Source: a virus (Duplodnaviria > Caudoviricetes). From it: a stretch of DNA of 64,000 nt. The stretch is taken from positions 1-64,000 of IMG/VR virus record IMGVR_UViG_3300028624_000004. The stretch is one strand, 5' to 3'. Positions within the stretch are counted from its first letter, which is position 1, and each line of letters starts with the position of its first letter. The notes under the pieces are model-generated. The model worked only from the letters and a program-made list of their open reading frames with translations, was not told where the DNA came from and ran no database searches. Below are positions 1 through 64,000 of this stretch, in pieces. The translations under genes and the position numbers were made by a program.

Positions 1-422
1 TTTTGGCGACACGCCTCCTTCGATTCGTGCTTCTGTTTTCTGCTTAACGGGAAGGCATTGTCTTGAAGATAACACCGAAGCTTCATGTCAAATTCTTCGG
101 TTCGGTCAATCTCTGGTTCTTTAGGTATATTCCTCTTCATAAAGTCACCCGACTTTATGGAGTCAAATATATACTGCTTCAGTGATTCTACACACTCAGG
201 GAACTCGTCTTTGAGGAAATGATAGAACCCATTGGAGTATCCGCAGTTGTGACAATATACATGATATCTGTCACTGTATTCCTTTATATACATTCTTTTC
301 TTGTAGTCGCCGCATAGGGGACAACGACCACGATGTATGAAGGAATTTGATGTTTTTACTACTTCGCAATCTGGCACTATTCTATAGAATATGGCTTGAA
401 CTGCGTATGAAGGGGGCTTCAT
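1..422 (-). CDS. 61: DNA primase, T4 gp61-like (N-terminal part; runs off the window)
   Basis: Not in the ORF track. Manual translation from ATG 422 gives MKPPSYAVQAIFYRIVPDCEVVKTSNSFIHRGRCPLCGDYKKRMYIKEYSDRYHVYCHNCGY, the CPxCGD...CHNCG zinc-binding domain of gp61 primases. It lies in the replication cluster. Confidence 0.8.
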   Translation of the reverse strand, partial: MKPPSYAVQAIFYRIVPDCEVVKTSNSFIHRGRCPLCGDYKKRMYIKEYSDRYHVYCHNCGYSNGFYHFLKDEFPECVESLKQYIFDSIKSGDFMKRNIPKEPEIDRTEEFDMKLRCYLQDNAFPLSRKQKHESKEACRQ

Positions 423-429
423 AATTCCA

Positions 430-828
430 TTATGGCACAGGTCGCTTATTTGTCAAATATTGTTTAAATTTATGAATGATTTTATATTGATGCTTATCCC
501 TATGCGGAATAACATCAATCTTATCTTTTAGGGTGAGAATTTTAGATATCTCATCGACATCTATTGCAGACACAAATCCCCAATCCTGAAGAAGATATGT
601 TATAGTCGCTCTTCTCAAACTATCAACTTCGTTAAAGGTGCTGGGTTTGTTTTGAAGGAGGAACATTTCTTTAAAGTGGCATATACTATAAGTATCTTCG
701 TCAATTTTATGACAGTAACATGATGGATATATTACCTTCTCTTTTCTGTTTACAACGCCCATCCTCTCAAGCGTCTCACATACCTGTCCATAGGGCTTTA
801 ATAATTTGACTTTTATTCCGATATCCAT
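430..828 (-). CDS. regA: RegA translational repressor
   Basis: ETLERMG...YPSC...HFKEMF...RRATI...LLQDWG matches T4 RegA motifs; follows gp62 as in T4. Confidence 0.9.
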   Translation of the reverse strand: MDIGIKVKLLKPYGQVCETLERMGVVNRKEKVIYPSCYCHKIDEDTYSICHFKEMFLLQNKPSTFNEVDSLRRATITYLLQDWGFVSAIDVDEISKILTLKDKIDVIPHRDKHQYKIIHKFKQYLTNKRPVP

Positions 829-832
829 GATA

Positions 833-1282
833 TTATTTCCTTAACCCACCTTGGGTTCTCTTTATGGAATCTACCCATTTTTCACCATACTGGTCAATAT
901 ACATAAGAGCTTCTCTTTGATTACAATCGAAGTAAGACATAACACATGAAACATCCTTATCTTCTTGACTAACTGATTTTAGGTATAAAGTTCTTTCGGT
1001 TGTTTCTGGTATTATTCTGACAAGCATCTTATAGAATCTTTTCTTGTCAAGACCATGCCCGCCAAATGTTTGATGTAGAGTATTGATATAGTTGGCATAT
1101 TCGATAAGTGAAGGATGCATTGACAACACACGCACCGCCATGAACGGTGAAAATCCCTTTTCGTAATCGGGGTTGTCGAGTAGCGTGCCAGTCTTATGAA
1201 CTAAGATATCATCTATAATTTCCCATAGATAACTCTTAGTCTCTTTCTTCTTTAGTCCTTCTCTTTTCTTATGCTTAGTCAT
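833..1282 (-). CDS. 62: Clamp loader small subunit (gp62)
   Basis: FSPFMAVRVLS...YANYIN motif and gp44-gp62-regA synteny. Confidence 0.8.
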   Translation of the reverse strand: MTKHKKREGLKKKETKSYLWEIIDDILVHKTGTLLDNPDYEKGFSPFMAVRVLSMHPSLIEYANYINTLHQTFGGHGLDKKRFYKMLVRIIPETTERTLYLKSVSQEDKDVSCVMSYFDCNQREALMYIDQYGEKWVDSIKRTQGGLRK

Positions 1283-2379
1283 TACTTTCTTTTCTTAGTG
1301 GGTGCCTTATCTTCTGGTTGACCAACTTCCATCTTACCAAGAGTCTTTGTCATCTGACCCATAAGTGCAGGATCTATATCATTCTGAACGGATGTAAGAC
1401 CTCTTGCTCCTTGCTCAGACTTGTCAAGCGACTTAAAGTTTTCAACTTCGGCAGCGGCTTTTCTCTCGGCATGCGACAACTCATCGTCCATTGCACTTGG
1501 GTCGTGATTTACATGACGGGCAACAGCGGTTGATCTTACTTCAGCAAGCCTAGCCGCCAACTCAGGATCATTGTCTGGATCGCCCCTTGTCACTATGGAT
1601 TTTGGTGGGACTGTTGGTGCGGCTGGCGCTGTACCCCCAGCCATAGCTGCTTGGAACATCTGTAACATAGCAAACATTGGGTTTGGCTGTCCGTTTGGCA
1701 ATGTAGGTGACATCATTGCCGCCATTGGGTTATTAGCCTGGGCTTCGGGGGGAATCTCAGCCATCTTGGGCGTGTCGTTTTGCGTTGGGGGTGTTATTGG
1801 GGCAGGGGGTATCTGCATGGGAATAACTTCATCAGTGTTGTTTGGGTTTATCGCCTGTGAAGGCGGCGTTGACTGTTGCCCAGGTGCTTTTGATCCCTTG
1901 CGGAGAGGAATATAACTCCATACTGGTGTCTGTTCATTGACATGTGGTGCTATTCTACTAAGAGGCGTAACAGTTAACGAGTACTGTATCTGTTGAACAA
2001 TATGCGGGGTTCTGGCAAATGTTGATAATACAATTTGTTTAGCTTGATCTGGATTTGCGGCGGCTATAAAGTAAAAATTCTTTAGCCCTCCCTTAAGACC
2101 TCTATCTGTTACTTCTGGTCTGTTTGATGTGTCAAGTACGACTAAAAATTTCTCTGCCATAAGTCCTCTTTCTGTGTTATTAGTATATTTTATACTATTT
2201 TTTGATTTATTCAATAAATTGTTTGTGTAAGAGTCGTCGGCAATAACTGGTAAAGGAATTGCTTGGGCTTTTTTTGGAAGACCAATATCAACGCCAAGAT
2301 CAGGTATTTCTGGTTCTGGTAATGTCTCTTCCTCTTTTGGTTTCTTCCACCCTAAAAATTTCTTAAACGAGTCAAACAA
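1282..2379 (-). CDS. Hypothetical Pro/Gln/Met-rich protein; likely internal start at ATG 2160
   Basis: Long ORF with a low-complexity middle. ATG 2160 (MAEKFLVV) has an AGAGGA SD and an upstream TAAAAT box. Confidence 0.65.
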   Translation of the reverse strand: MFDSFKKFLGWKKPKEEETLPEPEIPDLGVDIGLPKKAQAIPLPVIADDSYTNNLLNKSKNSIKYTNNTERGLMAEKFLVVLDTSNRPEVTDRGLKGGLKNFYFIAAANPDQAKQIVLSTFARTPHIVQQIQYSLTVTPLSRIAPHVNEQTPVWSYIPLRKGSKAPGQQSTPPSQAINPNNTDEVIPMQIPPAPITPPTQNDTPKMAEIPPEAQANNPMAAMMSPTLPNGQPNPMFAMLQMFQAAMAGGTAPAAPTVPPKSIVTRGDPDNDPELAARLAEVRSTAVARHVNHDPSAMDDELSHAERKAAAEVENFKSLDKSEQGARGLTSVQNDIDPALMGQMTKTLGKMEVGQPEDKAPTKKRK

Positions 2380-3288
2380 TTAAATCTCCTGTATTATCTT
2401 TAGCACCGTTGACATAAAGTTTACCTCGAAGTCAGCGACCGCAGCTTGGGACTTCATCCCTTCGGCTACAAGTATCATGATAATTTCTACCTTCTCTGGA
2501 CTTATCTCTTCTGCCCTGTCAAATAATACCTTAAATAAATTGTCGTAAGTGTCTGTGCCGCAAACCTTTGTGCGTATATCTCTCCAGTTCTTCTCTTTGA
2601 TAAGCTGAACAAGCATATCATGACGAGCGAAGAATGTTTTACTTTGGTCGATTTGAAATACCCCACCAATCGTGAACTTCGACAAGGCACCTACAATTTG
2701 GCGAATGTCTGGATAGAATTCATTTATGATGTATTTGACATCCCTGGCGAAGTTTACACACTTTATTCCTTCAGTATCTAAGATGTGCTTGCATCGTTTA
2801 GCTATTTCATTTTTTGAGATGTTATTGAAGTCAAACTTCTGGCAACGCGACTTGATGGCGTCTGGAATCCTACCCAAGTTATTTCCAGTCAAAAAGAATC
2901 TTGCTGTTTCAATATATTCTTCCATTACTCCACGTAAAGCCTGAAGAGAGTCGTTTGTTAGGTTATCAACCTCGTCAAGAATAACAATTTTTATTCCGCT
3001 ATCGTCCCATGACATGATAGAACAGAATGTTATAATTTCGTTTCTCAGTGTATCTATTCCTCTCTTATCAGAAGAGTTTAAGAACAGAACTTCCTGAGTG
3101 ACATTCTTGGCTATTATCTTTGCACAGGTTGTCTTGCCAATACCAGGGGAACCAACGAAAAGAAGGTGTGGTGGATCTTTCTTTTCAATATACTCCTTGA
3201 ACTTCGCCAGCATATCACAATCACCGACAACATCTTCAATCTCCTGGGGACGGTATTTCTCTGTGAGGGGGATTCTTATAGCAGTCAT
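2380..3288 (-). CDS. 44: Clamp loader large subunit (gp44, RFC-like AAA+)
   Basis: TEKYRP, Walker A GSPGIGKT, Walker B ILDEVD, SRC motif. Start trimmed to MTAIRIP (3288). Confidence 0.93.
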   Translation of the reverse strand: MTAIRIPLTEKYRPQEIEDVVGDCDMLAKFKEYIEKKDPPHLLFVGSPGIGKTTCAKIIAKNVTQEVLFLNSSDKRGIDTLRNEIITFCSIMSWDDSGIKIVILDEVDNLTNDSLQALRGVMEEYIETARFFLTGNNLGRIPDAIKSRCQKFDFNNISKNEIAKRCKHILDTEGIKCVNFARDVKYIINEFYPDIRQIVGALSKFTIGGVFQIDQSKTFFARHDMLVQLIKEKNWRDIRTKVCGTDTYDNLFKVLFDRAEEISPEKVEIIMILVAEGMKSQAAVADFEVNFMSTVLKIIQEI

Positions 3289-3301
3289 AATATCGCTCGC
3301 A

Positions 3302-3319
3302 TATAAATACATTATAACA
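3302..3319. promoter_or_regulatory. Overlapping opposed promoters: late TATAAATA (+, 3302-3309) for the endonuclease and extended -10 TGTTATAAT (-, 3311-3319) for gp44
   Basis: Exact consensus matches in the short gap between the two genes. Confidence 0.6.
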
Positions 3320-3329
3320 GGAATTCCTA

Positions 3330-4253
3330 ATGAATCAAGAACGATCTGAAGATATGTTACATTATGTTTACATTTATTTGAATCCACTTGAGCCCGGAGA
3401 TTATTCATATAATGGTATTAAAATGTGCTATAAGCCGTTTTATGTTGGTGTTGGGATAGGGAGAAGATATTATTTTCATATAACCGAAGCAAAGTCAAAG
3501 AGAATGATTCCTTCAAATCCATATAAAACGAATATAATCAAGAAAATATTAAAGAGTAACCTTTTACCTCATATTATTTTTATAAAATCCAATATTTCAA
3601 GAAACGATGCGTTGATTATAGAAAGAGAAATAATAAGTGTTTTTGGTAATATTTACACTAATGGTGTTCTTTCTAACATGACAGACGGCGGGGAAAAATG
3701 TAGTACAATATTAAACCACCCAAATAAAGAAGAAATAATACGAAAATTTAAAATAAGAAGTAGTGGAAAGAATAACTCAATGTTTGGAAAATACGGTAAG
3801 GATAACCCCAATAGTTATTTGTATTTAATAGTTAAAGACGGTAAAAAGACATTTATATATGGGGGAGACGAGAAGATAAAGTGGATGAAGAACGAAAGTA
3901 TATCCCCCGTTACATTTCAAAAGTTAGTTGATAGGAAGAAACTTTCTCATAACGGTGTACAGATATTCAAGATTAAAGAAAAAGATAATATTAGTAAAAT
4001 TAAGATACTTTCACCAACTCAGGTTAAAAAATATGAAGATATTTTGAAACATGAGGGTAGAATTGCCGCCAAGAAAAATAGTAAACTAAAAGGAAAAAGA
4101 AAGTATAAAATAACTTTCCCGAATGGGAAAGTGGAGATAGTAAATAACTTCTCAAATTTCTGCAAGAAATATCATTTACATAGAGCAACATTCAGACAAG
4201 TTGCTTACGGTACTAAAGATACCTATAGAGGATGGAAATGTTGTTTTATTTAA
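3330..4253 (+). mobile_element. Free-standing GIY-YIG-like homing endonuclease with NUMOD3-type motif
   Basis: YVYIY...PFYVGVG...R N-terminal domain, LSNMTDGGE, SGKNNSMFGK. AT- and Lys-rich; inserted antisense between gp45 and gp44. Confidence 0.8.
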
Positions 4254-5001
4254 CCAGGGGGGTTACGGCGTGTTGAATGATATAAAAATCAGTTTCACCT
4301 GTTAAGAGAAGACCCTTTTCGAATATCTTTGCAGAGAAGTTGTTTATCTTACTATTCAGCACAGGTTGTATCTTTTCCTTATCAAAGAGAACTTTAAAAT
4401 CCTTCTTCATTTCGTCTACAGCGATCTTTGATGAGAAGTTGTTATATCTCTGAAATTGTTTATTGGTTACAGATACATTTATGAGCTTGGTAGCAGAGTC
4501 CCCGCTAAGAATTACATTATCCATTTTGAGTAAGTTCATGGCTTTGACGAGTGAACCCATATTTTCATTCCATGCAAACGATGCTAACGGAGATTCGGTC
4601 GTTCCCTTTATTTTAGATGATGGGGCACGCATGGTATCTTTAGCGGAACATCCATAATAAACAAACTTATTTGTGTCCTTTTCCACCACAAACATGTCTT
4701 CGGTCATTCGAACATTAAACCCATTGGGGAATATTCTCATAATACCTATTAGCTCTGGGAGACTTATTACACCAAATACAAACTTTTGTTCAACTTTTTG
4801 AAAGCCTTTAAATAAGTCTTGTTTATAATTTACTATGACAAAGTTGGAAGAATTCCCTGTTTGCGTTCCTATGTTTATTGTGTTGTCATCATTTATTTCA
4901 AATAGAATCTTATCTATACCAACTCTTATTATATCTTCGAGCGGCTGAAGAAAAGATTCTGCTTGTTCTTTTGTAAAAGATCCTTGTAGCATATGGTTCA
5001 C
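4246..5001 (-). CDS. 45: Sliding clamp (gp45/PCNA-like)
   Basis: About 250 aa, FGVISLPELIG resembles the gp45 FGIYDL motif, and it sits upstream of the clamp loader. Confidence 0.7.
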   Translation of the reverse strand: MNHMLQGSFTKEQAESFLQPLEDIIRVGIDKILFEINDDNTINIGTQTGNSSNFVIVNYKQDLFKGFQKVEQKFVFGVISLPELIGIMRIFPNGFNVRMTEDMFVVEKDTNKFVYYGCSAKDTMRAPSSKIKGTTESPLASFAWNENMGSLVKAMNLLKMDNVILSGDSATKLINVSVTNKQFQRYNNFSSKIAVDEMKKDFKVLFDKEKIQPVLNSKINNFSAKIFEKGLLLTGETDFYIIQHAVTPLVK

Positions 5002-5036
5002 CTATGCTAGTCATTTTAACAACATATTGTAGTTTA

Positions 5037-6374
5037 TCAATTGGTTTTGTTTTTAATAGAGGATATTAAGTTTATGATATACTCTTCACTTGACGCAAGT
5101 GTTTTAGATTCGGGGGCATATCTAAACTTTTCGAACCAAGGAACTATCTGCCCAGGTTTTTCCACATGCTTAGCGTATTGGCAAAAGAATTTATTGAGCA
5201 TTTCTCTAATCGTATAAACATCCGGTGACACGAGGTTGGTAAAGGTTGGAAGGTCTTGTAAGAAAGAAAGATTGTCAAACAGCCAATCGGCTATGACATT
5301 GACATGTGTTGGACCAACAAATATACTTGGATCGTGAGTAACTTCTCCGAACTTGTTGACATTTTTGCTTATCTTTTGAATTATGTTGTTTACGTCATCT
5401 AGTTCGCTTGTAAACAAATTAGCAACTCTCAAAACCTTAACATGCCTCTGTTTCTTAGATCCAGAATTAAGAGATTCGTTTACTATTTCTTCATATAATT
5501 TTTTAGATACAGTATATGGACTAAGATGAACATTGGGGGCTTCTTTAAAAACTTCTTTCAGTTCTTGGTAGATATAATCTGACGAGAAGTGAACAAGCTT
5601 CATTCCACGGCTACCCGTATATTCACCAAGGAGGAAAGGTAAATCAGAATTAGCCCAAAGAAGATTTGGATCCTTCTTTGATGCTTCTTGGACATTGGTG
5701 ACACCGATGCAGTTTATAATAACAACCTCGGACGCCTTGGTATGTTCAGTTGCTTTCTGTATTCCATCCAGCATCTTTATTATTTCGGTTGAATTCTTAA
5801 TGCGATGATAAAGAGGAATTACTTCGTAGTCATATTCGCCCATGTTTAAAAGAAGCTTCTCTGCTACCGCCGATCCTAACCTACCGTTAGCTCCCAATAC
5901 TACATATACTTTCTTACCGCTGAGTCTATTTTCATGTCTTATCTCGTCTGTTTGTCCCTTCTTGCCTTCGCCCATAAATAACGAGGTTGGATAGTTTAGA
6001 GTTGCTGATGGCTTATCATCTAGGTTGCGATAAGCATGGAGGATTCCTGGCTTAACAGAGACATTTATTATCTTAGTAGGGTCTGTCATATAATAAGCAG
6101 ATTTCTTGCTTGCTGTATCATAAAACATATAACACATATGATTCTTCCAAGAAACAAATTCATCTCGCTGGGCTACATGTTCATGGGGTCCACGCATGAT
6201 ATATGGCTCAGTCTCACTAATGTAACACATCTTTGAGTCGCTGTTTATATCAGAGTCGGTTCTGAAAGTTTCGCATACCATTCCGCGAGAATCGTTATAT
6301 GTCTTTAATGACCTTATAATAACCCCACCATCAAAAAATGATTGTATTATTTCATAGTTGATAGTTTTATCCAT
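5037..6374 (-). CDS. rmlCD: Fused dTDP-4-dehydrorhamnose 3,5-epimerase (RmlC) and reductase (RmlD)
   Basis: Cupin motifs DSRG..ETF, MRGPH, GILHAY, followed by SDR motifs GANGRLG, HFSSDY and YTVSK (YxxxK). Confidence 0.88.
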   Translation of the reverse strand: MDKTINYEIIQSFFDGGVIIRSLKTYNDSRGMVCETFRTDSDINSDSKMCYISETEPYIMRGPHEHVAQRDEFVSWKNHMCYMFYDTASKKSAYYMTDPTKIINVSVKPGILHAYRNLDDKPSATLNYPTSLFMGEGKKGQTDEIRHENRLSGKKVYVVLGANGRLGSAVAEKLLLNMGEYDYEVIPLYHRIKNSTEIIKMLDGIQKATEHTKASEVVIINCIGVTNVQEASKKDPNLLWANSDLPFLLGEYTGSRGMKLVHFSSDYIYQELKEVFKEAPNVHLSPYTVSKKLYEEIVNESLNSGSKKQRHVKVLRVANLFTSELDDVNNIIQKISKNVNKFGEVTHDPSIFVGPTHVNVIADWLFDNLSFLQDLPTFTNLVSPDVYTIREMLNKFFCQYAKHVEKPGQIVPWFEKFRYAPESKTLASSEEYIINLISSIKNKTN

Positions 6375-6408
6375 TTTAGCCTCTGTAGTATTATACAGAG
6401 GAAATGAA

Positions 6409-7230
6409 TTATTTCTTCTTTAATAAAGAAGCTTCTTTTTCAATTTTTTCTCTTATTTTCTTCTTGTAACTCTTTACGTGGTCAACCATGGTGCCATCAA
6501 CATACTTTAACATATGGTCGCCAAACCCCTTTATATTCTTCTTTATAGGCTCAATTCCCTCAATGGTCTGCTTAAGACTGTTATGATCCTTGAACCAGTA
6601 GCGGAGAGCTACCGCACCATAGATGATTGCTGCTAACATCGCAATTCCAATGATGTAGGGAACGAGTTCAAGAAGCCATGCTATTGTTCCGAGAGCCTGG
6701 GCTACAAACAACATTATACCAGCGATAGCTCCGAGAATAATTGATGCCTTTGTAGCGACTGGACGAAGAAGTGGGAATCCAAAGGCAATCCCGCCCGCAA
6801 ATATAGCTAAAAGCCCACATATACCAGCCATCCACCAGAGCTTTATCTTCCAAGCATCTAGCTTAGCTTCTTTTAGCTCCTTTTCCTTTTCTTCTTTTTG
6901 TAGCATATAAGATTCTGCATTTTGCTTCCATTCTCTTGAATATGCTTCTGCGAGTTGAACTTTTATAGCGAGAGATTCTTTTTCGGAAGAAAGTCTTTCA
7001 ATGGTAGCTCCATTAGCAGCAGCTTCGGCTGCTTTCTTTTCAGATTCTTCTAGCTTCTTTTTAAGTGACTCGATATTTTGCTCACCCGGAGTCTGCGTCT
7101 TCTCTGGTGTTGGTACATTGGTAGCTACTGTTTTTTCTGGGGAGACATTATTGTTATTGTCTTTTCGACTGTCACCATCGCAACTAAATAAAGCTAAAAT
7201 TGCGATGCCTAAAATTATCTCTTTAAACAT
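6409..7230 (-). CDS. Late-expressed lipoprotein with coiled coil and about 3 TM helices (possible lysis protein)
   Basis: Signal peptide with lipobox LFSC, E/K/A-rich helix, three hydrophobic segments, basic C-tail; TATAAATA at 7249-7256 (-). Confidence 0.6.
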   Translation of the reverse strand: MFKEIILGIAILALFSCDGDSRKDNNNNVSPEKTVATNVPTPEKTQTPGEQNIESLKKKLEESEKKAAEAAANGATIERLSSEKESLAIKVQLAEAYSREWKQNAESYMLQKEEKEKELKEAKLDAWKIKLWWMAGICGLLAIFAGGIAFGFPLLRPVATKASIILGAIAGIMLFVAQALGTIAWLLELVPYIIGIAMLAAIIYGAVALRYWFKDHNSLKQTIEGIEPIKKNIKGFGDHMLKYVDGTMVDHVKSYKKKIREKIEKEASLLKKK

Positions 7231-7238
7231 AACTCCCC

Positions 7239-8225
7239 CTATACAGGGTATTTATAATTTACATAATAATCAATAGACGAGACAAATTCATCTTTTATAT
7301 TGCCATATACATATTCGACAGACGGTTGAATGGCATACATCTTGTCATGTCCCTTTCTGTCCTCTATATATTCTACAGTGGTATCTATGTTATGATTGTC
7401 CTTAAGTATTCCTCTCCACATATCGACTACTTCGTTGTTAGTTAAAAGAGACTGCGATGCGCCTAGATGAATGGTTGTGTTGTTAACTTTATCATCCATT
7501 AAAATATTATATATGTGCTTGACCGTCTGACTTACTGGAGTCCATTGTCTTATATTTTTTCCTTCGCCGTAAATTTTTATAGGCAATCCACCTACAGCCC
7601 TTTTTATTGTTGCTGGTAACATCTTTTCATGATGTTGGTGAGGTCCGAATTGATTAGCCATTCGAACAGTTACTACATTAAGACCAAAAGTGTGATTCAT
7701 TGATCTTAGGTAACAATCCTGGGCAGCCTTACTTGCGGCATATGGGTTATTAGGCAAAAAAGGAGAGTCTGGTTTAAACCACTTTGAATAATCATCTTTT
7801 AAATTGTAGTCTAAGTCGCCATATACTTCATCGGTACTTATATGGACAAATTTACTTATATTTTCTTTTCCTGCCCATGATATAAGATTGGATACTATAC
7901 ATGCGTTATCGTTATATATAGAGTATGGCGACGATATGCTATTATCCACATGGGACTCAGAGGCAAAATTTACTATATCAAATTCGGAGTTTTTAACTTT
8001 GTTTGGAATTGGAAATGCGTAAAGATTATTAATATTCATTTCAATATTAATAAATTTCTCACTGGTTGCGGTAAGTCTATAATACTCGGATTTGTTATTT
8101 TTAGTAGCGTATCCCATCTTGTCAATAAATATAACATTTTCATAACCTCTTAAGGGCAAGAAATGTTTTACAAAATTGAATCCTATGAATCCGGCACCAC
8201 CAGTTATTATCAGTATTTTTTTCAT
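7239..8225 (-). CDS. rmlB: dTDP-glucose 4,6-dehydratase
   Basis: TGGAGFIG, NFASESHVDNSI, HISTDEVYG, PYAASKA, DRKGHD. Start trimmed to MKKILII. Confidence 0.95.
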   Translation of the reverse strand: MKKILIITGGAGFIGFNFVKHFLPLRGYENVIFIDKMGYATKNNKSEYYRLTATSEKFINIEMNINNLYAFPIPNKVKNSEFDIVNFASESHVDNSISSPYSIYNDNACIVSNLISWAGKENISKFVHISTDEVYGDLDYNLKDDYSKWFKPDSPFLPNNPYAASKAAQDCYLRSMNHTFGLNVVTVRMANQFGPHQHHEKMLPATIKRAVGGLPIKIYGEGKNIRQWTPVSQTVKHIYNILMDDKVNNTTIHLGASQSLLTNNEVVDMWRGILKDNHNIDTTVEYIEDRKGHDKMYAIQPSVEYVYGNIKDEFVSSIDYYVNYKYPV

Positions 8226-8241
8226 TTCATAATTATACCAT

Positions 8242-8275
8242 AAAATAAAACCACCCACGGAGATTCCGTAGGTGG
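8242..8275 (-). terminator. Rho-independent terminator after gp32
   Basis: Minus strand reads CCACCTACGGA-ATC-TCCGTGGGTGG then TTTTATTTT (11-bp stem, one G-U pair). Confidence 0.8.
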
Positions 8276-8341
8276 TGTGAGCCAACGCAGCCCAACTTTA
8301 GCAACGGTGAAAGGAAACCGAAAATCCGCTGCTGTTATATT

Positions 8342-9310
8342 TTAGAACGGAGGTTCGCCATCATCGAAATTGATTTTGTCTATATCAATTTCATCTTCAG
8401 GTGGCTTACCAGCGGGCTTAGGTTTTGACACTGGCTTTACTGGGGCTTCACCAACCTCTACTAAAGAAGCATCTGGTTCGACTTTTCGCTCGACCTGTCG
8501 TGGAGAATCAGAGTCACGCAAAAGAGTCTGAGAAGATCCAGCACGAACATCTTCAATCTTCTTTCCTTCGAGGATAGCCTTGAGTTCATCGTAAGGGCGA
8601 ACCTTCTGTTCGAGAACCGTCTTGCGAAGATCATAAATCTTTTCGTGAATTGCGTCCAAGGTTTCATCATCTTCAACTAAACGGCTCTTTTCGCGAGCAA
8701 AATCGCTTGAGTCAAAGTTATTGAAGCCACCGACCTTCTTGATAACAAGGTTAAAGTCATATCCTTCCTCGACATCCCAGAAGAACATCTTATGCATGGT
8801 AAGAGCTTCAGAAAGCTTGTCCATGACTTTTGGACCGAATTCCCAAATCAAAACCTTTCCGGTCTGATTTGCTTCTCCCTTACGAGGGTCTGACTTGACA
8901 TACACATTTACATGCCAACGCTTCTTTCTCCAGAATGTGCGACCAATATCTTCACTGGTCTTGTCGCCCTTGGCGAACCACATCTTTGAATGCTCGCAAA
9001 TTGGACACTTAGCCTTTTCATCATGCGTGGACGGGCAAATCTGATAAGTATTCTTTTCAGATCCCTTGGGCTTGAAGATGTGGACTCTGTTTTCTACCCA
9101 AGGCTCATCAACGCCGTCGTTGACATGAACATTTGGAAGTATTCTTATTTGATATACCGAACGCGCTTCGCCCTTTACTATATCAGGCTGAAATTTGTAG
9201 TCGAACTTCTTTTCTTCGACTGCTGGCTTCTTTGCGCCTTCTTTCTTTTCTATGAACCTCTGACGAAGTTCTTCAAATTGTGATTTGGTGGTTGTTGCGA
9301 ATTTACTCAT
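8342..9310 (-). CDS. 32: ssDNA-binding protein (gp32)
   Basis: IRILP, CPS...CPICE zinc site, GKVLIWEFG, GYDFNL, NFDSSDF and an acidic tail; late promoter at 9444-9451 (-). Confidence 0.92.
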   Translation of the reverse strand: MSKFATTTKSQFEELRQRFIEKKEGAKKPAVEEKKFDYKFQPDIVKGEARSVYQIRILPNVHVNDGVDEPWVENRVHIFKPKGSEKNTYQICPSTHDEKAKCPICEHSKMWFAKGDKTSEDIGRTFWRKKRWHVNVYVKSDPRKGEANQTGKVLIWEFGPKVMDKLSEALTMHKMFFWDVEEGYDFNLVIKKVGGFNNFDSSDFAREKSRLVEDDETLDAIHEKIYDLRKTVLEQKVRPYDELKAILEGKKIEDVRAGSSQTLLRDSDSPRQVERKVEPDASLVEVGEAPVKPVSKPKPAGKPPEDEIDIDKINFDDGEPPF

Positions 9311-9446
9311 AGTTTTTTCCTTCTTGTTTTATTATCTTTTGTTTTTTCTATTAGTCAAACTCTAAGTTACTTACTAAGATTCTAATTTGACTTCTAAAAT
9401 TCTTCTATGTACTTATGATGGAGGACCGCCCTCCAACCTTTTATAT

Positions 9447-9836
9447 TTATACCTCTCCTTCAAGCGTCTTGCGTTCAACATCAAGGTTCCTGTTGAGGGC
9501 TAACTCTTCAGTAAACTTTTCTGGATATCTCTTAGAAAGCTTGGCTATATTCTTTTCCCATATTTCTTCGAAGGTGACACCAAGCTCATCACACATAATA
9601 GCAAGATACCAAAAGACATCCCCGATTTCTTCCTTCATATTAACATGATCAAATGGCTTACCGTATATCTTTGTCTTCTTGAGAGCATCCATACACTCCC
9701 CTGCTTCTGTAACAAGTCCCATAGCAGCGTGTTCAATTCTAGGCGGCACCCAGTGGTTTTTTGATTTAAGAATGGCGAACTGGTATTCACCGACTTCAGT
9801 TCTCTTTGCTTTTTCTATATATTCTTTTGAGTTCAT
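9447..9836 (-). CDS. mazG: MazG-like nucleotide pyrophosphohydrolase
   Basis: GLVTEAGE...KEEIGDVFWYLA...NIAKLSKRYP. Start trimmed to MNSKEY, which has an AAAGGA SD. Confidence 0.88.
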   Translation of the reverse strand: MNSKEYIEKAKRTEVGEYQFAILKSKNHWVPPRIEHAAMGLVTEAGECMDALKKTKIYGKPFDHVNMKEEIGDVFWYLAIMCDELGVTFEEIWEKNIAKLSKRYPEKFTEELALNRNLDVERKTLEGEV

Positions 9837-9837
9837 A

Positions 9838-10116
9838 TTAATCCTTTGATTTATTCTCATAGCGGTCTATCGCCGCTTTCCTTATAGATAGTTTATTACA
9901 TTTATTAAGTTTTTCAAATGCTTCTCGGTCTGACATTCTAAGCCATGATTTTATAGACATAACAGCATCAAATATATTCATATTGTATTTGATGACACAG
10001 TGATTAACCATTTTGTTATATGCTGTTTTCACTATGCTATGTATTTTGTTTGGGGATACCCTATACGCCTTAGCTATTTCTTCATAGGTATAGGTTTCTC
10101 TTCTTGTGTTTTTCAT
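9838..10116 (-). CDS. Small HTH protein (sigma70 region 4-like N-half, possible gp33-like C-half)
   Basis: TYEEIAKAYRVSPNKIHSIVKTAYNKM resembles the sigma region 4.2 HTH pattern. Confidence 0.5.
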   Translation of the reverse strand: MKNTRRETYTYEEIAKAYRVSPNKIHSIVKTAYNKMVNHCVIKYNMNIFDAVMSIKSWLRMSDREAFEKLNKCNKLSIRKAAIDRYENKSKD

Positions 10117-11501
10117 GGAGTTCCCTTTGACTGTTTTTGCATCTTATATTCTGTCAAAGCATCGACAGTTGCTTTATTCTGTGATTCTTGCTGTGACTCA
10201 CGAGTATCTGTAAGGCGCATATAATCATAGTCAACATGAATGGCAAACTTCGCTCCGTTACGCGACCATCTACTCTTGGCAACCGTCCAATTCATTATGT
10301 TATTGCTATCACCTTCTGCGTCTCTCGTGACCATTATCATAACGTCTGCTGACATAGGGATTCCCATTGAATCACTTGTTTTTTCTAGACCAACGTCATT
10401 TGTTTTGTATCCCTCTCTATTAAGCTGAACCGCAGAAAATAATGGAATCTTATGTAATGAAGATACTGCTCTAAGTTCCTCAGATACGGTCTTCATTCTT
10501 CCATAGGTATTATCCGCAAACGATTTTCCGTTTGGTATCATAAGACCAATATAATCGACTACAATGAAGTCAGGCTTAAAGTTTTTCTTAAGTTGAAGCT
10601 CCCTAAGAAGTGATAATATTCCAGTAGCATTAAGATATCCCGGAGCATATTCTTTAATGAGTAGCCGACCCACCAGAGGGATAGTTGGGTCTGTCTTATG
10701 GGCTTCCTCCCTCTGACTTCTATATGATGATATACGGCGATATAACTCGTCCACATCATTTGACAATTCTGACATCTTTGTTTCAGTCAGATTGGCGTCT
10801 ATTCTATTTGCTAGTATATGTTCGTTAATCTCAAGGGTAATATATAATCCATTGTATCCACGATCAATCAATTTGGCGGTTAAATCTCCCATGATAAGAG
10901 TTTTACCAACATTAGTAGCAGCGCCAAATATTATAAGAGACTTGTTTCTCCAGCCGCCACCTATTGCCTCGTCCAACTTATTAAGACCAGATGGAATTAC
11001 TGTAGCGGGATTTCTCATCTCTTCCATACGAAGCTTCATGTCTTCCCAATAATCAAGACCAAGGTTATCATCAAAGTTAATTTCCATAACCTTCATAACA
11101 CGAGCAACGGCTTCATCCATGTTGCCCCTTTCCATAAGATTAACAGCATCTACCATCGCGGTTTCAAGTTTCTTACGCTTTATGAAAGTCTTGGTTTCGT
11201 CGCTAACCCACGATGAAAAGTCTTTAACGTCATCCAACGACCTACATTGCTGGATGACATCTATACACGCATCTATGCTTTCCATATCATTCTTCAGGTA
11301 TTTTGGTAATAGTGCTTGTGTTATTTGATCTACAGTTGGAATCTTGTTATAGGTTGCATAAAAGCGATCTATAACATGAATTACTCTTCCTATAGGTTCC
11401 TCAAAGAACTTATGCTCAATTTTATCAAGATACTTTGCAGAATAAGATACATCTGATAGCAATGCTTTCAAAATGTAAAGCTCAGTATTATCTCCCATCA
11501 T
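10113..11501 (-). CDS. 41: Replicative DnaB-family helicase (gp41)
   Basis: ATNVGKT, YITLE, IVVDYIGL, SAVQLNR, SDSMGIPMSAD, AKSR. Confidence 0.95.
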   Translation of the reverse strand: MMGDNTELYILKALLSDVSYSAKYLDKIEHKFFEEPIGRVIHVIDRFYATYNKIPTVDQITQALLPKYLKNDMESIDACIDVIQQCRSLDDVKDFSSWVSDETKTFIKRKKLETAMVDAVNLMERGNMDEAVARVMKVMEINFDDNLGLDYWEDMKLRMEEMRNPATVIPSGLNKLDEAIGGGWRNKSLIIFGAATNVGKTLIMGDLTAKLIDRGYNGLYITLEINEHILANRIDANLTETKMSELSNDVDELYRRISSYRSQREEAHKTDPTIPLVGRLLIKEYAPGYLNATGILSLLRELQLKKNFKPDFIVVDYIGLMIPNGKSFADNTYGRMKTVSEELRAVSSLHKIPLFSAVQLNREGYKTNDVGLEKTSDSMGIPMSADVMIMVTRDAEGDSNNIMNWTVAKSRWSRNGAKFAIHVDYDYMRLTDTRESQQESQNKATVDALTEYKMQKQSKGTP

Positions 11502-11550
11502 GTCTCCTTTTAAGTGATTTTAATATGATCCTACAGTTAATCAAATCTTC

Positions 11551-12702
11551 TTATTCTTCTGACTTATTTTCTGTAGCATCCGATTCATCGGGGAGTATTG
11601 CATTGCCATCTTCACCATAGGTGGAGTAAGCCATGGCTGCCTCTACTTTCTTCTGAAGCTCATCGAAGATGGGTTCCCACACTTCAGCAGTGTATAGATC
11701 CTTGGCAAAAACATTCTTGTCAAGGTGCTTGACGAAAAATCCTCTTGCTGACTTTTCGAAGAAACCGAAACGGAGAGCGTCTTCAAGAAGACCGTGATAT
11801 GGCTGTAGACCGTGCTTGAAGTGAAGGAGTGCCTCTGCCTTCATGCCTTCGGGGACGAATCTGTTCTTAACAGTTTCGAATACGATTCTATTTGCAACTT
11901 TTTCCTTGAATGTCTTATTATCTTCCAAGGTTTTGGCGTCTTCTTTTATAGCATACTTCTTGATGCCAACAAGTGTTGAACACATGTATATAAATCCATT
12001 GCCGCCCTTGGGTACTTCTACAGGTGGTACATTTGGATTGGCACCCGGCTTTTCATATGAGTGATTGGTGATTACCATAGCCGCATTGCAGTTGGCAATC
12101 GTCTTTTGAAGGATTCTTGATGCTGCTGAGTACTGCTTGGCGCGGAGTCCCATATCCTGTGCGGTTCCGCCTTCTTCAGTATCGGCAATTTCTTTTTCGG
12201 TGAGAAGGTTAGCAAGCGAGTCAGTTACGACAAGCCACTTCTGCTCTGGATCTTCTTCATGGAGCTTGGTGAGAAGGTTGACTATATCAGTCTTCCACTG
12301 ATTTATTGTCATGGCTGACTGGTATAGTATAGATTCAACATTGACACCCAAGCGAGCATAGAAGTCAGTGTCAATAGCAGTTTCGGTTTCATAGAGAATG
12401 ACACCATATCCTAACTTCTGTGCCTCTCGCATGATATTACCACAGATATACGACTTACCAACTCCTGGCATTCCCATAAATCCTGTTATACGAGAGTGAG
12501 CTATAGCCTTGCGATAAGATCCTGACATGATTCTATTGAGTGCATAACATCCAGTTGATATCCAAGTGTCAACATCTGGCAGTTTAGCCTCGTTGAACAT
12601 TTCATATTCGTTTTGACTCTTGTTGCTCTTTATAAAGCTTTGGAACTTCTTTCTGATTTCAGCTTGTGAAGTTACTTTGGGGGTCGAATCTTTCTTAGCC
12701 AT
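11551..12702 (-). CDS. uvsX: RecA-like recombinase UvsX
   Basis: STGCYALN, GMPGVGKS, TDSLANL, DMGLRAK, GGNG, KNRF. Confidence 0.93.
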   Translation of the reverse strand: MAKKDSTPKVTSQAEIRKKFQSFIKSNKSQNEYEMFNEAKLPDVDTWISTGCYALNRIMSGSYRKAIAHSRITGFMGMPGVGKSYICGNIMREAQKLGYGVILYETETAIDTDFYARLGVNVESILYQSAMTINQWKTDIVNLLTKLHEEDPEQKWLVVTDSLANLLTEKEIADTEEGGTAQDMGLRAKQYSAASRILQKTIANCNAAMVITNHSYEKPGANPNVPPVEVPKGGNGFIYMCSTLVGIKKYAIKEDAKTLEDNKTFKEKVANRIVFETVKNRFVPEGMKAEALLHFKHGLQPYHGLLEDALRFGFFEKSARGFFVKHLDKNVFAKDLYTAEVWEPIFDELQKKVEAAMAYSTYGEDGNAILPDESDATENKSEE

Positions 12703-12780
12703 CTTGTTTTCTCCTATGTTGTTTTCTATACTTATATTATTCTTTTTTTTAGTTATAAGTCAAACGATTTATAAATAAGA

Positions 12781-15597
12781 TTACCAAACAAATAGACTCG
12801 TCATATCATGACATTCGAAATCTGGCATATGCCATCCTAGCAATTCGAAGAATCTATTGAGCGGGGTCTGAACGGAAACTTCAAATTGTCTCTTACGATC
12901 AATTGATTCTTCAAATCCACGATCCTTAATCCACTTGTCTTTCCAGCCAAATACATCATGTCTCCAATGATGGTTCGGTTTGGCATAAACGAACATCATC
13001 TTATCACCGTCATATATCTTGTCATATAGCTGGATTAAATCTGGATTTTCGCTAAGTAACTGATTGTAGATTATAGCAGCACGAACCTGAATAGGAGTTG
13101 ACTTGAACTTACCATCTTCAATCATCTTTTCCCTGTATTTTGTAACATTATTAGCAGCACGGGGGAAAGCAATTACTGTTGGATCTGCTGTCATGAAGTC
13201 AGCGTGAACCTTGCGAATTTCTTCGATTGTAAACTTCTCATCTAATTTGACGAGAATATCCTTGACAATCTGCTTTAATCCATTGCGGACGAATGATGGA
13301 GTTGACGATCTTACGATGTCAAATCCAGTAACCTTGAGTCTCTTCTTCTCAGGAAGCTCGACGCCTTCGGAGTTAAGAACCCACATAACATATTTCTTAC
13401 GCTCAAGGAAAATAGCTCTTGTAGCAACCGCCTCTCGCTTGAAGTATATAAGATTTTCTTGACAATTGAAGTGACCCATAGTGAGTGACTTCATTGCCTT
13501 GTTGATAATGCTTCCAACAAAGTTTTGTAAGGAGTCTGATTTTTCTTCTATGGACTCTCGTTCACTTTGGACGATCTTCTCTATTTCTTCGGCGTTGTTT
13601 TCTGCAATAAACTTGACAAGCTGCTTCGAAGTGTCATTGTCTTTCTTTATAATACTATGTTTAATATCTTCTGTGAATTCGTCATTGGTCTTTTCAGTAT
13701 TATAGATGATGAAATTCTTTACAGCCTCTTGGGGCTTGCTCTCAGCATCATATCCCATTGAATCGAATATCTTGCCAAAGTCAACATACACAGAGTCGGT
13801 ATCAGCGTATATGATACCATCTTCAGCGACCTTCTGTGGCTTGTACTTCTTATTAGCGAGCCATCGGGGACTATTGAAGTATCCTTTGATTGATGATTCG
13901 GTTGTCATGGTAACATATCTTGCCGACATGGTTACAGCAACCGCGTTGTCCCAATCGAAGAATCTGGAGTAAGGAGTTCCAAGATATCCATAAACCGAGT
14001 TAATAAGAATCTTAAAGTTCAACTGGATAGCATGCCAATACTCAGCTTGTTCCTTATTGCGATTCTTCTCAGCGGCAAGCATCTTTTTCTTGGCTGCCTT
14101 ACGCTTGTCGAACCACTCTTTGACGAATCTTGCGATAATACCACGAACATCGTTACGATATATAGCTCCGTTGGCTGCAAGACACCACTTCTTTTCTTTC
14201 ATCACGGCAGCAAGTTCAGAACGCATGATTGGTTGATTTAGCAGTCGAGTTTCTTTATCTTCTGCTTCGTGACCAGCAATCATCTTCATAAGTGGCTTAA
14301 CATCATCCTGACTTAACACGCCAATCTTAGTTTCTGGTGATATATTCCATCCCATCATGATGGAAGGGTAAAGCGATGTTGCGTCAAAGCTCAGAACCCA
14401 CTTGTGTAAGCCAGCTATAGGCTGCTTGACATATCCACCAATATACTTTTCTGGGTTAAGCTTCATCTTTTCAATGGTTGCTCTGTTTACATCAGGAAGA
14501 ACAACCTTTTCTTCAGCGAGCTTAGAAAGGAATGCTCCGTCCAAAACACGAGTGGTTTTCTGGTATTGTTCAAACGGAACACGACATCCATAGCAGAAAG
14601 TAACAAGGAGTGGAATAAACTTCTTTTTGTCTTCAAGTTTCCTGAGAAGACGAACGTCTTGAACGTTATATTCCACATACTGTTGCCAGTGATTATTGTG
14701 TAGATCGGCAAGCGAACCCTGATATTCGTTCTTTGTTTCGCCAATTTCAATTTGAGTTATATACCCAAGCTTCCATGACTCTTGCTCTGAGAAAGTATAG
14801 TTTTGATATATTTCAAGCATGTCTAGGCAATTAATGCCAATTATTTCATACTTGTCTTCGATAATTTCATCTTCTCTTTGATGTTTCTTGTGGATTATTC
14901 CGACCGGACTTATATCGGCTGCCCCATCAAATGTTGTCCATCCTTTTTCGTTTTCTTCATATCCAAATAACTTACGAGCGCGATTTATAATATAAGGAAT
15001 GTCGAATCCATTAGAATGCCAGCCCGTTATAATGTCTGGATGTTCCTGTCTTGTCCAATTCATGTAAGCCTTGATCATTTCATCTTCACGACTGAAGATA
15101 AATTTTTGACAAGACTCGCCAGCCTTTGTTATAAATGATTCATCAAAATCTTTTTCAGCAAATATGAAAAACTTATTATGCTTGGTTGACCATACTGTAA
15201 TGATAGTTATAGGAAAGTTAGCATGTTCGGGTTTTGGGAACCCCTCTTCGGAATGAACCTCAATATCAAGATAATGAATGTCGAAGTTGGGGACTTTAAG
15301 CTCCATTCCCATGTAATGATCAACGATAAACTTATTTTCTACCGAAATATCAGACTCAAATAGATGCTTTCCCCATTCTTGGTACTTTTCTATTTTTTCT
15401 TTATGTTGACGCCATGTTGTTGACTCTATACGACGGGCTGGGTCGCCGTAGATAGTCCTGTATTCGGATTCTGTATTAGTGTCTTGAAGATAAAAATACA
15501 GAGGGGGAGGGGCTGATCTTTCAACCTTTACTCCGTTTTCATATTCCCAGTAAATCAGTTTACTGTGTTGTTTGTCGAAATAACATGAACTATACAT
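12781..15597 (-). CDS. 43: Family B DNA polymerase (gp43)
   Basis: Exonuclease motifs DIE, GWHSNGFDIPY, YNVQDV; polymerase motifs SFDATSLYPS, KILINSVYG, YADTDS, KKY; hydrophobic clamp-binding-like C-terminus (MTSLF). Confidence 0.97.
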   Translation of the reverse strand: MYSSCYFDKQHSKLIYWEYENGVKVERSAPPPLYFYLQDTNTESEYRTIYGDPARRIESTTWRQHKEKIEKYQEWGKHLFESDISVENKFIVDHYMGMELKVPNFDIHYLDIEVHSEEGFPKPEHANFPITIITVWSTKHNKFFIFAEKDFDESFITKAGESCQKFIFSREDEMIKAYMNWTRQEHPDIITGWHSNGFDIPYIINRARKLFGYEENEKGWTTFDGAADISPVGIIHKKHQREDEIIEDKYEIIGINCLDMLEIYQNYTFSEQESWKLGYITQIEIGETKNEYQGSLADLHNNHWQQYVEYNVQDVRLLRKLEDKKKFIPLLVTFCYGCRVPFEQYQKTTRVLDGAFLSKLAEEKVVLPDVNRATIEKMKLNPEKYIGGYVKQPIAGLHKWVLSFDATSLYPSIMMGWNISPETKIGVLSQDDVKPLMKMIAGHEAEDKETRLLNQPIMRSELAAVMKEKKWCLAANGAIYRNDVRGIIARFVKEWFDKRKAAKKKMLAAEKNRNKEQAEYWHAIQLNFKILINSVYGYLGTPYSRFFDWDNAVAVTMSARYVTMTTESSIKGYFNSPRWLANKKYKPQKVAEDGIIYADTDSVYVDFGKIFDSMGYDAESKPQEAVKNFIIYNTEKTNDEFTEDIKHSIIKKDNDTSKQLVKFIAENNAEEIEKIVQSERESIEEKSDSLQNFVGSIINKAMKSLTMGHFNCQENLIYFKREAVATRAIFLERKKYVMWVLNSEGVELPEKKRLKVTGFDIVRSSTPSFVRNGLKQIVKDILVKLDEKFTIEEIRKVHADFMTADPTVIAFPRAANNVTKYREKMIEDGKFKSTPIQVRAAIIYNQLLSENPDLIQLYDKIYDGDKMMFVYAKPNHHWRHDVFGWKDKWIKDRGFEESIDRKRQFEVSVQTPLNRFFELLGWHMPDFECHDMTSLFVW

Positions 15598-15663
15598 ATT
15601 GTCTCCTTACATCATATATGTAAAAAGACATAAATCAATACTTAGTTTAAATTATGATAAATA

Positions 15664-16716
15664 TTACTTTTCGTATATTGATTTATATAAACCGATATTA
15701 GATTCGGACTCTAGCCATCTTTTGTCTAGCTCTACCTTGCCTGCATTTAGAGTCGATTGCCAAGTCGCATCATCCTTATAATGTTTCATTATAGCTGAAT
15801 ACCACATATCGACTTTATTTTCAATAGTGCATGTATTTGGTATGATATCATATGGTCCAATTTTATTTCCTATAGACGATGCTATTGTTGGAATGCCCAA
15901 GGCAGAATATTCCAGTAATTTAAGGTCGCTTTTTCCGTAGTTAAACTGGATGTCGGTTATTGGGGAAATTGCTATATCAGCATCAATAGAATCTAATCTT
16001 GCAGCATAGTCATAAATGTTGGACCATTCATGGTATTCTATCATACCTTCCAAGTCAAATGGCTTACATCCAAAAAATACCCACTGTATTTCCTTGTGTG
16101 TTTTCTTTATTAGTGGTATAAGGAACTCTAAGTCGCCTCCTTTGCCTAAGTGTGAGGCAGATCCAGCCCATAGCACTCTTGGTCTATTATTAGCGTCTTT
16201 CTTCCTCTTATCTCTCTTTCCGCACCCATACCACATATGTTTAGGTAAAAAGTTAGGAATTACCACGGAATTCTTTATTCCAAAATTATCATCGTAATAT
16301 CTCTTTAGATAATTCGTAGAGAAAGTAACAATATCACTCATGTTAAATATTTCAACAAGATTGTTCTTTCTCGTAGGTGTATAGAACTGGTAAGCCATTA
16401 TATTATTTGGCATGATGCCATGAACAAGATCGTCAAGTTCATATGCTATTTTACCTTTAGGGTTATGTTTCTTTAATTGCAGCTTGTATTGATGCATTAT
16501 CTTTTTTTGGGCTTCCGTTACTTGTCTCTGGAATCGTATCCAATTAGCCCTTCTTATATAATTCATGTCATAGAAGAAAGCATAAAACTCAGATATATGA
16601 AATTCGGGGTATTTTGTTGCTAAATACCTAAATGGAAGGAATGTTCTATAAAACCCACATCCGTTCTTGTCTGATGGAAAAAGAAGGAGCGACTTTGGTG
16701 GGACTTTATTTTGCAT
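15664..16716 (-). CDS. Glycosyltransferase (GT-B/GT4-like)
   Basis: GCGFYR, YELDDL, VIPNFLP, WAGSASH, DIAISP...FNYGKSDLKLLEYSALGIPTIAS. ATG 16716 has a GGAG SD. Confidence 0.85.
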   Translation of the reverse strand: MQNKVPPKSLLLFPSDKNGCGFYRTFLPFRYLATKYPEFHISEFYAFFYDMNYIRRANWIRFQRQVTEAQKKIMHQYKLQLKKHNPKGKIAYELDDLVHGIMPNNIMAYQFYTPTRKNNLVEIFNMSDIVTFSTNYLKRYYDDNFGIKNSVVIPNFLPKHMWYGCGKRDKRKKDANNRPRVLWAGSASHLGKGGDLEFLIPLIKKTHKEIQWVFFGCKPFDLEGMIEYHEWSNIYDYAARLDSIDADIAISPITDIQFNYGKSDLKLLEYSALGIPTIASSIGNKIGPYDIIPNTCTIENKVDMWYSAIMKHYKDDATWQSTLNAGKVELDKRWLESESNIGLYKSIYEK

Positions 16717-16740
16717 TATTCTCTCCAAAAATATATATTA

Positions 16741-16749
16741 TGTTATAAT
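16741..16749 (+). promoter_or_regulatory. Extended -10 promoter (TGTTATAAT) upstream of gp55
   Basis: Exact TGnTATAAT in the divergent intergenic gap. Confidence 0.55.
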
Positions 16750-16791
16750 CATTATATCAGGTAGATAAATTTTCAACAAGGATAAACACTT

Positions 16792-17253
16792 ATGGCAACA
16801 AAGAAAAAGATAGTTTTACGCAAACGCCACCCATCCTCGGATAAAACAAGGTATTATATTGATAAAGAAGAATATAATTCTGAAGTTATAAAATACATTG
16901 ATACTGGTAAAGCTTCCGAAAGACTTGGGGAGTTGTTTACTTTACATGTTGATAAGTATGGGTCAATGGCATGTTTTAAGGGATATACTTATCTTGATGA
17001 GATGAAGTCCCAGGCTAGATTATTCTTACTTAAATATAGTAGGTCATTTGATCCAAACTATGCCACAAAAAACGGAAAGAAGAAAAATGCCTTTTCGTAT
17101 TGCACAACTATAATTCACAATGCGTTTCTTCAGATAATACTCAGAGAAAAGAAGCATTCTATACTTAAGGATAAACTCATAAAAGATCAAGATAGAATAA
17201 ATTATGATCTTGAAAGATTCTCTATACTTAATCAAATAACAATTGATGAATAA
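16792..17253 (+). CDS. 55: Late transcription sigma factor (gp55)
   Basis: YYIDKEE, FKGYTYLDEM, FDP...NAFSYCTTIIHNAFLQ...EKK; 55-47-46 synteny. Confidence 0.92.
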   Translation: MATKKKIVLRKRHPSSDKTRYYIDKEEYNSEVIKYIDTGKASERLGELFTLHVDKYGSMACFKGYTYLDEMKSQARLFLLKYSRSFDPNYATKNGKKKNAFSYCTTIIHNAFLQIILREKKHSILKDKLIKDQDRINYDLERFSILNQITIDE

Positions 17254-17275
17254 ATTAATTGTTGTAAAATAAAGC

Positions 17276-18370
17276 ATGAAACACGAAATAGCACTGATAT
17301 CTGATATTCATTTTGGGTGTCGAGGCAATAGTGAAAAATATATTTCTACCATGGTTTCTTTCTTTAAAGAAACTTTATTTAATGTTTTAAAAACAAGAAA
17401 TATAAGTGATTTAAGGATTTTGGGAGATTTATTCGATAACCGAAATGCTTTAAATGTTAGAACGATAAATGCCGTAATTGATGTATTTTCTTTTTTAGAA
17501 AAATCTCTACCAGATCTTAAGATAAAGTTGCTCATGGGAAACCACGATCAATACTATCACAATAGATATGATATTATCTCGTTGAATATATTAAGAAATT
17601 TTAGAAATATAGAAATAATTGATAAAGTAACAGAAGAAAATATAAACGGAAAAAGTATCCTTATGGTTCCGTGGATTGTTCCCGATACTTCCATTTATGA
17701 AGACTATATGAATTATGTTAGGAGTGAGAAGAAGTTTGATTTACTCCTTGGTCATTTTGAAATCAATGGGTTTGAGGTATCGCCGGGAATAACTGATACA
17801 CATGGAATACAAATTAGGCTATTTAAGAATTTCAAAAGAGTATTATCTGGTCATTATCATTTGAGAAATACTATGGATCAGATAACTTATCTCGGATGTC
17901 CTTACCAGCTAACTTGGGGAGATTATGGTAACACAAAGGGAATACATATCTATGATATTGATTCTGGTGATACTACTTTCATAGAAAATACACTAAGTCC
18001 TAGATTTGTTAAAATATTCATGTCTGACTTAGCTGCTGGTAACAAAGAATGTCTTAATAATGTTTCTGGTAACTTTGTTAAATTGATTATTGATAAAAAA
18101 TACAATGAAACTGCTATTCATAAAGTTATTGCGTTGTTAGAGTCTCGTGGAGCCGTATTGACAATAGATAATCAATATGTAGAACAGAGCGAAATATCAA
18201 CCGAAAAAAATTCCACAGATATGTCTAAGCTACACGATCCTCTATCTTTTTTGATAGAGTATGTAAAAATAATTGATATTCCAGACGACATAAAGGATGT
18301 TATAGATAAACAAGAGCTTGCAATTAGAGCTACAGAAATATACCGTAAGATTTTATCTGAAAAAGATTAA
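17276..18370 (+). CDS. 47: Recombination nuclease subunit gp47 (Mre11/SbcD-like)
   Basis: SDIHFG, LGDLFD, GNHD, GHFE, SGHYH. Confidence 0.95.
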   Translation: MKHEIALISDIHFGCRGNSEKYISTMVSFFKETLFNVLKTRNISDLRILGDLFDNRNALNVRTINAVIDVFSFLEKSLPDLKIKLLMGNHDQYYHNRYDIISLNILRNFRNIEIIDKVTEENINGKSILMVPWIVPDTSIYEDYMNYVRSEKKFDLLLGHFEINGFEVSPGITDTHGIQIRLFKNFKRVLSGHYHLRNTMDQITYLGCPYQLTWGDYGNTKGIHIYDIDSGDTTFIENTLSPRFVKIFMSDLAAGNKECLNNVSGNFVKLIIDKKYNETAIHKVIALLESRGAVLTIDNQYVEQSEISTEKNSTDMSKLHDPLSFLIEYVKIIDIPDDIKDVIDKQELAIRATEIYRKILSEKD

Positions 18371-18424
18371 TCTATTTGATTTAATTGGTATGTCGTGTAA
18401 AATACTAGAAAGGCTTTAAACTTC

Positions 18425-20230
18425 ATGAAGATACTTTTTAAGCGTGTTAAGATAAAAAATTTCCTCAGTTTCGGGAATAATGAAACTGTTTTTGATTACC
18501 AAAAGGGAATCAATATTGTAACAGGAATTATTGACGGTTCTGTTACAAAGAACGGCGCTGGAAAATCAACTCTCATTGTAGATTCTATATCTTTTGCTAT
18601 ATATGGTAAGCCTCTACGCGGAGACTCGCATATCAACAAAGAAGAACTTATCAATAAATCAAATGGCAAGAATTGTCTTGTGGAAGTTGAGTTTAATGTT
18701 GATAACGAGGAATTTATTGTAACTCGCGGAATAAAACCAAATATATTTACTATATTACATAACGGAAATGAAGTTAAACTAGATTCTATAAAAAATACTC
18801 AAGAATGGCTTATTTCTAAATTAGGCGTAAGCCACACTTGCTTCTCTAATATAGTCGTACTTAATGTTAACTCATCTATTCCGTTTCTTGGCATGGATGC
18901 TATATCTAAAAGAAAAGTAATTGAAGATATTGTTTCGTTAAATATATACGGAAGAATGGCAGATACTCTTAAGCAGCAATATCTTGACGCCAAGGCAGAT
19001 ATTACTGTAATTGACAACGAGATTATATCAAAATGTAAGGCGCTTCAGGTTGCACAAGAAGGAAGAGAACGTATTCTTGCACAGCAAGAATCTTTCGATA
19101 AAGAAAAAGCCCTACATATAGAAGCTATATCTGAAAAAATTAAACATATAAGAGAGTCTATTGAATCAACCAAATTAAAGATAGCTGATATAGATTATCA
19201 ATCTTTACTTGATTCTAATTCAATGTCAATAAAGGACGTTCAATCTAAGCTGGGACTTTTGTCTAATAAGAGAGTCGAGGTTAATAAGAATATAAGAGAC
19301 GCTTCTGTTAACCTTGAAAATCTTGAACATAGTACTTCATGTCCAACTTGCAAAACCGTATTAGCAGAATCACCAATGGCTCAGAAATTCATTAATGAGT
19401 GTAAAGAAACTATAGAAGCTTCTAATATTTTATTAAAAAATATTAACAGTAAAATTTCTATTGGCAAGTCCAAGATAGAAGAGTTAGAAGAATCTGCTCG
19501 TAAAATACGACGTGATATGTCAACACAATCTGAATTAAAATCAGATCTAAATAATCTTTATGTTAACTTGAAGATGCGTGAAGAAGAATTAGAGAGAGAA
19601 AATAATAGAGTCCTTGACTTATCAAATACAATATCAGAAGAAAAAATAAAAGAGTATAAGGATTCATTGGCGTTATCAGAACAAAACCTAAAGGAAACAA
19701 ATAAGAAGTTTGCTTACTCTAAGCTTCTACGCAATATACTGGGCGAAGACGGCATACGAAAATTCGTTCTTAATAATATAATTCCTCACTTTAATAATAA
19801 GATTAACCATTACCTTAAAGTTATGGGAAGCGACTACAGCTTGATATTTGATACTAACCTAACTGAAAGTATCATATCAAGAAATAGAGATATTAGGACA
19901 TATGGAAACTTCTCATCTGGGGAAAAGAAGAGAATAGACTTGTCTATACTTCTTGCTTTGATGGATGTTGCTAAAATGCAAAATTCAGTTGACACAAACT
20001 TATTTGTACTTGATGAAGTGTTGGACACATCAATGGATAATGATGGCGTTGAATGTTTCTTAGAGTATCTTCGAAATGATTTCAAGAAGATGTATCCTGA
20101 TAAGTGTGTTTATATAATTACACACAGAAATGATGTTTCTGGTGACACTTTTGATAGAATGATATATCTAAGAAAAGTTAAATCGTTTACGACTATTGAT
20201 AAAATAGTCGAATTCCACACTGAAGATTAA
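18425..20230 (+). CDS. 46: Recombination ATPase gp46 (Rad50/SbcC-like)
   Basis: KNFLSFG, NGAGKST, CPTC hook, FSSGEK, LDEVLD, ITH. Confidence 0.95.
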   Translation: MKILFKRVKIKNFLSFGNNETVFDYQKGINIVTGIIDGSVTKNGAGKSTLIVDSISFAIYGKPLRGDSHINKEELINKSNGKNCLVEVEFNVDNEEFIVTRGIKPNIFTILHNGNEVKLDSIKNTQEWLISKLGVSHTCFSNIVVLNVNSSIPFLGMDAISKRKVIEDIVSLNIYGRMADTLKQQYLDAKADITVIDNEIISKCKALQVAQEGRERILAQQESFDKEKALHIEAISEKIKHIRESIESTKLKIADIDYQSLLDSNSMSIKDVQSKLGLLSNKRVEVNKNIRDASVNLENLEHSTSCPTCKTVLAESPMAQKFINECKETIEASNILLKNINSKISIGKSKIEELEESARKIRRDMSTQSELKSDLNNLYVNLKMREEELERENNRVLDLSNTISEEKIKEYKDSLALSEQNLKETNKKFAYSKLLRNILGEDGIRKFVLNNIIPHFNNKINHYLKVMGSDYSLIFDTNLTESIISRNRDIRTYGNFSSGEKKRIDLSILLALMDVAKMQNSVDTNLFVLDEVLDTSMDNDGVECFLEYLRNDFKKMYPDKCVYIITHRNDVSGDTFDRMIYLRKVKSFTTIDKIVEFHTED

Positions 20231-20859
20231 GCTTTTACATTAAAGTCAATAACTTTAGGTATCTTATCTGCGTCTATGTAGCACATAAGTTTCTCACGGT
20301 TTCCCTCTGGGTCGTTTGTAACAACAACTACAACACTATAGTTTCTATCTTTAGATCTATCTCTTGGATTTGTTCCATCAGATATTCTTCTTATACCTGG
20401 GTTAAACTTCATAGCATCATAAAATTGCTTAATAAATGGTTCCATCATTTTCTTCATGACGGCTCTATCTATAAGAACTATTCTGTTATTCAAAAACTTT
20501 ATAGCTAAGTAATCTGCTTTACTTAGTAAATCTCTACCAGGGGTTTTGTCTCTGTAGTTAATGTAATATTCAAAAATAATATCTTTATTACTATTTGGAT
20601 CAAGTCTTGACTTTATAGTTATAGACTTCTTGCTATCGTCATTTTCAACTATCCATCCATCTATTTTTAGATTATGATCTTCATCATAGGTAGGCGCTAT
20701 AACATCCTTTATCTTACCGGGATATTTCTTGTTGAGAGCAGCTTTAAGCCACTTACGGACAAATACTTCATCAGCATTTCCTTGACCTCTTGTGTCAATA
20801 TAACCAGCTTCAGTTATTTGGTTATATGTATTCTTCAAACTTTCAAGTATTTTATCCAT
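20227..20859 (-). CDS. Hypothetical protein with possible PD-(D/E)XK nuclease fold
   Basis: G...E, KIDGWI, ITIKSR, IIFEY, PG...KADYL spacing; late promoter at 20896-20903 (-). Confidence 0.5.
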   Translation of the reverse strand: MDKILESLKNTYNQITEAGYIDTRGQGNADEVFVRKWLKAALNKKYPGKIKDVIAPTYDEDHNLKIDGWIVENDDSKKSITIKSRLDPNSNKDIIFEYYINYRDKTPGRDLLSKADYLAIKFLNNRIVLIDRAVMKKMMEPFIKQFYDAMKFNPGIRRISDGTNPRDRSKDRNYSVVVVVTNDPEGNREKLMCYIDADKIPKVIDFNVKA

Positions 20860-20960
20860 GCTAAGTTACTCCTAAGTTACTTATAGTTACTAACTTATTT
20901 ATAGTAATATTTTTATATAACTATTTTATAATAACTTACATACTTAAAGTAACTTATCTT
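20860..20960. repeat. AT-rich segment with iterated TAAGTTACT/TAGTTACT and inverted AGTAACTTA
   Basis: ctaagttact-cctaagttact-tatagttact in tandem, with an inverted copy near 20948-20956. Confidence 0.6.
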
Positions 20961-20974
20961 CCTGTAGAAATATT

Positions 20975-21222
20975 ACATATGTAGACAATAATCCAACCAC
21001 ATTCATCATGAGGTTTTCATTTATATGTGTCATACTCCATCTATAGTATGGAGAACCCATTCACGGCTGGGTGACTTATATTTACCGCCAAGATTTTGTT
21101 TTTATCTTGACTAAGCTTTCACTTAGTCAGTAAGTATATGGTGTCAAATCTTAACAACCTACCATACACTCACTCCTGCTGTCCTTTTTTAACGAGTGAG
21201 GACTAACTTAGGAAACTCGTAA
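20975..21222 (-). ncRNA. Putative structured non-coding RNA (multi-hairpin)
   Basis: At least six stems in an ORF-free gap; mismatches read as G-U pairs on the minus strand; extended -10 TGATAAAAT immediately upstream (about 21227-21235). Confidence 0.55.
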
Positions 21223-21249
21223 ATACATTTTATCATGTAATTCTCATAT

Positions 21250-22692
21250 TCAAGGAACTCTTATTATTTCCGGTAATTTATTGTTGCTATTTTTTCTATT
21301 AATAACTATAAAAATAACGGGAATAAAAAGATTTTCACGACTTAGAAACATGGCAGTAGTAGTCTTAAAATATGGGAATGTTTTTGACCATTTTTTAAAT
21401 AATTTTATACCACTTTCAACAAATGCGTCTGCGTGACCGCCTGATAAATTGCCCTGACCATCTGAAAGGTGATGACAATCAGCATCTATAGCGAAATTTT
21501 TATACCCCATAGATAATGCCTGTAAGCATATGTCTGCGCCGTACCAATGGTAGTGATCAAATGTTTCTTGATCAAATCTAAAAGGAGAGTCTTTTCTCAT
21601 TATCAGCGATAACTCATCAATAGTTTGAACTTCTCTGTAGTTTCCATAAACTTCACGGTATATAGCTGCATAAGACTTTTTTGAGTTTTTCGTTAAATCC
21701 GACAGATAGAGAGCATTTCCGTCTTTATCAGGCGTAAACTCACTACTATACTTATAAGCCCCAGCCATTCCTAATATACCCCATCTTATTCTATTCTTAG
21801 CAAAATTTGTTACATGATTCAGAATACCTTCTACCCATGCTCCATTTACTCTTAAATCTTGATGACAGAGATTAACTATAACACCATCGGCTAAATCTAA
21901 TGCTATATTAAGTGGCTCAGCACATCCCGTAAACTCGTTGTTGAAATTGGGAACTGCTATTATTTCAAATTTATAATCTGTTCTCTGTGATAGAAGATCA
22001 GAAAGAAAATCCTTATACTGTAATTCATTATTAACTAAAGTGGCTATTGTAAAATGAACGTCTTTTTTAACTCTAAAATTTAATATATCTTTCTTCAGAG
22101 ATTCTTTATTTAAATCACTAATAACAAATGGACAAGGAAGCGATATTTTATTATTAAACGAATACCTAGCTATAAAGGTTATAAAATCATAATCAAATAA
22201 AACATTATCGCTTATACTCAAAAGCAGATGTGTTTCTTTAGTTTTATAATTAGGATCGTCCACAAATATTACATTTGTATATTTTGTAGTAGTTAATATC
22301 TTATTCTTATATTCTTCTTTGTTAGATCCGTTAATGGCAATATATATTGGTGGTTTTTTACCCCTTGGGTATCTTGTAACGTAATTTATAGACTCTGTAA
22401 TGTTTGTTATATTCGAGTCTAAAATAGGTTTCTCTTGTAATCTCATGGCATATTCACTTGAATTTGAGTTTGCGTTTATAAAAGCCCGAAGCTTATGCAT
22501 CGGGTTAGCTTTTAAAAACTTCGGCATATGTTTTACATGTTTATCATAGTCTAGGTCGGTTACTTCTTTTAATGCTCTGTAATTTTTCAAATTATCTGGT
22601 CCCTCGACAATCGACCCTGCTGGAATTGAAATCCTTCTACCTTTCATTAAGATATTAATTTCCCTATCACTTATATTTCTAAATTTAGCCAT
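21250..22692 (-). CDS. Glycosyltransferase (GT-A/GT2-like C-terminal domain)
   Basis: NLCHQDL (DxD-like), GILGMAG, VQTIDEL, FDQETFDHYHWYGADICLQA...CHHLSDG. Confidence 0.82.
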   Translation of the reverse strand: MAKFRNISDREINILMKGRRISIPAGSIVEGPDNLKNYRALKEVTDLDYDKHVKHMPKFLKANPMHKLRAFINANSNSSEYAMRLQEKPILDSNITNITESINYVTRYPRGKKPPIYIAINGSNKEEYKNKILTTTKYTNVIFVDDPNYKTKETHLLLSISDNVLFDYDFITFIARYSFNNKISLPCPFVISDLNKESLKKDILNFRVKKDVHFTIATLVNNELQYKDFLSDLLSQRTDYKFEIIAVPNFNNEFTGCAEPLNIALDLADGVIVNLCHQDLRVNGAWVEGILNHVTNFAKNRIRWGILGMAGAYKYSSEFTPDKDGNALYLSDLTKNSKKSYAAIYREVYGNYREVQTIDELSLIMRKDSPFRFDQETFDHYHWYGADICLQALSMGYKNFAIDADCHHLSDGQGNLSGGHADAFVESGIKLFKKWSKTFPYFKTTTAMFLSRENLFIPVIFIVINRKNSNNKLPEIIRVP

Positions 22693-24160
22693 TGATATTA
22701 ATATCCTTCTTAGTTACCTTAAAGTTATTTGCCTCGTAATACTTTATTCGCTTTTTCGAGTGTTGTTGTGAGAACTTAAGATTTTCACAGAAATCATAGA
22801 GATTAAGTTTAGTTTTCGTGGAGTGTAATCTAAGACCTCTACCAACAGACTGGAGAGTTTGAATTTTACTCTTACCAGCCGAAGCAAATATAACAGTATG
22901 AAGTCTATTAATAGAAACACCAGTGGAGTAAACACCAACCGTAGCCACAATGACAGTTCCACCAGTTTTCTCTACGTCTCTTCTAATATCATTTCTATCG
23001 TTTATTTTCGTTTCACCAGTAACAACTTCAACATCAACGCTCATATCATCGAGAATTTTAAATAAAGTTTTTGAATGATCAATTTTCTTAACCAGTATTA
23101 ACACATTCATATTCTTCTTTACATATTCATTGGCTATTTTGCAAATTATTTTATTTCTCTTCTCGTCGCTTTCAATGTATTCCTTTTCCGCAGTAAAATC
23201 ATCGAATATCATTTTACTAGTAATTGATTCTGGGTAGTTGATATTAACAACCGTTATATCTATATCAGAAATCTGTTTAGCTTCTTGAAGTTCAGTATAT
23301 CCTACTTTATCAATGACTGGACCAAGAACACCCTCAACGAGCATGTAATCTGATTTAACATCTGGCATCGTCCCCGTGAATCCTAGACGAACATCTGCAT
23401 TTACCATCTTTTCAGCAACCGACCTGACTACATCGGCTTTAAGACCATGACACTCATCGACTATTAAAACAGAAAACTGCTTAAGAATTTCCTTTTGCTT
23501 ATGCATGGATTGCCATGTAGAAACAATAAACGGTTGTTCGGTGTCTTTTTGGTATCCGCAGAATTTACCAATAAGATTGGCATCTATACCATATGTTACA
23601 AGATTTTCAGCAAACTGTTCTATTAGATCAAGTTTGGGAACAAGAATAAGTATTTTGTTTTCCTTGTTTTTCTGGTAAAGATAGTTTACTGTCAAGCTTA
23701 TAGTAAGGGACTTTCCGCTAGAAGTAACATGCTCACAAATACCCCTACCAAAATATAAACTCTTCAAAGCCCCTCTAAACTGATGAACATACGGAACCAT
23801 TTTTGAATTAAGGGTATCTTCGGTTACTTTAAAAAAATCCCTCTTAAGATCATCTGTATTTTTTTCAATGTTATAATTTGGATCAACTTGAACGTCATAT
23901 ATATCATCATTTCTTACATATTTAAGAAGACGATGAAAAATACCATTATAAAAAGTCCCATCAAAGTTAATAAACCTTATTTTACCGTCCCATCTTCCAG
24001 ATTTATAAGCAGGCATAAACCAATAGTTCTCAACTGGAACTGAGAATTTTTTAATAGCAGCTTCCAATACACGAGGGTCATCACACAGTAGTTGACCGTG
24101 GACATGATCTAATTTAACAAAAGTAATCTTGGGCTTAGTTGACTCTGAATCCATCGTCAA
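22685..24160 (-). CDS. uvsW: SF2 helicase UvsW
   Basis: WDGKIR, TSSGKS, STWQS, DECH, GFTGT, STGVSI, QSVGRGLR. Confidence 0.95.
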   Translation of the reverse strand: MTMDSESTKPKITFVKLDHVHGQLLCDDPRVLEAAIKKFSVPVENYWFMPAYKSGRWDGKIRFINFDGTFYNGIFHRLLKYVRNDDIYDVQVDPNYNIEKNTDDLKRDFFKVTEDTLNSKMVPYVHQFRGALKSLYFGRGICEHVTSSGKSLTISLTVNYLYQKNKENKILILVPKLDLIEQFAENLVTYGIDANLIGKFCGYQKDTEQPFIVSTWQSMHKQKEILKQFSVLIVDECHGLKADVVRSVAEKMVNADVRLGFTGTMPDVKSDYMLVEGVLGPVIDKVGYTELQEAKQISDIDITVVNINYPESITSKMIFDDFTAEKEYIESDEKRNKIICKIANEYVKKNMNVLILVKKIDHSKTLFKILDDMSVDVEVVTGETKINDRNDIRRDVEKTGGTVIVATVGVYSTGVSINRLHTVIFASAGKSKIQTLQSVGRGLRLHSTKTKLNLYDFCENLKFSQQHSKKRIKYYEANNFKVTKKDINING

Positions 24161-24168
24161 CTATTATA

Positions 24169-24681
24169 TCATGTCCCTCGTTCTATTTTCCTATATTCTA
24201 ATATATAGCGTAATCCGTAACTTTTAGTCTTCACATTATCTACAGCACGTTCTAAGAACTCTAGGTATTCGGAATATGAATCAAGGAAACTTTTAGCCCT
24301 AGCGATTTTAGTACTACGAATAACCGCCCCGTCAAGTTCGGTATTTGTGCGGAACATCTTAGGGTTCATTTTAGCATTGTCAACCTCTTGAGCATAAAAT
24401 CTATCATATTTGTTTTTATATATGTTATAGACGTGCTTCTCCCTAGCCAATGCTTCGCTGTATCTTGATAAAGCAGAATGACACTTGATCATTTCTCTCT
24501 CTATATTTGATCCCTCACCATTATCGTATTCCATTACTCGTTTAACATCATCCCTCAATTTTGTAACCTTTTCATCGTGCTTAGCCTCTAGGCTTTTTAC
24601 TATTTCATCACATTCACCCTGCAATACCTGAAACTCACTATCTGTCATAAACCTGTTGTCTAGCTTATTCACATCGTTCAT
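24169..24681 (-). CDS. uvsY: Recombination mediator UvsY-like
   Basis: Helical protein ending EFLERAVDNVKTKSYGLRYILEYRK; adjacent to uvsW as in T4. Confidence 0.7.
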   Translation of the reverse strand: MNDVNKLDNRFMTDSEFQVLQGECDEIVKSLEAKHDEKVTKLRDDVKRVMEYDNGEGSNIEREMIKCHSALSRYSEALAREKHVYNIYKNKYDRFYAQEVDNAKMNPKMFRTNTELDGAVIRSTKIARAKSFLDSYSEYLEFLERAVDNVKTKSYGLRYILEYRKIERGT

Positions 24682-24776
24682 AATATCTCCTGATAGATTT
24701 ATATTATATTACTTTTGGTCTGGTTATATAATATATTATAAATAACTTTGTAATAAAAGATATAATAAACTCTATT

Positions 24777-25130
24777 ATGACAAATACATTAGATGAAACT
24801 ATAGAATTAATAGAAAAGATAGAAATGCCCGTTGTAACCAATGAGGTAGTGGAAGAGGTAATATCTACCTTAATAAGTCATGACAAGGACATGGAGCCTC
24901 TGCTTGATATTATATTAAAACTCATAAAAGACACTCCAGATGGAAAAGACAAAACATATTTTATGACTAAGTTGCTTAAGTTTTATGGAATAAACAATAC
25001 GGATATCTTAGCTACCAGACAGAAATTTGTCATAGAGTCTGGAATGCTCGTAAAAATCCCATTTCTTAAAAAGAATCAAAAAGAATGTCTGATGATTCTT
25101 TTAGACCAATTAAATGTAAAGGTGGTATAG
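24777..25130 (+). CDS. Hypothetical protein (late)
   Basis: Clean ORF after TATAAATA at 24737-24744. Confidence 0.6.
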   Translation: MTNTLDETIELIEKIEMPVVTNEVVEEVISTLISHDKDMEPLLDIILKLIKDTPDGKDKTYFMTKLLKFYGINNTDILATRQKFVIESGMLVKIPFLKKNQKECLMILLDQLNVKVV

Positions 25131-25131
25131 A

Positions 25132-26028
25132 ATGAGTTTCAAGAAATTCGTTGTAGAAAATACAGTCACCCCCCAATCTCCCCCATCAGAAGGCGTTCCA
25201 GCAACGCCACAGGGTCAAAGATGGGACGTGGTATTGTTTGCGGGTGATTACAACCCAATAACGCGAGAAGAGTATTCCAGAGTCCGTCAATTCGTCAACG
25301 GATTCCTAAAGAAACCAGAAAACGCTCCTAAGTTCAACAAAAAAGTCGATATTGGTCTTCTCATAGACTATGAAGAGAAGAAAGATAACATTCTTTCCAA
25401 TAAAGAGAACTATATTTTATCACTAGAAGAGAGAAACTTCATATCAACATCTATGTTTGGACTAAAGATATATCCAGTAAAGTTTGATGAGATGGTATAT
25501 CTATTGAAGTCATCTAAAGAAGACTTCGAAGCTAAACAAGAGCTTGTTAATAAAGTCAACGAAATGGTAGTTAAATTAAAGGAAGACTTCTATTCATCTA
25601 ATGTTTTGATAGTTTTACGACCTGAACACGCTAAGGATCTAGGCGACCTTAAGGAAATAGTCGCCTTAGCCCGTGGTGGAATAAACATAGGATTTGTTGT
25701 TTTTGAACACGAACCTCTTGAACAAAGTGATATATTCAGTAGCACTATACCAATGACAGGCGATATTATCAAGGCTATATGTATACTTGACAGGGATAGA
25801 CCAAACCCAGAATATCTCAAGGCATTTGCTCACAAATACAAGCTTAGTCATGTTTTTGATGCTATAAAGCGCATTCACTTTAAGGTCGATAACGAGAAGT
25901 ATATACTTGCTTTCCGTCTAGTTTTCCCTGATATATCAATATTCAGTGCAGACGATTCGGCAGCGGAATCTAATAGCCGCGTGATGCTTGAGTTAATAAA
26001 AAATATGTATTTGAAGAATGATGAGTAA
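25132..26028 (+). CDS. Degenerate nucleotidyltransferase (cytidylyltransferase)-like protein
   Basis: VVLFAGDYNPITREE resembles F-G-x-F-N-P-x-T-x-G-H, and ILSLEER is present, but the GH is absent. Confidence 0.45.
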   Translation: MSFKKFVVENTVTPQSPPSEGVPATPQGQRWDVVLFAGDYNPITREEYSRVRQFVNGFLKKPENAPKFNKKVDIGLLIDYEEKKDNILSNKENYILSLEERNFISTSMFGLKIYPVKFDEMVYLLKSSKEDFEAKQELVNKVNEMVVKLKEDFYSSNVLIVLRPEHAKDLGDLKEIVALARGGINIGFVVFEHEPLEQSDIFSSTIPMTGDIIKAICILDRDRPNPEYLKAFAHKYKLSHVFDAIKRIHFKVDNEKYILAFRLVFPDISIFSADDSAAESNSRVMLELIKNMYLKNDE

Positions 26029-26065
26029 AATCATATAAATATATCTAAGATAATAGGAGTATCAT

Positions 26066-28156
26066 ATGTCATCTAATTGCCCTTATTGCGGATCTAAGAA
26101 GGTTTCGAAGACTTTCAACTTCAACGAGTTCGCATGTGAAATGTGCGAAAGCGACTTCAAACTAACCGAAAGCGGCATACGCATATTCCGTGAAGGGTCT
26201 TGGAGTTCCCTCTGCCTGAAGTCTCTTCAGGAGATGGCAAACCGCGTCAGTGGGGCTGCGGTAACAGATATTTTGTCAAGAACCCTCAAGGCAGCAGCTA
26301 AGAAGTCACCCAATGACATTGATGTGGTCATTGAGAGTCTTACCAGTATAGCAGCCACACTCCACTCTGAGTGGAAGATGGGATTACGTCAGGTAAACGA
26401 CTTTACTGTTGTTATGGAAGGAATCCAGGCATTTGAAAAGGCTGCATTATCACTCAAGAAGCGTGAAAAGGAGTTAAATCTTAATATTCGCATTGATGAG
26501 TCGTGGGGCGTTGAGGAAGATGCTATTGATCAGGTAAATGTCGATCCAGTTGATATTGGCGAAGATCCCGCAAGTACAATTACTCCACCACCCGGAGTGC
26601 CAATAGACGGAGAAATAGGTGGAGAGATAGAAGAAGCTGATGTTCCAGCCCCAGAAGATGGCGCAGAAACTCCCGATGCCGAAACGGATGATCTTGATGC
26701 CATGCTCAACGAGCCAGCCGCAGAAGAACCCGCTGCTGAAGAGCCAGTAGCCGAAGACCCTGCTACTGAATTACCTGAAGCACCCGTAGCCGATGCTGGT
26801 CCTTCACAAGACAAGATCAACGATCTTATAGTCAAGGCAAGTGAACTCACTGCTGCTCTGGCTACACTCAAGACAGAAGAGCCAGTTGAAGCTCCTGAAG
26901 TTGAAGTATCTCCAGAGGAACCTGCTGTTGAAGAACCAGCAGTTGAAGAACCAGCAGTTGAAGAACCTGTTGCAGAAGAACCTGCTGAAGAGTCAGAACC
27001 AGAAGGCGAAGCTGCTCCAGAAGGTGAGTCAGCCCCAGCAGAAGATTCCGACTCTGAAATAGATGACATACTTAATAACTCTTACAGCCGCATGGGCAAG
27101 CATATCTATGCCGATATTCTTGACGAGGCTGCCAAGAAGAAAAAGAACATGAACAAGCCAACAACTCGCGGCGAAAATACGAAGGCATCATACCGTCGTA
27201 AGATAGACAACCGCGAAGCTGATAAGAGTGACACTTTCCAGACCGACATGGACGCCGAAGAGAAGGAAGAAAAGATTCCTTTCACTGAAGCTCCAGCAGA
27301 AGAAATGGAGAAGACACAGAATAAGGGACTCGGAACCAGCAAAGGCAAGACCCCATCAAATAAGGATTTTGAAATGAAGAAAGAATCTCGTGAAGGATTC
27401 AATGGATACCGCGTAGGTGACGAAGTTATCCTTGAAAAGTCTAACGATACATGGAAGATAGCTGAGATTGATAGAAATATCTTCACTCTCGTTCGTGGTG
27501 CCACTGCTACTGTTATAGACACTTTCAAGGAAGATATTCGCCATGCCGACACTCGTTTGGAGTGGCAGAGGACCAATGAACTCGTCAAGGAATCAGCAAA
27601 TCGCTGGTCGCAGGTAGAGAAGAACTACACCACGACCAATGAAGCGTGTGTTGGTGGAGTATGTGGTCTTGGTGGTGGAAACCGTCTTGGTGGTGAGAAG
27701 GTTGGAATGGGCAATATGTTGCTCTCCCCAATAACTTCAATTCCAACACAGGGAAATATTCCTTCCTCAAAGGCACCAAAAACTCAGATATATAAGTTTA
27801 TCAAGGATAACGACCTTCATCGCTGCCAGCGTGAAGTAGCTATTCCTCGCTTGAGCGAAACTTTCACCAATCCTATTGAGGAAATGGAACAGATACTTGA
27901 TGACGCTGTTCTTTCGGAATCTGATGGTCAGACTGAGAGTATTGACGGTATCTACGAATACAAGGCAGCACCTATTGGCGAACATGCTCGTAAGGATGCT
28001 TTCTCGAAGGGATGGCAGCAAGTCAATGAGAGTGAAGAGAAGCCAGCCCCTAAGAAGGTTGTTCCTCTCGCTGGTGTTGGCTACTACAGAACCAAAGAGA
28101 ACGACATCATCGACACTCTTGGAAGGACTGCCGCTGAAAGACTCTTGGGAGAATAA
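26066..28156 (+). CDS. Large acidic late protein with N-terminal Zn ribbon and EEPA(V/A) repeats
   Basis: CPYC...CEMC; E/P/A low-complexity centre; late promoter at 26034-26041. Confidence 0.7.
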   Translation: MSSNCPYCGSKKVSKTFNFNEFACEMCESDFKLTESGIRIFREGSWSSLCLKSLQEMANRVSGAAVTDILSRTLKAAAKKSPNDIDVVIESLTSIAATLHSEWKMGLRQVNDFTVVMEGIQAFEKAALSLKKREKELNLNIRIDESWGVEEDAIDQVNVDPVDIGEDPASTITPPPGVPIDGEIGGEIEEADVPAPEDGAETPDAETDDLDAMLNEPAAEEPAAEEPVAEDPATELPEAPVADAGPSQDKINDLIVKASELTAALATLKTEEPVEAPEVEVSPEEPAVEEPAVEEPAVEEPVAEEPAEESEPEGEAAPEGESAPAEDSDSEIDDILNNSYSRMGKHIYADILDEAAKKKKNMNKPTTRGENTKASYRRKIDNREADKSDTFQTDMDAEEKEEKIPFTEAPAEEMEKTQNKGLGTSKGKTPSNKDFEMKKESREGFNGYRVGDEVILEKSNDTWKIAEIDRNIFTLVRGATATVIDTFKEDIRHADTRLEWQRTNELVKESANRWSQVEKNYTTTNEACVGGVCGLGGGNRLGGEKVGMGNMLLSPITSIPTQGNIPSSKAPKTQIYKFIKDNDLHRCQREVAIPRLSETFTNPIEEMEQILDDAVLSESDGQTESIDGIYEYKAAPIGEHARKDAFSKGWQQVNESEEKPAPKKVVPLAGVGYYRTKENDIIDTLGRTAAERLLGE

Positions 28157-28181
28157 TATCTCCTGATACAATAGGAGCTAT

Positions 28182-28709
28182 ATGACAGACTCCCCCGAGA
28201 AGCTATTTGAGCAAAAACTCAAAACCGAAGAAGTTAAACACGCTCAGTCGTTAATGGAAGCCCGCGCAATGGATTATGCCATTGTATGGGGTATCGCTAC
28301 CAGATTCGCTAAGCCGTTCGAGCAGTGGAAAGCATTTAAGCTTGGTATCATTGACAAGGATGGTAACATTCTCCGTCCACTCAAGACACCAGCAGACAAT
28401 GATGCCTTTACGCCGCTTGACAACATCGTATGTCGCATAAAGAAGCTAGTCCCTAAGTACCTTTGGTACTTACTTTCGTTTTCTTATATCTTTCGTGGGT
28501 TTATAACCTACTCTGCTTATAAGGGATCATACTACCTTAACGAGAAGCACGATGTTGAGAAAATGCAGGAAGAGCTACTTATACTTGAAGAAAAGAAGCT
28601 GGCAATATGTCGAGCCAAAAAAGAAATGGACAGTATAATAAAGGGGAACAGCAAGTTTACAGAAGAAGAATTCTGGAGCTATGTTGCGAACCTTAGAGAC
28701 GAGGAATAA
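28182..28709 (+). CDS. Conserved T4-like hypothetical protein
   Basis: KPFEQWKAFKLGIIDKDGNIL...AFTP motif, recognised from T4-like phage hypothetical proteins. Confidence 0.6.
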   Translation: MTDSPEKLFEQKLKTEEVKHAQSLMEARAMDYAIVWGIATRFAKPFEQWKAFKLGIIDKDGNILRPLKTPADNDAFTPLDNIVCRIKKLVPKYLWYLLSFSYIFRGFITYSAYKGSYYLNEKHDVEKMQEELLILEEKKLAICRAKKEMDSIIKGNSKFTEEEFWSYVANLRDEE

Positions 28710-29336
28710 ATGAGCAAAGACAACTTGTTCAGTAAAGAAGACATCATGGAAACCCCAGAAGATGTCTTCGAAAAGGATAAAAGCTATCGTAAGAAAGTCA
28801 ATGGCTGTCGCAAGGGTAAGACTTTTGAAAGGTCTATATGCGATGATTTAACTAAAAGATTTGGTGGTGTATTCCGTCGAGTTCCTACTTCCGGAGCTAT
28901 GGTTGGTGGTATAAACCGATTCAAATACGCTGAAATAAATGAAGCAGCTAAGATGACCCTTGCGGGTGATATAATCACTCCCACAGAATTTCCACTTGTA
29001 ATCGAATGCAAGAATTACTACGACAGTCCCAAACTTCATAATCTTCTATCAATAGGAGACAAAGAGCTTGATGGGTGGATATCTCAGGCTAAAGGTGAAT
29101 CTGAATTTGTAAAAAAGGATTGGGTTATTATATTTAAGATAACCGCCCTTCGTGGAAAGACATTTGTGACCCTAGATAAAAAGAGATTTCTTTCATTAAA
29201 CGAGATATTTACAGAATCTCATATACGATACAAGAGTAACATAATCATGGATTATGACCTATTCTTCGAAAAATATATAGGAGTATACTTTGAGTCCTAT
29301 AAAAAAGACAAGGCAACTACTCCAATTGTTGTATAA
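28710..29336 (+). CDS. Holliday junction resolvase (Hjc-like PD-(D/E)XK)
   Basis: KGKTFER, RVPTSGA, GDII, IECKNY. Confidence 0.82.
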   Translation: MSKDNLFSKEDIMETPEDVFEKDKSYRKKVNGCRKGKTFERSICDDLTKRFGGVFRRVPTSGAMVGGINRFKYAEINEAAKMTLAGDIITPTEFPLVIECKNYYDSPKLHNLLSIGDKELDGWISQAKGESEFVKKDWVIIFKITALRGKTFVTLDKKRFLSLNEIFTESHIRYKSNIIMDYDLFFEKYIGVYFESYKKDKATTPIVV

Positions 29337-29364
29337 ATACTATTAGTAACAGGAGCAAACGACT

Positions 29365-29823
29365 ATGACTACCCCATCTAATAAAGAACTTTTCGCTCGT
29401 TTTCAGAAGATCAACGAAGGTGTGATAAACGAGAGTGGTCCTGAAGATAATTCTGGATTTAAGACAGGCGAAGCCGTTGGGAAACTTTCAAAAGACGATC
29501 ATTCCAAGCCAGTAACTCGTACAAGAGATCCTGGTGTTAAGGATGCTCCACAGGAATTCGACGCAAAGGATAAGAAACTTGACACTGATGGTGGTCATGA
29601 GCGTAAGCCTGGAGCAACCGAGTCTCCAGATAAGTTTGAGGGGTCAGAAAAGACTGTAAACGATAAGACAGATCAAGAGCGCACCCAGAATGCACTTGGT
29701 AAAGCACCTGTTGCAAAGGGAGCAGCAAAGTCCTTTGCTGATTTCCGCGATACTATTCGTGCTAAGATGGGATTGCCACTTGATGACAAGCTCAACAAGG
29801 GTAACGACGGGAAGATCCACTAA
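29365..29823 (+). CDS. Hydrophilic late protein, paralog 1 (possible internal head protein)
   Basis: Own TATAAATA (29332-29339); shares GLPLDDKLNKGNDG with the next gene. Confidence 0.7.
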   Translation: MTTPSNKELFARFQKINEGVINESGPEDNSGFKTGEAVGKLSKDDHSKPVTRTRDPGVKDAPQEFDAKDKKLDTDGGHERKPGATESPDKFEGSEKTVNDKTDQERTQNALGKAPVAKGAAKSFADFRDTIRAKMGLPLDDKLNKGNDGKIH

Positions 29824-29868
29824 TTTATTAATCTAGATTTATAAATACATTCACAGGAGAAACATAAC

Positions 29869-30408
29869 ATGAAGAGTGACCTCAAGAGCCTTAAGGCAGA
29901 ATTAAAGAAGATTAACGAAGAGGAAAAGTCAGGTCCAGTAGGTGATGGTAAGGTTGACGGCGCTCCTGGCGTTCCAGAAGGTGGCGGTCCCGAAGCCAAC
30001 AAGGGATTCAAGGCTGGAAAGCCAGTTGGATTCTTGTCAAAGGACACAAACTCCAAGCCTGTTCAAAAGGTAGCTAGAGCAGAAGGAGTAAAGGAAGCTC
30101 CAAAGGAATTCAAACCAGAAAATCCAGAGATGAAGGGCGCAAAGGCTACTGTTAAGCCGGTTGCTCGTGAAGCTGGCGCTTCGGCTGGTGTTAAGGAGAC
30201 AGGCAAGGGAGATAAGAACATTGGATCTAAGGAAGCTGTAGAAAAGGCACAACCAGTTGGTCGTGATTCCGGTTCTTCCGCTGGTGCTAAGGAAGTTGGA
30301 GAATATGGTGATCTAACCAAGTTCCGTTCCAAGGTTCGTAGCGCATTTGGTCTTCCTCTTGATGACAAGCTCAACAAGGGCAATGACGGACTCAACAAGA
30401 AGTCATAA
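29869..30408 (+). CDS. Hydrophilic late protein, paralog 2 (possible internal head protein)
   Basis: Own TATAAATA (29840-29847); shared motifs with 29365-29823. Confidence 0.7.
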   Translation: MKSDLKSLKAELKKINEEEKSGPVGDGKVDGAPGVPEGGGPEANKGFKAGKPVGFLSKDTNSKPVQKVARAEGVKEAPKEFKPENPEMKGAKATVKPVAREAGASAGVKETGKGDKNIGSKEAVEKAQPVGRDSGSSAGAKEVGEYGDLTKFRSKVRSAFGLPLDDKLNKGNDGLNKKS

Positions 30409-30434
30409 GTTGTCAAATTAATACAAGATAAGAA

Positions 30435-30486
30435 CAAACCCAAGTCAAAAGCTTGGGTTTGACTTTTTATATAAACGATGTAAAAT
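30435..30486 (+). promoter_or_regulatory. Terminator-like hairpin overlapping a sigma70-type promoter for rnh
   Basis: CAAACCCAAG/CTTGGGTTTG stem plus T run; TTGACT (30459-30464), 16 nt spacer, TAAAAT (30481-30486). Confidence 0.6.
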
Positions 30487-30492
30487 AAACCA

Positions 30493-31383
30493 ATGAAGCA
30501 CCTTCTCATTGATTTCTCGTTAATTGCACATGCATCTCTCTTCACTACAAAAGAACAACTTAATCACGGTGGTTACGATCTACTTAAGCATATACTTTAC
30601 AGAAGTATATTAGCAAGTATAAGTCAGTTTAAACCCGATAGAGTGTGGGTATGCTATGACGGTGGATCATCGTGGCGTAAGGAGTTTTCGGCATCATATA
30701 AAGCTAACCGCAAGGAAGTCAGAGAGAAACAATCAGTTGATAGTGGCGGTGATATAAATTGGGAAGCTTTCTATAAAGTACTGGATGATATGCAGAAAGA
30801 AATGAGAGAAAACTTTCCATTTTGGGTGATACGGGTTAATACCATAGAAGCAGACGACATCATACATTATATAGTAAAAAACTCTTCGCCCCATGACGAA
30901 AATATCATCGTTACTCGTGATGGAGATTATGTTCAATTGCTTTATTATCCAAACACTAAAATTTACAATCCCATAGATCGTAAGTATATAACATGTGACA
31001 ATCCTATATTTGCATTACAGCAAAAGATTTGCATGGGTGATAAGTCTGATAATATATTACCCATTAGACCTCGTTTCGGTGAGAAGACCGCTGAAAAGTA
31101 TATCTTAGCAGGAGAACTTGATAAACTTCTAGAACAGGCTCAAAAAGATATCAAAGAAGTCGGAAAGCCGAAAGACCCACTCGCTGAAGCATATTATAAG
31201 AATCGTAAGTTAATAGACATGACACAGATTCCACCAACGCTTACGAAGTTAATAGAAGAAGCCATTACCAACTATAAAGTAAGTGATGGTAAGGGACTTT
31301 TTAAGTATTTTATTACTAATGGTTTGCGTGAAATGACAGAGGACATCTCACGTATTAGGGGCGTTATTACAGGATTGACCTGA
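30493..31383 (+). CDS. rnh: T4 RNase H-like 5'-3' exonuclease/flap endonuclease
   Basis: LLIDFS, DGGSSWRK, YKANR, EADDII, TRDGDYVQL, GDKSDNI, GEKTA. Confidence 0.92.
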   Translation: MKHLLIDFSLIAHASLFTTKEQLNHGGYDLLKHILYRSILASISQFKPDRVWVCYDGGSSWRKEFSASYKANRKEVREKQSVDSGGDINWEAFYKVLDDMQKEMRENFPFWVIRVNTIEADDIIHYIVKNSSPHDENIIVTRDGDYVQLLYYPNTKIYNPIDRKYITCDNPIFALQQKICMGDKSDNILPIRPRFGEKTAEKYILAGELDKLLEQAQKDIKEVGKPKDPLAEAYYKNRKLIDMTQIPPTLTKLIEEAITNYKVSDGKGLFKYFITNGLREMTEDISRIRGVITGLT

Positions 31384-31849
31384 TATAAGTGTCTATTGTT
31401 TGCTCAGTTACAATGCGAAATGTCCACCCATTTTCCTCACATAACGCTATAGCCTTTTCCCATTTGGCTATATTTACAGCATAAGTCTCTGCCTCGTATT
31501 CGGCTAGTTTTTTTGATCTTCCCTTGCCCCATGGTAGGGGTTTTTTTGTTTGTTTAGCTGGTTTAATTTCAACCATTTCTACCCATGTTTTTTCTCCGTT
31601 CGTATATTTTATCAGAAAATCTGGATGGTAATTCCATACAATCTGTTTACCTTCTTGTAAAGTTCTAATCGGGTGTACATATGGTATAAGAGGTTGTTCA
31701 GATGTCCATTGAAGAACGTGCATAGAAGTATCAAGCGCCAACATGAGTTTTCTTTCTAAATTTGAGCGTGCTATTGGTAGGCTTGTTCCCACATATTTAG
31801 TCACATTTTTAGGAGAAAAAACTCTAATTTGGGGATAAGATTTCTTCAT
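31367..31849 (-). CDS. 4: Head completion nuclease gp4 (TnsA-like)
   Basis: KYVG, RSNLE, WTSE, YHPDF, EIKP, NIAKW, FRIVTE. Confidence 0.9.
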   Translation of the reverse strand: MKKSYPQIRVFSPKNVTKYVGTSLPIARSNLERKLMLALDTSMHVLQWTSEQPLIPYVHPIRTLQEGKQIVWNYHPDFLIKYTNGEKTWVEMVEIKPAKQTKKPLPWGKGRSKKLAEYEAETYAVNIAKWEKAIALCEENGWTFRIVTEQTIDTYIRSIL

Positions 31850-32714
31850 TAAATTTCCTTATATTTTCATAAAGTTCATCAATAGTTATATCGCAATGAT
31901 GATGTTTTCTTAGATTCTCTTTATAAGTTTTCATACATAGATTTGCTGGATGGGATATTATATCAAGCGGTACGTTATTTAAAAAACCATATAAAATACT
32001 AATTTTATGATCTATATGGTATTCTATATTTCCTCTTCTATAGCCATTTGGATTTATTATATTAATGTATTTCTTATATGATGATAGAGACATACTTCTA
32101 GCTTTAGATTCATATACATCATATTCGTCTCTGTCTTCATACGAGGAACATATTCCTCTTTTTATCTTTGTATCAATTCTTCTTTTATTTACATTTTTAA
32201 TTTCTTCTTTTGAAGCTGTGTTATAGAAACTTGTTAAGTAAGAAACAATTTTTAATATAAACTTCTTTCTTTCTTCGCCTTCAAGCGAATTCAAATATCC
32301 AAATCGTTTAACTCGTTCTTCTTTTGTGAGAGAATTTAGGAACACTAGATAATTTTCATAACGCTTATTACGCCATTCTTTTAACTTTTCTTCGTCATTA
32401 TTTAATTCATTCCAAAAGTTAAACATCTTTGCTCTCATTTTCTCACAGAAAGACGCATATTTTTCTGGCTTCTGTTTTAATATTCTTCTTTTTAAAATAC
32501 AACTACATTTATATCCACATGTGTCACGATACCCCTTAGAAATATTTAAAAATTTAGTATCCCTACCGCATATTTGACACTTACCATCTGATTCTGTTTT
32601 TATATGTTTGTCGTAATATTCCTTAATAAATTTATAATGCTTATCTCTAACATGTTTTGAGAGTTTTCTAAAAGACATAAAATCCTTTTGACAGCATTTA
32701 CATTTCATTAACAT
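31824..32714 (-). mobile_element. Free-standing HNH homing endonuclease
   Basis: N-terminal Zn fingers; C-terminal YHIDHKIS...HPANL...ENLRK; late promoter at 32728-32735 (-). Confidence 0.8.
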
Positions 32715-32786
32715 TTTCTCCTATTGATATTTATATGAAAAAAGAGTTATGAATGAAAATATTCTAACGATATAATAAATAAGAAT

Positions 32787-33398
32787 ATGCGTAAACAAAT
32801 TCCATTCATAAAAAAAGAGACATTCCCTGGTGGAGTTCGTGATTTAATTGACAGAAAACCAGAAGGAGATAAACCAACTGGACCGGATCTTGATAAAGGT
32901 AAAAATATAGACCTTGGTGATATTCTATCTTTTCAGTACATTGGGAGAGAAGTGTTAGACGGGGAAATAAAAAACAAAAATGCCGAAGTCAAACCTAATG
33001 ACAGAGTAGTTCTTAATCCTCTTATTGTTTTTGGTGGGTATGATACTTCGTCAAGATGCATCATGGGGGTTGACTTGAAAAGATTCAAGCTGGAAAAACA
33101 AACAGCAGGACTTACAGAAACACTCAGACTTCTAAGAAAATATTATTATTACTTAGAAGATGATAATGGAGTCAAGATTTGGAGAAAGAGAACATTTAAA
33201 GAAGTCCCATACAATAGCCCAATATCATTTCAGTATGACAATTTTGGATCAGGGTGGGGATCGGTGGGAAAGTTACTGACAAGGTATTTTAAATCATACA
33301 AACCACTTCTTATGCGCCAAGTTATTGTCATGCCACCAGATGTAGCCGAAATAGAATGTAACTCAACGGTCAGAACACTCCCTGGAAATGTCAAATAG
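32787..33398 (+). CDS. Hypothetical protein, possibly distant gp2 DNA end protector
   Basis: GDILSFQY...NPLIVF...MGVDL...FKSY spacing resembles gp2; lies close to gp4. Confidence 0.4.
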   Translation: MRKQIPFIKKETFPGGVRDLIDRKPEGDKPTGPDLDKGKNIDLGDILSFQYIGREVLDGEIKNKNAEVKPNDRVVLNPLIVFGGYDTSSRCIMGVDLKRFKLEKQTAGLTETLRLLRKYYYYLEDDNGVKIWRKRTFKEVPYNSPISFQYDNFGSGWGSVGKLLTRYFKSYKPLLMRQVIVMPPDVAEIECNSTVRTLPGNVK

Positions 33399-33431
33399 CC
33401 ATTCATATAAATAGAAAATAGGATTATACAT

Positions 33432-35129
33432 ATGCCGATTAGAAACTTTTTTGCGTTTGGAAATAGAGCTACTCCACAGATGCCGTCTGATATGTCAGCA
33501 CGCGAAAAGGAGCTATTGGTTAAAACTCGTAATACGATTTTTAATGCTTTGGACTCAGACAAGAACGAGACACGTGAAGACGCTATATCCAAGGCACCAG
33601 TTACCGATCTTCGTGATGTTGGACAGGCGGCTGGTGACTATTCAATGTTCGTCAATGTATTTTCCAAGTACATTTACTCAGTAGAAAGAGATAAAAGAAC
33701 TCGTGTATTGATATATCGTGAGATGTCAAAATATCCAGAAATAGCTTTTGCTGTTGATGAATATGTTGATGAAGCTATCAATGAGAATTCAGATGGAAAC
33801 TTCGCAGAGTTGCGAATAAGAAACGATGCTATACGTGAAAACGACAATCAGCGTAAGACTCTTATAGCTGAATTTAATCATCTTCTTTACGATGTTCTCA
33901 ACGCAGATAAACATGTAGCTCAGTGGTTCCGTGAGTTCATGATCGACGGTGAAATCTTCTTTGAGAAGATCATTGATAACAACGACGAAACAAAGGGTAT
34001 CGTCAAGGTCAAGCGTTTGATGACTACTCGCTGCTATCCAATCTGGAAAGATATTGAATCCGATGAGATTCTATTCTATTCGTATCAATCAGACGATTCG
34101 CAGTTGCTATCATTGCCTCGTGAGCAGATCGCCTATGCTAACTCTGGAAAATACGACTGGTCTAAAGAAGAGGACATGAAGCTATGTCTTTCTTTCCTTG
34201 AAGAAACAAAGACAACTTATAAGAGACTTAAGCTTCTTGAAGATGCTCTTGTTATCTATCGTATCGTCCGTGCGCCAGAACGTCGTGTATTTAAGATAGA
34301 TGTTGGAAATCTTCCAAAGGGAAGAGCCGATCAGTTCATGCAGGAGATGATAAAGAAGTATCGTCAGCGCAAGTTCTTCGATCCTAGCTCTGGTGATGTT
34401 TCAGAAGGTCTTGATATGATGGCAATGACCGAAGACTTCTGGTTTCCTGTATTCCAGAGCGGAAGATCTTCGGATGTCACTACTCTTCCCGGTGGTCAGG
34501 GGCTTGGCGAAATAGCAGACGTTGAATACTTCCGTAACAAGATGTATCAGGGACTTAAGATACCTAAGAGTCGTTTCGGAGAGGATAATAAATTCTCCAT
34601 TGGTGATACACAGGATATTACCCGTGAAGAAGTCAAGTTTGTGAAAGAGGTCAAGCGTTATACGGAAAGATTCTCAGAGGTATTCAAGAATATATTCCTT
34701 ACACATTTGCGTCTAAAGGGTATTGCTGAAGAATACGGCATAACCGAACAAGACATCAAGATTCATATGTTTGCCAACAACCTCTTCGAGAAGTTCCTAG
34801 AAGCCAAGGTTCTTGAGCTACGCTTCCAGAACTTCAGCAACTTCAAGGATCTTATCGACACTGAGAAGCCTCTCTTCTCGCGCAAGTGGGTCACAGAGAA
34901 GTTCCTCGAAATCACCGAAGAGGAATGGAAGAAGAATCAGGAGCTTCTTGCTGCCGAAAATATGGGCGGAGATGAAGAAGAGGGCGAAGGTGGAGGCGCT
35001 GGTGGTGGAGGATTGGGTAGCATGGGTGGAGACTTGGGTGGTGGGGATATGGGCGGCGACGAACCTTCAGCCGATGATGCTGGCGGCGATGGTGGAGATG
35101 ATGCCGGTGGCGATGAACCAGCTTTATAA
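33432..35129 (+). CDS. 20: Portal protein gp20
   Basis: YREMSKYPE, LEDALVIYRIVRAPERRVFKIDVGNLP, EDFWFP, TLPGG, LKIPKSR; late promoter at 33406-33413. Confidence 0.97.
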   Translation: MPIRNFFAFGNRATPQMPSDMSAREKELLVKTRNTIFNALDSDKNETREDAISKAPVTDLRDVGQAAGDYSMFVNVFSKYIYSVERDKRTRVLIYREMSKYPEIAFAVDEYVDEAINENSDGNFAELRIRNDAIRENDNQRKTLIAEFNHLLYDVLNADKHVAQWFREFMIDGEIFFEKIIDNNDETKGIVKVKRLMTTRCYPIWKDIESDEILFYSYQSDDSQLLSLPREQIAYANSGKYDWSKEEDMKLCLSFLEETKTTYKRLKLLEDALVIYRIVRAPERRVFKIDVGNLPKGRADQFMQEMIKKYRQRKFFDPSSGDVSEGLDMMAMTEDFWFPVFQSGRSSDVTTLPGGQGLGEIADVEYFRNKMYQGLKIPKSRFGEDNKFSIGDTQDITREEVKFVKEVKRYTERFSEVFKNIFLTHLRLKGIAEEYGITEQDIKIHMFANNLFEKFLEAKVLELRFQNFSNFKDLIDTEKPLFSRKWVTEKFLEITEEEWKKNQELLAAENMGGDEEEGEGGGAGGGGLGSMGGDLGGGDMGGDEPSADDAGGDGGDDAGGDEPAL

Positions 35130-35142
35130 AGGAAACTAATAT

Positions 35143-35694
35143 ATGCCATTTGGAATAGAAAAATCTGGAGAGAAATGGAAAGTAGTCAACAAGCATACTG
35201 GTAGGGTGCTTGGGACGCATGGCAGCGAGGAAGATGCTAAAAAGCAGCTTGCTGCTGTTCAGATAAACTACAAGAAGGAATCTATAAATGAATCCAACGA
35301 GCTTATCATGAAGCTCCACTATGAAAAGAAGATTGATCTTGGTGCGTTGGAATCTTTCTGGAAAGAAGCCGTTTCTCGCCAAGAAAATTACGGAAAGACA
35401 GCAGAAGAAAAAGATAAATCACACCCCAAGTTCTGGAAGGGTGTAAAGGCGTATTTCCAGAAACTCGTAGACAGTGTTGATGTACAAGAAGCTAAGGAGA
35501 TTATTATGAATAGAGATAAATTCAACGAAACAACCAATGAATACTTGGATGCTTTACAAAGTGATAACTATGTGAAGGCAAAAGAGTTATTCCCTAAGAT
35601 TGTCGATGCAAAGCTGCAATCCATGATAAACAAGCGTGGAAAGGCGTTCCTTCAGCAGATGAATAAGCAACAGAAAGATACAACCAAGAAATAA
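35143..35694 (+). CDS. Prohead core-like protein (gp67/68 position)
   Basis: Lies between portal and protease; helical; contains INE motifs. Confidence 0.5.
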   Translation: MPFGIEKSGEKWKVVNKHTGRVLGTHGSEEDAKKQLAAVQINYKKESINESNELIMKLHYEKKIDLGALESFWKEAVSRQENYGKTAEEKDKSHPKFWKGVKAYFQKLVDSVDVQEAKEIIMNRDKFNETTNEYLDALQSDNYVKAKELFPKIVDAKLQSMINKRGKAFLQQMNKQQKDTTKK

Positions 35695-35731
35695 CGGATA
35701 TATTGTATAAATATATCTATAAGAGGTTCAT

Positions 35732-36430
35732 ATGTATAAGCTTATTACTGAAGCAGCCGCTCCAAACTTTGATGGAATCGAAAAGATTGTTGAGGCTGTT
35801 GACGCCGAAGGTCAAAAGCAACATTACATAGAAGGTATCTTCATTCAGACTGAAAAGAAGAACCGTAATGGTCGCATATATCCAAAGCAACTCATGGAGA
35901 AGTGCGTTGAAGCTTATATGGCTGATCGCATGCAGAATCCTAAGAGACTCCGTACATTTGGAGAACTTGGACACCCAGAAGGAATCGAAATAAATCTTCA
36001 CAGATCCTCCCACCTTATCACCGAACTAAAATGGGCAGGAAACGATGTATATGGAAAGGCAAGACTTATTGACACTGAGTATGGAAGAGTAGCAAAGTCT
36101 ATTCTTCTTGCTGGTGGACAACTTGGAGTTTCATCTCGTGGTCTTGGAAATGTAAAAGAAGCAGTGGGCGCAGATAACTCGGCTCTCGTTAATGAATATG
36201 AACTTATTGCAGTTGATATAGTTGCCGACCCATCAGCACCAGATGGTTTTGTGGATGGAATCATGGAATCTGTGGAGTATATAAAAGTCGGCGGAAGCTA
36301 CACGGCAAGGTCATTAAGGCGATCAGAGTCGGCTTTTAGTAAACTAAAAGAATCGCTTGAGACTCTTCCCAAGCATGAAAAAGATGCTTATGTCGTTGAA
36401 TGTGTAAAAAAGTTTCTTGCGGACATATAA
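35732..36430 (+). CDS. 21: Prohead protease gp21
   Basis: IEGIF, KNRNGRIYP, GELGHP, GVSSRGLG, DIVADPSAP; late promoter at 35706-35713. Confidence 0.97.
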   Translation: MYKLITEAAAPNFDGIEKIVEAVDAEGQKQHYIEGIFIQTEKKNRNGRIYPKQLMEKCVEAYMADRMQNPKRLRTFGELGHPEGIEINLHRSSHLITELKWAGNDVYGKARLIDTEYGRVAKSILLAGGQLGVSSRGLGNVKEAVGADNSALVNEYELIAVDIVADPSAPDGFVDGIMESVEYIKVGGSYTARSLRRSESAFSKLKESLETLPKHEKDAYVVECVKKFLADI

Positions 36431-36468
36431 ATCGTTATAAATACTATTAGCATTAGGAGATATTGCTT

Positions 36469-37569
36469 ATGAGCAAAACAGCGATAATGGAACATCTACA
36501 GAAGGCACTCGGAGAATCACTCTCTGAAGAAGCTGCAACCCAGATCGGATCATATCTTGATACGCTCGTAAACGACCGCGCAGCAGCAGCAACACTCGAC
36601 GCTTCAACAAAGCTCGAAGCTGTTACCAAAGAGGTCACAGAACTTAAGCAGAAGATCGCAGAGCAAGAGAAGGCATTCCAAGCGGAAGCCGAAGCTTTTG
36701 CTGGTGAACTCGCTGAAGCATTCAAGAAGAAGGAAGACATCCTCTTCGAAGAGCTTGAGAACTACAAGAGTGAGACACTCAAGGTAGTTGAACAGACTGC
36801 TACTGAATATCGCGCTCAAGTTGAGCAGATGGTAGAGCAGGTTGCTGACGAGTACAAGACGGGAATGGATAAGTACCGTGAGAGTCTCGAATCAGTCATG
36901 GCTGAAGAAGCCTCAAATTTCAGAAAGCAGCAAGAGGCGGCTCTTGCTAAGGACGTTAAAGCATACCGTGAAGATTTGCTAGAGAAGCTCGACAAGTATC
37001 TTGAGTCGCAGCTTACCGAAGCAATTCCATCGGAAGTTATGGAAGCCGCTGTTAAGGCAAAAGCCTATGAAGGTCTTGTCCAGGGAATGGTAGAAACATT
37101 CTCCAAGAACTACATAAAGCTTGATTCGACTGGCTACGAGGCTTTGAAAGAAGCCAAGAAGGAGAACGAATCACTCGCTGAAAACTTTAATGCAAAAGTG
37201 AAAGAAGCAGTCACTTTGACTGCCAAGGTTAGAGAACTCGAAAAAGAGGTCAAGATAACCAAATTGACCGAGGGTATGACCCAAGCACAGAAGCAACGCG
37301 CTCACAAGTTACTTGAGAGTGCCACTGCTGCTGATGTAGAGCGTAAGTTTGATGCTGTCAAGGATTTCATAATCAAGGAAAGCGTCAAGCCAACCACTCC
37401 TGTTATAAATGAGTCAAAAGCTCGCCCACAGCAGAAACAGGTCGTAACCGAAGCCGCTCAGAAGCAGATTCAAGTTATTGAGGAAGCAGTTTCCTCCGCT
37501 GCAACTGGTGGCAACGATCAGATGGGAACTTGGAAAAAGAACCTTGATCGTATGAATCGTAGAATCTAA
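36469..37569 (+). CDS. 22: Prohead scaffold/core gp22
   Basis: E/K/A-rich coiled coil between gp21 and gp23; AGGAGA SD; late promoter at 36436-36443. Confidence 0.88.
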   Translation: MSKTAIMEHLQKALGESLSEEAATQIGSYLDTLVNDRAAAATLDASTKLEAVTKEVTELKQKIAEQEKAFQAEAEAFAGELAEAFKKKEDILFEELENYKSETLKVVEQTATEYRAQVEQMVEQVADEYKTGMDKYRESLESVMAEEASNFRKQQEAALAKDVKAYREDLLEKLDKYLESQLTEAIPSEVMEAAVKAKAYEGLVQGMVETFSKNYIKLDSTGYEALKEAKKENESLAENFNAKVKEAVTLTAKVRELEKEVKITKLTEGMTQAQKQRAHKLLESATAADVERKFDAVKDFIIKESVKPTTPVINESKARPQQKQVVTEAAQKQIQVIEEAVSSAATGGNDQMGTWKKNLDRMNRRI

Positions 37570-37613
37570 CATTCACACATTAAACAACCATAACACACAA
37601 AGGAAACAAATTT

Positions 37614-38981
37614 ATGGCATTACAAGACAACGTAAGAGACGCACTCATGAAGAAGTGGAAGCCAATGGTCGAGCACATCCGTGACGACCGTAAGGCTGAA
37701 CTCACTGCTCAGCTTCTCGAACAAGAAAACCGTTACTTCAAGGACGCACTTAAAGAAACTGCAAGCTCGGCTGGCGGAGCAACTGTCTCCGTTCCTGCTA
37801 CTTGCGGCGGCACCGCAACACAGTCTGGTATCGCACGATTCCAGGCAATTGCTATGCCTCTCGTAGCTCGTGTATTCCCTGAACTCGTCAGCAACGAACT
37901 CGTAGGTGTTCAGCCTATGTTCACCCCAGTTGGCTTGGCATACGCTCTCCGTTACCGCTACCAGAGTGACTTCAACTCCAAGTCTGGATTCCCAGGCATG
38001 GAAGCTGGATTCAACACTGTGGAAGCTCTCTACTCGGGCGGATTCCCAACCACAGCAACCTCAACCCCAACCTCCGCTGACTTCCTCAGTGCCTTCGGCA
38101 CCGTAGTTGACAATGGTCGTGTCAAGGGCGGAGATGTTGACGCTGGATTGTCCCCACGCGGCGGCTACAACACCGCTGACGCTGAAGGACTTGGCGAAAC
38201 TCACTGGTGCGGCACCGCTGAAATGGATCGTATCCGTTACATGGGCTTGTCCGTTGAGAAGCAGACTGTAGAAGCAAAGACCCGCAAGCTCGCTGCTCGT
38301 TGGTCGCATGAAGCACAGCAGGATTTGAAGAACATGCACAATGTTGACATTGCTGCACAGTTGTCAGACCTTCTTGCTTATGAGGTTGCCGCTGAAATTG
38401 ACGCAGAAGTTAAGGCAAACATCATCGCTCTCGCACAGGTTGGTGGAGTTCTCGTATGGGACTACACTTCAACCAACTTCGGTGGCGCTGACGGTCGTTG
38501 GGAGCAGGAGAAGTTCCGCACTCTCTACACCGTATGCTTGAAGGCTTCGAACGAAATCGCAGTTGCTACCCGTCGTGGCGCTGGTAACTTCATCTTGGCT
38601 TCGCCAACTGTAGTTGCTGCAATAGAAGCTCTCGAACAGTTCGCAATCTCCAGTGTCGCTACCAACCTCGCAACCGAGGTCAGTGGTGTCGCTAAGGTTG
38701 GAACCATCGGACGCTTCACCGTATACCGCGATATGTTCGCAACCCGCGACTACGCTGTTGTCGGATACAAGGGAAGAGATGATGCCGACGCTGGTATCGT
38801 TTACCTCCCATATGTTCCGATCCAGTTCCTCGAAGCGGTCGGTCAGGATTCCTTCAACCCAAGAATCGGTGTATTGACCAGATATGGTCTTTGCAACAAC
38901 CTCTTCGGTGCTGAGAACTACTACCGTTACATCGACATCCGTGGATTGGGCGACTCCGCTCTCTCTGGTTCAGTATCCTAA
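37614..38981 (+). CDS. 23: Major capsid protein gp23
   Basis: KWKP, VGVQPM, VEAKTRKLAARWSHEAQQDL, EIDAE, TRRGAGN, DAGIVYLPYVP, FNPRIGVLTRYG. Confidence 0.97.
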   Translation: MALQDNVRDALMKKWKPMVEHIRDDRKAELTAQLLEQENRYFKDALKETASSAGGATVSVPATCGGTATQSGIARFQAIAMPLVARVFPELVSNELVGVQPMFTPVGLAYALRYRYQSDFNSKSGFPGMEAGFNTVEALYSGGFPTTATSTPTSADFLSAFGTVVDNGRVKGGDVDAGLSPRGGYNTADAEGLGETHWCGTAEMDRIRYMGLSVEKQTVEAKTRKLAARWSHEAQQDLKNMHNVDIAAQLSDLLAYEVAAEIDAEVKANIIALAQVGGVLVWDYTSTNFGGADGRWEQEKFRTLYTVCLKASNEIAVATRRGAGNFILASPTVVAAIEALEQFAISSVATNLATEVSGVAKVGTIGRFTVYRDMFATRDYAVVGYKGRDDADAGIVYLPYVPIQFLEAVGQDSFNPRIGVLTRYGLCNNLFGAENYYRYIDIRGLGDSALSGSVS

Positions 38982-39010
38982 TACTGACGGATCGTGATAG
39001 CTAATCAAGT

Positions 39011-39047
39011 AACCCCAGGAGACATTCTCCTGGGGTTTACTTTTTTT
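39011..39047 (+). terminator. Rho-independent terminator after the major capsid gene
   Basis: AACCCCAGGAGA-CAT-TCTCCTGGGGTT 12-bp stem followed by a T7 run. Confidence 0.9.
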
Positions 39048-39073
39048 ATGTTATAATAATCATAGGAGATTAT

Positions 39074-39460
39074 ATGACAAGACAAGAAAAAGATAGAGCA
39101 TTACGATACCTTATAGAAACTCGTCAAGCGGAACTTGAAGAAATAGAAAAGGGTATTGTTTTGGCTACCATGCAACTTGAACAGATGACAGGACCAAATG
39201 CTGATCTACGTGTTTTGGGTGGTATACGCCTTCGCCGTGAAGATCTAGAAAGGGAATGGGAAACTGTCAAGAGAGAACTTAGCGATTTGAACGCCGGAAT
39301 ACTACCAGACATGTCAAAGAAAGAAGAGAAGATTAGAAAAGTAGCTGAGAACCTTAAGGAGACAAACGAAAGAGGCAAGCTACTTAAGGAAAAGGCGGGC
39401 GAAGATGTGGTTGCTCTTCACAAGAGCATCCACACGAACCTTGATCCAGATAAAAAATAG
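39074..39460 (+). CDS. Hypothetical coiled-coil protein
   Basis: AGGAG SD; extended -10 TGTTATAAT at 39049-39057. Confidence 0.65.
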   Translation: MTRQEKDRALRYLIETRQAELEEIEKGIVLATMQLEQMTGPNADLRVLGGIRLRREDLEREWETVKRELSDLNAGILPDMSKKEEKIRKVAENLKETNERGKLLKEKAGEDVVALHKSIHTNLDPDKK

Positions 39461-39481
39461 AATATATAAATAGAGGTATCT

Positions 39482-40012
39482 ATGGGTAAAAAGGCACGAT
39501 TTAGAAGAGTAGCTTCTACTCCTATAACACTTCGCATTGATGGCGTCCCCACTAAGATACCACCCAATGGAACATTTATATCGACAGTTGAGATGGTGGG
39601 AAGTCTTCCTGGCATAAGATTTGAAGGTTTTGTGGAATTTGACACGCAAAAAAATACAACCCCATGCGATCCATTGAAAGAATGGAATGACTTAGTAAAT
39701 AATAGTGTTCCAGATGATGTTGTTGATGGGGTTATTGATTCAGTTATAGAGGGAGATAAACAAACTGAGCCGACCCCTCAAGTCACCCCCGAAGTCACCC
39801 CCGAAGTCACCCCCGAAGTAGAGTCACCAAAAAACGGAATATCGGTTGACGTTCTAATGGAGCTTAAGAAGAAAGATAATCGTGCCTGGATGGTCATGAC
39901 CAAGAAAGAAATAAAGGCAATAATGAACGAAGCTGGAATAGACTATTCGCATGTTGCGGACGACAGAAATCAGCTATATAAGTTTTTATCTGGAATTGTA
40001 AAGAGTTTATAA
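39482..40012 (+). CDS. Capsid-locus protein with TPEV repeats and C-terminal HeH-like helix pair
   Basis: Late promoter at 39465-39472; MTKKEIKAIMNEAGIDY...QLYKFL. Confidence 0.6.
   Translation: MGKKARFRRVASTPITLRIDGVPTKIPPNGTFISTVEMVGSLPGIRFEGFVEFDTQKNTTPCDPLKEWNDLVNNSVPDDVVDGVIDSVIEGDKQTEPTPQVTPEVTPEVTPEVESPKNGISVDVLMELKKKDNRAWMVMTKKEIKAIMNEAGIDYSHVADDRNQLYKFLSGIVKSL
39780..39819 (+). repeat. 12-bp tandem repeat AAGTCACCCCCG, about 3.3 copies (encodes VTPE)
   Basis: Read directly from the sequence. Confidence 0.9.
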
Positions 40013-40021
40013 AGGAATCAC

Positions 40022-40975
40022 ATGAAAGTAAGAAACAGAGCATCGTTATTGGATTGGGTATACAAGCATCTCGGAGCGCCTGCCGTCAAACCACCGATTG
40101 CGCCGACACAACTTGATAATTGTATTGACGAGGCTCTTGACTATTATACATTTCACGCTGGTGGAACCGGACATGAAGAACAGTATATTGTAATAACTGC
40201 CGAAGCCGCTGTTCGTTTATCTGGATATGAGACAATAGACCATCCAGATGACGATGGTGGTATGTGCCTATCGACTGATATTTCTGCTCAGCCCGTATTA
40301 GTTTATAAACAAGAATACCAATTACCGCGTGATGTTGTCGCTGTTGGAAATGCGTTGGCAACAAGATGTGGAACAGAATCCGCAGACTACGCAACCGAGC
40401 CAATGCTAGAGAGAGGATTCGCATTAACAAATCTTGGCATTATGTCAACGGGTATTGGTGGGCTTCAGGGGGCTGGATTTGGTTCTGTTGGAACCGCTCT
40501 GTGGACGCCAGGATCGTTTGGTCAATTTAACTCCTTTGGAAGTCGTGGTGGAGAGGGAACTCGTGGCGCTGGTGGCGGAGCAGACATTATAGGATATGAG
40601 CTTGGTATGCAATATCTTGAGATGATACAGCAGAGATATACCATCAAGCTTGCTGTTCAGTTCATGGAAGAAAGTAAGAAGGTAAGATTCTCTCCAGCCC
40701 CTCGCGCCCCCGGTCATATTGTATTGCCAGTGTGGATGAGAGTTCAAGATAGCGACCTCTATGAAAACATTTGGATTCGTAGATATGCTGCCGCTCTATG
40801 TAAGATACAAATAGGATATAACGTCAGTAAGTATACCGGAATCACATTTACTGGCGGCGCAACGGTAAATGGGGAATTCTATATAAGAGAAGGAAAGGAA
40901 GAAAAAGAAAAACTAGAACAATCCATCAAGGATGGAGACTATGGATATCCACCACAAAGTTTCTGGTTTGCCTAA
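40022..40975 (+). CDS. 13: Neck protein gp13
   Basis: LGAP...QLDNCIDEALDYY; WIRRYAAALCKIQIG.NVSKY.GI...GG.TVNG. Confidence 0.9.
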   Translation: MKVRNRASLLDWVYKHLGAPAVKPPIAPTQLDNCIDEALDYYTFHAGGTGHEEQYIVITAEAAVRLSGYETIDHPDDDGGMCLSTDISAQPVLVYKQEYQLPRDVVAVGNALATRCGTESADYATEPMLERGFALTNLGIMSTGIGGLQGAGFGSVGTALWTPGSFGQFNSFGSRGGEGTRGAGGGADIIGYELGMQYLEMIQQRYTIKLAVQFMEESKKVRFSPAPRAPGHIVLPVWMRVQDSDLYENIWIRRYAAALCKIQIGYNVSKYTGITFTGGATVNGEFYIREGKEEKEKLEQSIKDGDYGYPPQSFWFA

Positions 40976-40988
40976 TTTGGAATAACAT

Positions 40989-41780
40989 ATGCCAGCTAAC
41001 CCCGATCCGATGTCATCAAAAGATTTTTGGAGCCAATACAATGGCAACCAAGATAATGGAAAAGAACTGGATTTCTATGATGATATGGCATCAGAGATGT
41101 TTGCAATATATGGTATTCCTCTCGAATATTATCCTGTTGATGCTGATCCTGAAAGAGATAGAATTTTTAACGAAGACCCAGGAAAACAATTTGTAAGAAA
41201 AGTAATGCTTACTGGATTGATTGATGGTGGGCAAGTTCAGGAAAATGTATTGTTCAACCAGTTTGGTATGATGAATAAAGTGGAGTTTACAATGTATCTT
41301 CATTATTCAACCGCTATTGAACAACTTAAAAGAAAGCCACTTATAGCTGATCAATTCACATTTGCCAATGGTTTAACTACTCAAGTATTTGAAGTCACTC
41401 ATGTTACCGAATCTACTCTCGGAGTTCGGGGAAATGTATTCGGAAGAAGAACGGCATATGCTTTGACTTGTCGTGAAAGAGAGATATCACCAGCAGAGAT
41501 TGGTGATGGTGAACGATATGGGTACATTGACTCTGAAGGAAATATACTTCCTGGCGCACCTGCCGATTTGTTTGACGAGAATGGAAATATCCGTGAGAAG
41601 TATAAGGTTCCTGGGCTTACTGCTGCCAACAAGAAAGGCGCTTACCATGGTGACAATGAGCATATTCAAGAAAAGGCTGATGGCGTCGATGAGAACGGGC
41701 AGCCAACAATGCCTGCCGGTAAGGGCATCGTAAGTGTGAGCGGCAAGGATAAGAAAAATTTTGACTGGGGCAACTGGTAA
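40989..41780 (+). CDS. 14: Neck protein gp14
   Basis: EMFAIYG...YYP, IFNED, FNQFG, P...D.F...FEVTHV; follows gp13. Confidence 0.85.
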   Translation: MPANPDPMSSKDFWSQYNGNQDNGKELDFYDDMASEMFAIYGIPLEYYPVDADPERDRIFNEDPGKQFVRKVMLTGLIDGGQVQENVLFNQFGMMNKVEFTMYLHYSTAIEQLKRKPLIADQFTFANGLTTQVFEVTHVTESTLGVRGNVFGRRTAYALTCREREISPAEIGDGERYGYIDSEGNILPGAPADLFDENGNIREKYKVPGLTAANKKGAYHGDNEHIQEKADGVDENGQPTMPAGKGIVSVSGKDKKNFDWGNW

Positions 41781-41807
41781 TAAATAACTTTACTATAAAT
41801 ACAACAC

Positions 41808-42701
41808 ATGACATCCAATAAAAAATACAGTGATGATTATATTAATGACTTGTTGCATTCTCACAATGTCACGAAGAAAGGTGTATATGTTAATAATTAT
41901 ACTCCTTTTGTCATCTATTGTAATAAGTGCCAAACCGAAAGTAACGCCATTTTAATTAATGTATTGAGCAGAGTTAAAAAGGGTAATAGTCCTTGCCCAA
42001 TATGCAATAATCTTAATAGAAGACTTTCAAACGAGATTATTGATAAAAGACTTGAAGGTACTGGTTTTGAAAGAATAGGTAACTATGTGACAGCCAATGT
42101 TCCTATTCTATGGAGAGACTCTAGTGGATATGAATGGAAGGACACCCCAGCAGCCGTTTTGTTTTATTATAAGAAGAAAAATGGAGTTCACAATCGCAAG
42201 AGAATTACTGATGCTATGATTGACGAGAGATTAAAGTATAGAAAAATAAAGAGAATCGGATGTTATGTTAACAAAGATACACCAATTGAATGGCAATGTT
42301 TAGAAACGGGGGAAGTGTGGAAGGCTCTTCCTAATAACATTTTTAGGGGATATGGCAACCCCAATTTGAAGACATACAAAAGGGAAAGAGATATCCTTCA
42401 GTATTTCAGACAATCCAATATTCCGCACGATTATCATAAAACATTTGTAGACACTAATAGAAAATACATAGTTGACTTTTTTATACCAGATAAAAATTGC
42501 ATATTAGAATATAACGGAAAGCAACATTATTGTTCCATAGACTATTTTGGTGGTGAGGACCGTTTTATTAAACAAAGAGAAAGGGATGAAAATTTGAAAA
42601 AATACTGCGTAGTGAATAATATTAACTTGGTAGAGATACCATATTCATGGTCTTGGCAGAGGATCGTGGATACTTTAAATTCTGTTACGAAAGGCGGGTA
42701 A
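41808..42701 (+). mobile_element. Free-standing endonuclease (repeated DNA-binding modules plus Vsr/DUF559-like domain)
   Basis: Repeated G.YV...PI.W units; VDFFIP...LEYNGKQHY...RDENLKKYC...LVEIPY; own late promoter at 41794-41801. Confidence 0.8.
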
Positions 42702-45700
42702 ATACTTTATGTATAATTACTTTCTTCAGTAATGTAATATATCAACACGTAGTCGCTCTTTCTGATGTGTTCAATGAGATGTCCATCATCAACTATGATA
42801 AGGACGGAAAAGCTATTGGATGGAAGCCAGTTCCATTGACCCTTGCGCCAAAAGAAAAGGTAATAGCAGAACTTCAGGCAGATCCAAGTTCACCAGACTC
42901 AACTCCACCAAACTTCCTCCCAAGAATGTCGCTTATTTGGAACGGAATATCCAGAAACCAAGAGAGACAGAGGGGAAAATACGAAAAACGTCGTATATTA
43001 GTTGAATATATGGAAGACCCCGAAACTGGCGAGCAAGAGGAAGCTGCCATTCGTGATGTTCAAACTGTTCCTTACGATTTAACATTTGAGCTTACTGTAT
43101 GGACCAAGTATATGACAGATATGGCTCAGATACTTGAAAACATTCTACCGTTCTTCAATCCAGAAGCGCATGTTTCTCTCTATGAGCGCGGTATAGGATC
43201 CGAAAGAAAAGTCAAAGTAACCCTCGAATCAACCTCTCCTAATTTTGTTACCGACATTTCAGAACCAGAAAGAAGAATTTTACAGTGTAATTTGCAGTTC
43301 AGAATGGAGTGTAACTTCTATACTCCACAGCTACCAATATCTAAGATGATTAAGAGAGTTACTACTCGTATGGGTATTGACTCTACTAAAAACGGAGCAT
43401 CTGAACCAACCGTAGAGGGCGAAACCGTAAATACATTCCTATTGGAATCGGTCACTGGATGTAATAGCTTCCTCGACATGGATCCAAAGATTTGGGGATG
43501 TGTTGTTTCGTTTGACGATATTGAATCTGATTATATGGGTTGGGAACATCACAATGACTTAGACCCACAAAACAAAGTACCACCAACCCCAAGTACGATT
43601 GTTAATCCAAATGAAATTGTATATCCAAATCCACCAGGATATCTTTACAATATACCAAATGATGATTTGACACGCGGACAGCAATGCGCGGTTGACCCAG
43701 AAAAAATACCATTTAAGTTGATTATCGACACTGAAATAACCGAAGCAATATCACAAACAAATCAGTTTATCCTCACTCTTGATGGGACAACTGATGTAAG
43801 TGGTAATCCAGATTATCTTTATAACTTCAATATAAATTGGGGAGACGAAACCGAAGAGACAGTAACGAATTTCACAGATAATTTCGTTAGAGAATCACCA
43901 ACATCGTCTAGAGCAAGAGTTACTCATACATATTCTGTTCCGGGCGTTTATATTATATCAATTACTCCAAACGGCGAAGAAGGTTTCCCAACCTTAAGAT
44001 TTAATGATTTAAGTGTGCAAAGTGGACCTATTGTTACTGATGCTAGGAAAGTTTTGTTCTTACAGCAATGGGGAACAGGAATATGGAAAACAATGTACGG
44101 TGCCTTTGCAGGGTGTGCGAATATGAAAATCATTGCGCCGGATTCAGGAACGGCAAGAACTGAAAATGTAACAGATTGGGACAGAGCATTTGCTTTCTGT
44201 CGGTCTATGACGCATTTCCCAGGAAACTTAAGAATGGGTTCTGGGGAAATATTCACCAGTTGTTGGAATGGATGCAGAGAATTAAAAGAAATACCAAAAA
44301 CTCTTGACTTCTCAAAGGGAAGACAATTCTCATATGCTTGGAACGGTTGCCGTGCAGTTACAGAGTTCCCAAATACATTTGATTTCAGTAATTCTGAAAG
44401 TTTCCAAGGTGCTTGGGGTGGAATGTATATTGAAAGCTTCCCGCTTATCAACTTGGGACCAGCAACAACTTATACTGCCGCGTGGCAAAGTTGTATATAT
44501 TTAAAGTCGTTCCCCTCCCTGGATCTATCAAACGCCACTAGAGTCGATAACGCATGGTGGGATTGTGAATCTCTTACTGAGTTTCCACTAGTAAACACTG
44601 AAAACGTTACTAATTTCAACAGAGCATGGAATGGATGCTTCCGTTTAACAAAAATGGCACCGCTAAATCTTTCAAAGCTAACAACTGGAAACGGGTCATT
44701 CTGGGGATGCTCGGCATTAGTAGATCATCCAGATTATATAATGCCAACTACATCATCTTCAATAAATTTTGGAAATTTATTTAGGCAATCCGGAATCTCA
44801 AGACCAGAGTATGATAACTTCCTTATAAGGTTAGAAGCAGTAAATCCATTAAATAAAGGATCAATAAGTCAAACTCCTGTCAAGTATACCGCTGGACCAG
44901 CATCAATAGCTAGAAGTAAACTAGCATCTAGAGGTTGGTCAATTGCTGACGGCGGACTTGAAAGTGGATTTAGAATAACCATTAACACAAACAACGCTGG
45001 ATCACCAAGTGACCAGTTTATTTTACCGCTAGATCCATTAAGCACCTATAACTTCTCTATTCTGTGGGGCGATAACACCGGAGAATTTATAACTAATACC
45101 ACAACTGGATTCCCAAACATATCTCATACATACACCACTCCGGGAACATATACAATAACCATAACAGAAATGGAAGTTGGTGGTTTCCCAACAATATACT
45201 TTAATAACAGCGGCGATAGATTAAAGATAACAGGAATAACCCAATGGGGAATTAATGAATGGATGTCATTGAATTCTTCTTTCTATGGGTGCAGTAATTT
45301 AAATATTACAGCTACAGATTTCTCGACAGCAAAATTCTCTATGGTCAGCAACGCAGAAAGCGCATTCAGGGATTGCACAAGTCTTGTAACACTTAATTCC
45401 TACAACTGGAATCAAATAACCAATTTACAAAATGCATTTAGTGGTTGCACTTCGCTGACAACAGTGGGAGCATCATTAAATCTATCAATGGCACAAAATC
45501 TGATGGCTATGTTTAATGGAGCAACATCACTCGTAACATTCCCCGTCATAAGCTTACCATCAATGACAAATGGGGCTAATATGTTTAATGGTGTAACGCT
45601 CTCCACTACATCGTATAGTAATCTTCTTATTTCTTTGGATTCTGTTAATAATAACACTGGTGTCACATTCCACGGAGGAAACTCTTTGTATAATGTCGGA

Positions 45701-45769
45701 TCAGCAGCATCAAGAAATAATCTTACTTCGGTGAAGTTGTGGGACATAACAGACGGCGGTCCAGCATAA
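42647..45769 (+). CDS. 15: Tail terminator gp15 fused to two PKD-like + DUF285/BspA-like repeat modules (true start uncertain)
   Basis: VPLTLAPKEK, LPRMS, VPYDL.FEL, QILENILPFFNP; then INWGD...HTY..PG.Y.I.I and F..C..L repeats, each module ending W.I.DGG. Confidence 0.85.
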   Translation: MVLAEDRGYFKFCYERRVNTLCIITFFSNVIYQHVVALSDVFNEMSIINYDKDGKAIGWKPVPLTLAPKEKVIAELQADPSSPDSTPPNFLPRMSLIWNGISRNQERQRGKYEKRRILVEYMEDPETGEQEEAAIRDVQTVPYDLTFELTVWTKYMTDMAQILENILPFFNPEAHVSLYERGIGSERKVKVTLESTSPNFVTDISEPERRILQCNLQFRMECNFYTPQLPISKMIKRVTTRMGIDSTKNGASEPTVEGETVNTFLLESVTGCNSFLDMDPKIWGCVVSFDDIESDYMGWEHHNDLDPQNKVPPTPSTIVNPNEIVYPNPPGYLYNIPNDDLTRGQQCAVDPEKIPFKLIIDTEITEAISQTNQFILTLDGTTDVSGNPDYLYNFNINWGDETEETVTNFTDNFVRESPTSSRARVTHTYSVPGVYIISITPNGEEGFPTLRFNDLSVQSGPIVTDARKVLFLQQWGTGIWKTMYGAFAGCANMKIIAPDSGTARTENVTDWDRAFAFCRSMTHFPGNLRMGSGEIFTSCWNGCRELKEIPKTLDFSKGRQFSYAWNGCRAVTEFPNTFDFSNSESFQGAWGGMYIESFPLINLGPATTYTAAWQSCIYLKSFPSLDLSNATRVDNAWWDCESLTEFPLVNTENVTNFNRAWNGCFRLTKMAPLNLSKLTTGNGSFWGCSALVDHPDYIMPTTSSSINFGNLFRQSGISRPEYDNFLIRLEAVNPLNKGSISQTPVKYTAGPASIARSKLASRGWSIADGGLESGFRITINTNNAGSPSDQFILPLDPLSTYNFSILWGDNTGEFITNTTTGFPNISHTYTTPGTYTITITEMEVGGFPTIYFNNSGDRLKITGITQWGINEWMSLNSSFYGCSNLNITATDFSTAKFSMVSNAESAFRDCTSLVTLNSYNWNQITNLQNAFSGCTSLTTVGASLNLSMAQNLMAMFNGATSLVTFPVISLPSMTNGANMFNGVTLSTTSYSNLLISLDSVNNNTGVTFHGGNSLYNVGSAASRNNLTSVKLWDITDGGPA

Positions 45770-45778
45770 GGAAGTTAT

Positions 45779-46027
45779 ATGCAGGAAATCAAAGCAGATA
45801 AATTTTATTATTATTTAGCTCATAACGAAACAGACACTTTTCACTGTGGATGTATTCCCGAAACACATGAAGTTATCACAGGGCAGCCAAATCTAGAAAC
45901 ATTTTCAACAAAACAAGAGTTATTAGATAGATTAAATGTATTGAATTGTGAGCTAACAGAAAGCTGTAGTCAATACATAGACGAACTAGAGCAATATGAA
46001 CTAATTTGTAAAAAACAATCATTATAA
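45779..46027 (+). CDS. Small hypothetical protein following the adhesin fusion
   Basis: Short ORF with an AGGA SD, tightly packed behind gp15. Confidence 0.55.
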   Translation: MQEIKADKFYYYLAHNETDTFHCGCIPETHEVITGQPNLETFSTKQELLDRLNVLNCELTESCSQYIDELEQYELICKKQSL

Positions 46028-46054
46028 TTACATGCTATTGGATATAATATACAT

Positions 46055-46654
46055 ATGACTAAAGAAAAAGACATAGTAAGTAAAATCGACGCTGCTCTTG
46101 ATATAGCAGACAAGATGAAGTGTTTTGATTCGACAACCGGATCTTCCAAATCTGAAAATTCCGAAAAAGACGAAGAGCTTCGCAGAAGAACTGAAGAGCG
46201 TAAAGAAAAAATCGCTTTAGTCAGAGCAGAGATTGAAAAGAAAAAAGACCTAACGGACGAGATATTCATAAAAGATAATCTTCGTAATATCGCTGAAGTT
46301 GGTGTTGAGGTTATACATATTCTTACTGAAGAACTTAAGTATGATCCATCTGGTAGAACCGCCGAATGTATGAGTGCATTGATGAATGCGATTACAGGCG
46401 CATTAAAAGAAATAAAAGAATATGATAATGATAAAACAAAACTTGGATATGAGCGTGAGAAAATAGACATAAAGAAAGCTTCTGCTGCTGTGGCAGGACC
46501 ATCTGGAAACATCATGGTGGTTGGTAAAATGACAGATGTTTTAAAGGCAATACAGGACCAGAAGTTTGAAAACATGAAGGAAGTAGATGCTGTTGTTGAG
46601 CGTGAATCACTAGAAGAGAAAGCTCCGGGGACAGTATATAAGAAGGAGCAGTAA
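46055..46654 (+). CDS. 16: Terminase small subunit (gp16-like)
   Basis: Helical; GRTAEC...NIMVVG.MTDVLK; its stop codon overlaps the terL start. Confidence 0.75.
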   Translation: MTKEKDIVSKIDAALDIADKMKCFDSTTGSSKSENSEKDEELRRRTEERKEKIALVRAEIEKKKDLTDEIFIKDNLRNIAEVGVEVIHILTEELKYDPSGRTAECMSALMNAITGALKEIKEYDNDKTKLGYEREKIDIKKASAAVAGPSGNIMVVGKMTDVLKAIQDQKFENMKEVDAVVERESLEEKAPGTVYKKEQ

Positions 46655-48258
46655 TGCCTATAGCATATGATGACAAGCAAATCGTAAGACCAAATAGAGA
46701 TATTCAGTTCACCCCCGAAATGGTCAGAGAGTTGGCAAGGTGTGCCGCTGACATCATATACTTCGCTGAAAAGTATTACACCATCATCCACCCTGTCAAG
46801 GGAGAAATGGTTATAAAGTTATTTCCTTACCAGAAGGAAATGATTAAGGCAATGTCGGAGAATCGTTTCTCTATATTCTGCTGTGGACGTCAGCTTGGTA
46901 AGTCAACCTGCGCCTGCATCTATTTGCTTTGGTACACATTGTTCAATCCAACCAAGACAGTAGCTATTCTCGCCAACATGCAGTCAACCGCCGTTTCGCT
47001 TGTCGGTGATATAAAGAAGGGCTATGCAATGTTGCCAGCATGGCTCAAGCCCGGCGTCACCAAGTACGACCAGCTTGAGTTGGGGTTCGAGAATGACAGC
47101 CGCATATTCGCTCGCGCTACATCTAAGAACGCTATTCGTGGTGAATCCATATCCTTGATGTTCCTTGACGAGTTCTCGTTCGTTCCCCAGGAAATAGCCG
47201 AAGAGTTTTGGGTATCCAACTTCCCCACCATTTCAACTGGTGGATCGGTCGTAGTCGTTTCAACTCCAAACGGAACCGCTGGCAAGTTCTACCAACTCTG
47301 GAACAACGCCACAACCACCCAACAGAAGCAGTGGAAGGCAATGAAGGTAAAGTGGGACGCCCACCCAGACAGAGACGAAAAATGGAAGGAAGACCAGCTT
47401 CAGTCTCTTGGTAAGATTAAGTTCCAGCAGGAGCATAATTGCTCCTTCACGGGTTCGACATATACGCTTATAGATGGTGATAAGCTCGCCTCATTGAAGC
47501 CAATGGATGCTAACTTCTATCCCGAAGAAGGTTACTACATGTGGCAGAAGCCAGTCCCCCAGAAGATTTATATGGTGACATGTGACGTTGCTAAAGGATC
47601 TAACAACGACTATCATGTAGCCAATGTATGGGATGTCACCCAATGGCATATAAACGGCAGAATAGAACAGGTCGCCATGTATCGTCGTAACGATGTGTCT
47701 ATATTCGACTTCAAGGACAAGATCAAACAGATAGCTACTCAATACAATAAAGCCATGGCAGTTATTGAGAATAATAATTTAGGTGCCGTTGTTGTCCAAA
47801 ACCTTTACTTTGAAGACGGATATGATAATGTATGGTTTGATGTTGATAAGGGGGACTATGGGGTAAATGCCAATGCCAAAACCAAGCCCCTGGCTTTATC
47901 ATACTTCAAGGAGGATGTAGAGTCTGGAAAGATGCTTATAAGAGCCGTTGAGATGCTTACCGAGCTATCATACTTCGAAGAGGTCAGGACAGGCATCTTC
48001 CAGGCTCGCCCAGGCAGGGGGTTCTTTGACGATACCGTTGTTTCGGGGTATTGGACATCATTTGCCCTCCGTTCAAGGTTCTGGGAAGATCACCTTCACT
48101 TTATATTACAGAATCCCAATCTCAACCTTCTCCAGAATAATGAGAGTGAACAAAACGATGAAGAAAATATGAAAAACTTCATGAGAATGATAGGTTCTGG
48201 CAGTACAAATCCAAATGATGATATAGATAGGTTCAAAAATGACCTTGCTCGTGGTTGA
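46654..48258 (+). CDS. 17: Terminase large subunit gp17
   Basis: DIIYFAEKY, RQLGKST, FLDEFSF, STPNG, FQQEH.C.F, CDVAKG, IENN, DDTV. Confidence 0.97.
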   Translation: MPIAYDDKQIVRPNRDIQFTPEMVRELARCAADIIYFAEKYYTIIHPVKGEMVIKLFPYQKEMIKAMSENRFSIFCCGRQLGKSTCACIYLLWYTLFNPTKTVAILANMQSTAVSLVGDIKKGYAMLPAWLKPGVTKYDQLELGFENDSRIFARATSKNAIRGESISLMFLDEFSFVPQEIAEEFWVSNFPTISTGGSVVVVSTPNGTAGKFYQLWNNATTTQQKQWKAMKVKWDAHPDRDEKWKEDQLQSLGKIKFQQEHNCSFTGSTYTLIDGDKLASLKPMDANFYPEEGYYMWQKPVPQKIYMVTCDVAKGSNNDYHVANVWDVTQWHINGRIEQVAMYRRNDVSIFDFKDKIKQIATQYNKAMAVIENNNLGAVVVQNLYFEDGYDNVWFDVDKGDYGVNANAKTKPLALSYFKEDVESGKMLIRAVEMLTELSYFEEVRTGIFQARPGRGFFDDTVVSGYWTSFALRSRFWEDHLHFILQNPNLNLLQNNESEQNDEENMKNFMRMIGSGSTNPNDDIDRFKNDLARG

Positions 48259-48347
48259 TAAATAACATAGGAGACGAAAATAGTATTAGACGCATATGTA
48301 AATCAATATAAATACTATGGAAGACACTCGTATAAGGAGCTAATATT

Positions 48348-50357
48348 ATGGTCGGATCTGCAAACCTCTCTCCTGGCGTAGATATCATTGAGCGCGATGC
48401 ATCGCTCCGCATTCCTACAGTTACTTCTTCTGTTGGCGCATTAGTAGTCGCGGCAAACCGTGGACCGCTCAATGTTAGAACATTAGTAAACGCTGAAAAG
48501 GATTACGTCGATGCCTTCGGTGAACCTGATGATATAAACTATACACACTTCTACACCGCTAAGTCCTTTCTCGAAGGATCAAATCAGCTTTATGTAGTTC
48601 GTGTTGAAAACGAGGATACTCTCGTCGCTGGATTGACTGTTGGTTTGTCAGGATCGGAAGTCAGTGAATGGGTAACTCCATTGGCTGCTAAGAACTTCCC
48701 AGTAACTTACGACAACATTCCTGACACAGAGCCATTGGCATATGATGGAGTAACTCCCGTATTCGGCAACACCGAACTTGAGGCAGTTGACAATGAACTC
48801 TACCATGTATGGGGAGTTGGTGCTGGTGCCTTCTATGATGGCGTCCAGTTTAACGTCATTAACGCAGTTGACTTCCAGACCCTCGTCGGATTCAAGGCTG
48901 AGCTTGCACAGGCTGCAACCACCTTTGAAACCCAAGCAATCATATACAAGTACTACTACGGCGTTCCACCATCAACCATCTCTGGCGACCCAGGATATGA
49001 TGTATGGGGAGGAACAACACCACCACCAACATCGAACCCAATATTCGATGATGTCGGTGACTATTTGGCAAACTCTGTCCTTCGTGACGACCTCATCGTT
49101 CCACCGTGGGAATCAACACAAGGTGAATGGGAAGTAAACAACACTCTGCTCAATCAGTGGACCGCATTTGAGTTTGGACCGGCGGTAACTGTTGAAAACG
49201 ACGAGTTCGCTCTCTTCGTTTATGCAGATGGCGACCTTCAGGAATCGTATGTTTGCTCGAAGATAGCAGACAAGCGCGACAACCAGGGAAACAAGATGTT
49301 TGGACCAGAATTGGTCAATGGTAACAGTAAGTACATCTACTTCTTCGTAGGTGCAAGTGAAGAAGGTGCAGCAGGAGTTGAAATAGTATCAACTGGTCTT
49401 CGCACTCTTGCTGGTGCTGGACATCTTACACAGAATCTCTTTGACCTTGTAGGTGAAATAGAAACTGCTTGGAGATACCACTTCACCAACAAGGAAGAGT
49501 TGGAAATAGATATCCTTCTCGACCCAGACTACCCAACCGTCTTGAAGCGTTCGCTTGATGATATCTGCAAGAATGTTCGTAAGGATTGCTTCACAATCCT
49601 CAATGTTCCTGTAGCCAAGATGATCAATGTCACCAACGCTAAGCAGGTTGCTCGTCCATATTCTTCAATGTCGGATTATGTAAACCTCGAATTGAACATC
49701 AACTCATCATATTCGGCTATCTATGGTCAGTACTTCGAGATTTATGACTTCTACAATGAGAAGTTCCGTTGGGTTCCAGCCACAGGTTATGTTGGTGCAG
49801 TCATCGCTCGTGTTGACTTCCAGTACGACCCATGGTGGGCACCAGCAGGATTGAATCGTGGTATCATCTCTGGCATCAACCGTGTTGCTGTCAATCCTAA
49901 CAAGGCTCAGAGAGATGTTCTTTACTACAACCGCATCAACCCAATTCCTAACCTCGTTGGTCAGGGAATCGTTATATGGGGTCAGAAGACACTCCAGGCT
50001 AAGCCAAGTGCCTTCGACAGAATCAATGTTCGTCGCTTGTTCCTCCACATGGAGCGTTCAATCGACAAGCTTGCTCGCTACTTCCTCTTCGAGTTCAATG
50101 ATGATATTACACGCTCACGCTTCCGTGGCTTAGTCAACGGATTCTTGGCGGAAATCAAGGCTCGTCGTGGAGTAACAGATTATCTCGTCGTAGCCGATGA
50201 GTCCAACAATACCGCAGAGGTAATCGACCGTAACGAATTCGTTGCTGAAATCCTCGTCAAGCCAACCAGAGTAATAGAGTTCATAAAGCTCATCTTTACT
50301 GCGGTCAGTACTGGCGTAGCATTCTCTGAAGTAGTTGGAAGGTCATCAGGAGTATAA
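48348..50357 (+). CDS. 18: Tail sheath gp18
   Basis: SPGVDIIERD, PWWAPAGLNRG, INPI, WGQKT, SAFDRINVRRLF, FEFND; late promoter at 48307-48314. Confidence 0.97.
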   Translation: MVGSANLSPGVDIIERDASLRIPTVTSSVGALVVAANRGPLNVRTLVNAEKDYVDAFGEPDDINYTHFYTAKSFLEGSNQLYVVRVENEDTLVAGLTVGLSGSEVSEWVTPLAAKNFPVTYDNIPDTEPLAYDGVTPVFGNTELEAVDNELYHVWGVGAGAFYDGVQFNVINAVDFQTLVGFKAELAQAATTFETQAIIYKYYYGVPPSTISGDPGYDVWGGTTPPPTSNPIFDDVGDYLANSVLRDDLIVPPWESTQGEWEVNNTLLNQWTAFEFGPAVTVENDEFALFVYADGDLQESYVCSKIADKRDNQGNKMFGPELVNGNSKYIYFFVGASEEGAAGVEIVSTGLRTLAGAGHLTQNLFDLVGEIETAWRYHFTNKEELEIDILLDPDYPTVLKRSLDDICKNVRKDCFTILNVPVAKMINVTNAKQVARPYSSMSDYVNLELNINSSYSAIYGQYFEIYDFYNEKFRWVPATGYVGAVIARVDFQYDPWWAPAGLNRGIISGINRVAVNPNKAQRDVLYYNRINPIPNLVGQGIVIWGQKTLQAKPSAFDRINVRRLFLHMERSIDKLARYFLFEFNDDITRSRFRGLVNGFLAEIKARRGVTDYLVVADESNNTAEVIDRNEFVAEILVKPTRVIEFIKLIFTAVSTGVAFSEVVGRSSGV

Positions 50358-50380
50358 TAGGTAGATAACAGGAGAAAAAT

Positions 50381-51013
50381 ATGCCATTCCCAACACCATT
50401 CGCCAATCAGAATCTTTATAACTTTCGTAGAGTTATAGGCGACCACTCAAGAGCATACCTCTTCATGGTTTCCGTTCCTCCTGTAGCCGGTAATGACGCA
50501 GAACTAACAGCTTTTGCTCGCACCACTAAGCTACCAGAGTATAACATCGAAAAGGTTGAAATTCCTTTCCAGGGAATGAAGTACAAGGTCGGAACTGTTC
50601 CTACCTTTGGTGACTGGACTGCCGAGTTCCTTGCTGATGACGCAATGGAACTTCGCATGAGATTCCTCCAGTGGCAGGCTTCCATCTACGACGCTCAGCG
50701 CCAGCTTTCTGGTTCTCCTGCCTTCTACAAGGCTGACAACATGACCGTTCGCCAGTTAAATCGTATTGGAGCAGTTGTTCTTGAATACGGTTTTATCGGT
50801 GCTTTCCCAACACAAGTAAGCGAAATCGCCCTTGACCACGGAAATACAGATGTTGAGAAGTTCACAGTCACCTTCTCATATGATTACTACAATGTCAACA
50901 ATACTGGCGTCCCTGGTGCTTCTATCGCAGCAGCCCCAAGTGCCGATGTATCGTTCGTCACCTACCAGCCATCTGGTCTTATCGGATCGGGATTAAATCC
51001 AATCCAGGGATAA
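50381..51013 (+). CDS. 19: Tail tube protein gp19
   Basis: RAYLF.V, LP...IPFQG, FGDWT..F..D, FPT.VSEI.LD, FTVTFSYDY. Confidence 0.9.
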   Translation: MPFPTPFANQNLYNFRRVIGDHSRAYLFMVSVPPVAGNDAELTAFARTTKLPEYNIEKVEIPFQGMKYKVGTVPTFGDWTAEFLADDAMELRMRFLQWQASIYDAQRQLSGSPAFYKADNMTVRQLNRIGAVVLEYGFIGAFPTQVSEIALDHGNTDVEKFTVTFSYDYYNVNNTGVPGASIAAAPSADVSFVTYQPSGLIGSGLNPIQG

Positions 51014-51041
51014 GGCATTTGGTTGGGTGAGATAACACTCT

Positions 51042-51962
51042 ATGCCTTTTACAAATAAGCAAAATACGAATTTACGAGAGTTTCGCCAGATAGTTGGCGA
51101 TGCTGCTCGTTCGTATTTGTTTGAAATTGATATTCCGGTAATAACCAATGACATCAATGATGCAAAGACTATAACTTGTCTAGCCAGATCTGCAAATCTT
51201 CCAAGATATACAATTGAAGATGTTCCATTTGAATTCCAGAAATCCACCTTCCATATGGGAGGAAGAGCAAAGTTTGATTCGTGGCAAGTTACCTTCATGG
51301 CAGATGTTTATCACAAGCTAAGAAACAGACTATTGACTTGGCAAAGTGTTATTTTTGATCCTACAAGACAGGTCGGTTATTCCCCGTCGTCCTACAAGAG
51401 AGACGGTGTTACTATTAAGCAGCTTGATAGAACAGGATCGGTTGTCACATCATATGAATTTAAAGGTCTTTTTCCTAGTGAAGTCGGGGAAATACAAGTA
51501 GACCAAGGCACCACATCTTTCGAAGAATTTAATGTTATATTCACATATGATTATTATGTTATAGGTTCTCAGATAGATAGGGAAGTTAAATACCCAGATC
51601 AGCAATCAGCGGTTAATCTTAAAGTCGGAAGTGAAATCTTAAGTCGAATCTATGCTGAGCCATCAGTGCCAGCATCAGAAAACGATATATCACAGCAAGA
51701 AATAGATTTAAGCTATAATTCAGCAACTCTTCCAGCATCTCTTGGATTTTTTGATGCTATAGGAGCATCCCCAACACAGTCAAGTCAACCCTATGGAGAT
51801 GGAAGCTTAAATACCCCAGACTCATCGAACAGAGAAACTACTATAGGTAATATATCTAGTTTCAATCCATATAATGCATTGGGTGTTCCATATTCATATC
51901 GTTGGATGCCTCCTGTCAAGGGACTGGCATCGGTTAGAATATCCCGCAGGGGAATAGGCTAA
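51042..51962 (+). CDS. Second tail tube-like protein with C-terminal extension
   Basis: First about 175 aa are clearly paralogous to gp19 (RSYLF, FDSWQVTF, FPSEVGEI, FTYDYY). Confidence 0.8.
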   Translation: MPFTNKQNTNLREFRQIVGDAARSYLFEIDIPVITNDINDAKTITCLARSANLPRYTIEDVPFEFQKSTFHMGGRAKFDSWQVTFMADVYHKLRNRLLTWQSVIFDPTRQVGYSPSSYKRDGVTIKQLDRTGSVVTSYEFKGLFPSEVGEIQVDQGTTSFEEFNVIFTYDYYVIGSQIDREVKYPDQQSAVNLKVGSEILSRIYAEPSVPASENDISQQEIDLSYNSATLPASLGFFDAIGASPTQSSQPYGDGSLNTPDSSNRETTIGNISSFNPYNALGVPYSYRWMPPVKGLASVRISRRGIG

Positions 51963-52019
51963 TATATTTAATAATTGTTAGCTTTCTGTTATAATAAAAC
52001 AACTATATAAGGAGATTGT

Positions 52020-52811
52020 ATGTCTGACGACAAACCATCGTTAAGTATTAATGATTTACGCAAAATTTATGCTACTAGTGCTGGTGATGAACTTGCTATT
52101 GATCTTTGCTATTCTCATCATAAAGCCTTCATTAAACCAATGAAAGTAAAGGACAAGAAGGATCTTCTTAAGGCTATAGAATCAAAGAATGAGAAACTTG
52201 TTCAATCTAACCTTGATGATATAGTTGAAAAGTATGTAAGGGTGGACGGTTATAAGAGCGTAAATCAAATGACCGTACAAGAAAGATACCAAGTTCTCGT
52301 CGCCATGCGCCGTGCGGCAGCAGGCGACGATACTAAAATAATACATCAGTGTCCAAAATGTGAACATGTTGCCAAGGAAATAAACTTTAATATGGCTAAT
52401 ATAGTCACAGTAGACTATAAGGAGCCAGAAAGAGGCAGCGTTATAGAAACCGCCGGTGGTGCTATAAAGATTACTCTTGGACCTATTCGCCGCTGCGATG
52501 AGAAGATACTTGAAAAGATTATATTCGACAAGAAGATAACCCTGACCTCTGAGCGTCAGTTTATCATGCTGGCTGGATGTATTCACAAGGTCGAAATAAA
52601 CCAAGATGACATGATTGCTGAAGTTCCTATGGACGCTGCTGAGAAGGTCGAGTTCTTTGAGAATCTTTCAAGTCGCGACTTGGATAGGATAACCGAATAT
52701 GTCAAGCAGACTGATCATGGAGTTAAAATCCCCTTCAAGTTCAAGTGCGCCAAGTGCGACTATGAGAACGAGCAGGAGGAAGCGAATGTCGCCGTTTTTT
52801 TTATCAACTAA
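52020..52811 (+). CDS. 26: gp26-like baseplate hub/tail assembly chaperone
   Basis: KPMKVKDKKDL, CPKC, EFFENL, CAKC, FF near the C-terminus; extended -10 at 51987-51995. Confidence 0.8.
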   Translation: MSDDKPSLSINDLRKIYATSAGDELAIDLCYSHHKAFIKPMKVKDKKDLLKAIESKNEKLVQSNLDDIVEKYVRVDGYKSVNQMTVQERYQVLVAMRRAAAGDDTKIIHQCPKCEHVAKEINFNMANIVTVDYKEPERGSVIETAGGAIKITLGPIRRCDEKILEKIIFDKKITLTSERQFIMLAGCIHKVEINQDDMIAEVPMDAAEKVEFFENLSSRDLDRITEYVKQTDHGVKIPFKFKCAKCDYENEQEEANVAVFFIN

Positions 52812-53095
52812 TGCAGCTTAATAGCGCCTATCAACAGGTGCTAAATGATATAGCTGAATTGGGTGTCGTTTCCTCTCCTTTTATAAATATATCAGAGGCG
52901 GAGGATCTTTCATGCGTTGAATTCGACTACTATCGTAGTATCTTCAAGCAGAAGTACGAGAAAGAGCAAGAAAACAAGGCTGAGTTCATAAAAGCCAGTT
53001 TTGAATTTGCTAAGAAGTGTACGGAAGCTATTTGTAAGACTATTGCGGGGGTATTCGGAGGCAAATCAGGAAGTGTCGATACGCCGGGGAAATAA
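52811..53095 (+). CDS. 51: gp51-like hub assembly protein
   Basis: ISEAEDLSCVEFDYY...EKE pattern; lies between gp26 and the tape measure gene. Confidence 0.7.
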   Translation: MQLNSAYQQVLNDIAELGVVSSPFINISEAEDLSCVEFDYYRSIFKQKYEKEQENKAEFIKASFEFAKKCTEAICKTIAGVFGGKSGSVDTPGK

Positions 53096-53098
53096 TAT

Positions 53099-55183
53099 AT
53101 GGCTACATTTGGCGCAGGATTTATTAGCGATTTACTAAAGTCAGCACACCAGACTGGTGTACAAGATACCTCCGTCAAGGAGATAAAAGATATAGTTTCT
53201 CAGTTGAGGAACATTACAAATACGATGGAAGAAAAGACAGAGTTCCTTTCCACTGACTTGGATTTGCTAAATGAGAATCTTAATCTTTTAATGAAAATGA
53301 GAGATGATATAAACAAGTCATCCGACAAAGATACCCACGTTTTAAGAAATATAACCGAGCGTCTGGAAATTACGATTGCGGAATTACAAAATATTATTCA
53401 TGAAGTAGCTGCAAAGGGATCCTTTAAGCCGGTTGAAAAAGACGAAGAAGACACTGATAAGAAGATTGATTCTATATTTCCATTTCTTCACAGCATTCCT
53501 CTCATATCATCGACAATAGTAAAAAGCATAAATGTTGCTAGAGAAGCAATATTGAATAAGATGAACAAGATATGGGTGGACATGTCAACAAAGATAGGTC
53601 TTATATCATCTAAACTTGGAGTTTTATCAAAAGACATAGCGGTTAACAATGCTTTAAATAGCAACATGCTGAAGGATTTAAAAAACTATAATGTAAAAGA
53701 ACAGCAAGGAGCGCGTGAAAGAGACTTAAGATTTTCTTCCATGCATGATTTTGTTAAGAAGTGGCAAGACCCGGAAAACAATCCCATTGCAAGATTGAAT
53801 AAAAGAATATCAAACATGTTTTCTTTTATTACAAGAATGAGAGAATTTTTATCTCTTGCTCTTCAGGCGGTGCGTGTAGTCATGACAGCAATATGGACCG
53901 GAGTTAGAACTTTAATAATATCGTTTTTCACTACTGTCTTGCCGATGATTCTTTTAATAGCTGCTATAGTTGCTCTTACAATAATAGTTCTTTATCTTGT
54001 CTGGAAGCACTTTGGTGAGTATATTAAAAAATTCTGGGGATATATTAAAGAATATGTCGTAGACTTTTTAGTTACTGTTTGGAATATAGCTAAAGAAATT
54101 CTCGGTTTTGTGTGGGACACTATTAAAACAGTATGGGGAATACTTGTTGATATATATGATTTTGTCGATGCTATATTCAGTGGGGATTTCACTGGAGCGT
54201 GGAAAATAATCAATAGGTTAATGTCAAGAATAGTTGATTTCATATTAAGTACATTTCAGCGTTTATTGAATATTGGGACTCTTCTAACAGAATGGTTTTT
54301 GCGTCAGCCGCTAGTAAAGTGGTTCATGAATGTATTCATGGTGGCGTGGAAGTTCTATACTGAATTGTTTGATTCAATGTGGGAATGGGTTAAGGGATTC
54401 TGGACAACATTATGGAGTGGATTAAAAGAAACTGTAAGCGGTGTTATATCGAATATCGGAGATGCGCTTAATCCATTTAATTGGTTCGCGTCAGGCGGTG
54501 AAGTTTCTAAACCAGTAAAGGGAGTTGTTGGTGAAGCTGGACCAGAAGCCATCATTCCTCTTTCTGGTGGCGGTGAATCAAAACTCTCCAAGGCTCTTAT
54601 TGAGTTCTTCGATTACTATCTTCCCTTCTTAAAGCCCACTATTGATTTCTTATGGAATTCGTTTAAGCCTTTCATGCCTATTCTTGAATCTGTTATGGAA
54701 TCAATATATAATGTTGTGTATGGAATAGTGTCTGGACTTAGTAATCTTCCGGGTTGGCTGGGTGGAAATATATTTAAGACACTTTTGGGCAAGATGAACA
54801 AGCCTGGAATAAGAGCAACCGGAAGACCAGAATCTCAGGAAGAGAAAAACTCTCTATTTGCTAAGATATTAAAAATTGATCCGGAGGATATTGCTAAATC
54901 AAGATTGGCTATCATAGGACCAAACCAAACAGAAATACAATCTTTGTTTACTGACATACAAGCACAGGCTGAGAGTGTAGAGAGAGCATCAAGAGTAACT
55001 CCAGTAGCAGATACTACGTCGCTTATTAAGCAGGGATTTGTTGAGATAAACAAGAAAATAGATCAGGCTGTTGGAAATTTAGCAGGAACAATAGCAGCTA
55101 ATGCAAATAAGGCTCCGATTGTCGATCCTGCATACGAATTATCAAAGATGTTATCACGCGGTCAACTCGGGGGAAAAATTTAA
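53099..55183 (+). CDS. Tape measure protein
   Basis: Helical with periodic Trp/Phe, a hydrophobic segment, and an ASGG.V...VGEAGPEAIIPL motif. Confidence 0.8.
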   Translation: MATFGAGFISDLLKSAHQTGVQDTSVKEIKDIVSQLRNITNTMEEKTEFLSTDLDLLNENLNLLMKMRDDINKSSDKDTHVLRNITERLEITIAELQNIIHEVAAKGSFKPVEKDEEDTDKKIDSIFPFLHSIPLISSTIVKSINVAREAILNKMNKIWVDMSTKIGLISSKLGVLSKDIAVNNALNSNMLKDLKNYNVKEQQGARERDLRFSSMHDFVKKWQDPENNPIARLNKRISNMFSFITRMREFLSLALQAVRVVMTAIWTGVRTLIISFFTTVLPMILLIAAIVALTIIVLYLVWKHFGEYIKKFWGYIKEYVVDFLVTVWNIAKEILGFVWDTIKTVWGILVDIYDFVDAIFSGDFTGAWKIINRLMSRIVDFILSTFQRLLNIGTLLTEWFLRQPLVKWFMNVFMVAWKFYTELFDSMWEWVKGFWTTLWSGLKETVSGVISNIGDALNPFNWFASGGEVSKPVKGVVGEAGPEAIIPLSGGGESKLSKALIEFFDYYLPFLKPTIDFLWNSFKPFMPILESVMESIYNVVYGIVSGLSNLPGWLGGNIFKTLLGKMNKPGIRATGRPESQEEKNSLFAKILKIDPEDIAKSRLAIIGPNQTEIQSLFTDIQAQAESVERASRVTPVADTTSLIKQGFVEINKKIDQAVGNLAGTIAANANKAPIVDPAYELSKMLSRGQLGGKI

Positions 55184-56329
55184 ATGGTTGAAACATTACA
55201 TTTACCGACAATACAAGCATGTCAAGCATATGGCATTCCGCGATCATACACAGCTTCTCGTGCTAATAGAAGAGACGAGGTTGCGTTTCTTAATGGTCCT
55301 CAATTTAATGGAATGAGAATAAACAGCACTCCATCCACTGTTTCAAATGCTAATGGAGATGGTGACACGGCAAGAATTGATGAAATAAAATTAGAATTTA
55401 TCGGCAATCAACCATATAAAATGACATTCACCCCAGATAACGGCATTCAAAAAGCAAGTTTTGAAAGTGGGAAAGACGATGTTTCTATTTTAGATGTATT
55501 CATTGCTCCGAATACAACGGATTGGATAAACTTTACTTCTAAACATGCGTGGGAAAAGCCGGGTGGTCTAATAACCAGTCTATTCGAGTCTGTTACGAGT
55601 TTAATTGGTGCTGGAAACGGTATTCTTACAAAAATACTCAATGCTACAGAGGGGGCTGGAAGTGATGTCAAGTTGAGAAGAGAACAGAACATCGTACTTG
55701 ATCAGGCAGATTCGTATAAATCATCTGACAGTATAGAGTTTACTGTTCCCTTTTTACTTTGGTCTGCTGGAAACTCCATAGAAGATTGGATTAGGGATAT
55801 ATATCTACCAGTAATGTTATTAACAGCATGGTCGTATCCTCGTCGTTCGAGAACTTTAAGTGCCCTTGAATCAGCGACACCAACAGAAACACAACCAGCT
55901 ACATCTGCCGATAGCGCAGATATACAGGGTAAAGTTCAAGACTTTGTAAATAAAATATATCCTGGCACTCGTATAACAATTTTAGATCCGCCTAGTTATG
56001 TCCGCGTAAGTCATACTTCTGGATTATTTTCCTTTAACCGTTGTGCGATATCATCTTTCAACTTTAAATACTTAGACCCGTGGGTAAAGGCTACCGTACC
56101 AGAAGGAAGTTATCTAAACGGAATGACGGAAACTCTATTAAATAAAGCGTTGCCAATGAGAGCAGAGTGTAGTATAACACTAAGATCAATTGAGAAGCTT
56201 TATGCGGACGACTGGATATCAATGTATACATCAGGATTGACCACCATGGGAGGAACAGGGTCAAAGGTTAGTGTGAACATAAGTCAATCCCAAAACACTA
56301 ATAGACAATCATCGACTAATCAACAATAG
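55184..56329 (+). CDS. Baseplate tube-cap/initiator-like protein (gp48/gp54 position)
   Basis: Synteny; tube-fold-like pattern F.VPF, PPSY, CAISSF...Y, P.RAECSITL. Confidence 0.55.
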   Translation: MVETLHLPTIQACQAYGIPRSYTASRANRRDEVAFLNGPQFNGMRINSTPSTVSNANGDGDTARIDEIKLEFIGNQPYKMTFTPDNGIQKASFESGKDDVSILDVFIAPNTTDWINFTSKHAWEKPGGLITSLFESVTSLIGAGNGILTKILNATEGAGSDVKLRREQNIVLDQADSYKSSDSIEFTVPFLLWSAGNSIEDWIRDIYLPVMLLTAWSYPRRSRTLSALESATPTETQPATSADSADIQGKVQDFVNKIYPGTRITILDPPSYVRVSHTSGLFSFNRCAISSFNFKYLDPWVKATVPEGSYLNGMTETLLNKALPMRAECSITLRSIEKLYADDWISMYTSGLTTMGGTGSKVSVNISQSQNTNRQSSTNQQ

Positions 56330-56336
56330 GTAAAAA

Positions 56337-56786
56337 ATGGCTAATAAAAGAACCACTATCGTTTCGGATTCTCTTTTTTCTAACTTGTTTCCCAAGTTAC
56401 ACTATGATCCTGTGGAGATATCTGAACCAATTTTAGATATTTGGTCATCTTTTAGACTTCAGTTGAGTCCACCAGAGTTATCGGACGAGGCATATATAAA
56501 ACATTCGGTTACACCAACAGATACACTATATTCCATTTCTAATCAATATTATAAAACAATAGAATTGTGGTGGTTTATTGCTTTAATGAACGATGCGATT
56601 GATCCGTATACATTTCTAGAAGATGTCTTAGATGGGACATGGAATGGTCCTGGCAATCCAAAGATTATAAAAATAATGCGCCCCGATTACCTTCCAAAAA
56701 TAAAACGAGACATGCTGTTCTTTAAGTCACTAAACGAGGAACAAAATAGAAAACTGGCTCTTGAGGGAAGAGCATCGGAAGCATAA
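56337..56786 (+). CDS. 53: Baseplate wedge gp53-like (LysM)
   Basis: DTLYSISNQYY...LWWFIALMN...DP. Confidence 0.82.
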   Translation: MANKRTTIVSDSLFSNLFPKLHYDPVEISEPILDIWSSFRLQLSPPELSDEAYIKHSVTPTDTLYSISNQYYKTIELWWFIALMNDAIDPYTFLEDVLDGTWNGPGNPKIIKIMRPDYLPKIKRDMLFFKSLNEEQNRKLALEGRASEA

Positions 56787-56789
56787 ACC

Positions 56790-58217
56790 ATGGTAGATAT
56801 AGATACAACCAACTCTCAAACAAACCCATTTGATTCGGTTCTTAGAGCCGCTTATGCAGTTTATATAACTCGCCTAAAGTCTTTTAAAGATCAGTCTTAT
56901 AATGATCTTAGCGAAAGCACTATATTAGAAACAGCATTTAAGATAGAAATTCAAGATTCAATGGATATGTATTTTCGCACGGCGAAAGTGTGGTTCTTTG
57001 ATAGGTATTCAATAAGAGAAATCATGCCACTTACTGGTAATGAAATAGTAACTATTAAGTATAAAAATATGGCGCAGCCGTCTGCGACCGTTGAAAAAAT
57101 AATGCACTTTCAGATTCAGTCAATATCCGAAATTCCAAATCTTCAAGAATACAATAAGGGATCAAATATAACTTTAATGAATCTTGTAGAGGCTCCTGCA
57201 TTTAGTTTCTTAACAAATAACTGTGTTTATAAGACATATCCTTGGGATACGAAGATGAAGGTGTCAGACCTTGTAAACGACTGTTTATTATCTGTTCCTG
57301 GGTTGGTAAATTGGTATGATATAGATATAGAAGAAACATCAAATGCAGAAGGAGCTAAGTTTAGATTCTATAATCCAAACTGGACGCCGATGAAGACAAT
57401 AAATTATTTGAAAAAGTTTGCTATTAGCCAGAAAGACGACTTCCCATACTATACCTTTTTTATAGAACCACCAAAGACCAAATCAGGAAAACCAAAAATA
57501 CACTTCAAACCAGTCTACAAGTATATGACAGAAAAAGGAAGACATACAATATCATCCCACTTTCAACAAGAAGTTTATAGGTCTGCCCAAGGTGATTTAA
57601 ACAATTTAGCAAGAGACTTCTCGAAAGAAAACGATTACGAAATATTCAACACAATGCAGAGTAGACAATTTGATTATTTCCATAGGGCTAAAACTGCATT
57701 CGCGCAGATGAGCGGAGAAACTTTCTATACATTTGATTATATAAATGATAATAAGTATTTTGCTCTGGATTACTCTACATTTAAAAACACATATCAGGGT
57801 CTTGGTCAGAAGCAACTCCATTCGATGAATTATGGTAATCAGTGGGCATCTCATAGACCACATTCTTTTACAGATAATCTTAGATTACTGAACATGAAGC
57901 GAAATGAGATGGCTTACAACACTATTCATTCTGGAATCGCATGTACGGCTGAGATGACTATTAATAACTTTCGTAACGTTGGTCACTTGGCAGATGTAAT
58001 ATTTAAGACATCTCTGGATCAGAATTCTGGCGTTGATTATATGATGTCTGGGCTGTGGTTGATATGGGGACAAACAGACGAAATGCAGGACGGTGCCGCT
58101 CGTTCTAAAGTTATTATGGTTAAGGATGGATTCGAGCAACTTATGATTAATCCAGATTTACCAACAATGACACATCTGAATCCTCCGATTGAAATATCAA
58201 AAACCAAAGCATCGTAA
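56790..58217 (+). CDS. Baseplate hub gp27-like
   Basis: IEIQDSM, PLTGNE.V.I, PNWTPMKTINYL, MSGLWLI, KDG. Confidence 0.7.
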   Translation: MVDIDTTNSQTNPFDSVLRAAYAVYITRLKSFKDQSYNDLSESTILETAFKIEIQDSMDMYFRTAKVWFFDRYSIREIMPLTGNEIVTIKYKNMAQPSATVEKIMHFQIQSISEIPNLQEYNKGSNITLMNLVEAPAFSFLTNNCVYKTYPWDTKMKVSDLVNDCLLSVPGLVNWYDIDIEETSNAEGAKFRFYNPNWTPMKTINYLKKFAISQKDDFPYYTFFIEPPKTKSGKPKIHFKPVYKYMTEKGRHTISSHFQQEVYRSAQGDLNNLARDFSKENDYEIFNTMQSRQFDYFHRAKTAFAQMSGETFYTFDYINDNKYFALDYSTFKNTYQGLGQKQLHSMNYGNQWASHRPHSFTDNLRLLNMKRNEMAYNTIHSGIACTAEMTINNFRNVGHLADVIFKTSLDQNSGVDYMMSGLWLIWGQTDEMQDGAARSKVIMVKDGFEQLMINPDLPTMTHLNPPIEISKTKAS

Positions 58218-58246
58218 TAATTCAAAAACTATAAATAGATGCATAT

Positions 58247-58492
58247 ATGGCACATACTTCAGGAAGAGTATTCAATTGGGACGAATGGAACGCCGAAGCC
58301 TACGAGCGTATAGATCATTTTGTAAACAAATATGATCGTGGAATCTGCACGACTCCATATATCTCTGGTGGGGAAACTCCATCTCCGACTGCTCAGCCGG
58401 ATCTAACGGGTTACTGCCCAAATATAGATTCCATACAAGTTTTACCATGTAGCAAAATAGAAATATATATTCAAGGGGGAATGAGTGTCTAA
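58247..58492 (+). CDS. Small late hypothetical protein
   Basis: Late promoter at 58230-58237; overlaps the next gene. Confidence 0.55.
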   Translation: MAHTSGRVFNWDEWNAEAYERIDHFVNKYDRGICTTPYISGGETPSPTAQPDLTGYCPNIDSIQVLPCSKIEIYIQGGMSV

Positions 58493-58898
58493 TCAACCAG
58501 CAGATTTCTTTTGTGGCGATACAGTAGTCATTCAGGCTACTAATAAGCCACTTATCGACATGACTATAGCTCCCTCGTTGAACGACTATAAGTGGGCAGA
58601 CGAAGCTATTATTCGTATATACGACCCCCGCAACACTCTTATAGTTGACTCGCCCATGTGTCAAGTTACTGGAAAAGTGGGATGGTATTACTATAGATAC
58701 AAAACCGTCTGTGAATGTGGAATAGGTATATTCCGTGTTGAAGTTGTTATGAGAACAACTGTAGCCACATGTATAACACCAAGCACTTCGGCTGTTGATA
58801 CAACAGGAACCAGTGGAACAAGCGGCGACCCAGGAACCGAAGTATGTGAAGACATACAGGTGAGCTACTTCAGAGTTATGTCTAAAGAGAGATTCTAA
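58485..58898 (+). CDS. Small beta-rich structural protein with Ser/Thr-rich loop
   Basis: GDTVVI...IRIYDP...GWYYY...G.FRVEV Ig-like pattern with a TPSTSAVDTTGTSGTSG insert. Confidence 0.55.
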   Translation: MSNQPADFFCGDTVVIQATNKPLIDMTIAPSLNDYKWADEAIIRIYDPRNTLIVDSPMCQVTGKVGWYYYRYKTVCECGIGIFRVEVVMRTTVATCITPSTSAVDTTGTSGTSGDPGTEVCEDIQVSYFRVMSKERF

Positions 58899-59995
58899 TG
58901 GTCCCCCGACATTTTAAAATAACCAATGACTTAATAGATGCTAATGTATCTAAAAGAGGCATAAAGCGATTATTTGATGTAGCTGATGTGAAATACTCTG
59001 AAAGGGGTAAATGGTCTTGTCTAAAGTGTGGTAAAGAATGGGAAGCTACTATTAATAGTGTTTATGCTGGTGGAACAGGTTGTCCAGCATGTCGTCCAAA
59101 GACTGGCAGGAAAGACAATAAGTGGGTTGATGATAAACTATACGGTAGAAATATTATTAGATTAGGTGAGTATGTCAATTCAACTACTGCAATTGAGTGG
59201 AAGTGCTTGAAGTGTAATAATATATGGAGCAATATTCCCGTAAGCGTAATACATGCGAAAGTAGGATGTCCGACATGTAGCGGGGTTAAAAGATATACAT
59301 TAGAATCTATTAAGGATTTTATGGGTGAGAGGGGCATATCGGTAATAAGTAATATATACCCGGGTTCCAATAAAAGTATGGATTTAAAGTGCAATGTTTG
59401 TAATCATACCTTCAGGAATAGTTTTTCTAATATAAAATCACAAGACCAAAAATGCCCTAGATGTGTAGGGTTGGATAGCATGTGCGATACTGAAATAGAC
59501 TCGATTTTAGCAGAAGAAAAGAGAGAAATACAAAGAATAGGAAGTTCTATTGGTGACATGCATAAAATAACTTGGAAATGTATAAAATGCGAACACGAGT
59601 GGATTGCTACGCCCCGTAGTGTAATTACATTGAATAGCACATGCCCATGTTGCGGCATGTTAGGGACATCAAGGAAAGAAAACGCTTGGCTAGATTCTAT
59701 TGGCATACCGCCAGAGTATAGAAGATATAAGACAGATGTAAAAAACAAGAAACACTATATACGGGTTGATGGCTTTAATCCAGATACTAAAACCTGTTAC
59801 GAGTTTTATGGTGATTTCTGGCATGGCAACCCGCATAGATATAATCCAAATGAGGTAAATGTTGTAGCAAAGAAAACCTATCAGCAACTATATGAAGAAA
59901 CTATGAGTAGGGAGAATAAGTTGAGAGAATCTGGTTATAATATAGTAACAATATGGGAAACTGATTGGAACAAAGGAGTATCAAATGGGATGTAA
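58898..59995 (+). mobile_element. Free-standing endonuclease with four Zn-ribbon repeats and Vsr-like domain
   Basis: Repeated CxxC..W/F...CPxC units; VDG...YEFYGDFWHGNP...GYNIVTIWE. Confidence 0.8.
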
Positions 59996-60626
59996 CGTTG
60001 TTATCAATAACGAAATAGAAATTAACGAGTCAAATTCGAACCAGTTTTTCTTTATGTTACGCAACATACCGACTTCGTTTCTCATTTCCAAGTTCGCTGA
60101 AGATCCTGGCTTCAAGCTAGATGGCAAACTGTCTTCGCTAGGAATGTCAGGAATTGATTATGTTCGCGAGTCCAACCAAGCGACCCAGAACCTACTTTTA
60201 TACCTACAATCCTTTACGTTGCCTAATCTGGAGCTTGGAACCTCTAAGATAGAAACTATGTTCGCTGCTTTGACTGCTGTAACTGGAAAGCTACAATTCG
60301 GTCAGACATCGACCAATATACTTTGCGATGAAAACTGGTTCGTATATAGATTGTTGCTCTATTGGTTCTATGCTGCCTCCAACCCAGAAGAGTTTAACAA
60401 GCTTGGCTTGATGGACTACTATAAGAATTTTTATATTGAAGGATATTTGGTTATACTTAACAACCACCACGAGAAGGTGGCAGAGTTTGAGTTCCGTGAC
60501 CTTCACCCACAGTCTCTTGGTCAAGTTGATTTGAATTACCAAGACAGCCAGAAGATTATACTTCCAGTAACTTGGATATATTCAACCTTCACACCGACAA
60601 ATGACTTGATTATCAAGAGGGTATAA
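59985..60626 (+). CDS. Tail tube terminator gp3-like / tube-fold protein
   Basis: N.F.F.L...P, LQSFTLP, G.LQFG...LCDENW..Y, F.DLHPQSLG.VDL. Confidence 0.7.
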   Translation: MGCNVVINNEIEINESNSNQFFFMLRNIPTSFLISKFAEDPGFKLDGKLSSLGMSGIDYVRESNQATQNLLLYLQSFTLPNLELGTSKIETMFAALTAVTGKLQFGQTSTNILCDENWFVYRLLLYWFYAASNPEEFNKLGLMDYYKNFYIEGYLVILNNHHEKVAEFEFRDLHPQSLGQVDLNYQDSQKIILPVTWIYSTFTPTNDLIIKRV

Positions 60627-60628
60627 TC

Positions 60629-60829
60629 GTGAGCTACGAAACAGCATGTCGTAAGTATCCTTGTGACAAGCGGGATAAAGATCCTCATCCATGTAACTGT
60701 CAGACGGATGTCGAAGCTGCGAAGACTAACAACTTGTTTTGGTGTCATCTTCAGGCTCGTAATGTCAATCTAATAATATGTCGAGACTGTAACTATAGAG
60801 AAAACAGGTTCGGTCCACCTAATCCGTAA
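60629..60829 (+). CDS. Small Cys-rich hypothetical protein
   Basis: 66 aa with 7 Cys, packed within the late operon. Confidence 0.5.
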   Translation: MSYETACRKYPCDKRDKDPHPCNCQTDVEAAKTNNLFWCHLQARNVNLIICRDCNYRENRFGPPNP

Positions 60830-60863
60830 TTTTATATAAATAACGGATATAATAGGTGAAACT

Positions 60864-62036
60864 ATGAAATCCAATCTCCAAATATACTTAGAGTCACGCC
60901 TTAAGACCATTTTAGAGGCTGATGGTGACGAAAAGCCAGCAGAAGACGCACCAACAGAGAAGCCAGCGGAAGACGAAGAATCTAAAGAAGCCGAAGATGC
61001 TGACGAAGACTTTTTCACCCAAGATGAAGTCGATGCTGCTAAGGGCGGTGATGCAGAAGAAGCCCCAGAAGGCAATGAAGAGCCATCTGACGAAGATCCA
61101 GAAGATAAGGCTGGTCCAGGCATGGCAGGAGCCGGATCCGGTGTATCCGACGATGAGAAGATGCGCCAGCTATTCACCGAAACAGGCGACCCAGAAGTGG
61201 ATTTCGGTTTAACCTCAGAAGCAAATGTTCGTTTGGCTAAGTTTAAGTTCAAGAACGCCAATATAGACCCACTCACAATGATGGATGATATGGAGTTGAC
61301 GGAAGGAGTTCGTGTAGATGAACTTGAGTCTCGTTTAACTCCCGACCAATATGATCTATATCGTAACAAGTGGAAGGAAATACGCCGTGACTTCCCCAAG
61401 ATAGCAGAGAGAGAACAAAAGGTAGTCATCTACAATTCAAACATTCCATTCTTTTATAACGATGAAGATGGAAACGTAGTGGCTATAGATCACAAAAGAG
61501 ATATAAACACTGCTATAGACAAGCTTAACAAATACATGATTAGAAACTTCACGGAAGATTGGGTTGATAACAAGAAAGCAGTCAAGTTTCTCCAAGGCAT
61601 TCGTATAAACTTCTCAGACGAACCAAAGATTCGACCTAACCTTATTTCGGCTAAGTTCTTTGAAGAGTATGAAGACCGCGACCTTGTTCCGTTCAACAAG
61701 CTCCACGCAGACATTCCAGAATCCGTTCGCAAGTTCCTGAAAGATAATTTGGATATGGACGAATTCAAGAAGTCTTCTGTTTTCCGCACACTCTCCAATG
61801 ATTATGTTGGAGAAAACTCTGGATCCTCCCGCACATCGGTATACGCCGTCATCAAGGGAGATGAAGCTCCTGAAGGAGCAGAAGGAGCAGACGGAGCGGG
61901 AGATACTGGCGAGGACATGGGAGACATGGGAGATATTGGGGGCGACTCTGAAGAAGACACCGAAGCCGATACCACAGACACAGGAGACGAAGCTGAAGAA
62001 TCTGGTGACACTGGCGAGGAAGACTTAGGACTATAA
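60864..62036 (+). CDS. Late protein with acidic low-complexity termini
   Basis: Late promoter at 60835-60842; D/E/G-rich N- and C-regions around a globular core. Confidence 0.7.
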   Translation: MKSNLQIYLESRLKTILEADGDEKPAEDAPTEKPAEDEESKEAEDADEDFFTQDEVDAAKGGDAEEAPEGNEEPSDEDPEDKAGPGMAGAGSGVSDDEKMRQLFTETGDPEVDFGLTSEANVRLAKFKFKNANIDPLTMMDDMELTEGVRVDELESRLTPDQYDLYRNKWKEIRRDFPKIAEREQKVVIYNSNIPFFYNDEDGNVVAIDHKRDINTAIDKLNKYMIRNFTEDWVDNKKAVKFLQGIRINFSDEPKIRPNLISAKFFEEYEDRDLVPFNKLHADIPESVRKFLKDNLDMDEFKKSSVFRTLSNDYVGENSGSSRTSVYAVIKGDEAPEGAEGADGAGDTGEDMGDMGDIGGDSEEDTEADTTDTGDEAEESGDTGEEDLGL

Positions 62037-62039
62037 TTC

Positions 62040-64000
62040 ATGGCACTACGGGGACGCGCTTCACAATCCCGTTACGGAACTAACGCAACAGGAATAGATG
62101 CTTCGATAGAGTTGGAAAGACTCATTCAAAAGTCGTGTCCATCAAAGAAGATTGTCAAAAAACAAGTTCCTGGGTGTGTAAGGTCGCCCGTTGCCAAGAC
62201 GCATACCCCCATTCTAGACCGCGTAAATATTAAAAGATTTCCTATGGGGTTGATTGATATATCCCAGTCAATAGAATGTGATGTGCCATTTCCGTGTGAA
62301 GAACAATTTTATTGTGTAAAAATACTCGAAAGGGAAAGAGTAAGCTCATCCAGTTCTTCCAGCAGTTCCAGCAGTTCAAGCAGTTCAAGTAGCTCGTCAA
62401 GTTCCTCTTCAAGTAGCAGTTCGAGTAGCTCGTCAAGCTCTTCTTCTTCTTCTTCTTCTTCTTCAAGTTCCTCGTCAAGTAGCTCCAGTAGCTCAAATAT
62501 TTCTTCTTCAAGTAGCTCTTCAAGTTCTTCTTCAGCCGCTCCTGCATTGTTCTGTTGGTATTTCTATAATGCTACATACGATTGCGATACTGGATTATGG
62601 ACACAAGGAACTGCGTCTGCCGTATGCGATTCGGAAGATTATGGGGAAACTGATTGGATTCTTGATGACCCAGAGGCAGATCCGTGCCACGCTGTGAAGA
62701 TCGTCAAGGGTCCAGCATGCACTGTTCAGTTTGGTGAAGAATGCACAGCACCTGTCATACCTGACCCAACTAACCCACCTCTTGAACCAGATCCTCTCTG
62801 CTGCCCAAGTTCCTCGTCAAGTAGCTCCAGTAGCTCCAGTAGCTCGTCAAGCAGCTCTTCCAGTTCCTCGTCAAGTAGCTCCAGTAGCTCGTCCAGTTCT
62901 AGTAGTTCATCTGCTGTGGAATATTGTAATTGCACGTATGAATCATACTATTATTGCGAAACTGGTTGGGGGCTGCCATATGAATTCCCAGATTCTGAAA
63001 ATAATTGTGTGACTAGTTCAACTGATGAAAGTTATACTTGGGCATACTTATATGAAAATCATTGTTATGCTCAGACAGTAGTGTCTGTTGTGGGTAACTG
63101 TAACGATGTCCAACCAACCCCACCAGAAACACCAACAATAGATCCGGGTCCAAATTGCTGCATCAGTTCCTCTTCAAGTAGCTCATCTAGCTCATCTAGC
63201 TCATCAAGTAGCTCAAGTAGCTCTTCAAGCTCGTCAAGTTCTTCGAGTTCCAGTTCAAGTAGCTCATCTAGTTCCTCATCAAGTTCTTCACCGGAACCAC
63301 TACCAACATGCTGTGGAATAAATTTCTGGGCTACGGCAGAATGTTATTACGATGAAGAAACCGGAGAGGAATTTTACTGGAACGAACCAACATATGATCC
63401 AGAGTATCCTTATTCTACTTGTATCACGCTTGAACCTGGACAGACATGTGAATCTGCTGGATATGTATCATATGACTGGACAGTTACAGAAGGTAACGAT
63501 TGTGAAATAATATCAAAATGCTATTACGATAATACATGTATTGATGGTGATCTTGGATGTGTGGGTGACGGGTCGCCAAACGGACCATGTAACGGCACCA
63601 AGCCAGAGATATCTTTATCATGCAAAAACCAAATTAGTTGCGCCCCAAGTAGCTCGTCAAGTTCTTCGAGTAGCTCCAGTAGCTCCATTTCTTCGAGTAG
63701 ATCGTCAAGTAGCTCCAGTAGCTCTTCAAGTAGCTCGTCAAGTTCTTCGAGTAGCTCCAGTAGCTCGTCAAGTTCTTCGTCAAGTAGCTCGTCAAGCAGC
63801 TCTTCAAGTCCGTCCACCACAGGAACATGCTATCAGGTATGGCATTACGATTATTCACTAGTTTACTTATATTCTTCAACATGTGAAGGTAGTTGTACAC
63901 CATCCGAATGGACGTGTATTTATGATCCAGAATCTTCTATGTTCATTATGGAGAAAATTGTTTGTGGTTCATTATGTTCTGATGATCTAGATTGCGTAGA
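62040..64000 (+). CDS. Mucin-like protein: poly-serine tracts alternating with Cys-rich modules (runs off the window)
   Basis: Not in the ORF track. Manual translation from ATG 62040 (MALRGRASQSRY...) stays open to 64000. Ser tracts are at 62343-62534, 62808-62912, 63165-63290 and 63648-63809. Confidence 0.88.
   Translation, partial: MALRGRASQSRYGTNATGIDASIELERLIQKSCPSKKIVKKQVPGCVRSPVAKTHTPILDRVNIKRFPMGLIDISQSIECDVPFPCEEQFYCVKILERERVSSSSSSSSSSSSSSSSSSSSSSSSSSSSSSSSSSSSSSSSSSSSSSSSSSSNISSSSSSSSSSSAAPALFCWYFYNATYDCDTGLWTQGTASAVCDSEDYGETDWILDDPEADPCHAVKIVKGPACTVQFGEECTAPVIPDPTNPPLEPDPLCCPSSSSSSSSSSSSSSSSSSSSSSSSSSSSSSSSSSSAVEYCNCTYESYYYCETGWGLPYEFPDSENNCVTSSTDESYTWAYLYENHCYAQTVVSVVGNCNDVQPTPPETPTIDPGPNCCISSSSSSSSSSSSSSSSSSSSSSSSSSSSSSSSSSSSSSSSSSPEPLPTCCGINFWATAECYYDEETGEEFYWNEPTYDPEYPYSTCITLEPGQTCESAGYVSYDWTVTEGNDCEIISKCYYDNTCIDGDLGCVGDGSPNGPCNGTKPEISLSCKNQISCAPSSSSSSSSSSSSSISSSRSSSSSSSSSSSSSSSSSSSSSSSSSSSSSSSSSSSSPSTTGTCYQVWHYDYSLVYLYSSTCEGSCTPSEWTCIYDPESSMFIMEKIVCGSLCSDDLDCV

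Follow-up and report, generated by a model that had tools for sequence, protein, structure and literature searches.

We analysed a 64,000-nt window (positions 1–64,000 of record IMGVR_UViG_3300028624_000004) and extended genome-level searches to 177 kb, ~24% of the genome being missing. Homologues of gp32, gp43, gp44, gp45, gp46/47, gp55, UvsW, portal, gp23, gp15, gp18 and gp19 bear out the T4-like label originally given to this phage, which is an uncultured member of a T4-like lineage. The features considered here, in genome coordinates, are as follows.

5037–6374, − strand: fusion of a CapF/WbjC-type, RmlC-related cupin (residues ~12–136) with an RmlD-like SDR reductase (~155–400)
6409–7230, − strand: membrane-protein gene, a conserved neighbour (lipobox signal peptide, coiled coil, 3–4 transmembrane helices)
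7239–8225, − strand: RmlB-like NDP-glucose 4,6-dehydratase of the extended-SDR type
7249–7256, − strand: T4-type late promoter TATAAATA, 18 nt upstream of ORF 6409–7230
15664–16716, − strand: soluble GT-B glycosyltransferase (GT4-like), lineage-core, between DNA polymerase and gp55
21250–22692, − strand: GT-A glycosyltransferase (active domain ~218–400), adjoining UvsW
60835–60842, + strand: late promoter TATAAATA, 21 nt upstream of gene 60864, the head of the poly-Ser operon
60864–62036, + strand: acidic 390-aa protein, fold unmatched; conserved upstream partner of Ser-tract genes in relatives
62040–64000, running on to 64247, + strand: poly-Ser protein 1 (735 aa, 31% Ser)
62343–62534, + strand: Ser tract 1, 64 residues, 62 of them Ser
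62808–62912, + strand: Ser tract 2, 35 Ser, LCCP motif before it
63165–63290, + strand: Ser tract 3, 42 Ser, NCCI before and PEPLPTCC after
63648–63809, + strand: Ser tract 4, 13 and 36 Ser with ISSSR between
64283–65914, + strand: tandem poly-Ser paralogue, directly after poly-Ser protein 1
67778–71254, + strand (that of the poly-Ser genes): GT1/methyltransferase/GT32/FkbM operon, 1.9 kb past the poly-Ser genes
80949–83105, outside the window: fifth glycosyltransferase (GT)

The RmlB and cupin–SDR genes sit between gp32 and gp45 on the replication-gene strand. The predicted RmlB proved to be a 4,6-dehydratase of the extended-SDR type; the NCBIfam model that fits it best, TIGR01181 (dTDP-glucose 4,6-dehydratase), gives 219 bits, which is under the equivalog cut-off (365). 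In the fusion protein, the SDR half carries GxxGxxG and YxxxK, matches RmlD_sub_bind (PF04321) over residues ~158–367 (50 bits, above cut-off) and has RmlD in the PDB as its best profile match. The N-terminal domain gave no match to the RmlC family PF00908 at E ≤ 0.01 and instead matched the cupin of S. aureus CapF/Cap5F and WbjC. Thus, the two-domain fusion and RmlD-like half of the original RmlC–RmlD assignment stand, whereas a canonical RmlC was rejected. From its sequence, 5037–6374 is a predicted epimerase/4-reductase for an NDP-4-keto-6-deoxyhexose. S. aureus CapF (Cap5F) and P. aeruginosa WbjC likewise join a cupin and an SDR reductase in a single chain that acts on a 4-keto-6-deoxy sugar nucleotide; both phage domains match Cap5F by profile, and WbjC was matched by NCBIfam. 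The phage protein differs in its reversed domain order (cupin first) and in an SDR half nearer RmlD than CapF, and, because the upstream enzymes are RmlA/RmlB-like, it probably acts on a dTDP sugar and not on one derived from UDP-HexNAc. At least 100 homologues share the cupin–SDR architecture, many on large contigs that also carry the GT-B family. No recognisable glyco-enzyme was found in the sequence of 6409–7230, the homologue of which in relative G005 (53% identity) adjoins the cupin–SDR gene. RmlA is missing from the window, as had been noted, and an RmlA-like gene lies at 105478–106248, giving a complete RmlA/RmlB/epimerase–reductase set in a single genome. Every Rml-like protein scores under its NCBIfam equivalog cut-off and canonical RmlC is lacking; therefore, the sugar need not be L-rhamnose.

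The two GTs of the window do have different folds, as predicted. For the GT-B enzyme, an AF2 model (pLDDT 94) gave the GT4 enzymes BshA, MshA, glycogen synthase and PimA as top Foldseek matches. The closest structures (BshA, MshA, SenB) act on small molecules; SdgB (7EC1) and Limosilactobacillus GtfC (9HTX), the latter from a serine-rich-repeat-protein secretion system, come at ranks 41–48. Residues 218–400 of the GT-A protein match PF13712 (40 bits), with Majastridin 2QGI as the best fold match (TM 0.71–0.75) and ppGalNAc-T2, COLGALT1, the TDP-rhamnose enzyme RmlT and TarP also in the fold list. At the N-terminus of this protein is a conserved 45-aa head, and its first GT-A domain is degenerate; the homologues in G005–G009 (600–634 aa) contain two GT-A domains each. 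Both folds are generic, and as clues to the acceptor the fold neighbours SdgB/GtfC and ppGalNAc-T2/COLGALT1/RmlT are only weak hints. Across the genome there are five GTs, all soluble, and two genes recognisable as methyltransferases. All five lineage-core genes, three for the sugar and two for GTs, belong to the replication module and are on the early/middle-gene strand, the GT genes ~40–45 kb from the Ser-tract genes and the GT-B gene at the position of the T4 alpha-glucosyltransferase gene, next to gene 55. The GT1/methyltransferase/GT32/FkbM genes are coupled (stops overlap starts), and both this operon and the fifth GT are located within fibre gene blocks. The operon is missing from every relative examined and its surroundings are variable, with a GMP reductase and a homing endonuclease in the same region; its adjacency to the poly-Ser genes may therefore be accidental. 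Across the 177 kb, four hydrophobic segments are the maximum in any protein, and hence no flippase, polymerase or priming transferase is encoded there.

Poly-Ser protein 1 consists of a 101-aa orphan N-terminal domain followed by Cys-rich acidic modules with Ser tracts between them. The tracts (64, 35, 42 and 13 + 36 residues) hold 188 Ser within the window, in agreement with the ~190 Ser in four tracts first counted from 62040, and use all six Ser codons. Because the N-terminal domain is an orphan, the putative assignment of the protein to the virion comes from gene position and promoter. Ser/Thr/Pro-rich inserts in structural proteins proved a weak observation: only three short segments (25–31 aa) cleared a filter of 56% S+T+P, in the sheath (207–231), a gp15-like protein (816–840) and ORF 58560, and this does not support the predicted coating of the particle. 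Gly-Ala-Thr collagen-like fibres encoded outside the window are a possible second acceptor. One such protein of 1432 aa contains ~330 triplets, and Thr occupies the third position in 232 of these; in this it resembles the Gly-X-Thr collagen-like fibre of the B. anthracis exosporium glycoprotein BclA (Daubenspeck et al. 2004, cited in PMC9614988), which is reportedly O-glycosylated with rhamnose-containing oligosaccharides via rmlACBD. The phage fibres differ from BclA in that they are not conserved in the relatives examined; what the lineage shares is the Ser tract rather than Gly-X-Thr.

Of the 36 genomic copies of the late promoter TATAAATA, 29 touch intergenic DNA, which makes up 4.7% of the sequence. 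A transcript from 7249–7256 would, as the gene order indicates, continue through 6409–7230 into the cupin–SDR gene, and a further copy of TATAAATA precedes the gene group ending in RmlA. No convincing + strand terminator was found at 60.5–76 kb; the poly-Ser genes and the GT1/methyltransferase/GT32/FkbM operon thus follow on one strand without a convincing terminator between them.

Next, we compared the locus with eleven related viral contigs (L006 and G001–G010, of which G006–G010 were fully fetched and have a GC content of 27–40%). Not every region is covered in each; where covered, their MCPs are 54–88% identical to the MCP here. Three layouts recur wherever the relevant region is covered: gp32–RmlB–cupin/SDR (G005–G010), GT-B beside gp55 (G003, G005–G010) and GT-A beside UvsW (G002, G003, G005–G009). 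RmlB homologues (42–50% identity) adjoin gp32 in all six large relatives. A Ser-tract protein occupies the baseplate locus in L006, G001, G002, G004, G005 and G009, in one block with homologues of genes 60864 and 67288 and directly after them except in G005; in G006 and G007 it lies beside a collagen-like gene. The original prediction had proposed co-occurrence of rml, GT and poly-Ser genes as a check, and the gene set does recur, but because it is clade-wide this is not phylogenetically independent evidence. The longest tract in relatives has 154 Ser. The N-terminal domain of the Ser-tract proteins is conserved (90% identity in L006), whereas distal modules and tract numbers vary, so that the variable tips resemble, by analogy, those of receptor-binding fibres. 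The GT-B family numbers at least 153 homologues sharing 43–85% identity, with none among 50,697 cultured-phage records. In the relatives, GT-B identity is 47–58%, compared with 29–51% for DNA polymerase in the same genomes; conservation at about the polymerase level suggests a conserved, phage-encoded acceptor.

From an own sugar pathway, several GTs and late-made Ser-tract proteins of the tail region, we infer that the phage probably sugar-coats its own fibres. We rate the chances as about even that it O-glycosylates its Ser-tract fibre proteins through a self-contained cytoplasmic glycosylation system of this lineage, the acceptor of which would be a phage component, most likely the fibre-like Ser-tract proteins of the late operon. 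In such a system, the RmlA-like and RmlB-like enzymes would produce an NDP- (probably dTDP-) 4-keto-6-deoxyglucose, which the cupin–SDR fusion would epimerise and reduce to a 6-deoxyhexose donor, possibly L-rhamnose or an isomer such as 6-deoxy-L-talose. The conserved GT-B would add the first sugar to Ser and the GT-A (double in G005–G009) would lengthen the chain; in this phage, the GT1/methyltransferase/GT32/FkbM operon and the fifth GT may build the glycan up further and cap it with methyl groups. On this view, the Ser tracts would act as mucin-like, glycosylated spacers that separate a conserved domain used for anchoring from Cys-rich distal modules that change fast. The proposal that the phage makes its own nucleotide sugar and glycosylates virion or fibre proteins is partly supported and fits the wider evidence better than its rivals: the complete Rml-like set, the late promoters, the late poly-Ser operon with the coupled GT/methyltransferase operon behind it on one strand, the lack of a hydroxymethylase in the 177 kb and the recurrence of the gene set with Ser-tract proteins favour it. 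The placing of the conserved GTs in the replication module instead of the virion module and the generic GT folds count against it. Of the original prediction, L-rhamnose is one candidate sugar among others, and a coat on the particle is not supported.

The same enzymes might instead act on the LPS, capsule or cell-wall glycans of the host, modifying them during infection so as, for example, to prevent superinfection or keep progeny from adsorbing to debris, with poly-Ser as bare flexible linkers; we consider this unlikely. It is the usual interpretation of sugar genes in T4-like cyanophages: P-SSM2, S-SCSM1 and S-SCSM2R resemble our phage in their nucleotide-sugar enzymes (epimerases and RmlC) and many GTs (up to 13), interpreted as cell-surface modification (PMC12801897). 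JGI pipeline names for GT-B homologues ('involved in cell wall biosynthesis', 'O-antigen biosynthesis'), the wall-teichoic-acid enzymes RmlT and TarP in the GT-A fold list, and a genome-specific GT1/methyltransferase/GT32/FkbM operon that resembles a variable, host-matched set point the same way. However, neither a priming phosphotransferase nor a flippase, polymerase or ABC exporter is encoded in the 177 kb, all GTs are soluble, and two pathway gene groups are preceded by late promoters. Conservation of GT-B and cupin–SDR at polymerase-like levels across 27–40% GC also sits badly with host-specific acceptors; cyanophage sugar genes are variable accessory genes (PMC12801897), whereas the set here is syntenic, conserved across the relatives examined and accompanied by Ser-tract proteins.

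Another cytoplasmic acceptor appears quite improbable: the conserved GTs would modify a non-virion protein of host or phage, as in EarP-type rhamnosylation, or a small molecule, as in BshA/MshA-type thiol or metabolite glycosides, and the Ser tracts would serve as spacers free of sugar and unconnected with these GTs. The small-molecule GT4 enzymes heading the GT-B fold list, the lack of a known acceptor for Majastridin and the distance of the conserved GT genes from the Ser-tract genes are consistent with this, but it leaves unexplained five GTs with sugar methyltransferases, the late promoters, and a GT/methyltransferase operon and fifth GT in fibre blocks. Sugar transfer to modified bases to evade restriction would suit the placement of GT-B, GT-A and RmlB/cupin–SDR among replication genes and on their strand, which recalls the T4 alpha- and beta-glucosyltransferase genes; 5-hmC DNA is a reported substrate of diverse phage GTs (Pyle et al. 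2024, as cited in PMC12619734). Yet the one member of the thymidylate-synthase family encoded in the 177 kb proved to be a canonical TS (TIGR03284, 225 bits, cut-off 108; all top PDB matches TS; QWR motif; dUMP-type Asn). No hydroxymethylase was found in the 177 kb, although the missing part could still hold one. Nor did the GTs match the T4 AGT/BGT families, in a search without a positive control, and the 50 best fold matches listed for GT-B include neither AGT nor BGT; the fold neighbours of GT-B are GT4 enzymes. No DNA sugar modification is known to use dTDP-6-deoxyhexoses, and we regard this reading as very improbable.

Glycosylation of the phage's own Ser-tract proteins has partial counterparts elsewhere. 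Cytoplasmic GT-B (GT4-type) enzymes, namely GtfA/GtfB, GtfC and SdgA/SdgB, glycosylate long Ser-rich repeats of Gram-positive adhesins before export, and SdgB and GtfC figure, at the low ranks given above, in the phage GT-B fold list. Unlike these systems, the phage has neither a GtfB partner nor an accessory Sec system and lacks a signal peptide and LPXTG, and in place of SxSx or SD repeats it has tracts of pure poly-Ser. Globular modules are likewise set apart by long stretches of pure poly-Ser, with mixed codons, in carbohydrate-active enzymes of Saccharophagus, Teredinibacter and Cellvibrio, to our knowledge without proof of glycosylation. Those enzymes are secreted, whereas the phage proteins lack a signal peptide and have orphan Cys-rich modules with CC motifs at tract borders.

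Giant viruses, which have eukaryotic hosts and a UDP-L-rhamnose route, share with the phage their own nucleotide-sugar synthesis, GTs, methyltransferases and collagen-like proteins, and decorate their surface fibrils. For Mimivirus fibrils and the PBCV-1 capsid, the virus itself encodes the making of nucleotide sugars, rhamnose among them, together with multi-domain GTs and methyltransferases for sugars (Chem Rev 2022, PMC9614988). The present system differs in belonging to a T4-like phage, with RmlA/RmlB-type enzymes and a cupin–SDR fusion, and in being predicted from genes. In mycobacteriophages with glycosylated virions, GT genes adjoin structural genes, whereas the core GTs here are in the replication module and the candidate acceptors are homopolymeric Ser tracts of myovirus fibre-like proteins. 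In Che8, Corndog and Myrna, capsid and tail-tube subunits were shown to carry glycans at their C-termini (Freeman et al. 2023, via PMC12619734). As described there, the structural proteins of the phage are thought to be modified in the cytoplasm by soluble GTs that it encodes itself, as proposed here, and no phage sugar-nucleotide pathway is involved, whereas this phage encodes a full Rml-like one.

The window covers the first third of an IMG/VR virus record of 177,540 bp, with an estimated completeness of 76%, and its gene content identifies the phage as a very divergent T4-like myovirus. By major capsid protein, the nearest cultured phage is a cyanophage (35% identity), and a search with the DNA of 5037–9310 against 50,697 cultured phage records yielded no similarity match. 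The features of the window and of the same record beyond position 64,000 are as follows.

Minus strand of the window: clamp loader, clamp, gp32, DNA polymerase and UvsW
Plus strand of the window: gp55 and gp46/47
From 24.8 kb, plus strand: virion module (portal, scaffold, capsid, adaptors, gp15, terminase, sheath, tube, tape measure, baseplate)
5037–6374, minus strand: cupin–SDR fusion
7239–8225, minus strand: extended-SDR 4,6-dehydratase
15664–16716, minus strand: GT-B glycosyltransferase (GT)
21250–22692, minus strand: GT-A glycosyltransferase
62040–64247, plus strand: first poly-Ser protein (735 aa)
64283–65914, plus strand: second poly-Ser protein, a paralogue of the first
67778–71254, plus strand: operon of four genes whose stop and start codons overlap, 1.9 kb beyond the second poly-Ser gene and in the same orientation; products: GT1-family GT-B enzyme, class I methyltransferase, GT32-like DXD transferase, FkbM methyltransferase
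80949–83105 (L004 949–3105): fifth GT, 718 aa, GT1 family, PF00534 at residues 527–656
94202–98500, 76203–77681 and 100827–103802: three collagen-like fibre proteins with Gly-Ala-Thr triplets
105478–106248: RmlA-like gene (PF00483, 146.6 bits, over the cut-off)

The genes behind the original prediction of a phage-encoded virion rhamnosylation system are real and the set could be extended; the RmlC label needed correction and the Ser/Thr/Pro-rich inserts proved weak. The gene at 7239–8225, listed as RmlB, is RmlB-like: this extended-SDR 4,6-dehydratase clearly matches the Pfam extended-SDR families, and its best model is that of dTDP-glucose 4,6-dehydratase (TIGR01181, 219 bits, below the equivalog cut-off of 365). 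RmlA is not in the window, as had been stated; an RmlA-like gene was located at 105478–106248, where a good ribosome-binding site precedes it and it overlaps the previous gene at GTGA; its best NCBIfam models are rmlA_long and rmlA (174–178 bits, against equivalog cut-offs of 320–360).

The protein at 5037–6374 had been described as a fused RmlC–RmlD, of which the fusion and the RmlD-like C-terminal half stood. The reductase half retains GxxGxxG and YxxxK and matches PF04321 (50 bits; cut-off 27), and RmlD structures were the best profile matches in the PDB (E = 6e-13), with only 36.5 bits for TIGR01214 (cut-off 224). The cupin was not identified as RmlC: at E ≤ 0.01 neither the fusion nor any other part of the 177-kb genome matched PF00908 (RmlC cupin), and the domain instead matched PF14667, the CapF/WbjC type. 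A single distant homologue of the fusion matched both PF00908 and PF14667, indicating that the RmlC-type and CapF-type cupin folds are related. A profile of six phage homologues matched Cap5F in two stretches, SDR (159–397) and cupin (26–136), with E values of 1.6e-8 to 2.5e-8. CapF/WbjC, like the phage protein, combines an SDR and a cupin in one chain, both matching the family, but the domain order is reversed in the phage fusion, which is therefore an analogue of the CapF epimerase/reductase in architecture and not an orthologue. Very probably, the enzyme converts an NDP-4-keto-6-deoxyhexose to a 6-deoxyhexose, which may be L-rhamnose or an isomer. At least 100 homologues share its architecture, many of them on the large contigs of the GT-B family.

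The two GTs of different folds proved to be as predicted. The protein encoded at 15664–16716 has a confident predicted GT-B fold (pLDDT 94) with GT4 enzymes as fold neighbours, and that at 21250–22692 contains a GT-A domain (residues 218–400) that matches the fold of Majastridin best, with generic GT-A enzymes ranking next. Fold searches placed both in generic GT-B (GT4) or GT-A space, which did not identify donor or acceptor, and the ESM Atlas returned only generic GT clusters for either; the folds are uninformative about the acceptor. In the relatives G005–G009, the GT-A enzyme has 600–634 aa and two GT-A domains, the first of which is degenerate in this phage and in G002. The GT-B protein had no match in the 50,697 cultured-phage records; at least 153 homologues (43–85% identity) were found, many on contigs of 130–400 kb. 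It is 47–58% identical in genomes where the polymerase is 29–51% identical. By blastp, none of ten relatives (G001–G010) has a homologue of the four-gene operon or of the fifth GT, and the GT1 gene of the operon (67778–68806) has no close relatives in IMG/VR. The fifth GT, sited among fibre genes, matches LAGLIDADG_3 at residues 258–338 and probably carries an intein or homing endonuclease. A methyltransferase assignment for the gene at 74654 was dropped, as it has no Pfam match.

The poly-Ser open reading frame described from 62040 onwards was recovered and extends to 64247. Similarity to its paralogue is confined to the first 101 residues (35% identity), and both proteins alternate Ser tracts of 13–94 residues with acidic Cys-rich modules, using all six Ser codons. 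Simple triplet slippage was rejected as the origin of the tracts, because the six codons are mixed and only imperfect higher-order repeats of 9–75 nt are present. The Ser/Thr/Pro-rich inserts reported for several structural proteins were weak, only three short segments qualifying. For the 101-aa N-terminal domain, a word-indexed search returned nothing, an exhaustive profile search of 1.8 billion representatives returned one 86-aa fragment, and the profile found nothing in G001–G005; the sole Pfam match (DDHD) was spurious and due to low complexity. Across these searches the domain is an orphan apart from L006, a 12-kb contig stretch of a close relative. Profiles of the 360–470-aa N-terminal domain found in relatives and of the protein encoded at 60864, which heads the poly-Ser operon, had no significant match among PDB sequences. 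The Ser-tract proteins have no signal peptide and no transmembrane segment, and the phage encodes no export system. Among the collagen-like proteins, the largest has ~330 Gly-X-Y triplets, with Thr third in 232, and the third also contains an F5/8 type C (discoidin) domain; long Gly-X-Thr arrays were not present in the relatives compared.

Cys-Cys motifs (CC, CxCC, CCxCC) occur at Ser-tract borders whichever the family of the N-terminal domain, in this phage, in G006/G007 and in the stretches L034, L038, L043, L028 and L111. A conservative automated count gave at least 7 of 34 against 0.7 expected, and inspection by eye gave 10–11. One idea is that these motifs form an inter-chain disulfide knot.

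Relatives were found through the capsid protein and through an alignment of GT-B and were compared gene by gene: ten IMG/VR records of 41–332 kb (G001–G010), fetched whole, and L006. Their capsid proteins, where covered, are 54–88% identical to that of this phage, and the GC content of the fully fetched G006–G010 ranges from 27 to 40%. The gp32–RmlB–cupin/SDR layout is present in all six large relatives covering it (G005–G010). GT-B adjoins gp55 in G003 and G005–G010, GT-A adjoins UvsW in G002, G003 and G005–G009, and RmlA-like genes occur in G001, G006, G008 and G009. At the baseplate locus, a Ser-tract protein in a block with homologues of the genes at 60864 and 67288 was found in L006, G001, G002, G004, G005 and G009, its gene directly following those homologues in all except G005. 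G001 has one run of 154 Ser and G009 has two Ser-tract proteins in tandem; those of G006 and G007 have a third kind of N-terminal domain and lie beside a collagen-like protein. The locus is outside coverage in G003, G008 and G010, and no relative covering it is without a Ser-tract protein. Within a sub-lineage the N-terminal domains are conserved (L006 and this phage share 90% identity there) and the distal modules and tract number differ, as is typical of receptor-binding or decorative fibres. The proposed co-occurrence of rml, GT and poly-Ser genes thus recurs wherever relatives cover the regions, but it is clade-wide and so is not independent evidence.

The T4 late-promoter motif TATAAATA occurs in 36 copies, 29 of which overlap intergenic DNA, a fraction that makes up 4.7% of the genome; nearly all of the 29 lie 5–40 nt upstream of a correctly oriented gene. 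One copy is 21 nt before 60864, at the head of the run comprising this gene and both poly-Ser genes; relaxed copies precede the second poly-Ser gene and the gene after it, and no convincing terminator follows the run up to 76 kb. Further copies lie before the open reading frame at 6409, from which the transcript would run into the cupin–SDR gene, and before a group of small genes ending in RmlA. Judging from these motifs, late expression alongside the candidate acceptors is therefore probable for some or all of the sugar pathway.

Because the Ser tract is the only conserved candidate acceptor seen, we favour self-glycosylation of the Ser-tract fibre proteins, a reading from gene content to which we give an about even chance; the interpretation in the original prediction is to that extent partly supported. 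GT-B and cupin–SDR are conserved at polymerase level across phages of very different base composition, which points to a conserved, phage-encoded acceptor and argues against remodelling of the host envelope, the standard reading of sugar genes in T4-like cyanophages (PMC12801897). Nor was lipid-linked glycan machinery found: in a crude hydropathy scan every GT was soluble and none of 238 ORFs exceeded ~4 hydrophobic segments, so that no priming phosphotransferase, Wzx/Wzy, ABC exporter or membrane GT was recognised. Envelope remodelling may well apply to the genome-specific GTs. Glycosylation of DNA by the phage GTs, suggested by gene position and kept alive by the missing 24% of the genome, has a low probability. 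The single ThyA homologue in the ~76% of the genome seen is a canonical thymidylate synthase that passes the TS equivalog and has QWR and the dUMP-binding Asn, which is replaced by Asp in the dCMP hydroxymethylases of the ThyA family. AGT (PF11440) and BGT (PF09198) had no match at E ≤ 0.01 in a search run without a positive control, and neither was among the 50 best fold matches listed for GT-B. Poly-Ser can also be a plain linker.

Self-glycosylation of the Ser-tract proteins could take a more specific form, which we propose tentatively and consider possible at somewhat less than an even chance. This uncultured T4-like lineage (117–332 kb, up to ~400 kb on contigs carrying the same GT-B) would build mucin-like fibres from a conserved anchor domain, a Cys-Cys 'knot', a poly-Ser spacer of 26–154 residues (or a longer Ser-rich one) and variable Cys-rich tips. 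The lineage-core GT4-like enzyme would O-glycosylate the Ser spacer with a 6-deoxyhexose that the phage itself makes, and the glycan would next be lengthened by GTs and methyltransferases specific to each genome.

The proposed phage system follows the same logic as virion glycosylation in mycobacteriophages and fibril glycosylation in giant viruses. Its candidate acceptor type resembles that of two further systems, Ser-rich adhesins glycosylated in the cytoplasm and collagen-like fibres of the BclA type, which are paired with an rml operon; by the tests run, the phage system belongs to none of these. As in mycobacteriophages, GT genes lie beside structural genes, the operon at 67778–71254 and the GT at 80949–83105 being situated between the baseplate/poly-Ser and fibre genes, whereas the two lineage-core GTs are in the replication module. 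The Ser-rich-repeat combination of GtfA/GtfB, SecA2/Y2, signal peptide and LPXTG is not found in the phage, and GtfA/GtfB share only generic GT4-fold similarity with its GT-B.

Experimental demonstrations of virion glycosylation are, to our knowledge, limited to a few actinobacteriophages and to giant viruses. If the more specific form above is true, no earlier myovirus would have encoded its own pathway for protein O-glycosylation together with synthesis of the donor, and homopolymeric serine would be a new acceptor type. If a T4-like lineage that is common in wastewater and in other metagenomes makes its own deoxy-sugar donor and coats poly-Ser fibres with sugar, self-glycosylation would count as widespread among phages, and host recognition, particle stability, adherence to mucus or biofilms and recognition by the immune system would be affected; the phage-specific GT-B family (153 or more members) and cupin–SDR fusion (100 or more) would then be enzymes worth characterising. 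Even with DNA or the host envelope as the target, modification based on a dTDP-deoxyhexose would be a novelty among T4-like phages.

Several further genes were noted. Between the RmlB and cupin–SDR genes, 6409–7230 has its own late promoter and encodes a protein with a lipoprotein signal, a coiled coil and 3–4 transmembrane segments, 53% identical to that of the correspondingly placed G005 gene; it could have a role in lysis or exclusion, and a glyco-enzyme was rejected, its weak LptF/G matches stemming from the transmembrane helices. The ThyA-family proteins of G006 (166330–167205) and G008 (56588–57526) may be other than plain thymidylate synthases, because they are without QWR and only 25–29% identical to the enzyme of this phage. 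A GMP reductase gene (72213–73184; NF003966, 390 bits, over the cut-off) with a homologue in G001 lies in the variable stretch that separates the GT operon from the fibre genes. The gp15-like sheath stabiliser (42647–45769) has 1,040 aa against roughly 300–460 aa in relatives, and PKD and DUF285/BspA-LRR matches in its extension may reflect neck or collar decoration. Two free-standing homing-endonuclease genes are present in the window, a GIY-YIG gene (3330–4253) between the clamp-loader and clamp genes and an HNH gene (58898–59995) between baseplate genes, the latter missing from the 90–100%-identical L006. The portal genes of two close relatives (G001 56046–59078, L035, and L009 1579–4611) encode 1,010 aa against 565 aa here, with ~355 residues aligning, which suggests an inserted element such as an intein.

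Follow-up and report, generated by a model that had tools for sequence, protein, structure and literature searches.

The stretch of DNA analysed here (the window) corresponds to positions 1-64,000 of an IMG/VR virus record of 177.5 kb (estimated completeness 76%) from a distant T4-like phage whose UvsW shares ~33% identity at best with the UvsW of any cultured phage. Between a 210-aa ORF without a family match (20227-20859, minus strand) and a gene for a GT2-like glycosyltransferase of 480 aa (21250-22692, minus strand; PF13712, E 4.8e-10) lies a gap of 390 nt (20860-21249), which, as a preliminary description of the sequence had pointed out, is the largest of the internal ORF-free stretches in the window. 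Genes for UvsW (22685-24160) and a UvsY-like protein (24169-24681), both on the minus strand, adjoin the glycosyltransferase gene, and on the other side the 210-aa ORF is followed by gp46-like (18425-20230) and gp47-like (17276-18370) genes on the plus strand, placing the locus inside a replication/recombination module (uvsY-uvsW-...-gp46-gp47). Exact peptide patterns from the 210-aa and 480-aa flanking proteins retrieved no close relatives from IMG/VR. On its minus strand the gap carries a promoter, a structured RNA core and an AT-rich spacer with iterated motifs, and it is the RNA core that forms the main subject of this analysis.

Homologues of the RNA were recovered as 16 distinct full-length sequences, plus one truncated where its contig stops, all of them from uncultured T4-like phages; the RNA is single-copy within its own genome, and the habitats of the clade carrying it so far comprise activated sludge, sediments, digesters and fresh water. 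The 177.5-kb genome itself is present in 14 sludge metagenome runs. The same gene order was evident in every member, namely uvsY, uvsW, the GT2 gene, the RNA, a variable ORF or none, and the convergent gp46/gp47 pair. Upstream of the RNA the neighbour is thus always the glycosyltransferase gene, while the ORF downstream varies in family across the members or is missing, with convergent gp46 as the next gene in L100, L010, L009, L104, L109 and L111. Since the 210-aa ORF is restricted to the subgroup of the window, it does not qualify as a constant partner.

The members were collected by several routes. One of them, L004, was found via its UvsW and has a syntenic gap with the motifs CTAAGTTAGTC, GACAGCAG and TTTGACACC, of which the flanks differ yet remain complementary. 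A pattern scan of IMG/VR and the JGI metagenomes with CTAAGTTAGTC and GACAGCAG gave eight more distinct members, and homologues of the upstream glycosyltransferase, together with their contigs, led to seven further ones, some with alterations in the supposedly invariant motifs. Other matches to the DNA patterns (L005/L007, L091/L101, L094 and L096) were discarded as chance: the match in L007 lies inside an ORF of a contig that is not T4-like, and the remainder are GC-rich or do not have the P1 stem described below. Covariance model R1, built from the three closest sequences, was run over 595 kb around the gp46 genes of 79 T4-like viral contigs and matched the nine known members only; around gp46 of T4-like relatives at <=32% identity it gave no match. 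Within the window, R1 and model R2 both match positions 20985-21223 (E 1.2e-80 and 5.3e-58, respectively).

The RNA evolves more slowly than the neighbouring genes. Comparison of the core with that of L095 shows 92% identity against 76% for the adjoining gene, and for close pairs the values for RNA core versus adjacent coding DNA are 92 vs 76%, 93 vs 77%, 88 vs 74% and 92 vs 80%. A contig from freshwater sediment differs from window positions 20886-21229 by 12 bases and two indels (~96% identical), whereas the flanks have diverged.

The preliminary description had noted an extended -10 element on the minus strand ahead of the RNA. It was confirmed, and the complete sigma-70-type promoter (21227-21253, minus strand) consists of a -35 element TTGAAT (21253-21248), which overlaps the stop of the glycosyltransferase gene, a 15-nt spacer and the extended -10 TGATAAAAT (21235-21227), with transcription predicted to start near A21220. 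In the homologues the promoters were read by eye from the upstream sequences, as the picks of an automatic script were unreliable. By this reading a -35/-10 pair ends ~7-12 nt before helix P1 in all 16 homologues, the -10 is TG-extended in most of them, and with a TTGAMW -35 or TG-extended -10 the promoters are of the early sigma-70 type and not of the MotA-type middle class. Promoter-like sites on the plus strand of the gap are no commoner than in shuffled sequence. An intrinsic terminator was not found after the core on the RNA strand, nor was a terminator/antiterminator pair; the primary transcript therefore probably continues into the AT-rich spacer, and a discrete stable RNA would need processing. 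A single RNA-library contig falls on this stretch, from one metatranscriptome that holds the phage; it is of low depth, covers 20693-20876 and misses the RNA.

The core extends over ~246 nt (20975-21220, minus strand), delimited by covariance-model matches and covariation, with a 5' end inferred from the promoter and a 3' boundary that is not sharp, conservation running on to ~20946. The minus strand of 20990-21235 folds at -66.5 kcal/mol as compared with -48.9 +/- 4.3 for 200 dinucleotide shuffles (z -4.15, 0/200 as low), and the plus strand of the same stretch reaches z -2.34; the comparison with shuffled controls proposed at the outset as a check on the RNA thus came out in its favour. So did covariation among homologues. 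This was evaluated on alignment A7, which holds the 16 sequences and in which a structure of 49 pairs in eight helices, pseudoknots included, was counted. Standard pairs occupy 89.1% of the cells, falling to 30-42% when the 3' partners are slid by 1-3 columns and to 64% in shuffles (0/500 as high), and 41 of the 49 pairs have changed on both sides (shuffle mean 30.8; 0/500 as high). Because A7 was built with a model of the nested helices, it is somewhat biased in their favour, while the two pseudoknots stood outside that model; the size of the effect and the covariation of the unmodelled pseudoknots argue against the fitting as its cause. When RNAalifold was applied to a plain MAFFT alignment, the stems were out of register and few helices emerged, and the model-based alignment was used instead.

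The 5' end of the RNA folds into hairpin P1 (21192-21220), in which ACGAGT (21220-21215) pairs with ACTCGT (21197-21192), a stem already recognized in the preliminary description and conserved through compensatory changes, with four of six pairs changed on both sides. Its loop, CCUAAGUUAGUCC (21212-21200), is near-invariant, being unchanged in 11 of the 16 members and otherwise reading only CUARGUUAGUY. The end of the loop takes part in an H-type pseudoknot with P1, PK1 (21181-21203), by pairing of GUCC (21203-21200) with a GGAC (21184-21181) that stands behind an A-rich linker. All counted cells of PK1 are paired, and compensatory variants occur as GUUC/GAAC in L106 and as GUCU/AGAC in L004 and L108, the latter read by eye because an alignment gap hides it. 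P2 (21130-21173; 21173-21161 with 21142-21130), known previously as a stem GTGTATGGT/ACCATATAC, is really 13 bp long, and every one of these pairs has changed on both sides; its apical region contains a conserved AAGGU...GAC. P3 (ACUAAGU/GCUUAGU, 21110-21127; 6/7 pairs changed on both sides) is capped by a GAAA tetraloop of the GNRA type, which is replaced by GUAA or UAAA in other members. Behind it follows an A-rich joiner (21089-21109, family consensus AAGAGAAAACAAAG) that is conserved in sequence and can fold as CAAGAT/ATCTTG in the subgroup of the window only, the pairing being kept in 4 of 16 members.

The 3' domain (21029-21088) comprises P6, P5a, P5 and the second pseudoknot. P6 (GUCA 21075-21072 with UGAC 21032-21029) encloses P5a (CCCA 21071-21068 with UGGG 21059-21056) and P5 (CUCCAU 21053-21048 with AUGGAG 21040-21035); all 14 pairs of these three helices have changed on both sides while remaining 95-100% paired. 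PK2, again of H-type, joins GCGGU (21088-21084) to GCCGU in the P5a loop (21067-21063), with three of five pairs changed on both sides and variants such as AUGGU/GCCAU (L102), ACGGG/CUCGU and a flipped GCCG/CGGY (L009/L109/L111). Further downstream, hairpin P7 (CCUCAU 21013-21008 with AUGUGG 21002-20997) and a tentative closing helix around it, P8 (20975-21028; ACAUAU 21028-21023 with AUAUGU 20980-20975), covary by eye, for example as CAUAUAG/CUAUAUG in L106 and CACAUAA/UUAUGUG in L104; in this AT-rich sequence neither helix reached significance individually. The highest sequence conservation resides in unpaired loops and joiners, with CUAAGUUAGUCC, AAGGU, AAGAGAAAACAAAG and CGUAAA as near-invariant segments, and in this respect the RNA resembles those that make tertiary or intermolecular contacts.

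Every motif listed in the preliminary description was found at its stated place on the minus strand, and many G-U and U-G pairs are seen, in keeping with a minus-strand RNA. About half of its helices stand, and both pseudoknots had been missed. Its second junction, GTCA[CCCA/TGGG][CTCCAT/ATGGAG]TGAC, is kept with compensatory changes and corresponds to P6, P5a and P5. From its first three-way junction ACTAAG/CTTAGT survives; the closing TTACTG/CGGTAA pairs at background level, and CAAGAT/ATCTTG does not extend beyond the four sequences of the subgroup of the window. Neither CTCACTC/GAGTGAG, which had been thought to compete with P1, nor an inner GTTAA/TTGAC stem is conserved. All four of these unsupported pairings lie within the background pairing of 41-51%.

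If the locus did not encode an RNA, it might be a gene for a small protein or act at the level of DNA, as an operator or cruciform; such an explanation would draw on an 86-aa ORF that one gene caller placed over the homologous stretch of L105 and on the operator-like, quasi-palindromic motif in the P1 loop. However, no reading frame is conserved among the members, stop-free stretches differing in frame and in length (16-73 aa), the compensatory pairs include G-U and are strand-specific, and the covariation of the pseudoknots has no explanation at the level of DNA. As far as sequence analysis reaches this alternative is refuted, and we assign it next to no probability. Compensatory substitutions, a promoter of its own and no conserved ORF, generic hallmarks of a structured non-coding RNA gene, are found at the locus.

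The RNA also appears to be new. No model among the 4227 covariance models of Rfam 15, a search suggested earlier as a check, matched window positions 20000-22000 at E<=1, and on six other loci (57.9 kb) the lone match at E<=0.1 was an unrelated sub-threshold sau-19 outside the RNA. These models cover GOLLD, ROOL, raiA, OLE, known ribozymes, riboswitches, 6S, RNase P and tmRNA. ARAGORN found neither tRNA nor tmRNA in the 64-kb window, blastn against 50,697 phage records gave no match, nothing relevant to the motif or to uvsW-linked non-coding RNAs emerged from the literature searched, and recent large surveys of non-coding RNAs mention neither uvsW, uvsY nor T4-like phages. GOLLD and ROOL, at ~580-800 nt, are much larger than the window RNA. 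Like it, GOLLD (RF01998) and ROOL (RF03087) are independently transcribed, pseudoknotted, phage-borne and without an assigned function, but they come from other groups of phages and hosts, and neither covariance model matches here. Among the roughly 8,500 unnamed candidate structured RNAs reported from IMG/VR, the source also of most members here, the evidence likewise consists of intergenic covariation (PMC10690425); these candidates span 29-151 nt as against ~250 nt for the present RNA, of which they may include a fragment. The suggestion of a new class of non-coding RNA made in the preliminary description is therefore supported by 16 members, a conserved promoter, covariation and the lack of any catalogued match, and we regard a real, new structured RNA gene at 20975-21220 on the minus strand as near-certain. 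The newness applies to the RNA family alone and not to a mechanism.

The family may have further, more divergent relatives. In L107 and L110 the synteny is unchanged and the gap measures 500-530 nt, with homology between the two gap sequences. With filters off, R2 did not match the loci of L107, L110 and L002, nor did it match anywhere across the records of the phage of L002 and IMG/VR contig 3300037485_001282. The latter is the single viral contig retrieved by a pattern scan with a conserved block of the L107/L110 gap. The gaps of L107 and L110 start with a P1-like hairpin (loop UAGUCACUA; UAAGUAGUG), and a segment that follows an A-rich linker (UAGUGA; CACUAUUUA) is complementary to the loop of this hairpin. 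Judged from these complementarities, L107 and L110 share the P1/PK1 design with fully changed pairing, and as both are negative with R2, the RNA family is probably wider than this model can see.

Behind the folded RNA, ~250 nt downstream of the promoter, starts the AT-rich iterated spacer (20860-20945, minus strand), with an A+T content of 63-80% and itself conserved. It is preceded by a block, CAGGAAGAUAAGUUACUU (20946-20964, minus strand), which is conserved in the window, L095, L100 and L102 and holds an inverted repeat copy AAGTTACT; related purine-rich motifs (CAGUAAGAGG, CAGUGAGGAC) are seen in other subgroups. In the window the spacer contains a T4-type late promoter TATAAATA (20903-20896, minus strand), which stands between the inverted copy AAGTTACTT (~20956-20948) and three direct AGTAACT units (20891-20864, minus strand) spaced ~10-11 nt apart, the last of which overlaps the Shine-Dalgarno sequence AGGAG of the 210-aa ORF. 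The iteration reported in the preliminary description was borne out: with four occurrences in ~90 bp, AGTAACT/AGTTACT forms the sole intergenic cluster of this kind in the 177.5-kb genome, and its top 7-mer count was equalled in 1/200 shuffles. Similar repeats are notable in the subgroup of the window (including L095 and L100), L092, L108 and L010, and non-significant in L106, L105, L009 and L109. Their sequences vary between subgroups while the RNA loop stays constant, and a pairing of the invariant loop with the downstream repeats was rejected, as it is not conserved.

Part of this arrangement may serve the downstream gene. In T4, the early read-through RNAs of the lysozyme, soc and I-TevI genes are untranslatable, and a late promoter within the hairpin frees the ribosome-binding site. 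The predicted fold in the window corresponds to this arrangement: in the minimum free energy structure of a long early transcript, pairing between UAAGUUACUUU and GGAGUAACUUA hides the ribosome-binding site of the 210-aa ORF. Given that this fold is no better than shuffles (z -0.77), it is plausible, rather than demonstrated, that the repeats of the window partly reflect a late promoter combined with occlusion of the ribosome-binding site. Such occlusion cannot explain everything, since the repeats persist without the gene in L100 and without the RNA in L002, a relative that retains the promoter and AAGTTACTT-type repeats. Read more broadly, the whole RNA could be a cis-regulatory leader or riboswitch for the 210-aa ORF, which lies on the same strand and whose ribosome-binding site the early read-through transcript can bury in the predicted fold. 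This would not account for a downstream ORF family that is variable or missing, with gp46 convergent in the six members named above, for the ORF's own late promoter between the RNA and the start codon, or for the missing terminator/antiterminator pair after the core. The variable gene context largely refutes a cis leader, which we consider very improbable.

A further question is whether the locus is a replication origin. Early promoter, folded RNA and AT-rich spacer with its repeats would together make up an origin whose transcript primes the leading strand through an R-loop, the folded 5' domain gating the hybrid as in ColE1 RNA II and UvsW, encoded 1.5 kb away, dismantling it late. The promoter indeed aims at the AT-rich, conserved spacer with no terminator in between, the repeats are significant in several subgroups, the locus belongs to a replication/recombination module, and the promoter and repeats are kept even by L002. 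T4 itself offers precedents: oriF and oriG combine a middle promoter with an AT-rich unwinding element, the R-loop being later removed by UvsW, and oriE relies on an early promoter and carries 12-nt repeats at even spacing, the role of which is unproven (PMC3016281). In outline the present locus is like oriE, with an early-type promoter and repeats ~10-11 nt apart, but the repeats here are not universal. As with oriF, which is located at uvsY, uvsY and uvsW are neighbours here; oriF and oriG, however, have a MotA-type middle promoter with a MotA box at -30, in place of the early sigma-70 type, and their unwinding element is immediately downstream of the promoter, where the locus here has the folded RNA ahead of its AT-rich spacer.

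Several observations stand against an origin. The cumulative GC skew changes with gene orientation from one block to the next, and its minimum falls at 24.7 kb, where the genes diverge upstream of uvsY, and not at the RNA; an origin inferred from skew, another of the checks proposed earlier, was rejected, the skew merely tracking the coding strand. The repeats are non-significant in four members and differ in sequence between subgroups beside an invariant RNA loop, and in the window they could be explained more simply by the late promoter and occlusion. Structure in a nascent RNA normally opposes the formation of R-loops. Moreover, no conserved folded domain like the present one is known from T4 origin transcripts, and two pseudoknots with invariant loops exceed the needs of a primer. 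The specific proposal of an R-loop-primed origin like T4 oriF found no support in these computations, with a sigma-70 instead of a MotA promoter, the skew and the non-universal repeats all speaking against it. On account of the skew and of the repeats that are not universal, we keep an origin transcript as the main rival and not as the best explanation; it is a tentative possibility.

In a variant of this scenario, the folded RNA would form the 5' part of a transcript that primes replication and would regulate it, giving a structure-gated origin beside UvsW in which the two pseudoknots might sense a protein or small molecule and thereby license initiation. ColE1 RNA II is like the window RNA in having a sigma-70 promoter, a structured transcript and a length of a few hundred nucleotides, and its fold governs the formation of a hybrid with DNA further downstream. 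In contrast, the locus here has no evident antisense promoter of the RNA I type, no evident G-rich/C-rich tracts that would anchor a hybrid and no homology to RNA II, and it belongs to a T4-like phage as opposed to a plasmid system. We consider this variant unlikely.

The fold could also point to a catalytic or self-assembling RNA, that is, a self-processing ribozyme or an RNA-only oligomer held together by the quasi-palindromic CUAAGUUAG loop. Two pseudoknots, a GNRA loop and conserved joiners are typical of ribozymes and of large ornate RNAs, the missing terminator means that the 3' end must arise in another way, and the loop variants CUAGGUUAG and UUAGGUUAG stay self-complementary through G-U pairs. 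GOLLD, an ornate RNA found in phages, is reported to form RNA-only complexes by cryo-EM (10.1101/2024.12.08.627333). However, no known ribozyme model matches and a conserved candidate cleavage site was not found, and self-pairing of the loop would contain a central G-G mismatch, its sequence changes being compatible with kissing yet not truly compensatory. An RNA of this kind is in our view quite improbable.

We favour an early, trans-acting folded RNA, to which we would give a probability of about 0.5. The combination of near-invariant unpaired segments, a variable downstream gene and a strong early host-type promoter suggests a folded RNA that binds a partner, and the variability or absence of the downstream gene argues against a cis leader. 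The RNA would be transcribed by host RNA polymerase early in infection and would act in trans as a folded molecule, in which both pseudoknots and the tetraloop could form a compact scaffold that offers a partner both the invariant 12-nt loop, which is almost a palindrome, and the A-rich joiners. Candidate partners are a host or phage protein, or a second copy of the RNA engaged by a loop-loop kiss, and the RNA may then sequester, guide or assemble this partner in the manner of phi29 pRNA, 6S RNA or ROOL/GOLLD. Both phi29 pRNA, which oligomerises through loop-loop pairing, and 6S RNA share with the proposed RNA an early host-type promoter and a folded scaffold with exposed loops, but they show no similarity to it in sequence or fold, and no link of the window RNA to a portal or an RNA polymerase emerged. 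Packaging of the T4 type is not known to need an RNA. Our proposal of trans action is argued from the architecture of the RNA; synteny links no partner protein to it, and the chief counter-arguments are the missing terminator and the conserved spacer, which would fit a role in cis.

It is rare for an RNA of ~250 nt to combine two pseudoknots, a tetraloop and unpaired segments that are invariant, and such RNAs have historically proved to be ribozymes, riboswitch-like sensors or the cores of ribonucleoprotein machines. The covariance model and the alignment of 16 members suffice to seed an Rfam-style family. Should the RNA function in cis, the T4 group would have its first structured origin RNA, and the firing of T4-type origins other than oriF and oriG, a long-open question, would become directly testable. 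If it acts in trans, as we suggest, it would represent a new tool that these phages use against or upon their host.

Two related T4-like loci, L107 and L110, carry the gene order that is characteristic of the RNA family, yet the covariance model of the folded RNA finds no match in either. A second conserved non-coding block is evident there instead (L107:3596-3900 and L110:4349-4700), in which both loci have TTCCTTTAGAGAAAAGGATTC and ACGCAGAA in common, and which opens with a hairpin resembling P1, the 5' hairpin of the window's RNA, with a loop complementary to a segment beyond an A-rich linker. The block probably represents the window's RNA in a divergent form.

A different situation is seen in the relative L002 (IMG/VR 3300049489_000477), where the stretch following the GT2-like gene (L002:9237-9578) contains a TG-extended promoter and a high number of repeats (AAGTTACTT, AAGTTGCTT and ATCTGCTT), part of which look similar to the MotA boxes of T4 (TGCTT). 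Despite this promoter and these repeats, the folded RNA is absent from the stretch, indicating that repeats and RNA are separable. In the window, a near copy of the spacer's repeat unit, TTAGTAAGTAACTTAG, lies at 9355-9380, the sole further intergenic-looking AGTAACT site that we noticed. The second-densest AGTAACT cluster of the 177.5-kb genome is due to a coding 12-nt tandem repeat beyond the window (133680-133715; three copies of CCAGAAGTAACT), which encodes a Pro-Glu-Val-Thr-like sequence.

Downstream of the RNA, the 210-aa ORF (20227-20859, minus strand) is preceded by a T4-type late promoter, TATAAATA, on the minus strand within 20845-20975. An upstream inverted repeat can bury the ribosome-binding site of this ORF, only in transcripts begun at the early promoter of the RNA, and on this model a translational switch between early and late expression, of the type described for lysozyme, would be a plausible mode of control. 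One 184-nt contig from a biofilm metatranscriptome matches the 5' part of the ORF exactly (window 20693-20876), with one end 17 nt upstream of the ATG and just downstream of the late promoter; at a depth of 2, this is weak evidence.

The neighboring uvsW is intact in the window. In several relatives an inserted ORF of 76-293 aa, which may be an intron or intein with a homing endonuclease, breaks it into two ORFs (L004:5986-8083; L010:5271-8019; and, upstream of the GT2 gene, L095). Over the whole record, cumulative GC skew reaches its minimum at 24682-24776, a divergent region of 95 bp that lies upstream of the uvsY-like gene; oriF of T4 is located at uvsY.

Within the RNA family, the publicly available annotation of L105 has an 86-aa protein lying precisely over the RNA homologue (4038-4298), very probably a spurious gene call. 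Another member, L109, lies on a 415-kb contig with the same uvsY-uvsW-GT2-RNA-gp46-gp47 block; if this contig is wholly viral, the RNA family therefore extends to jumbo-sized T4-like genomes.
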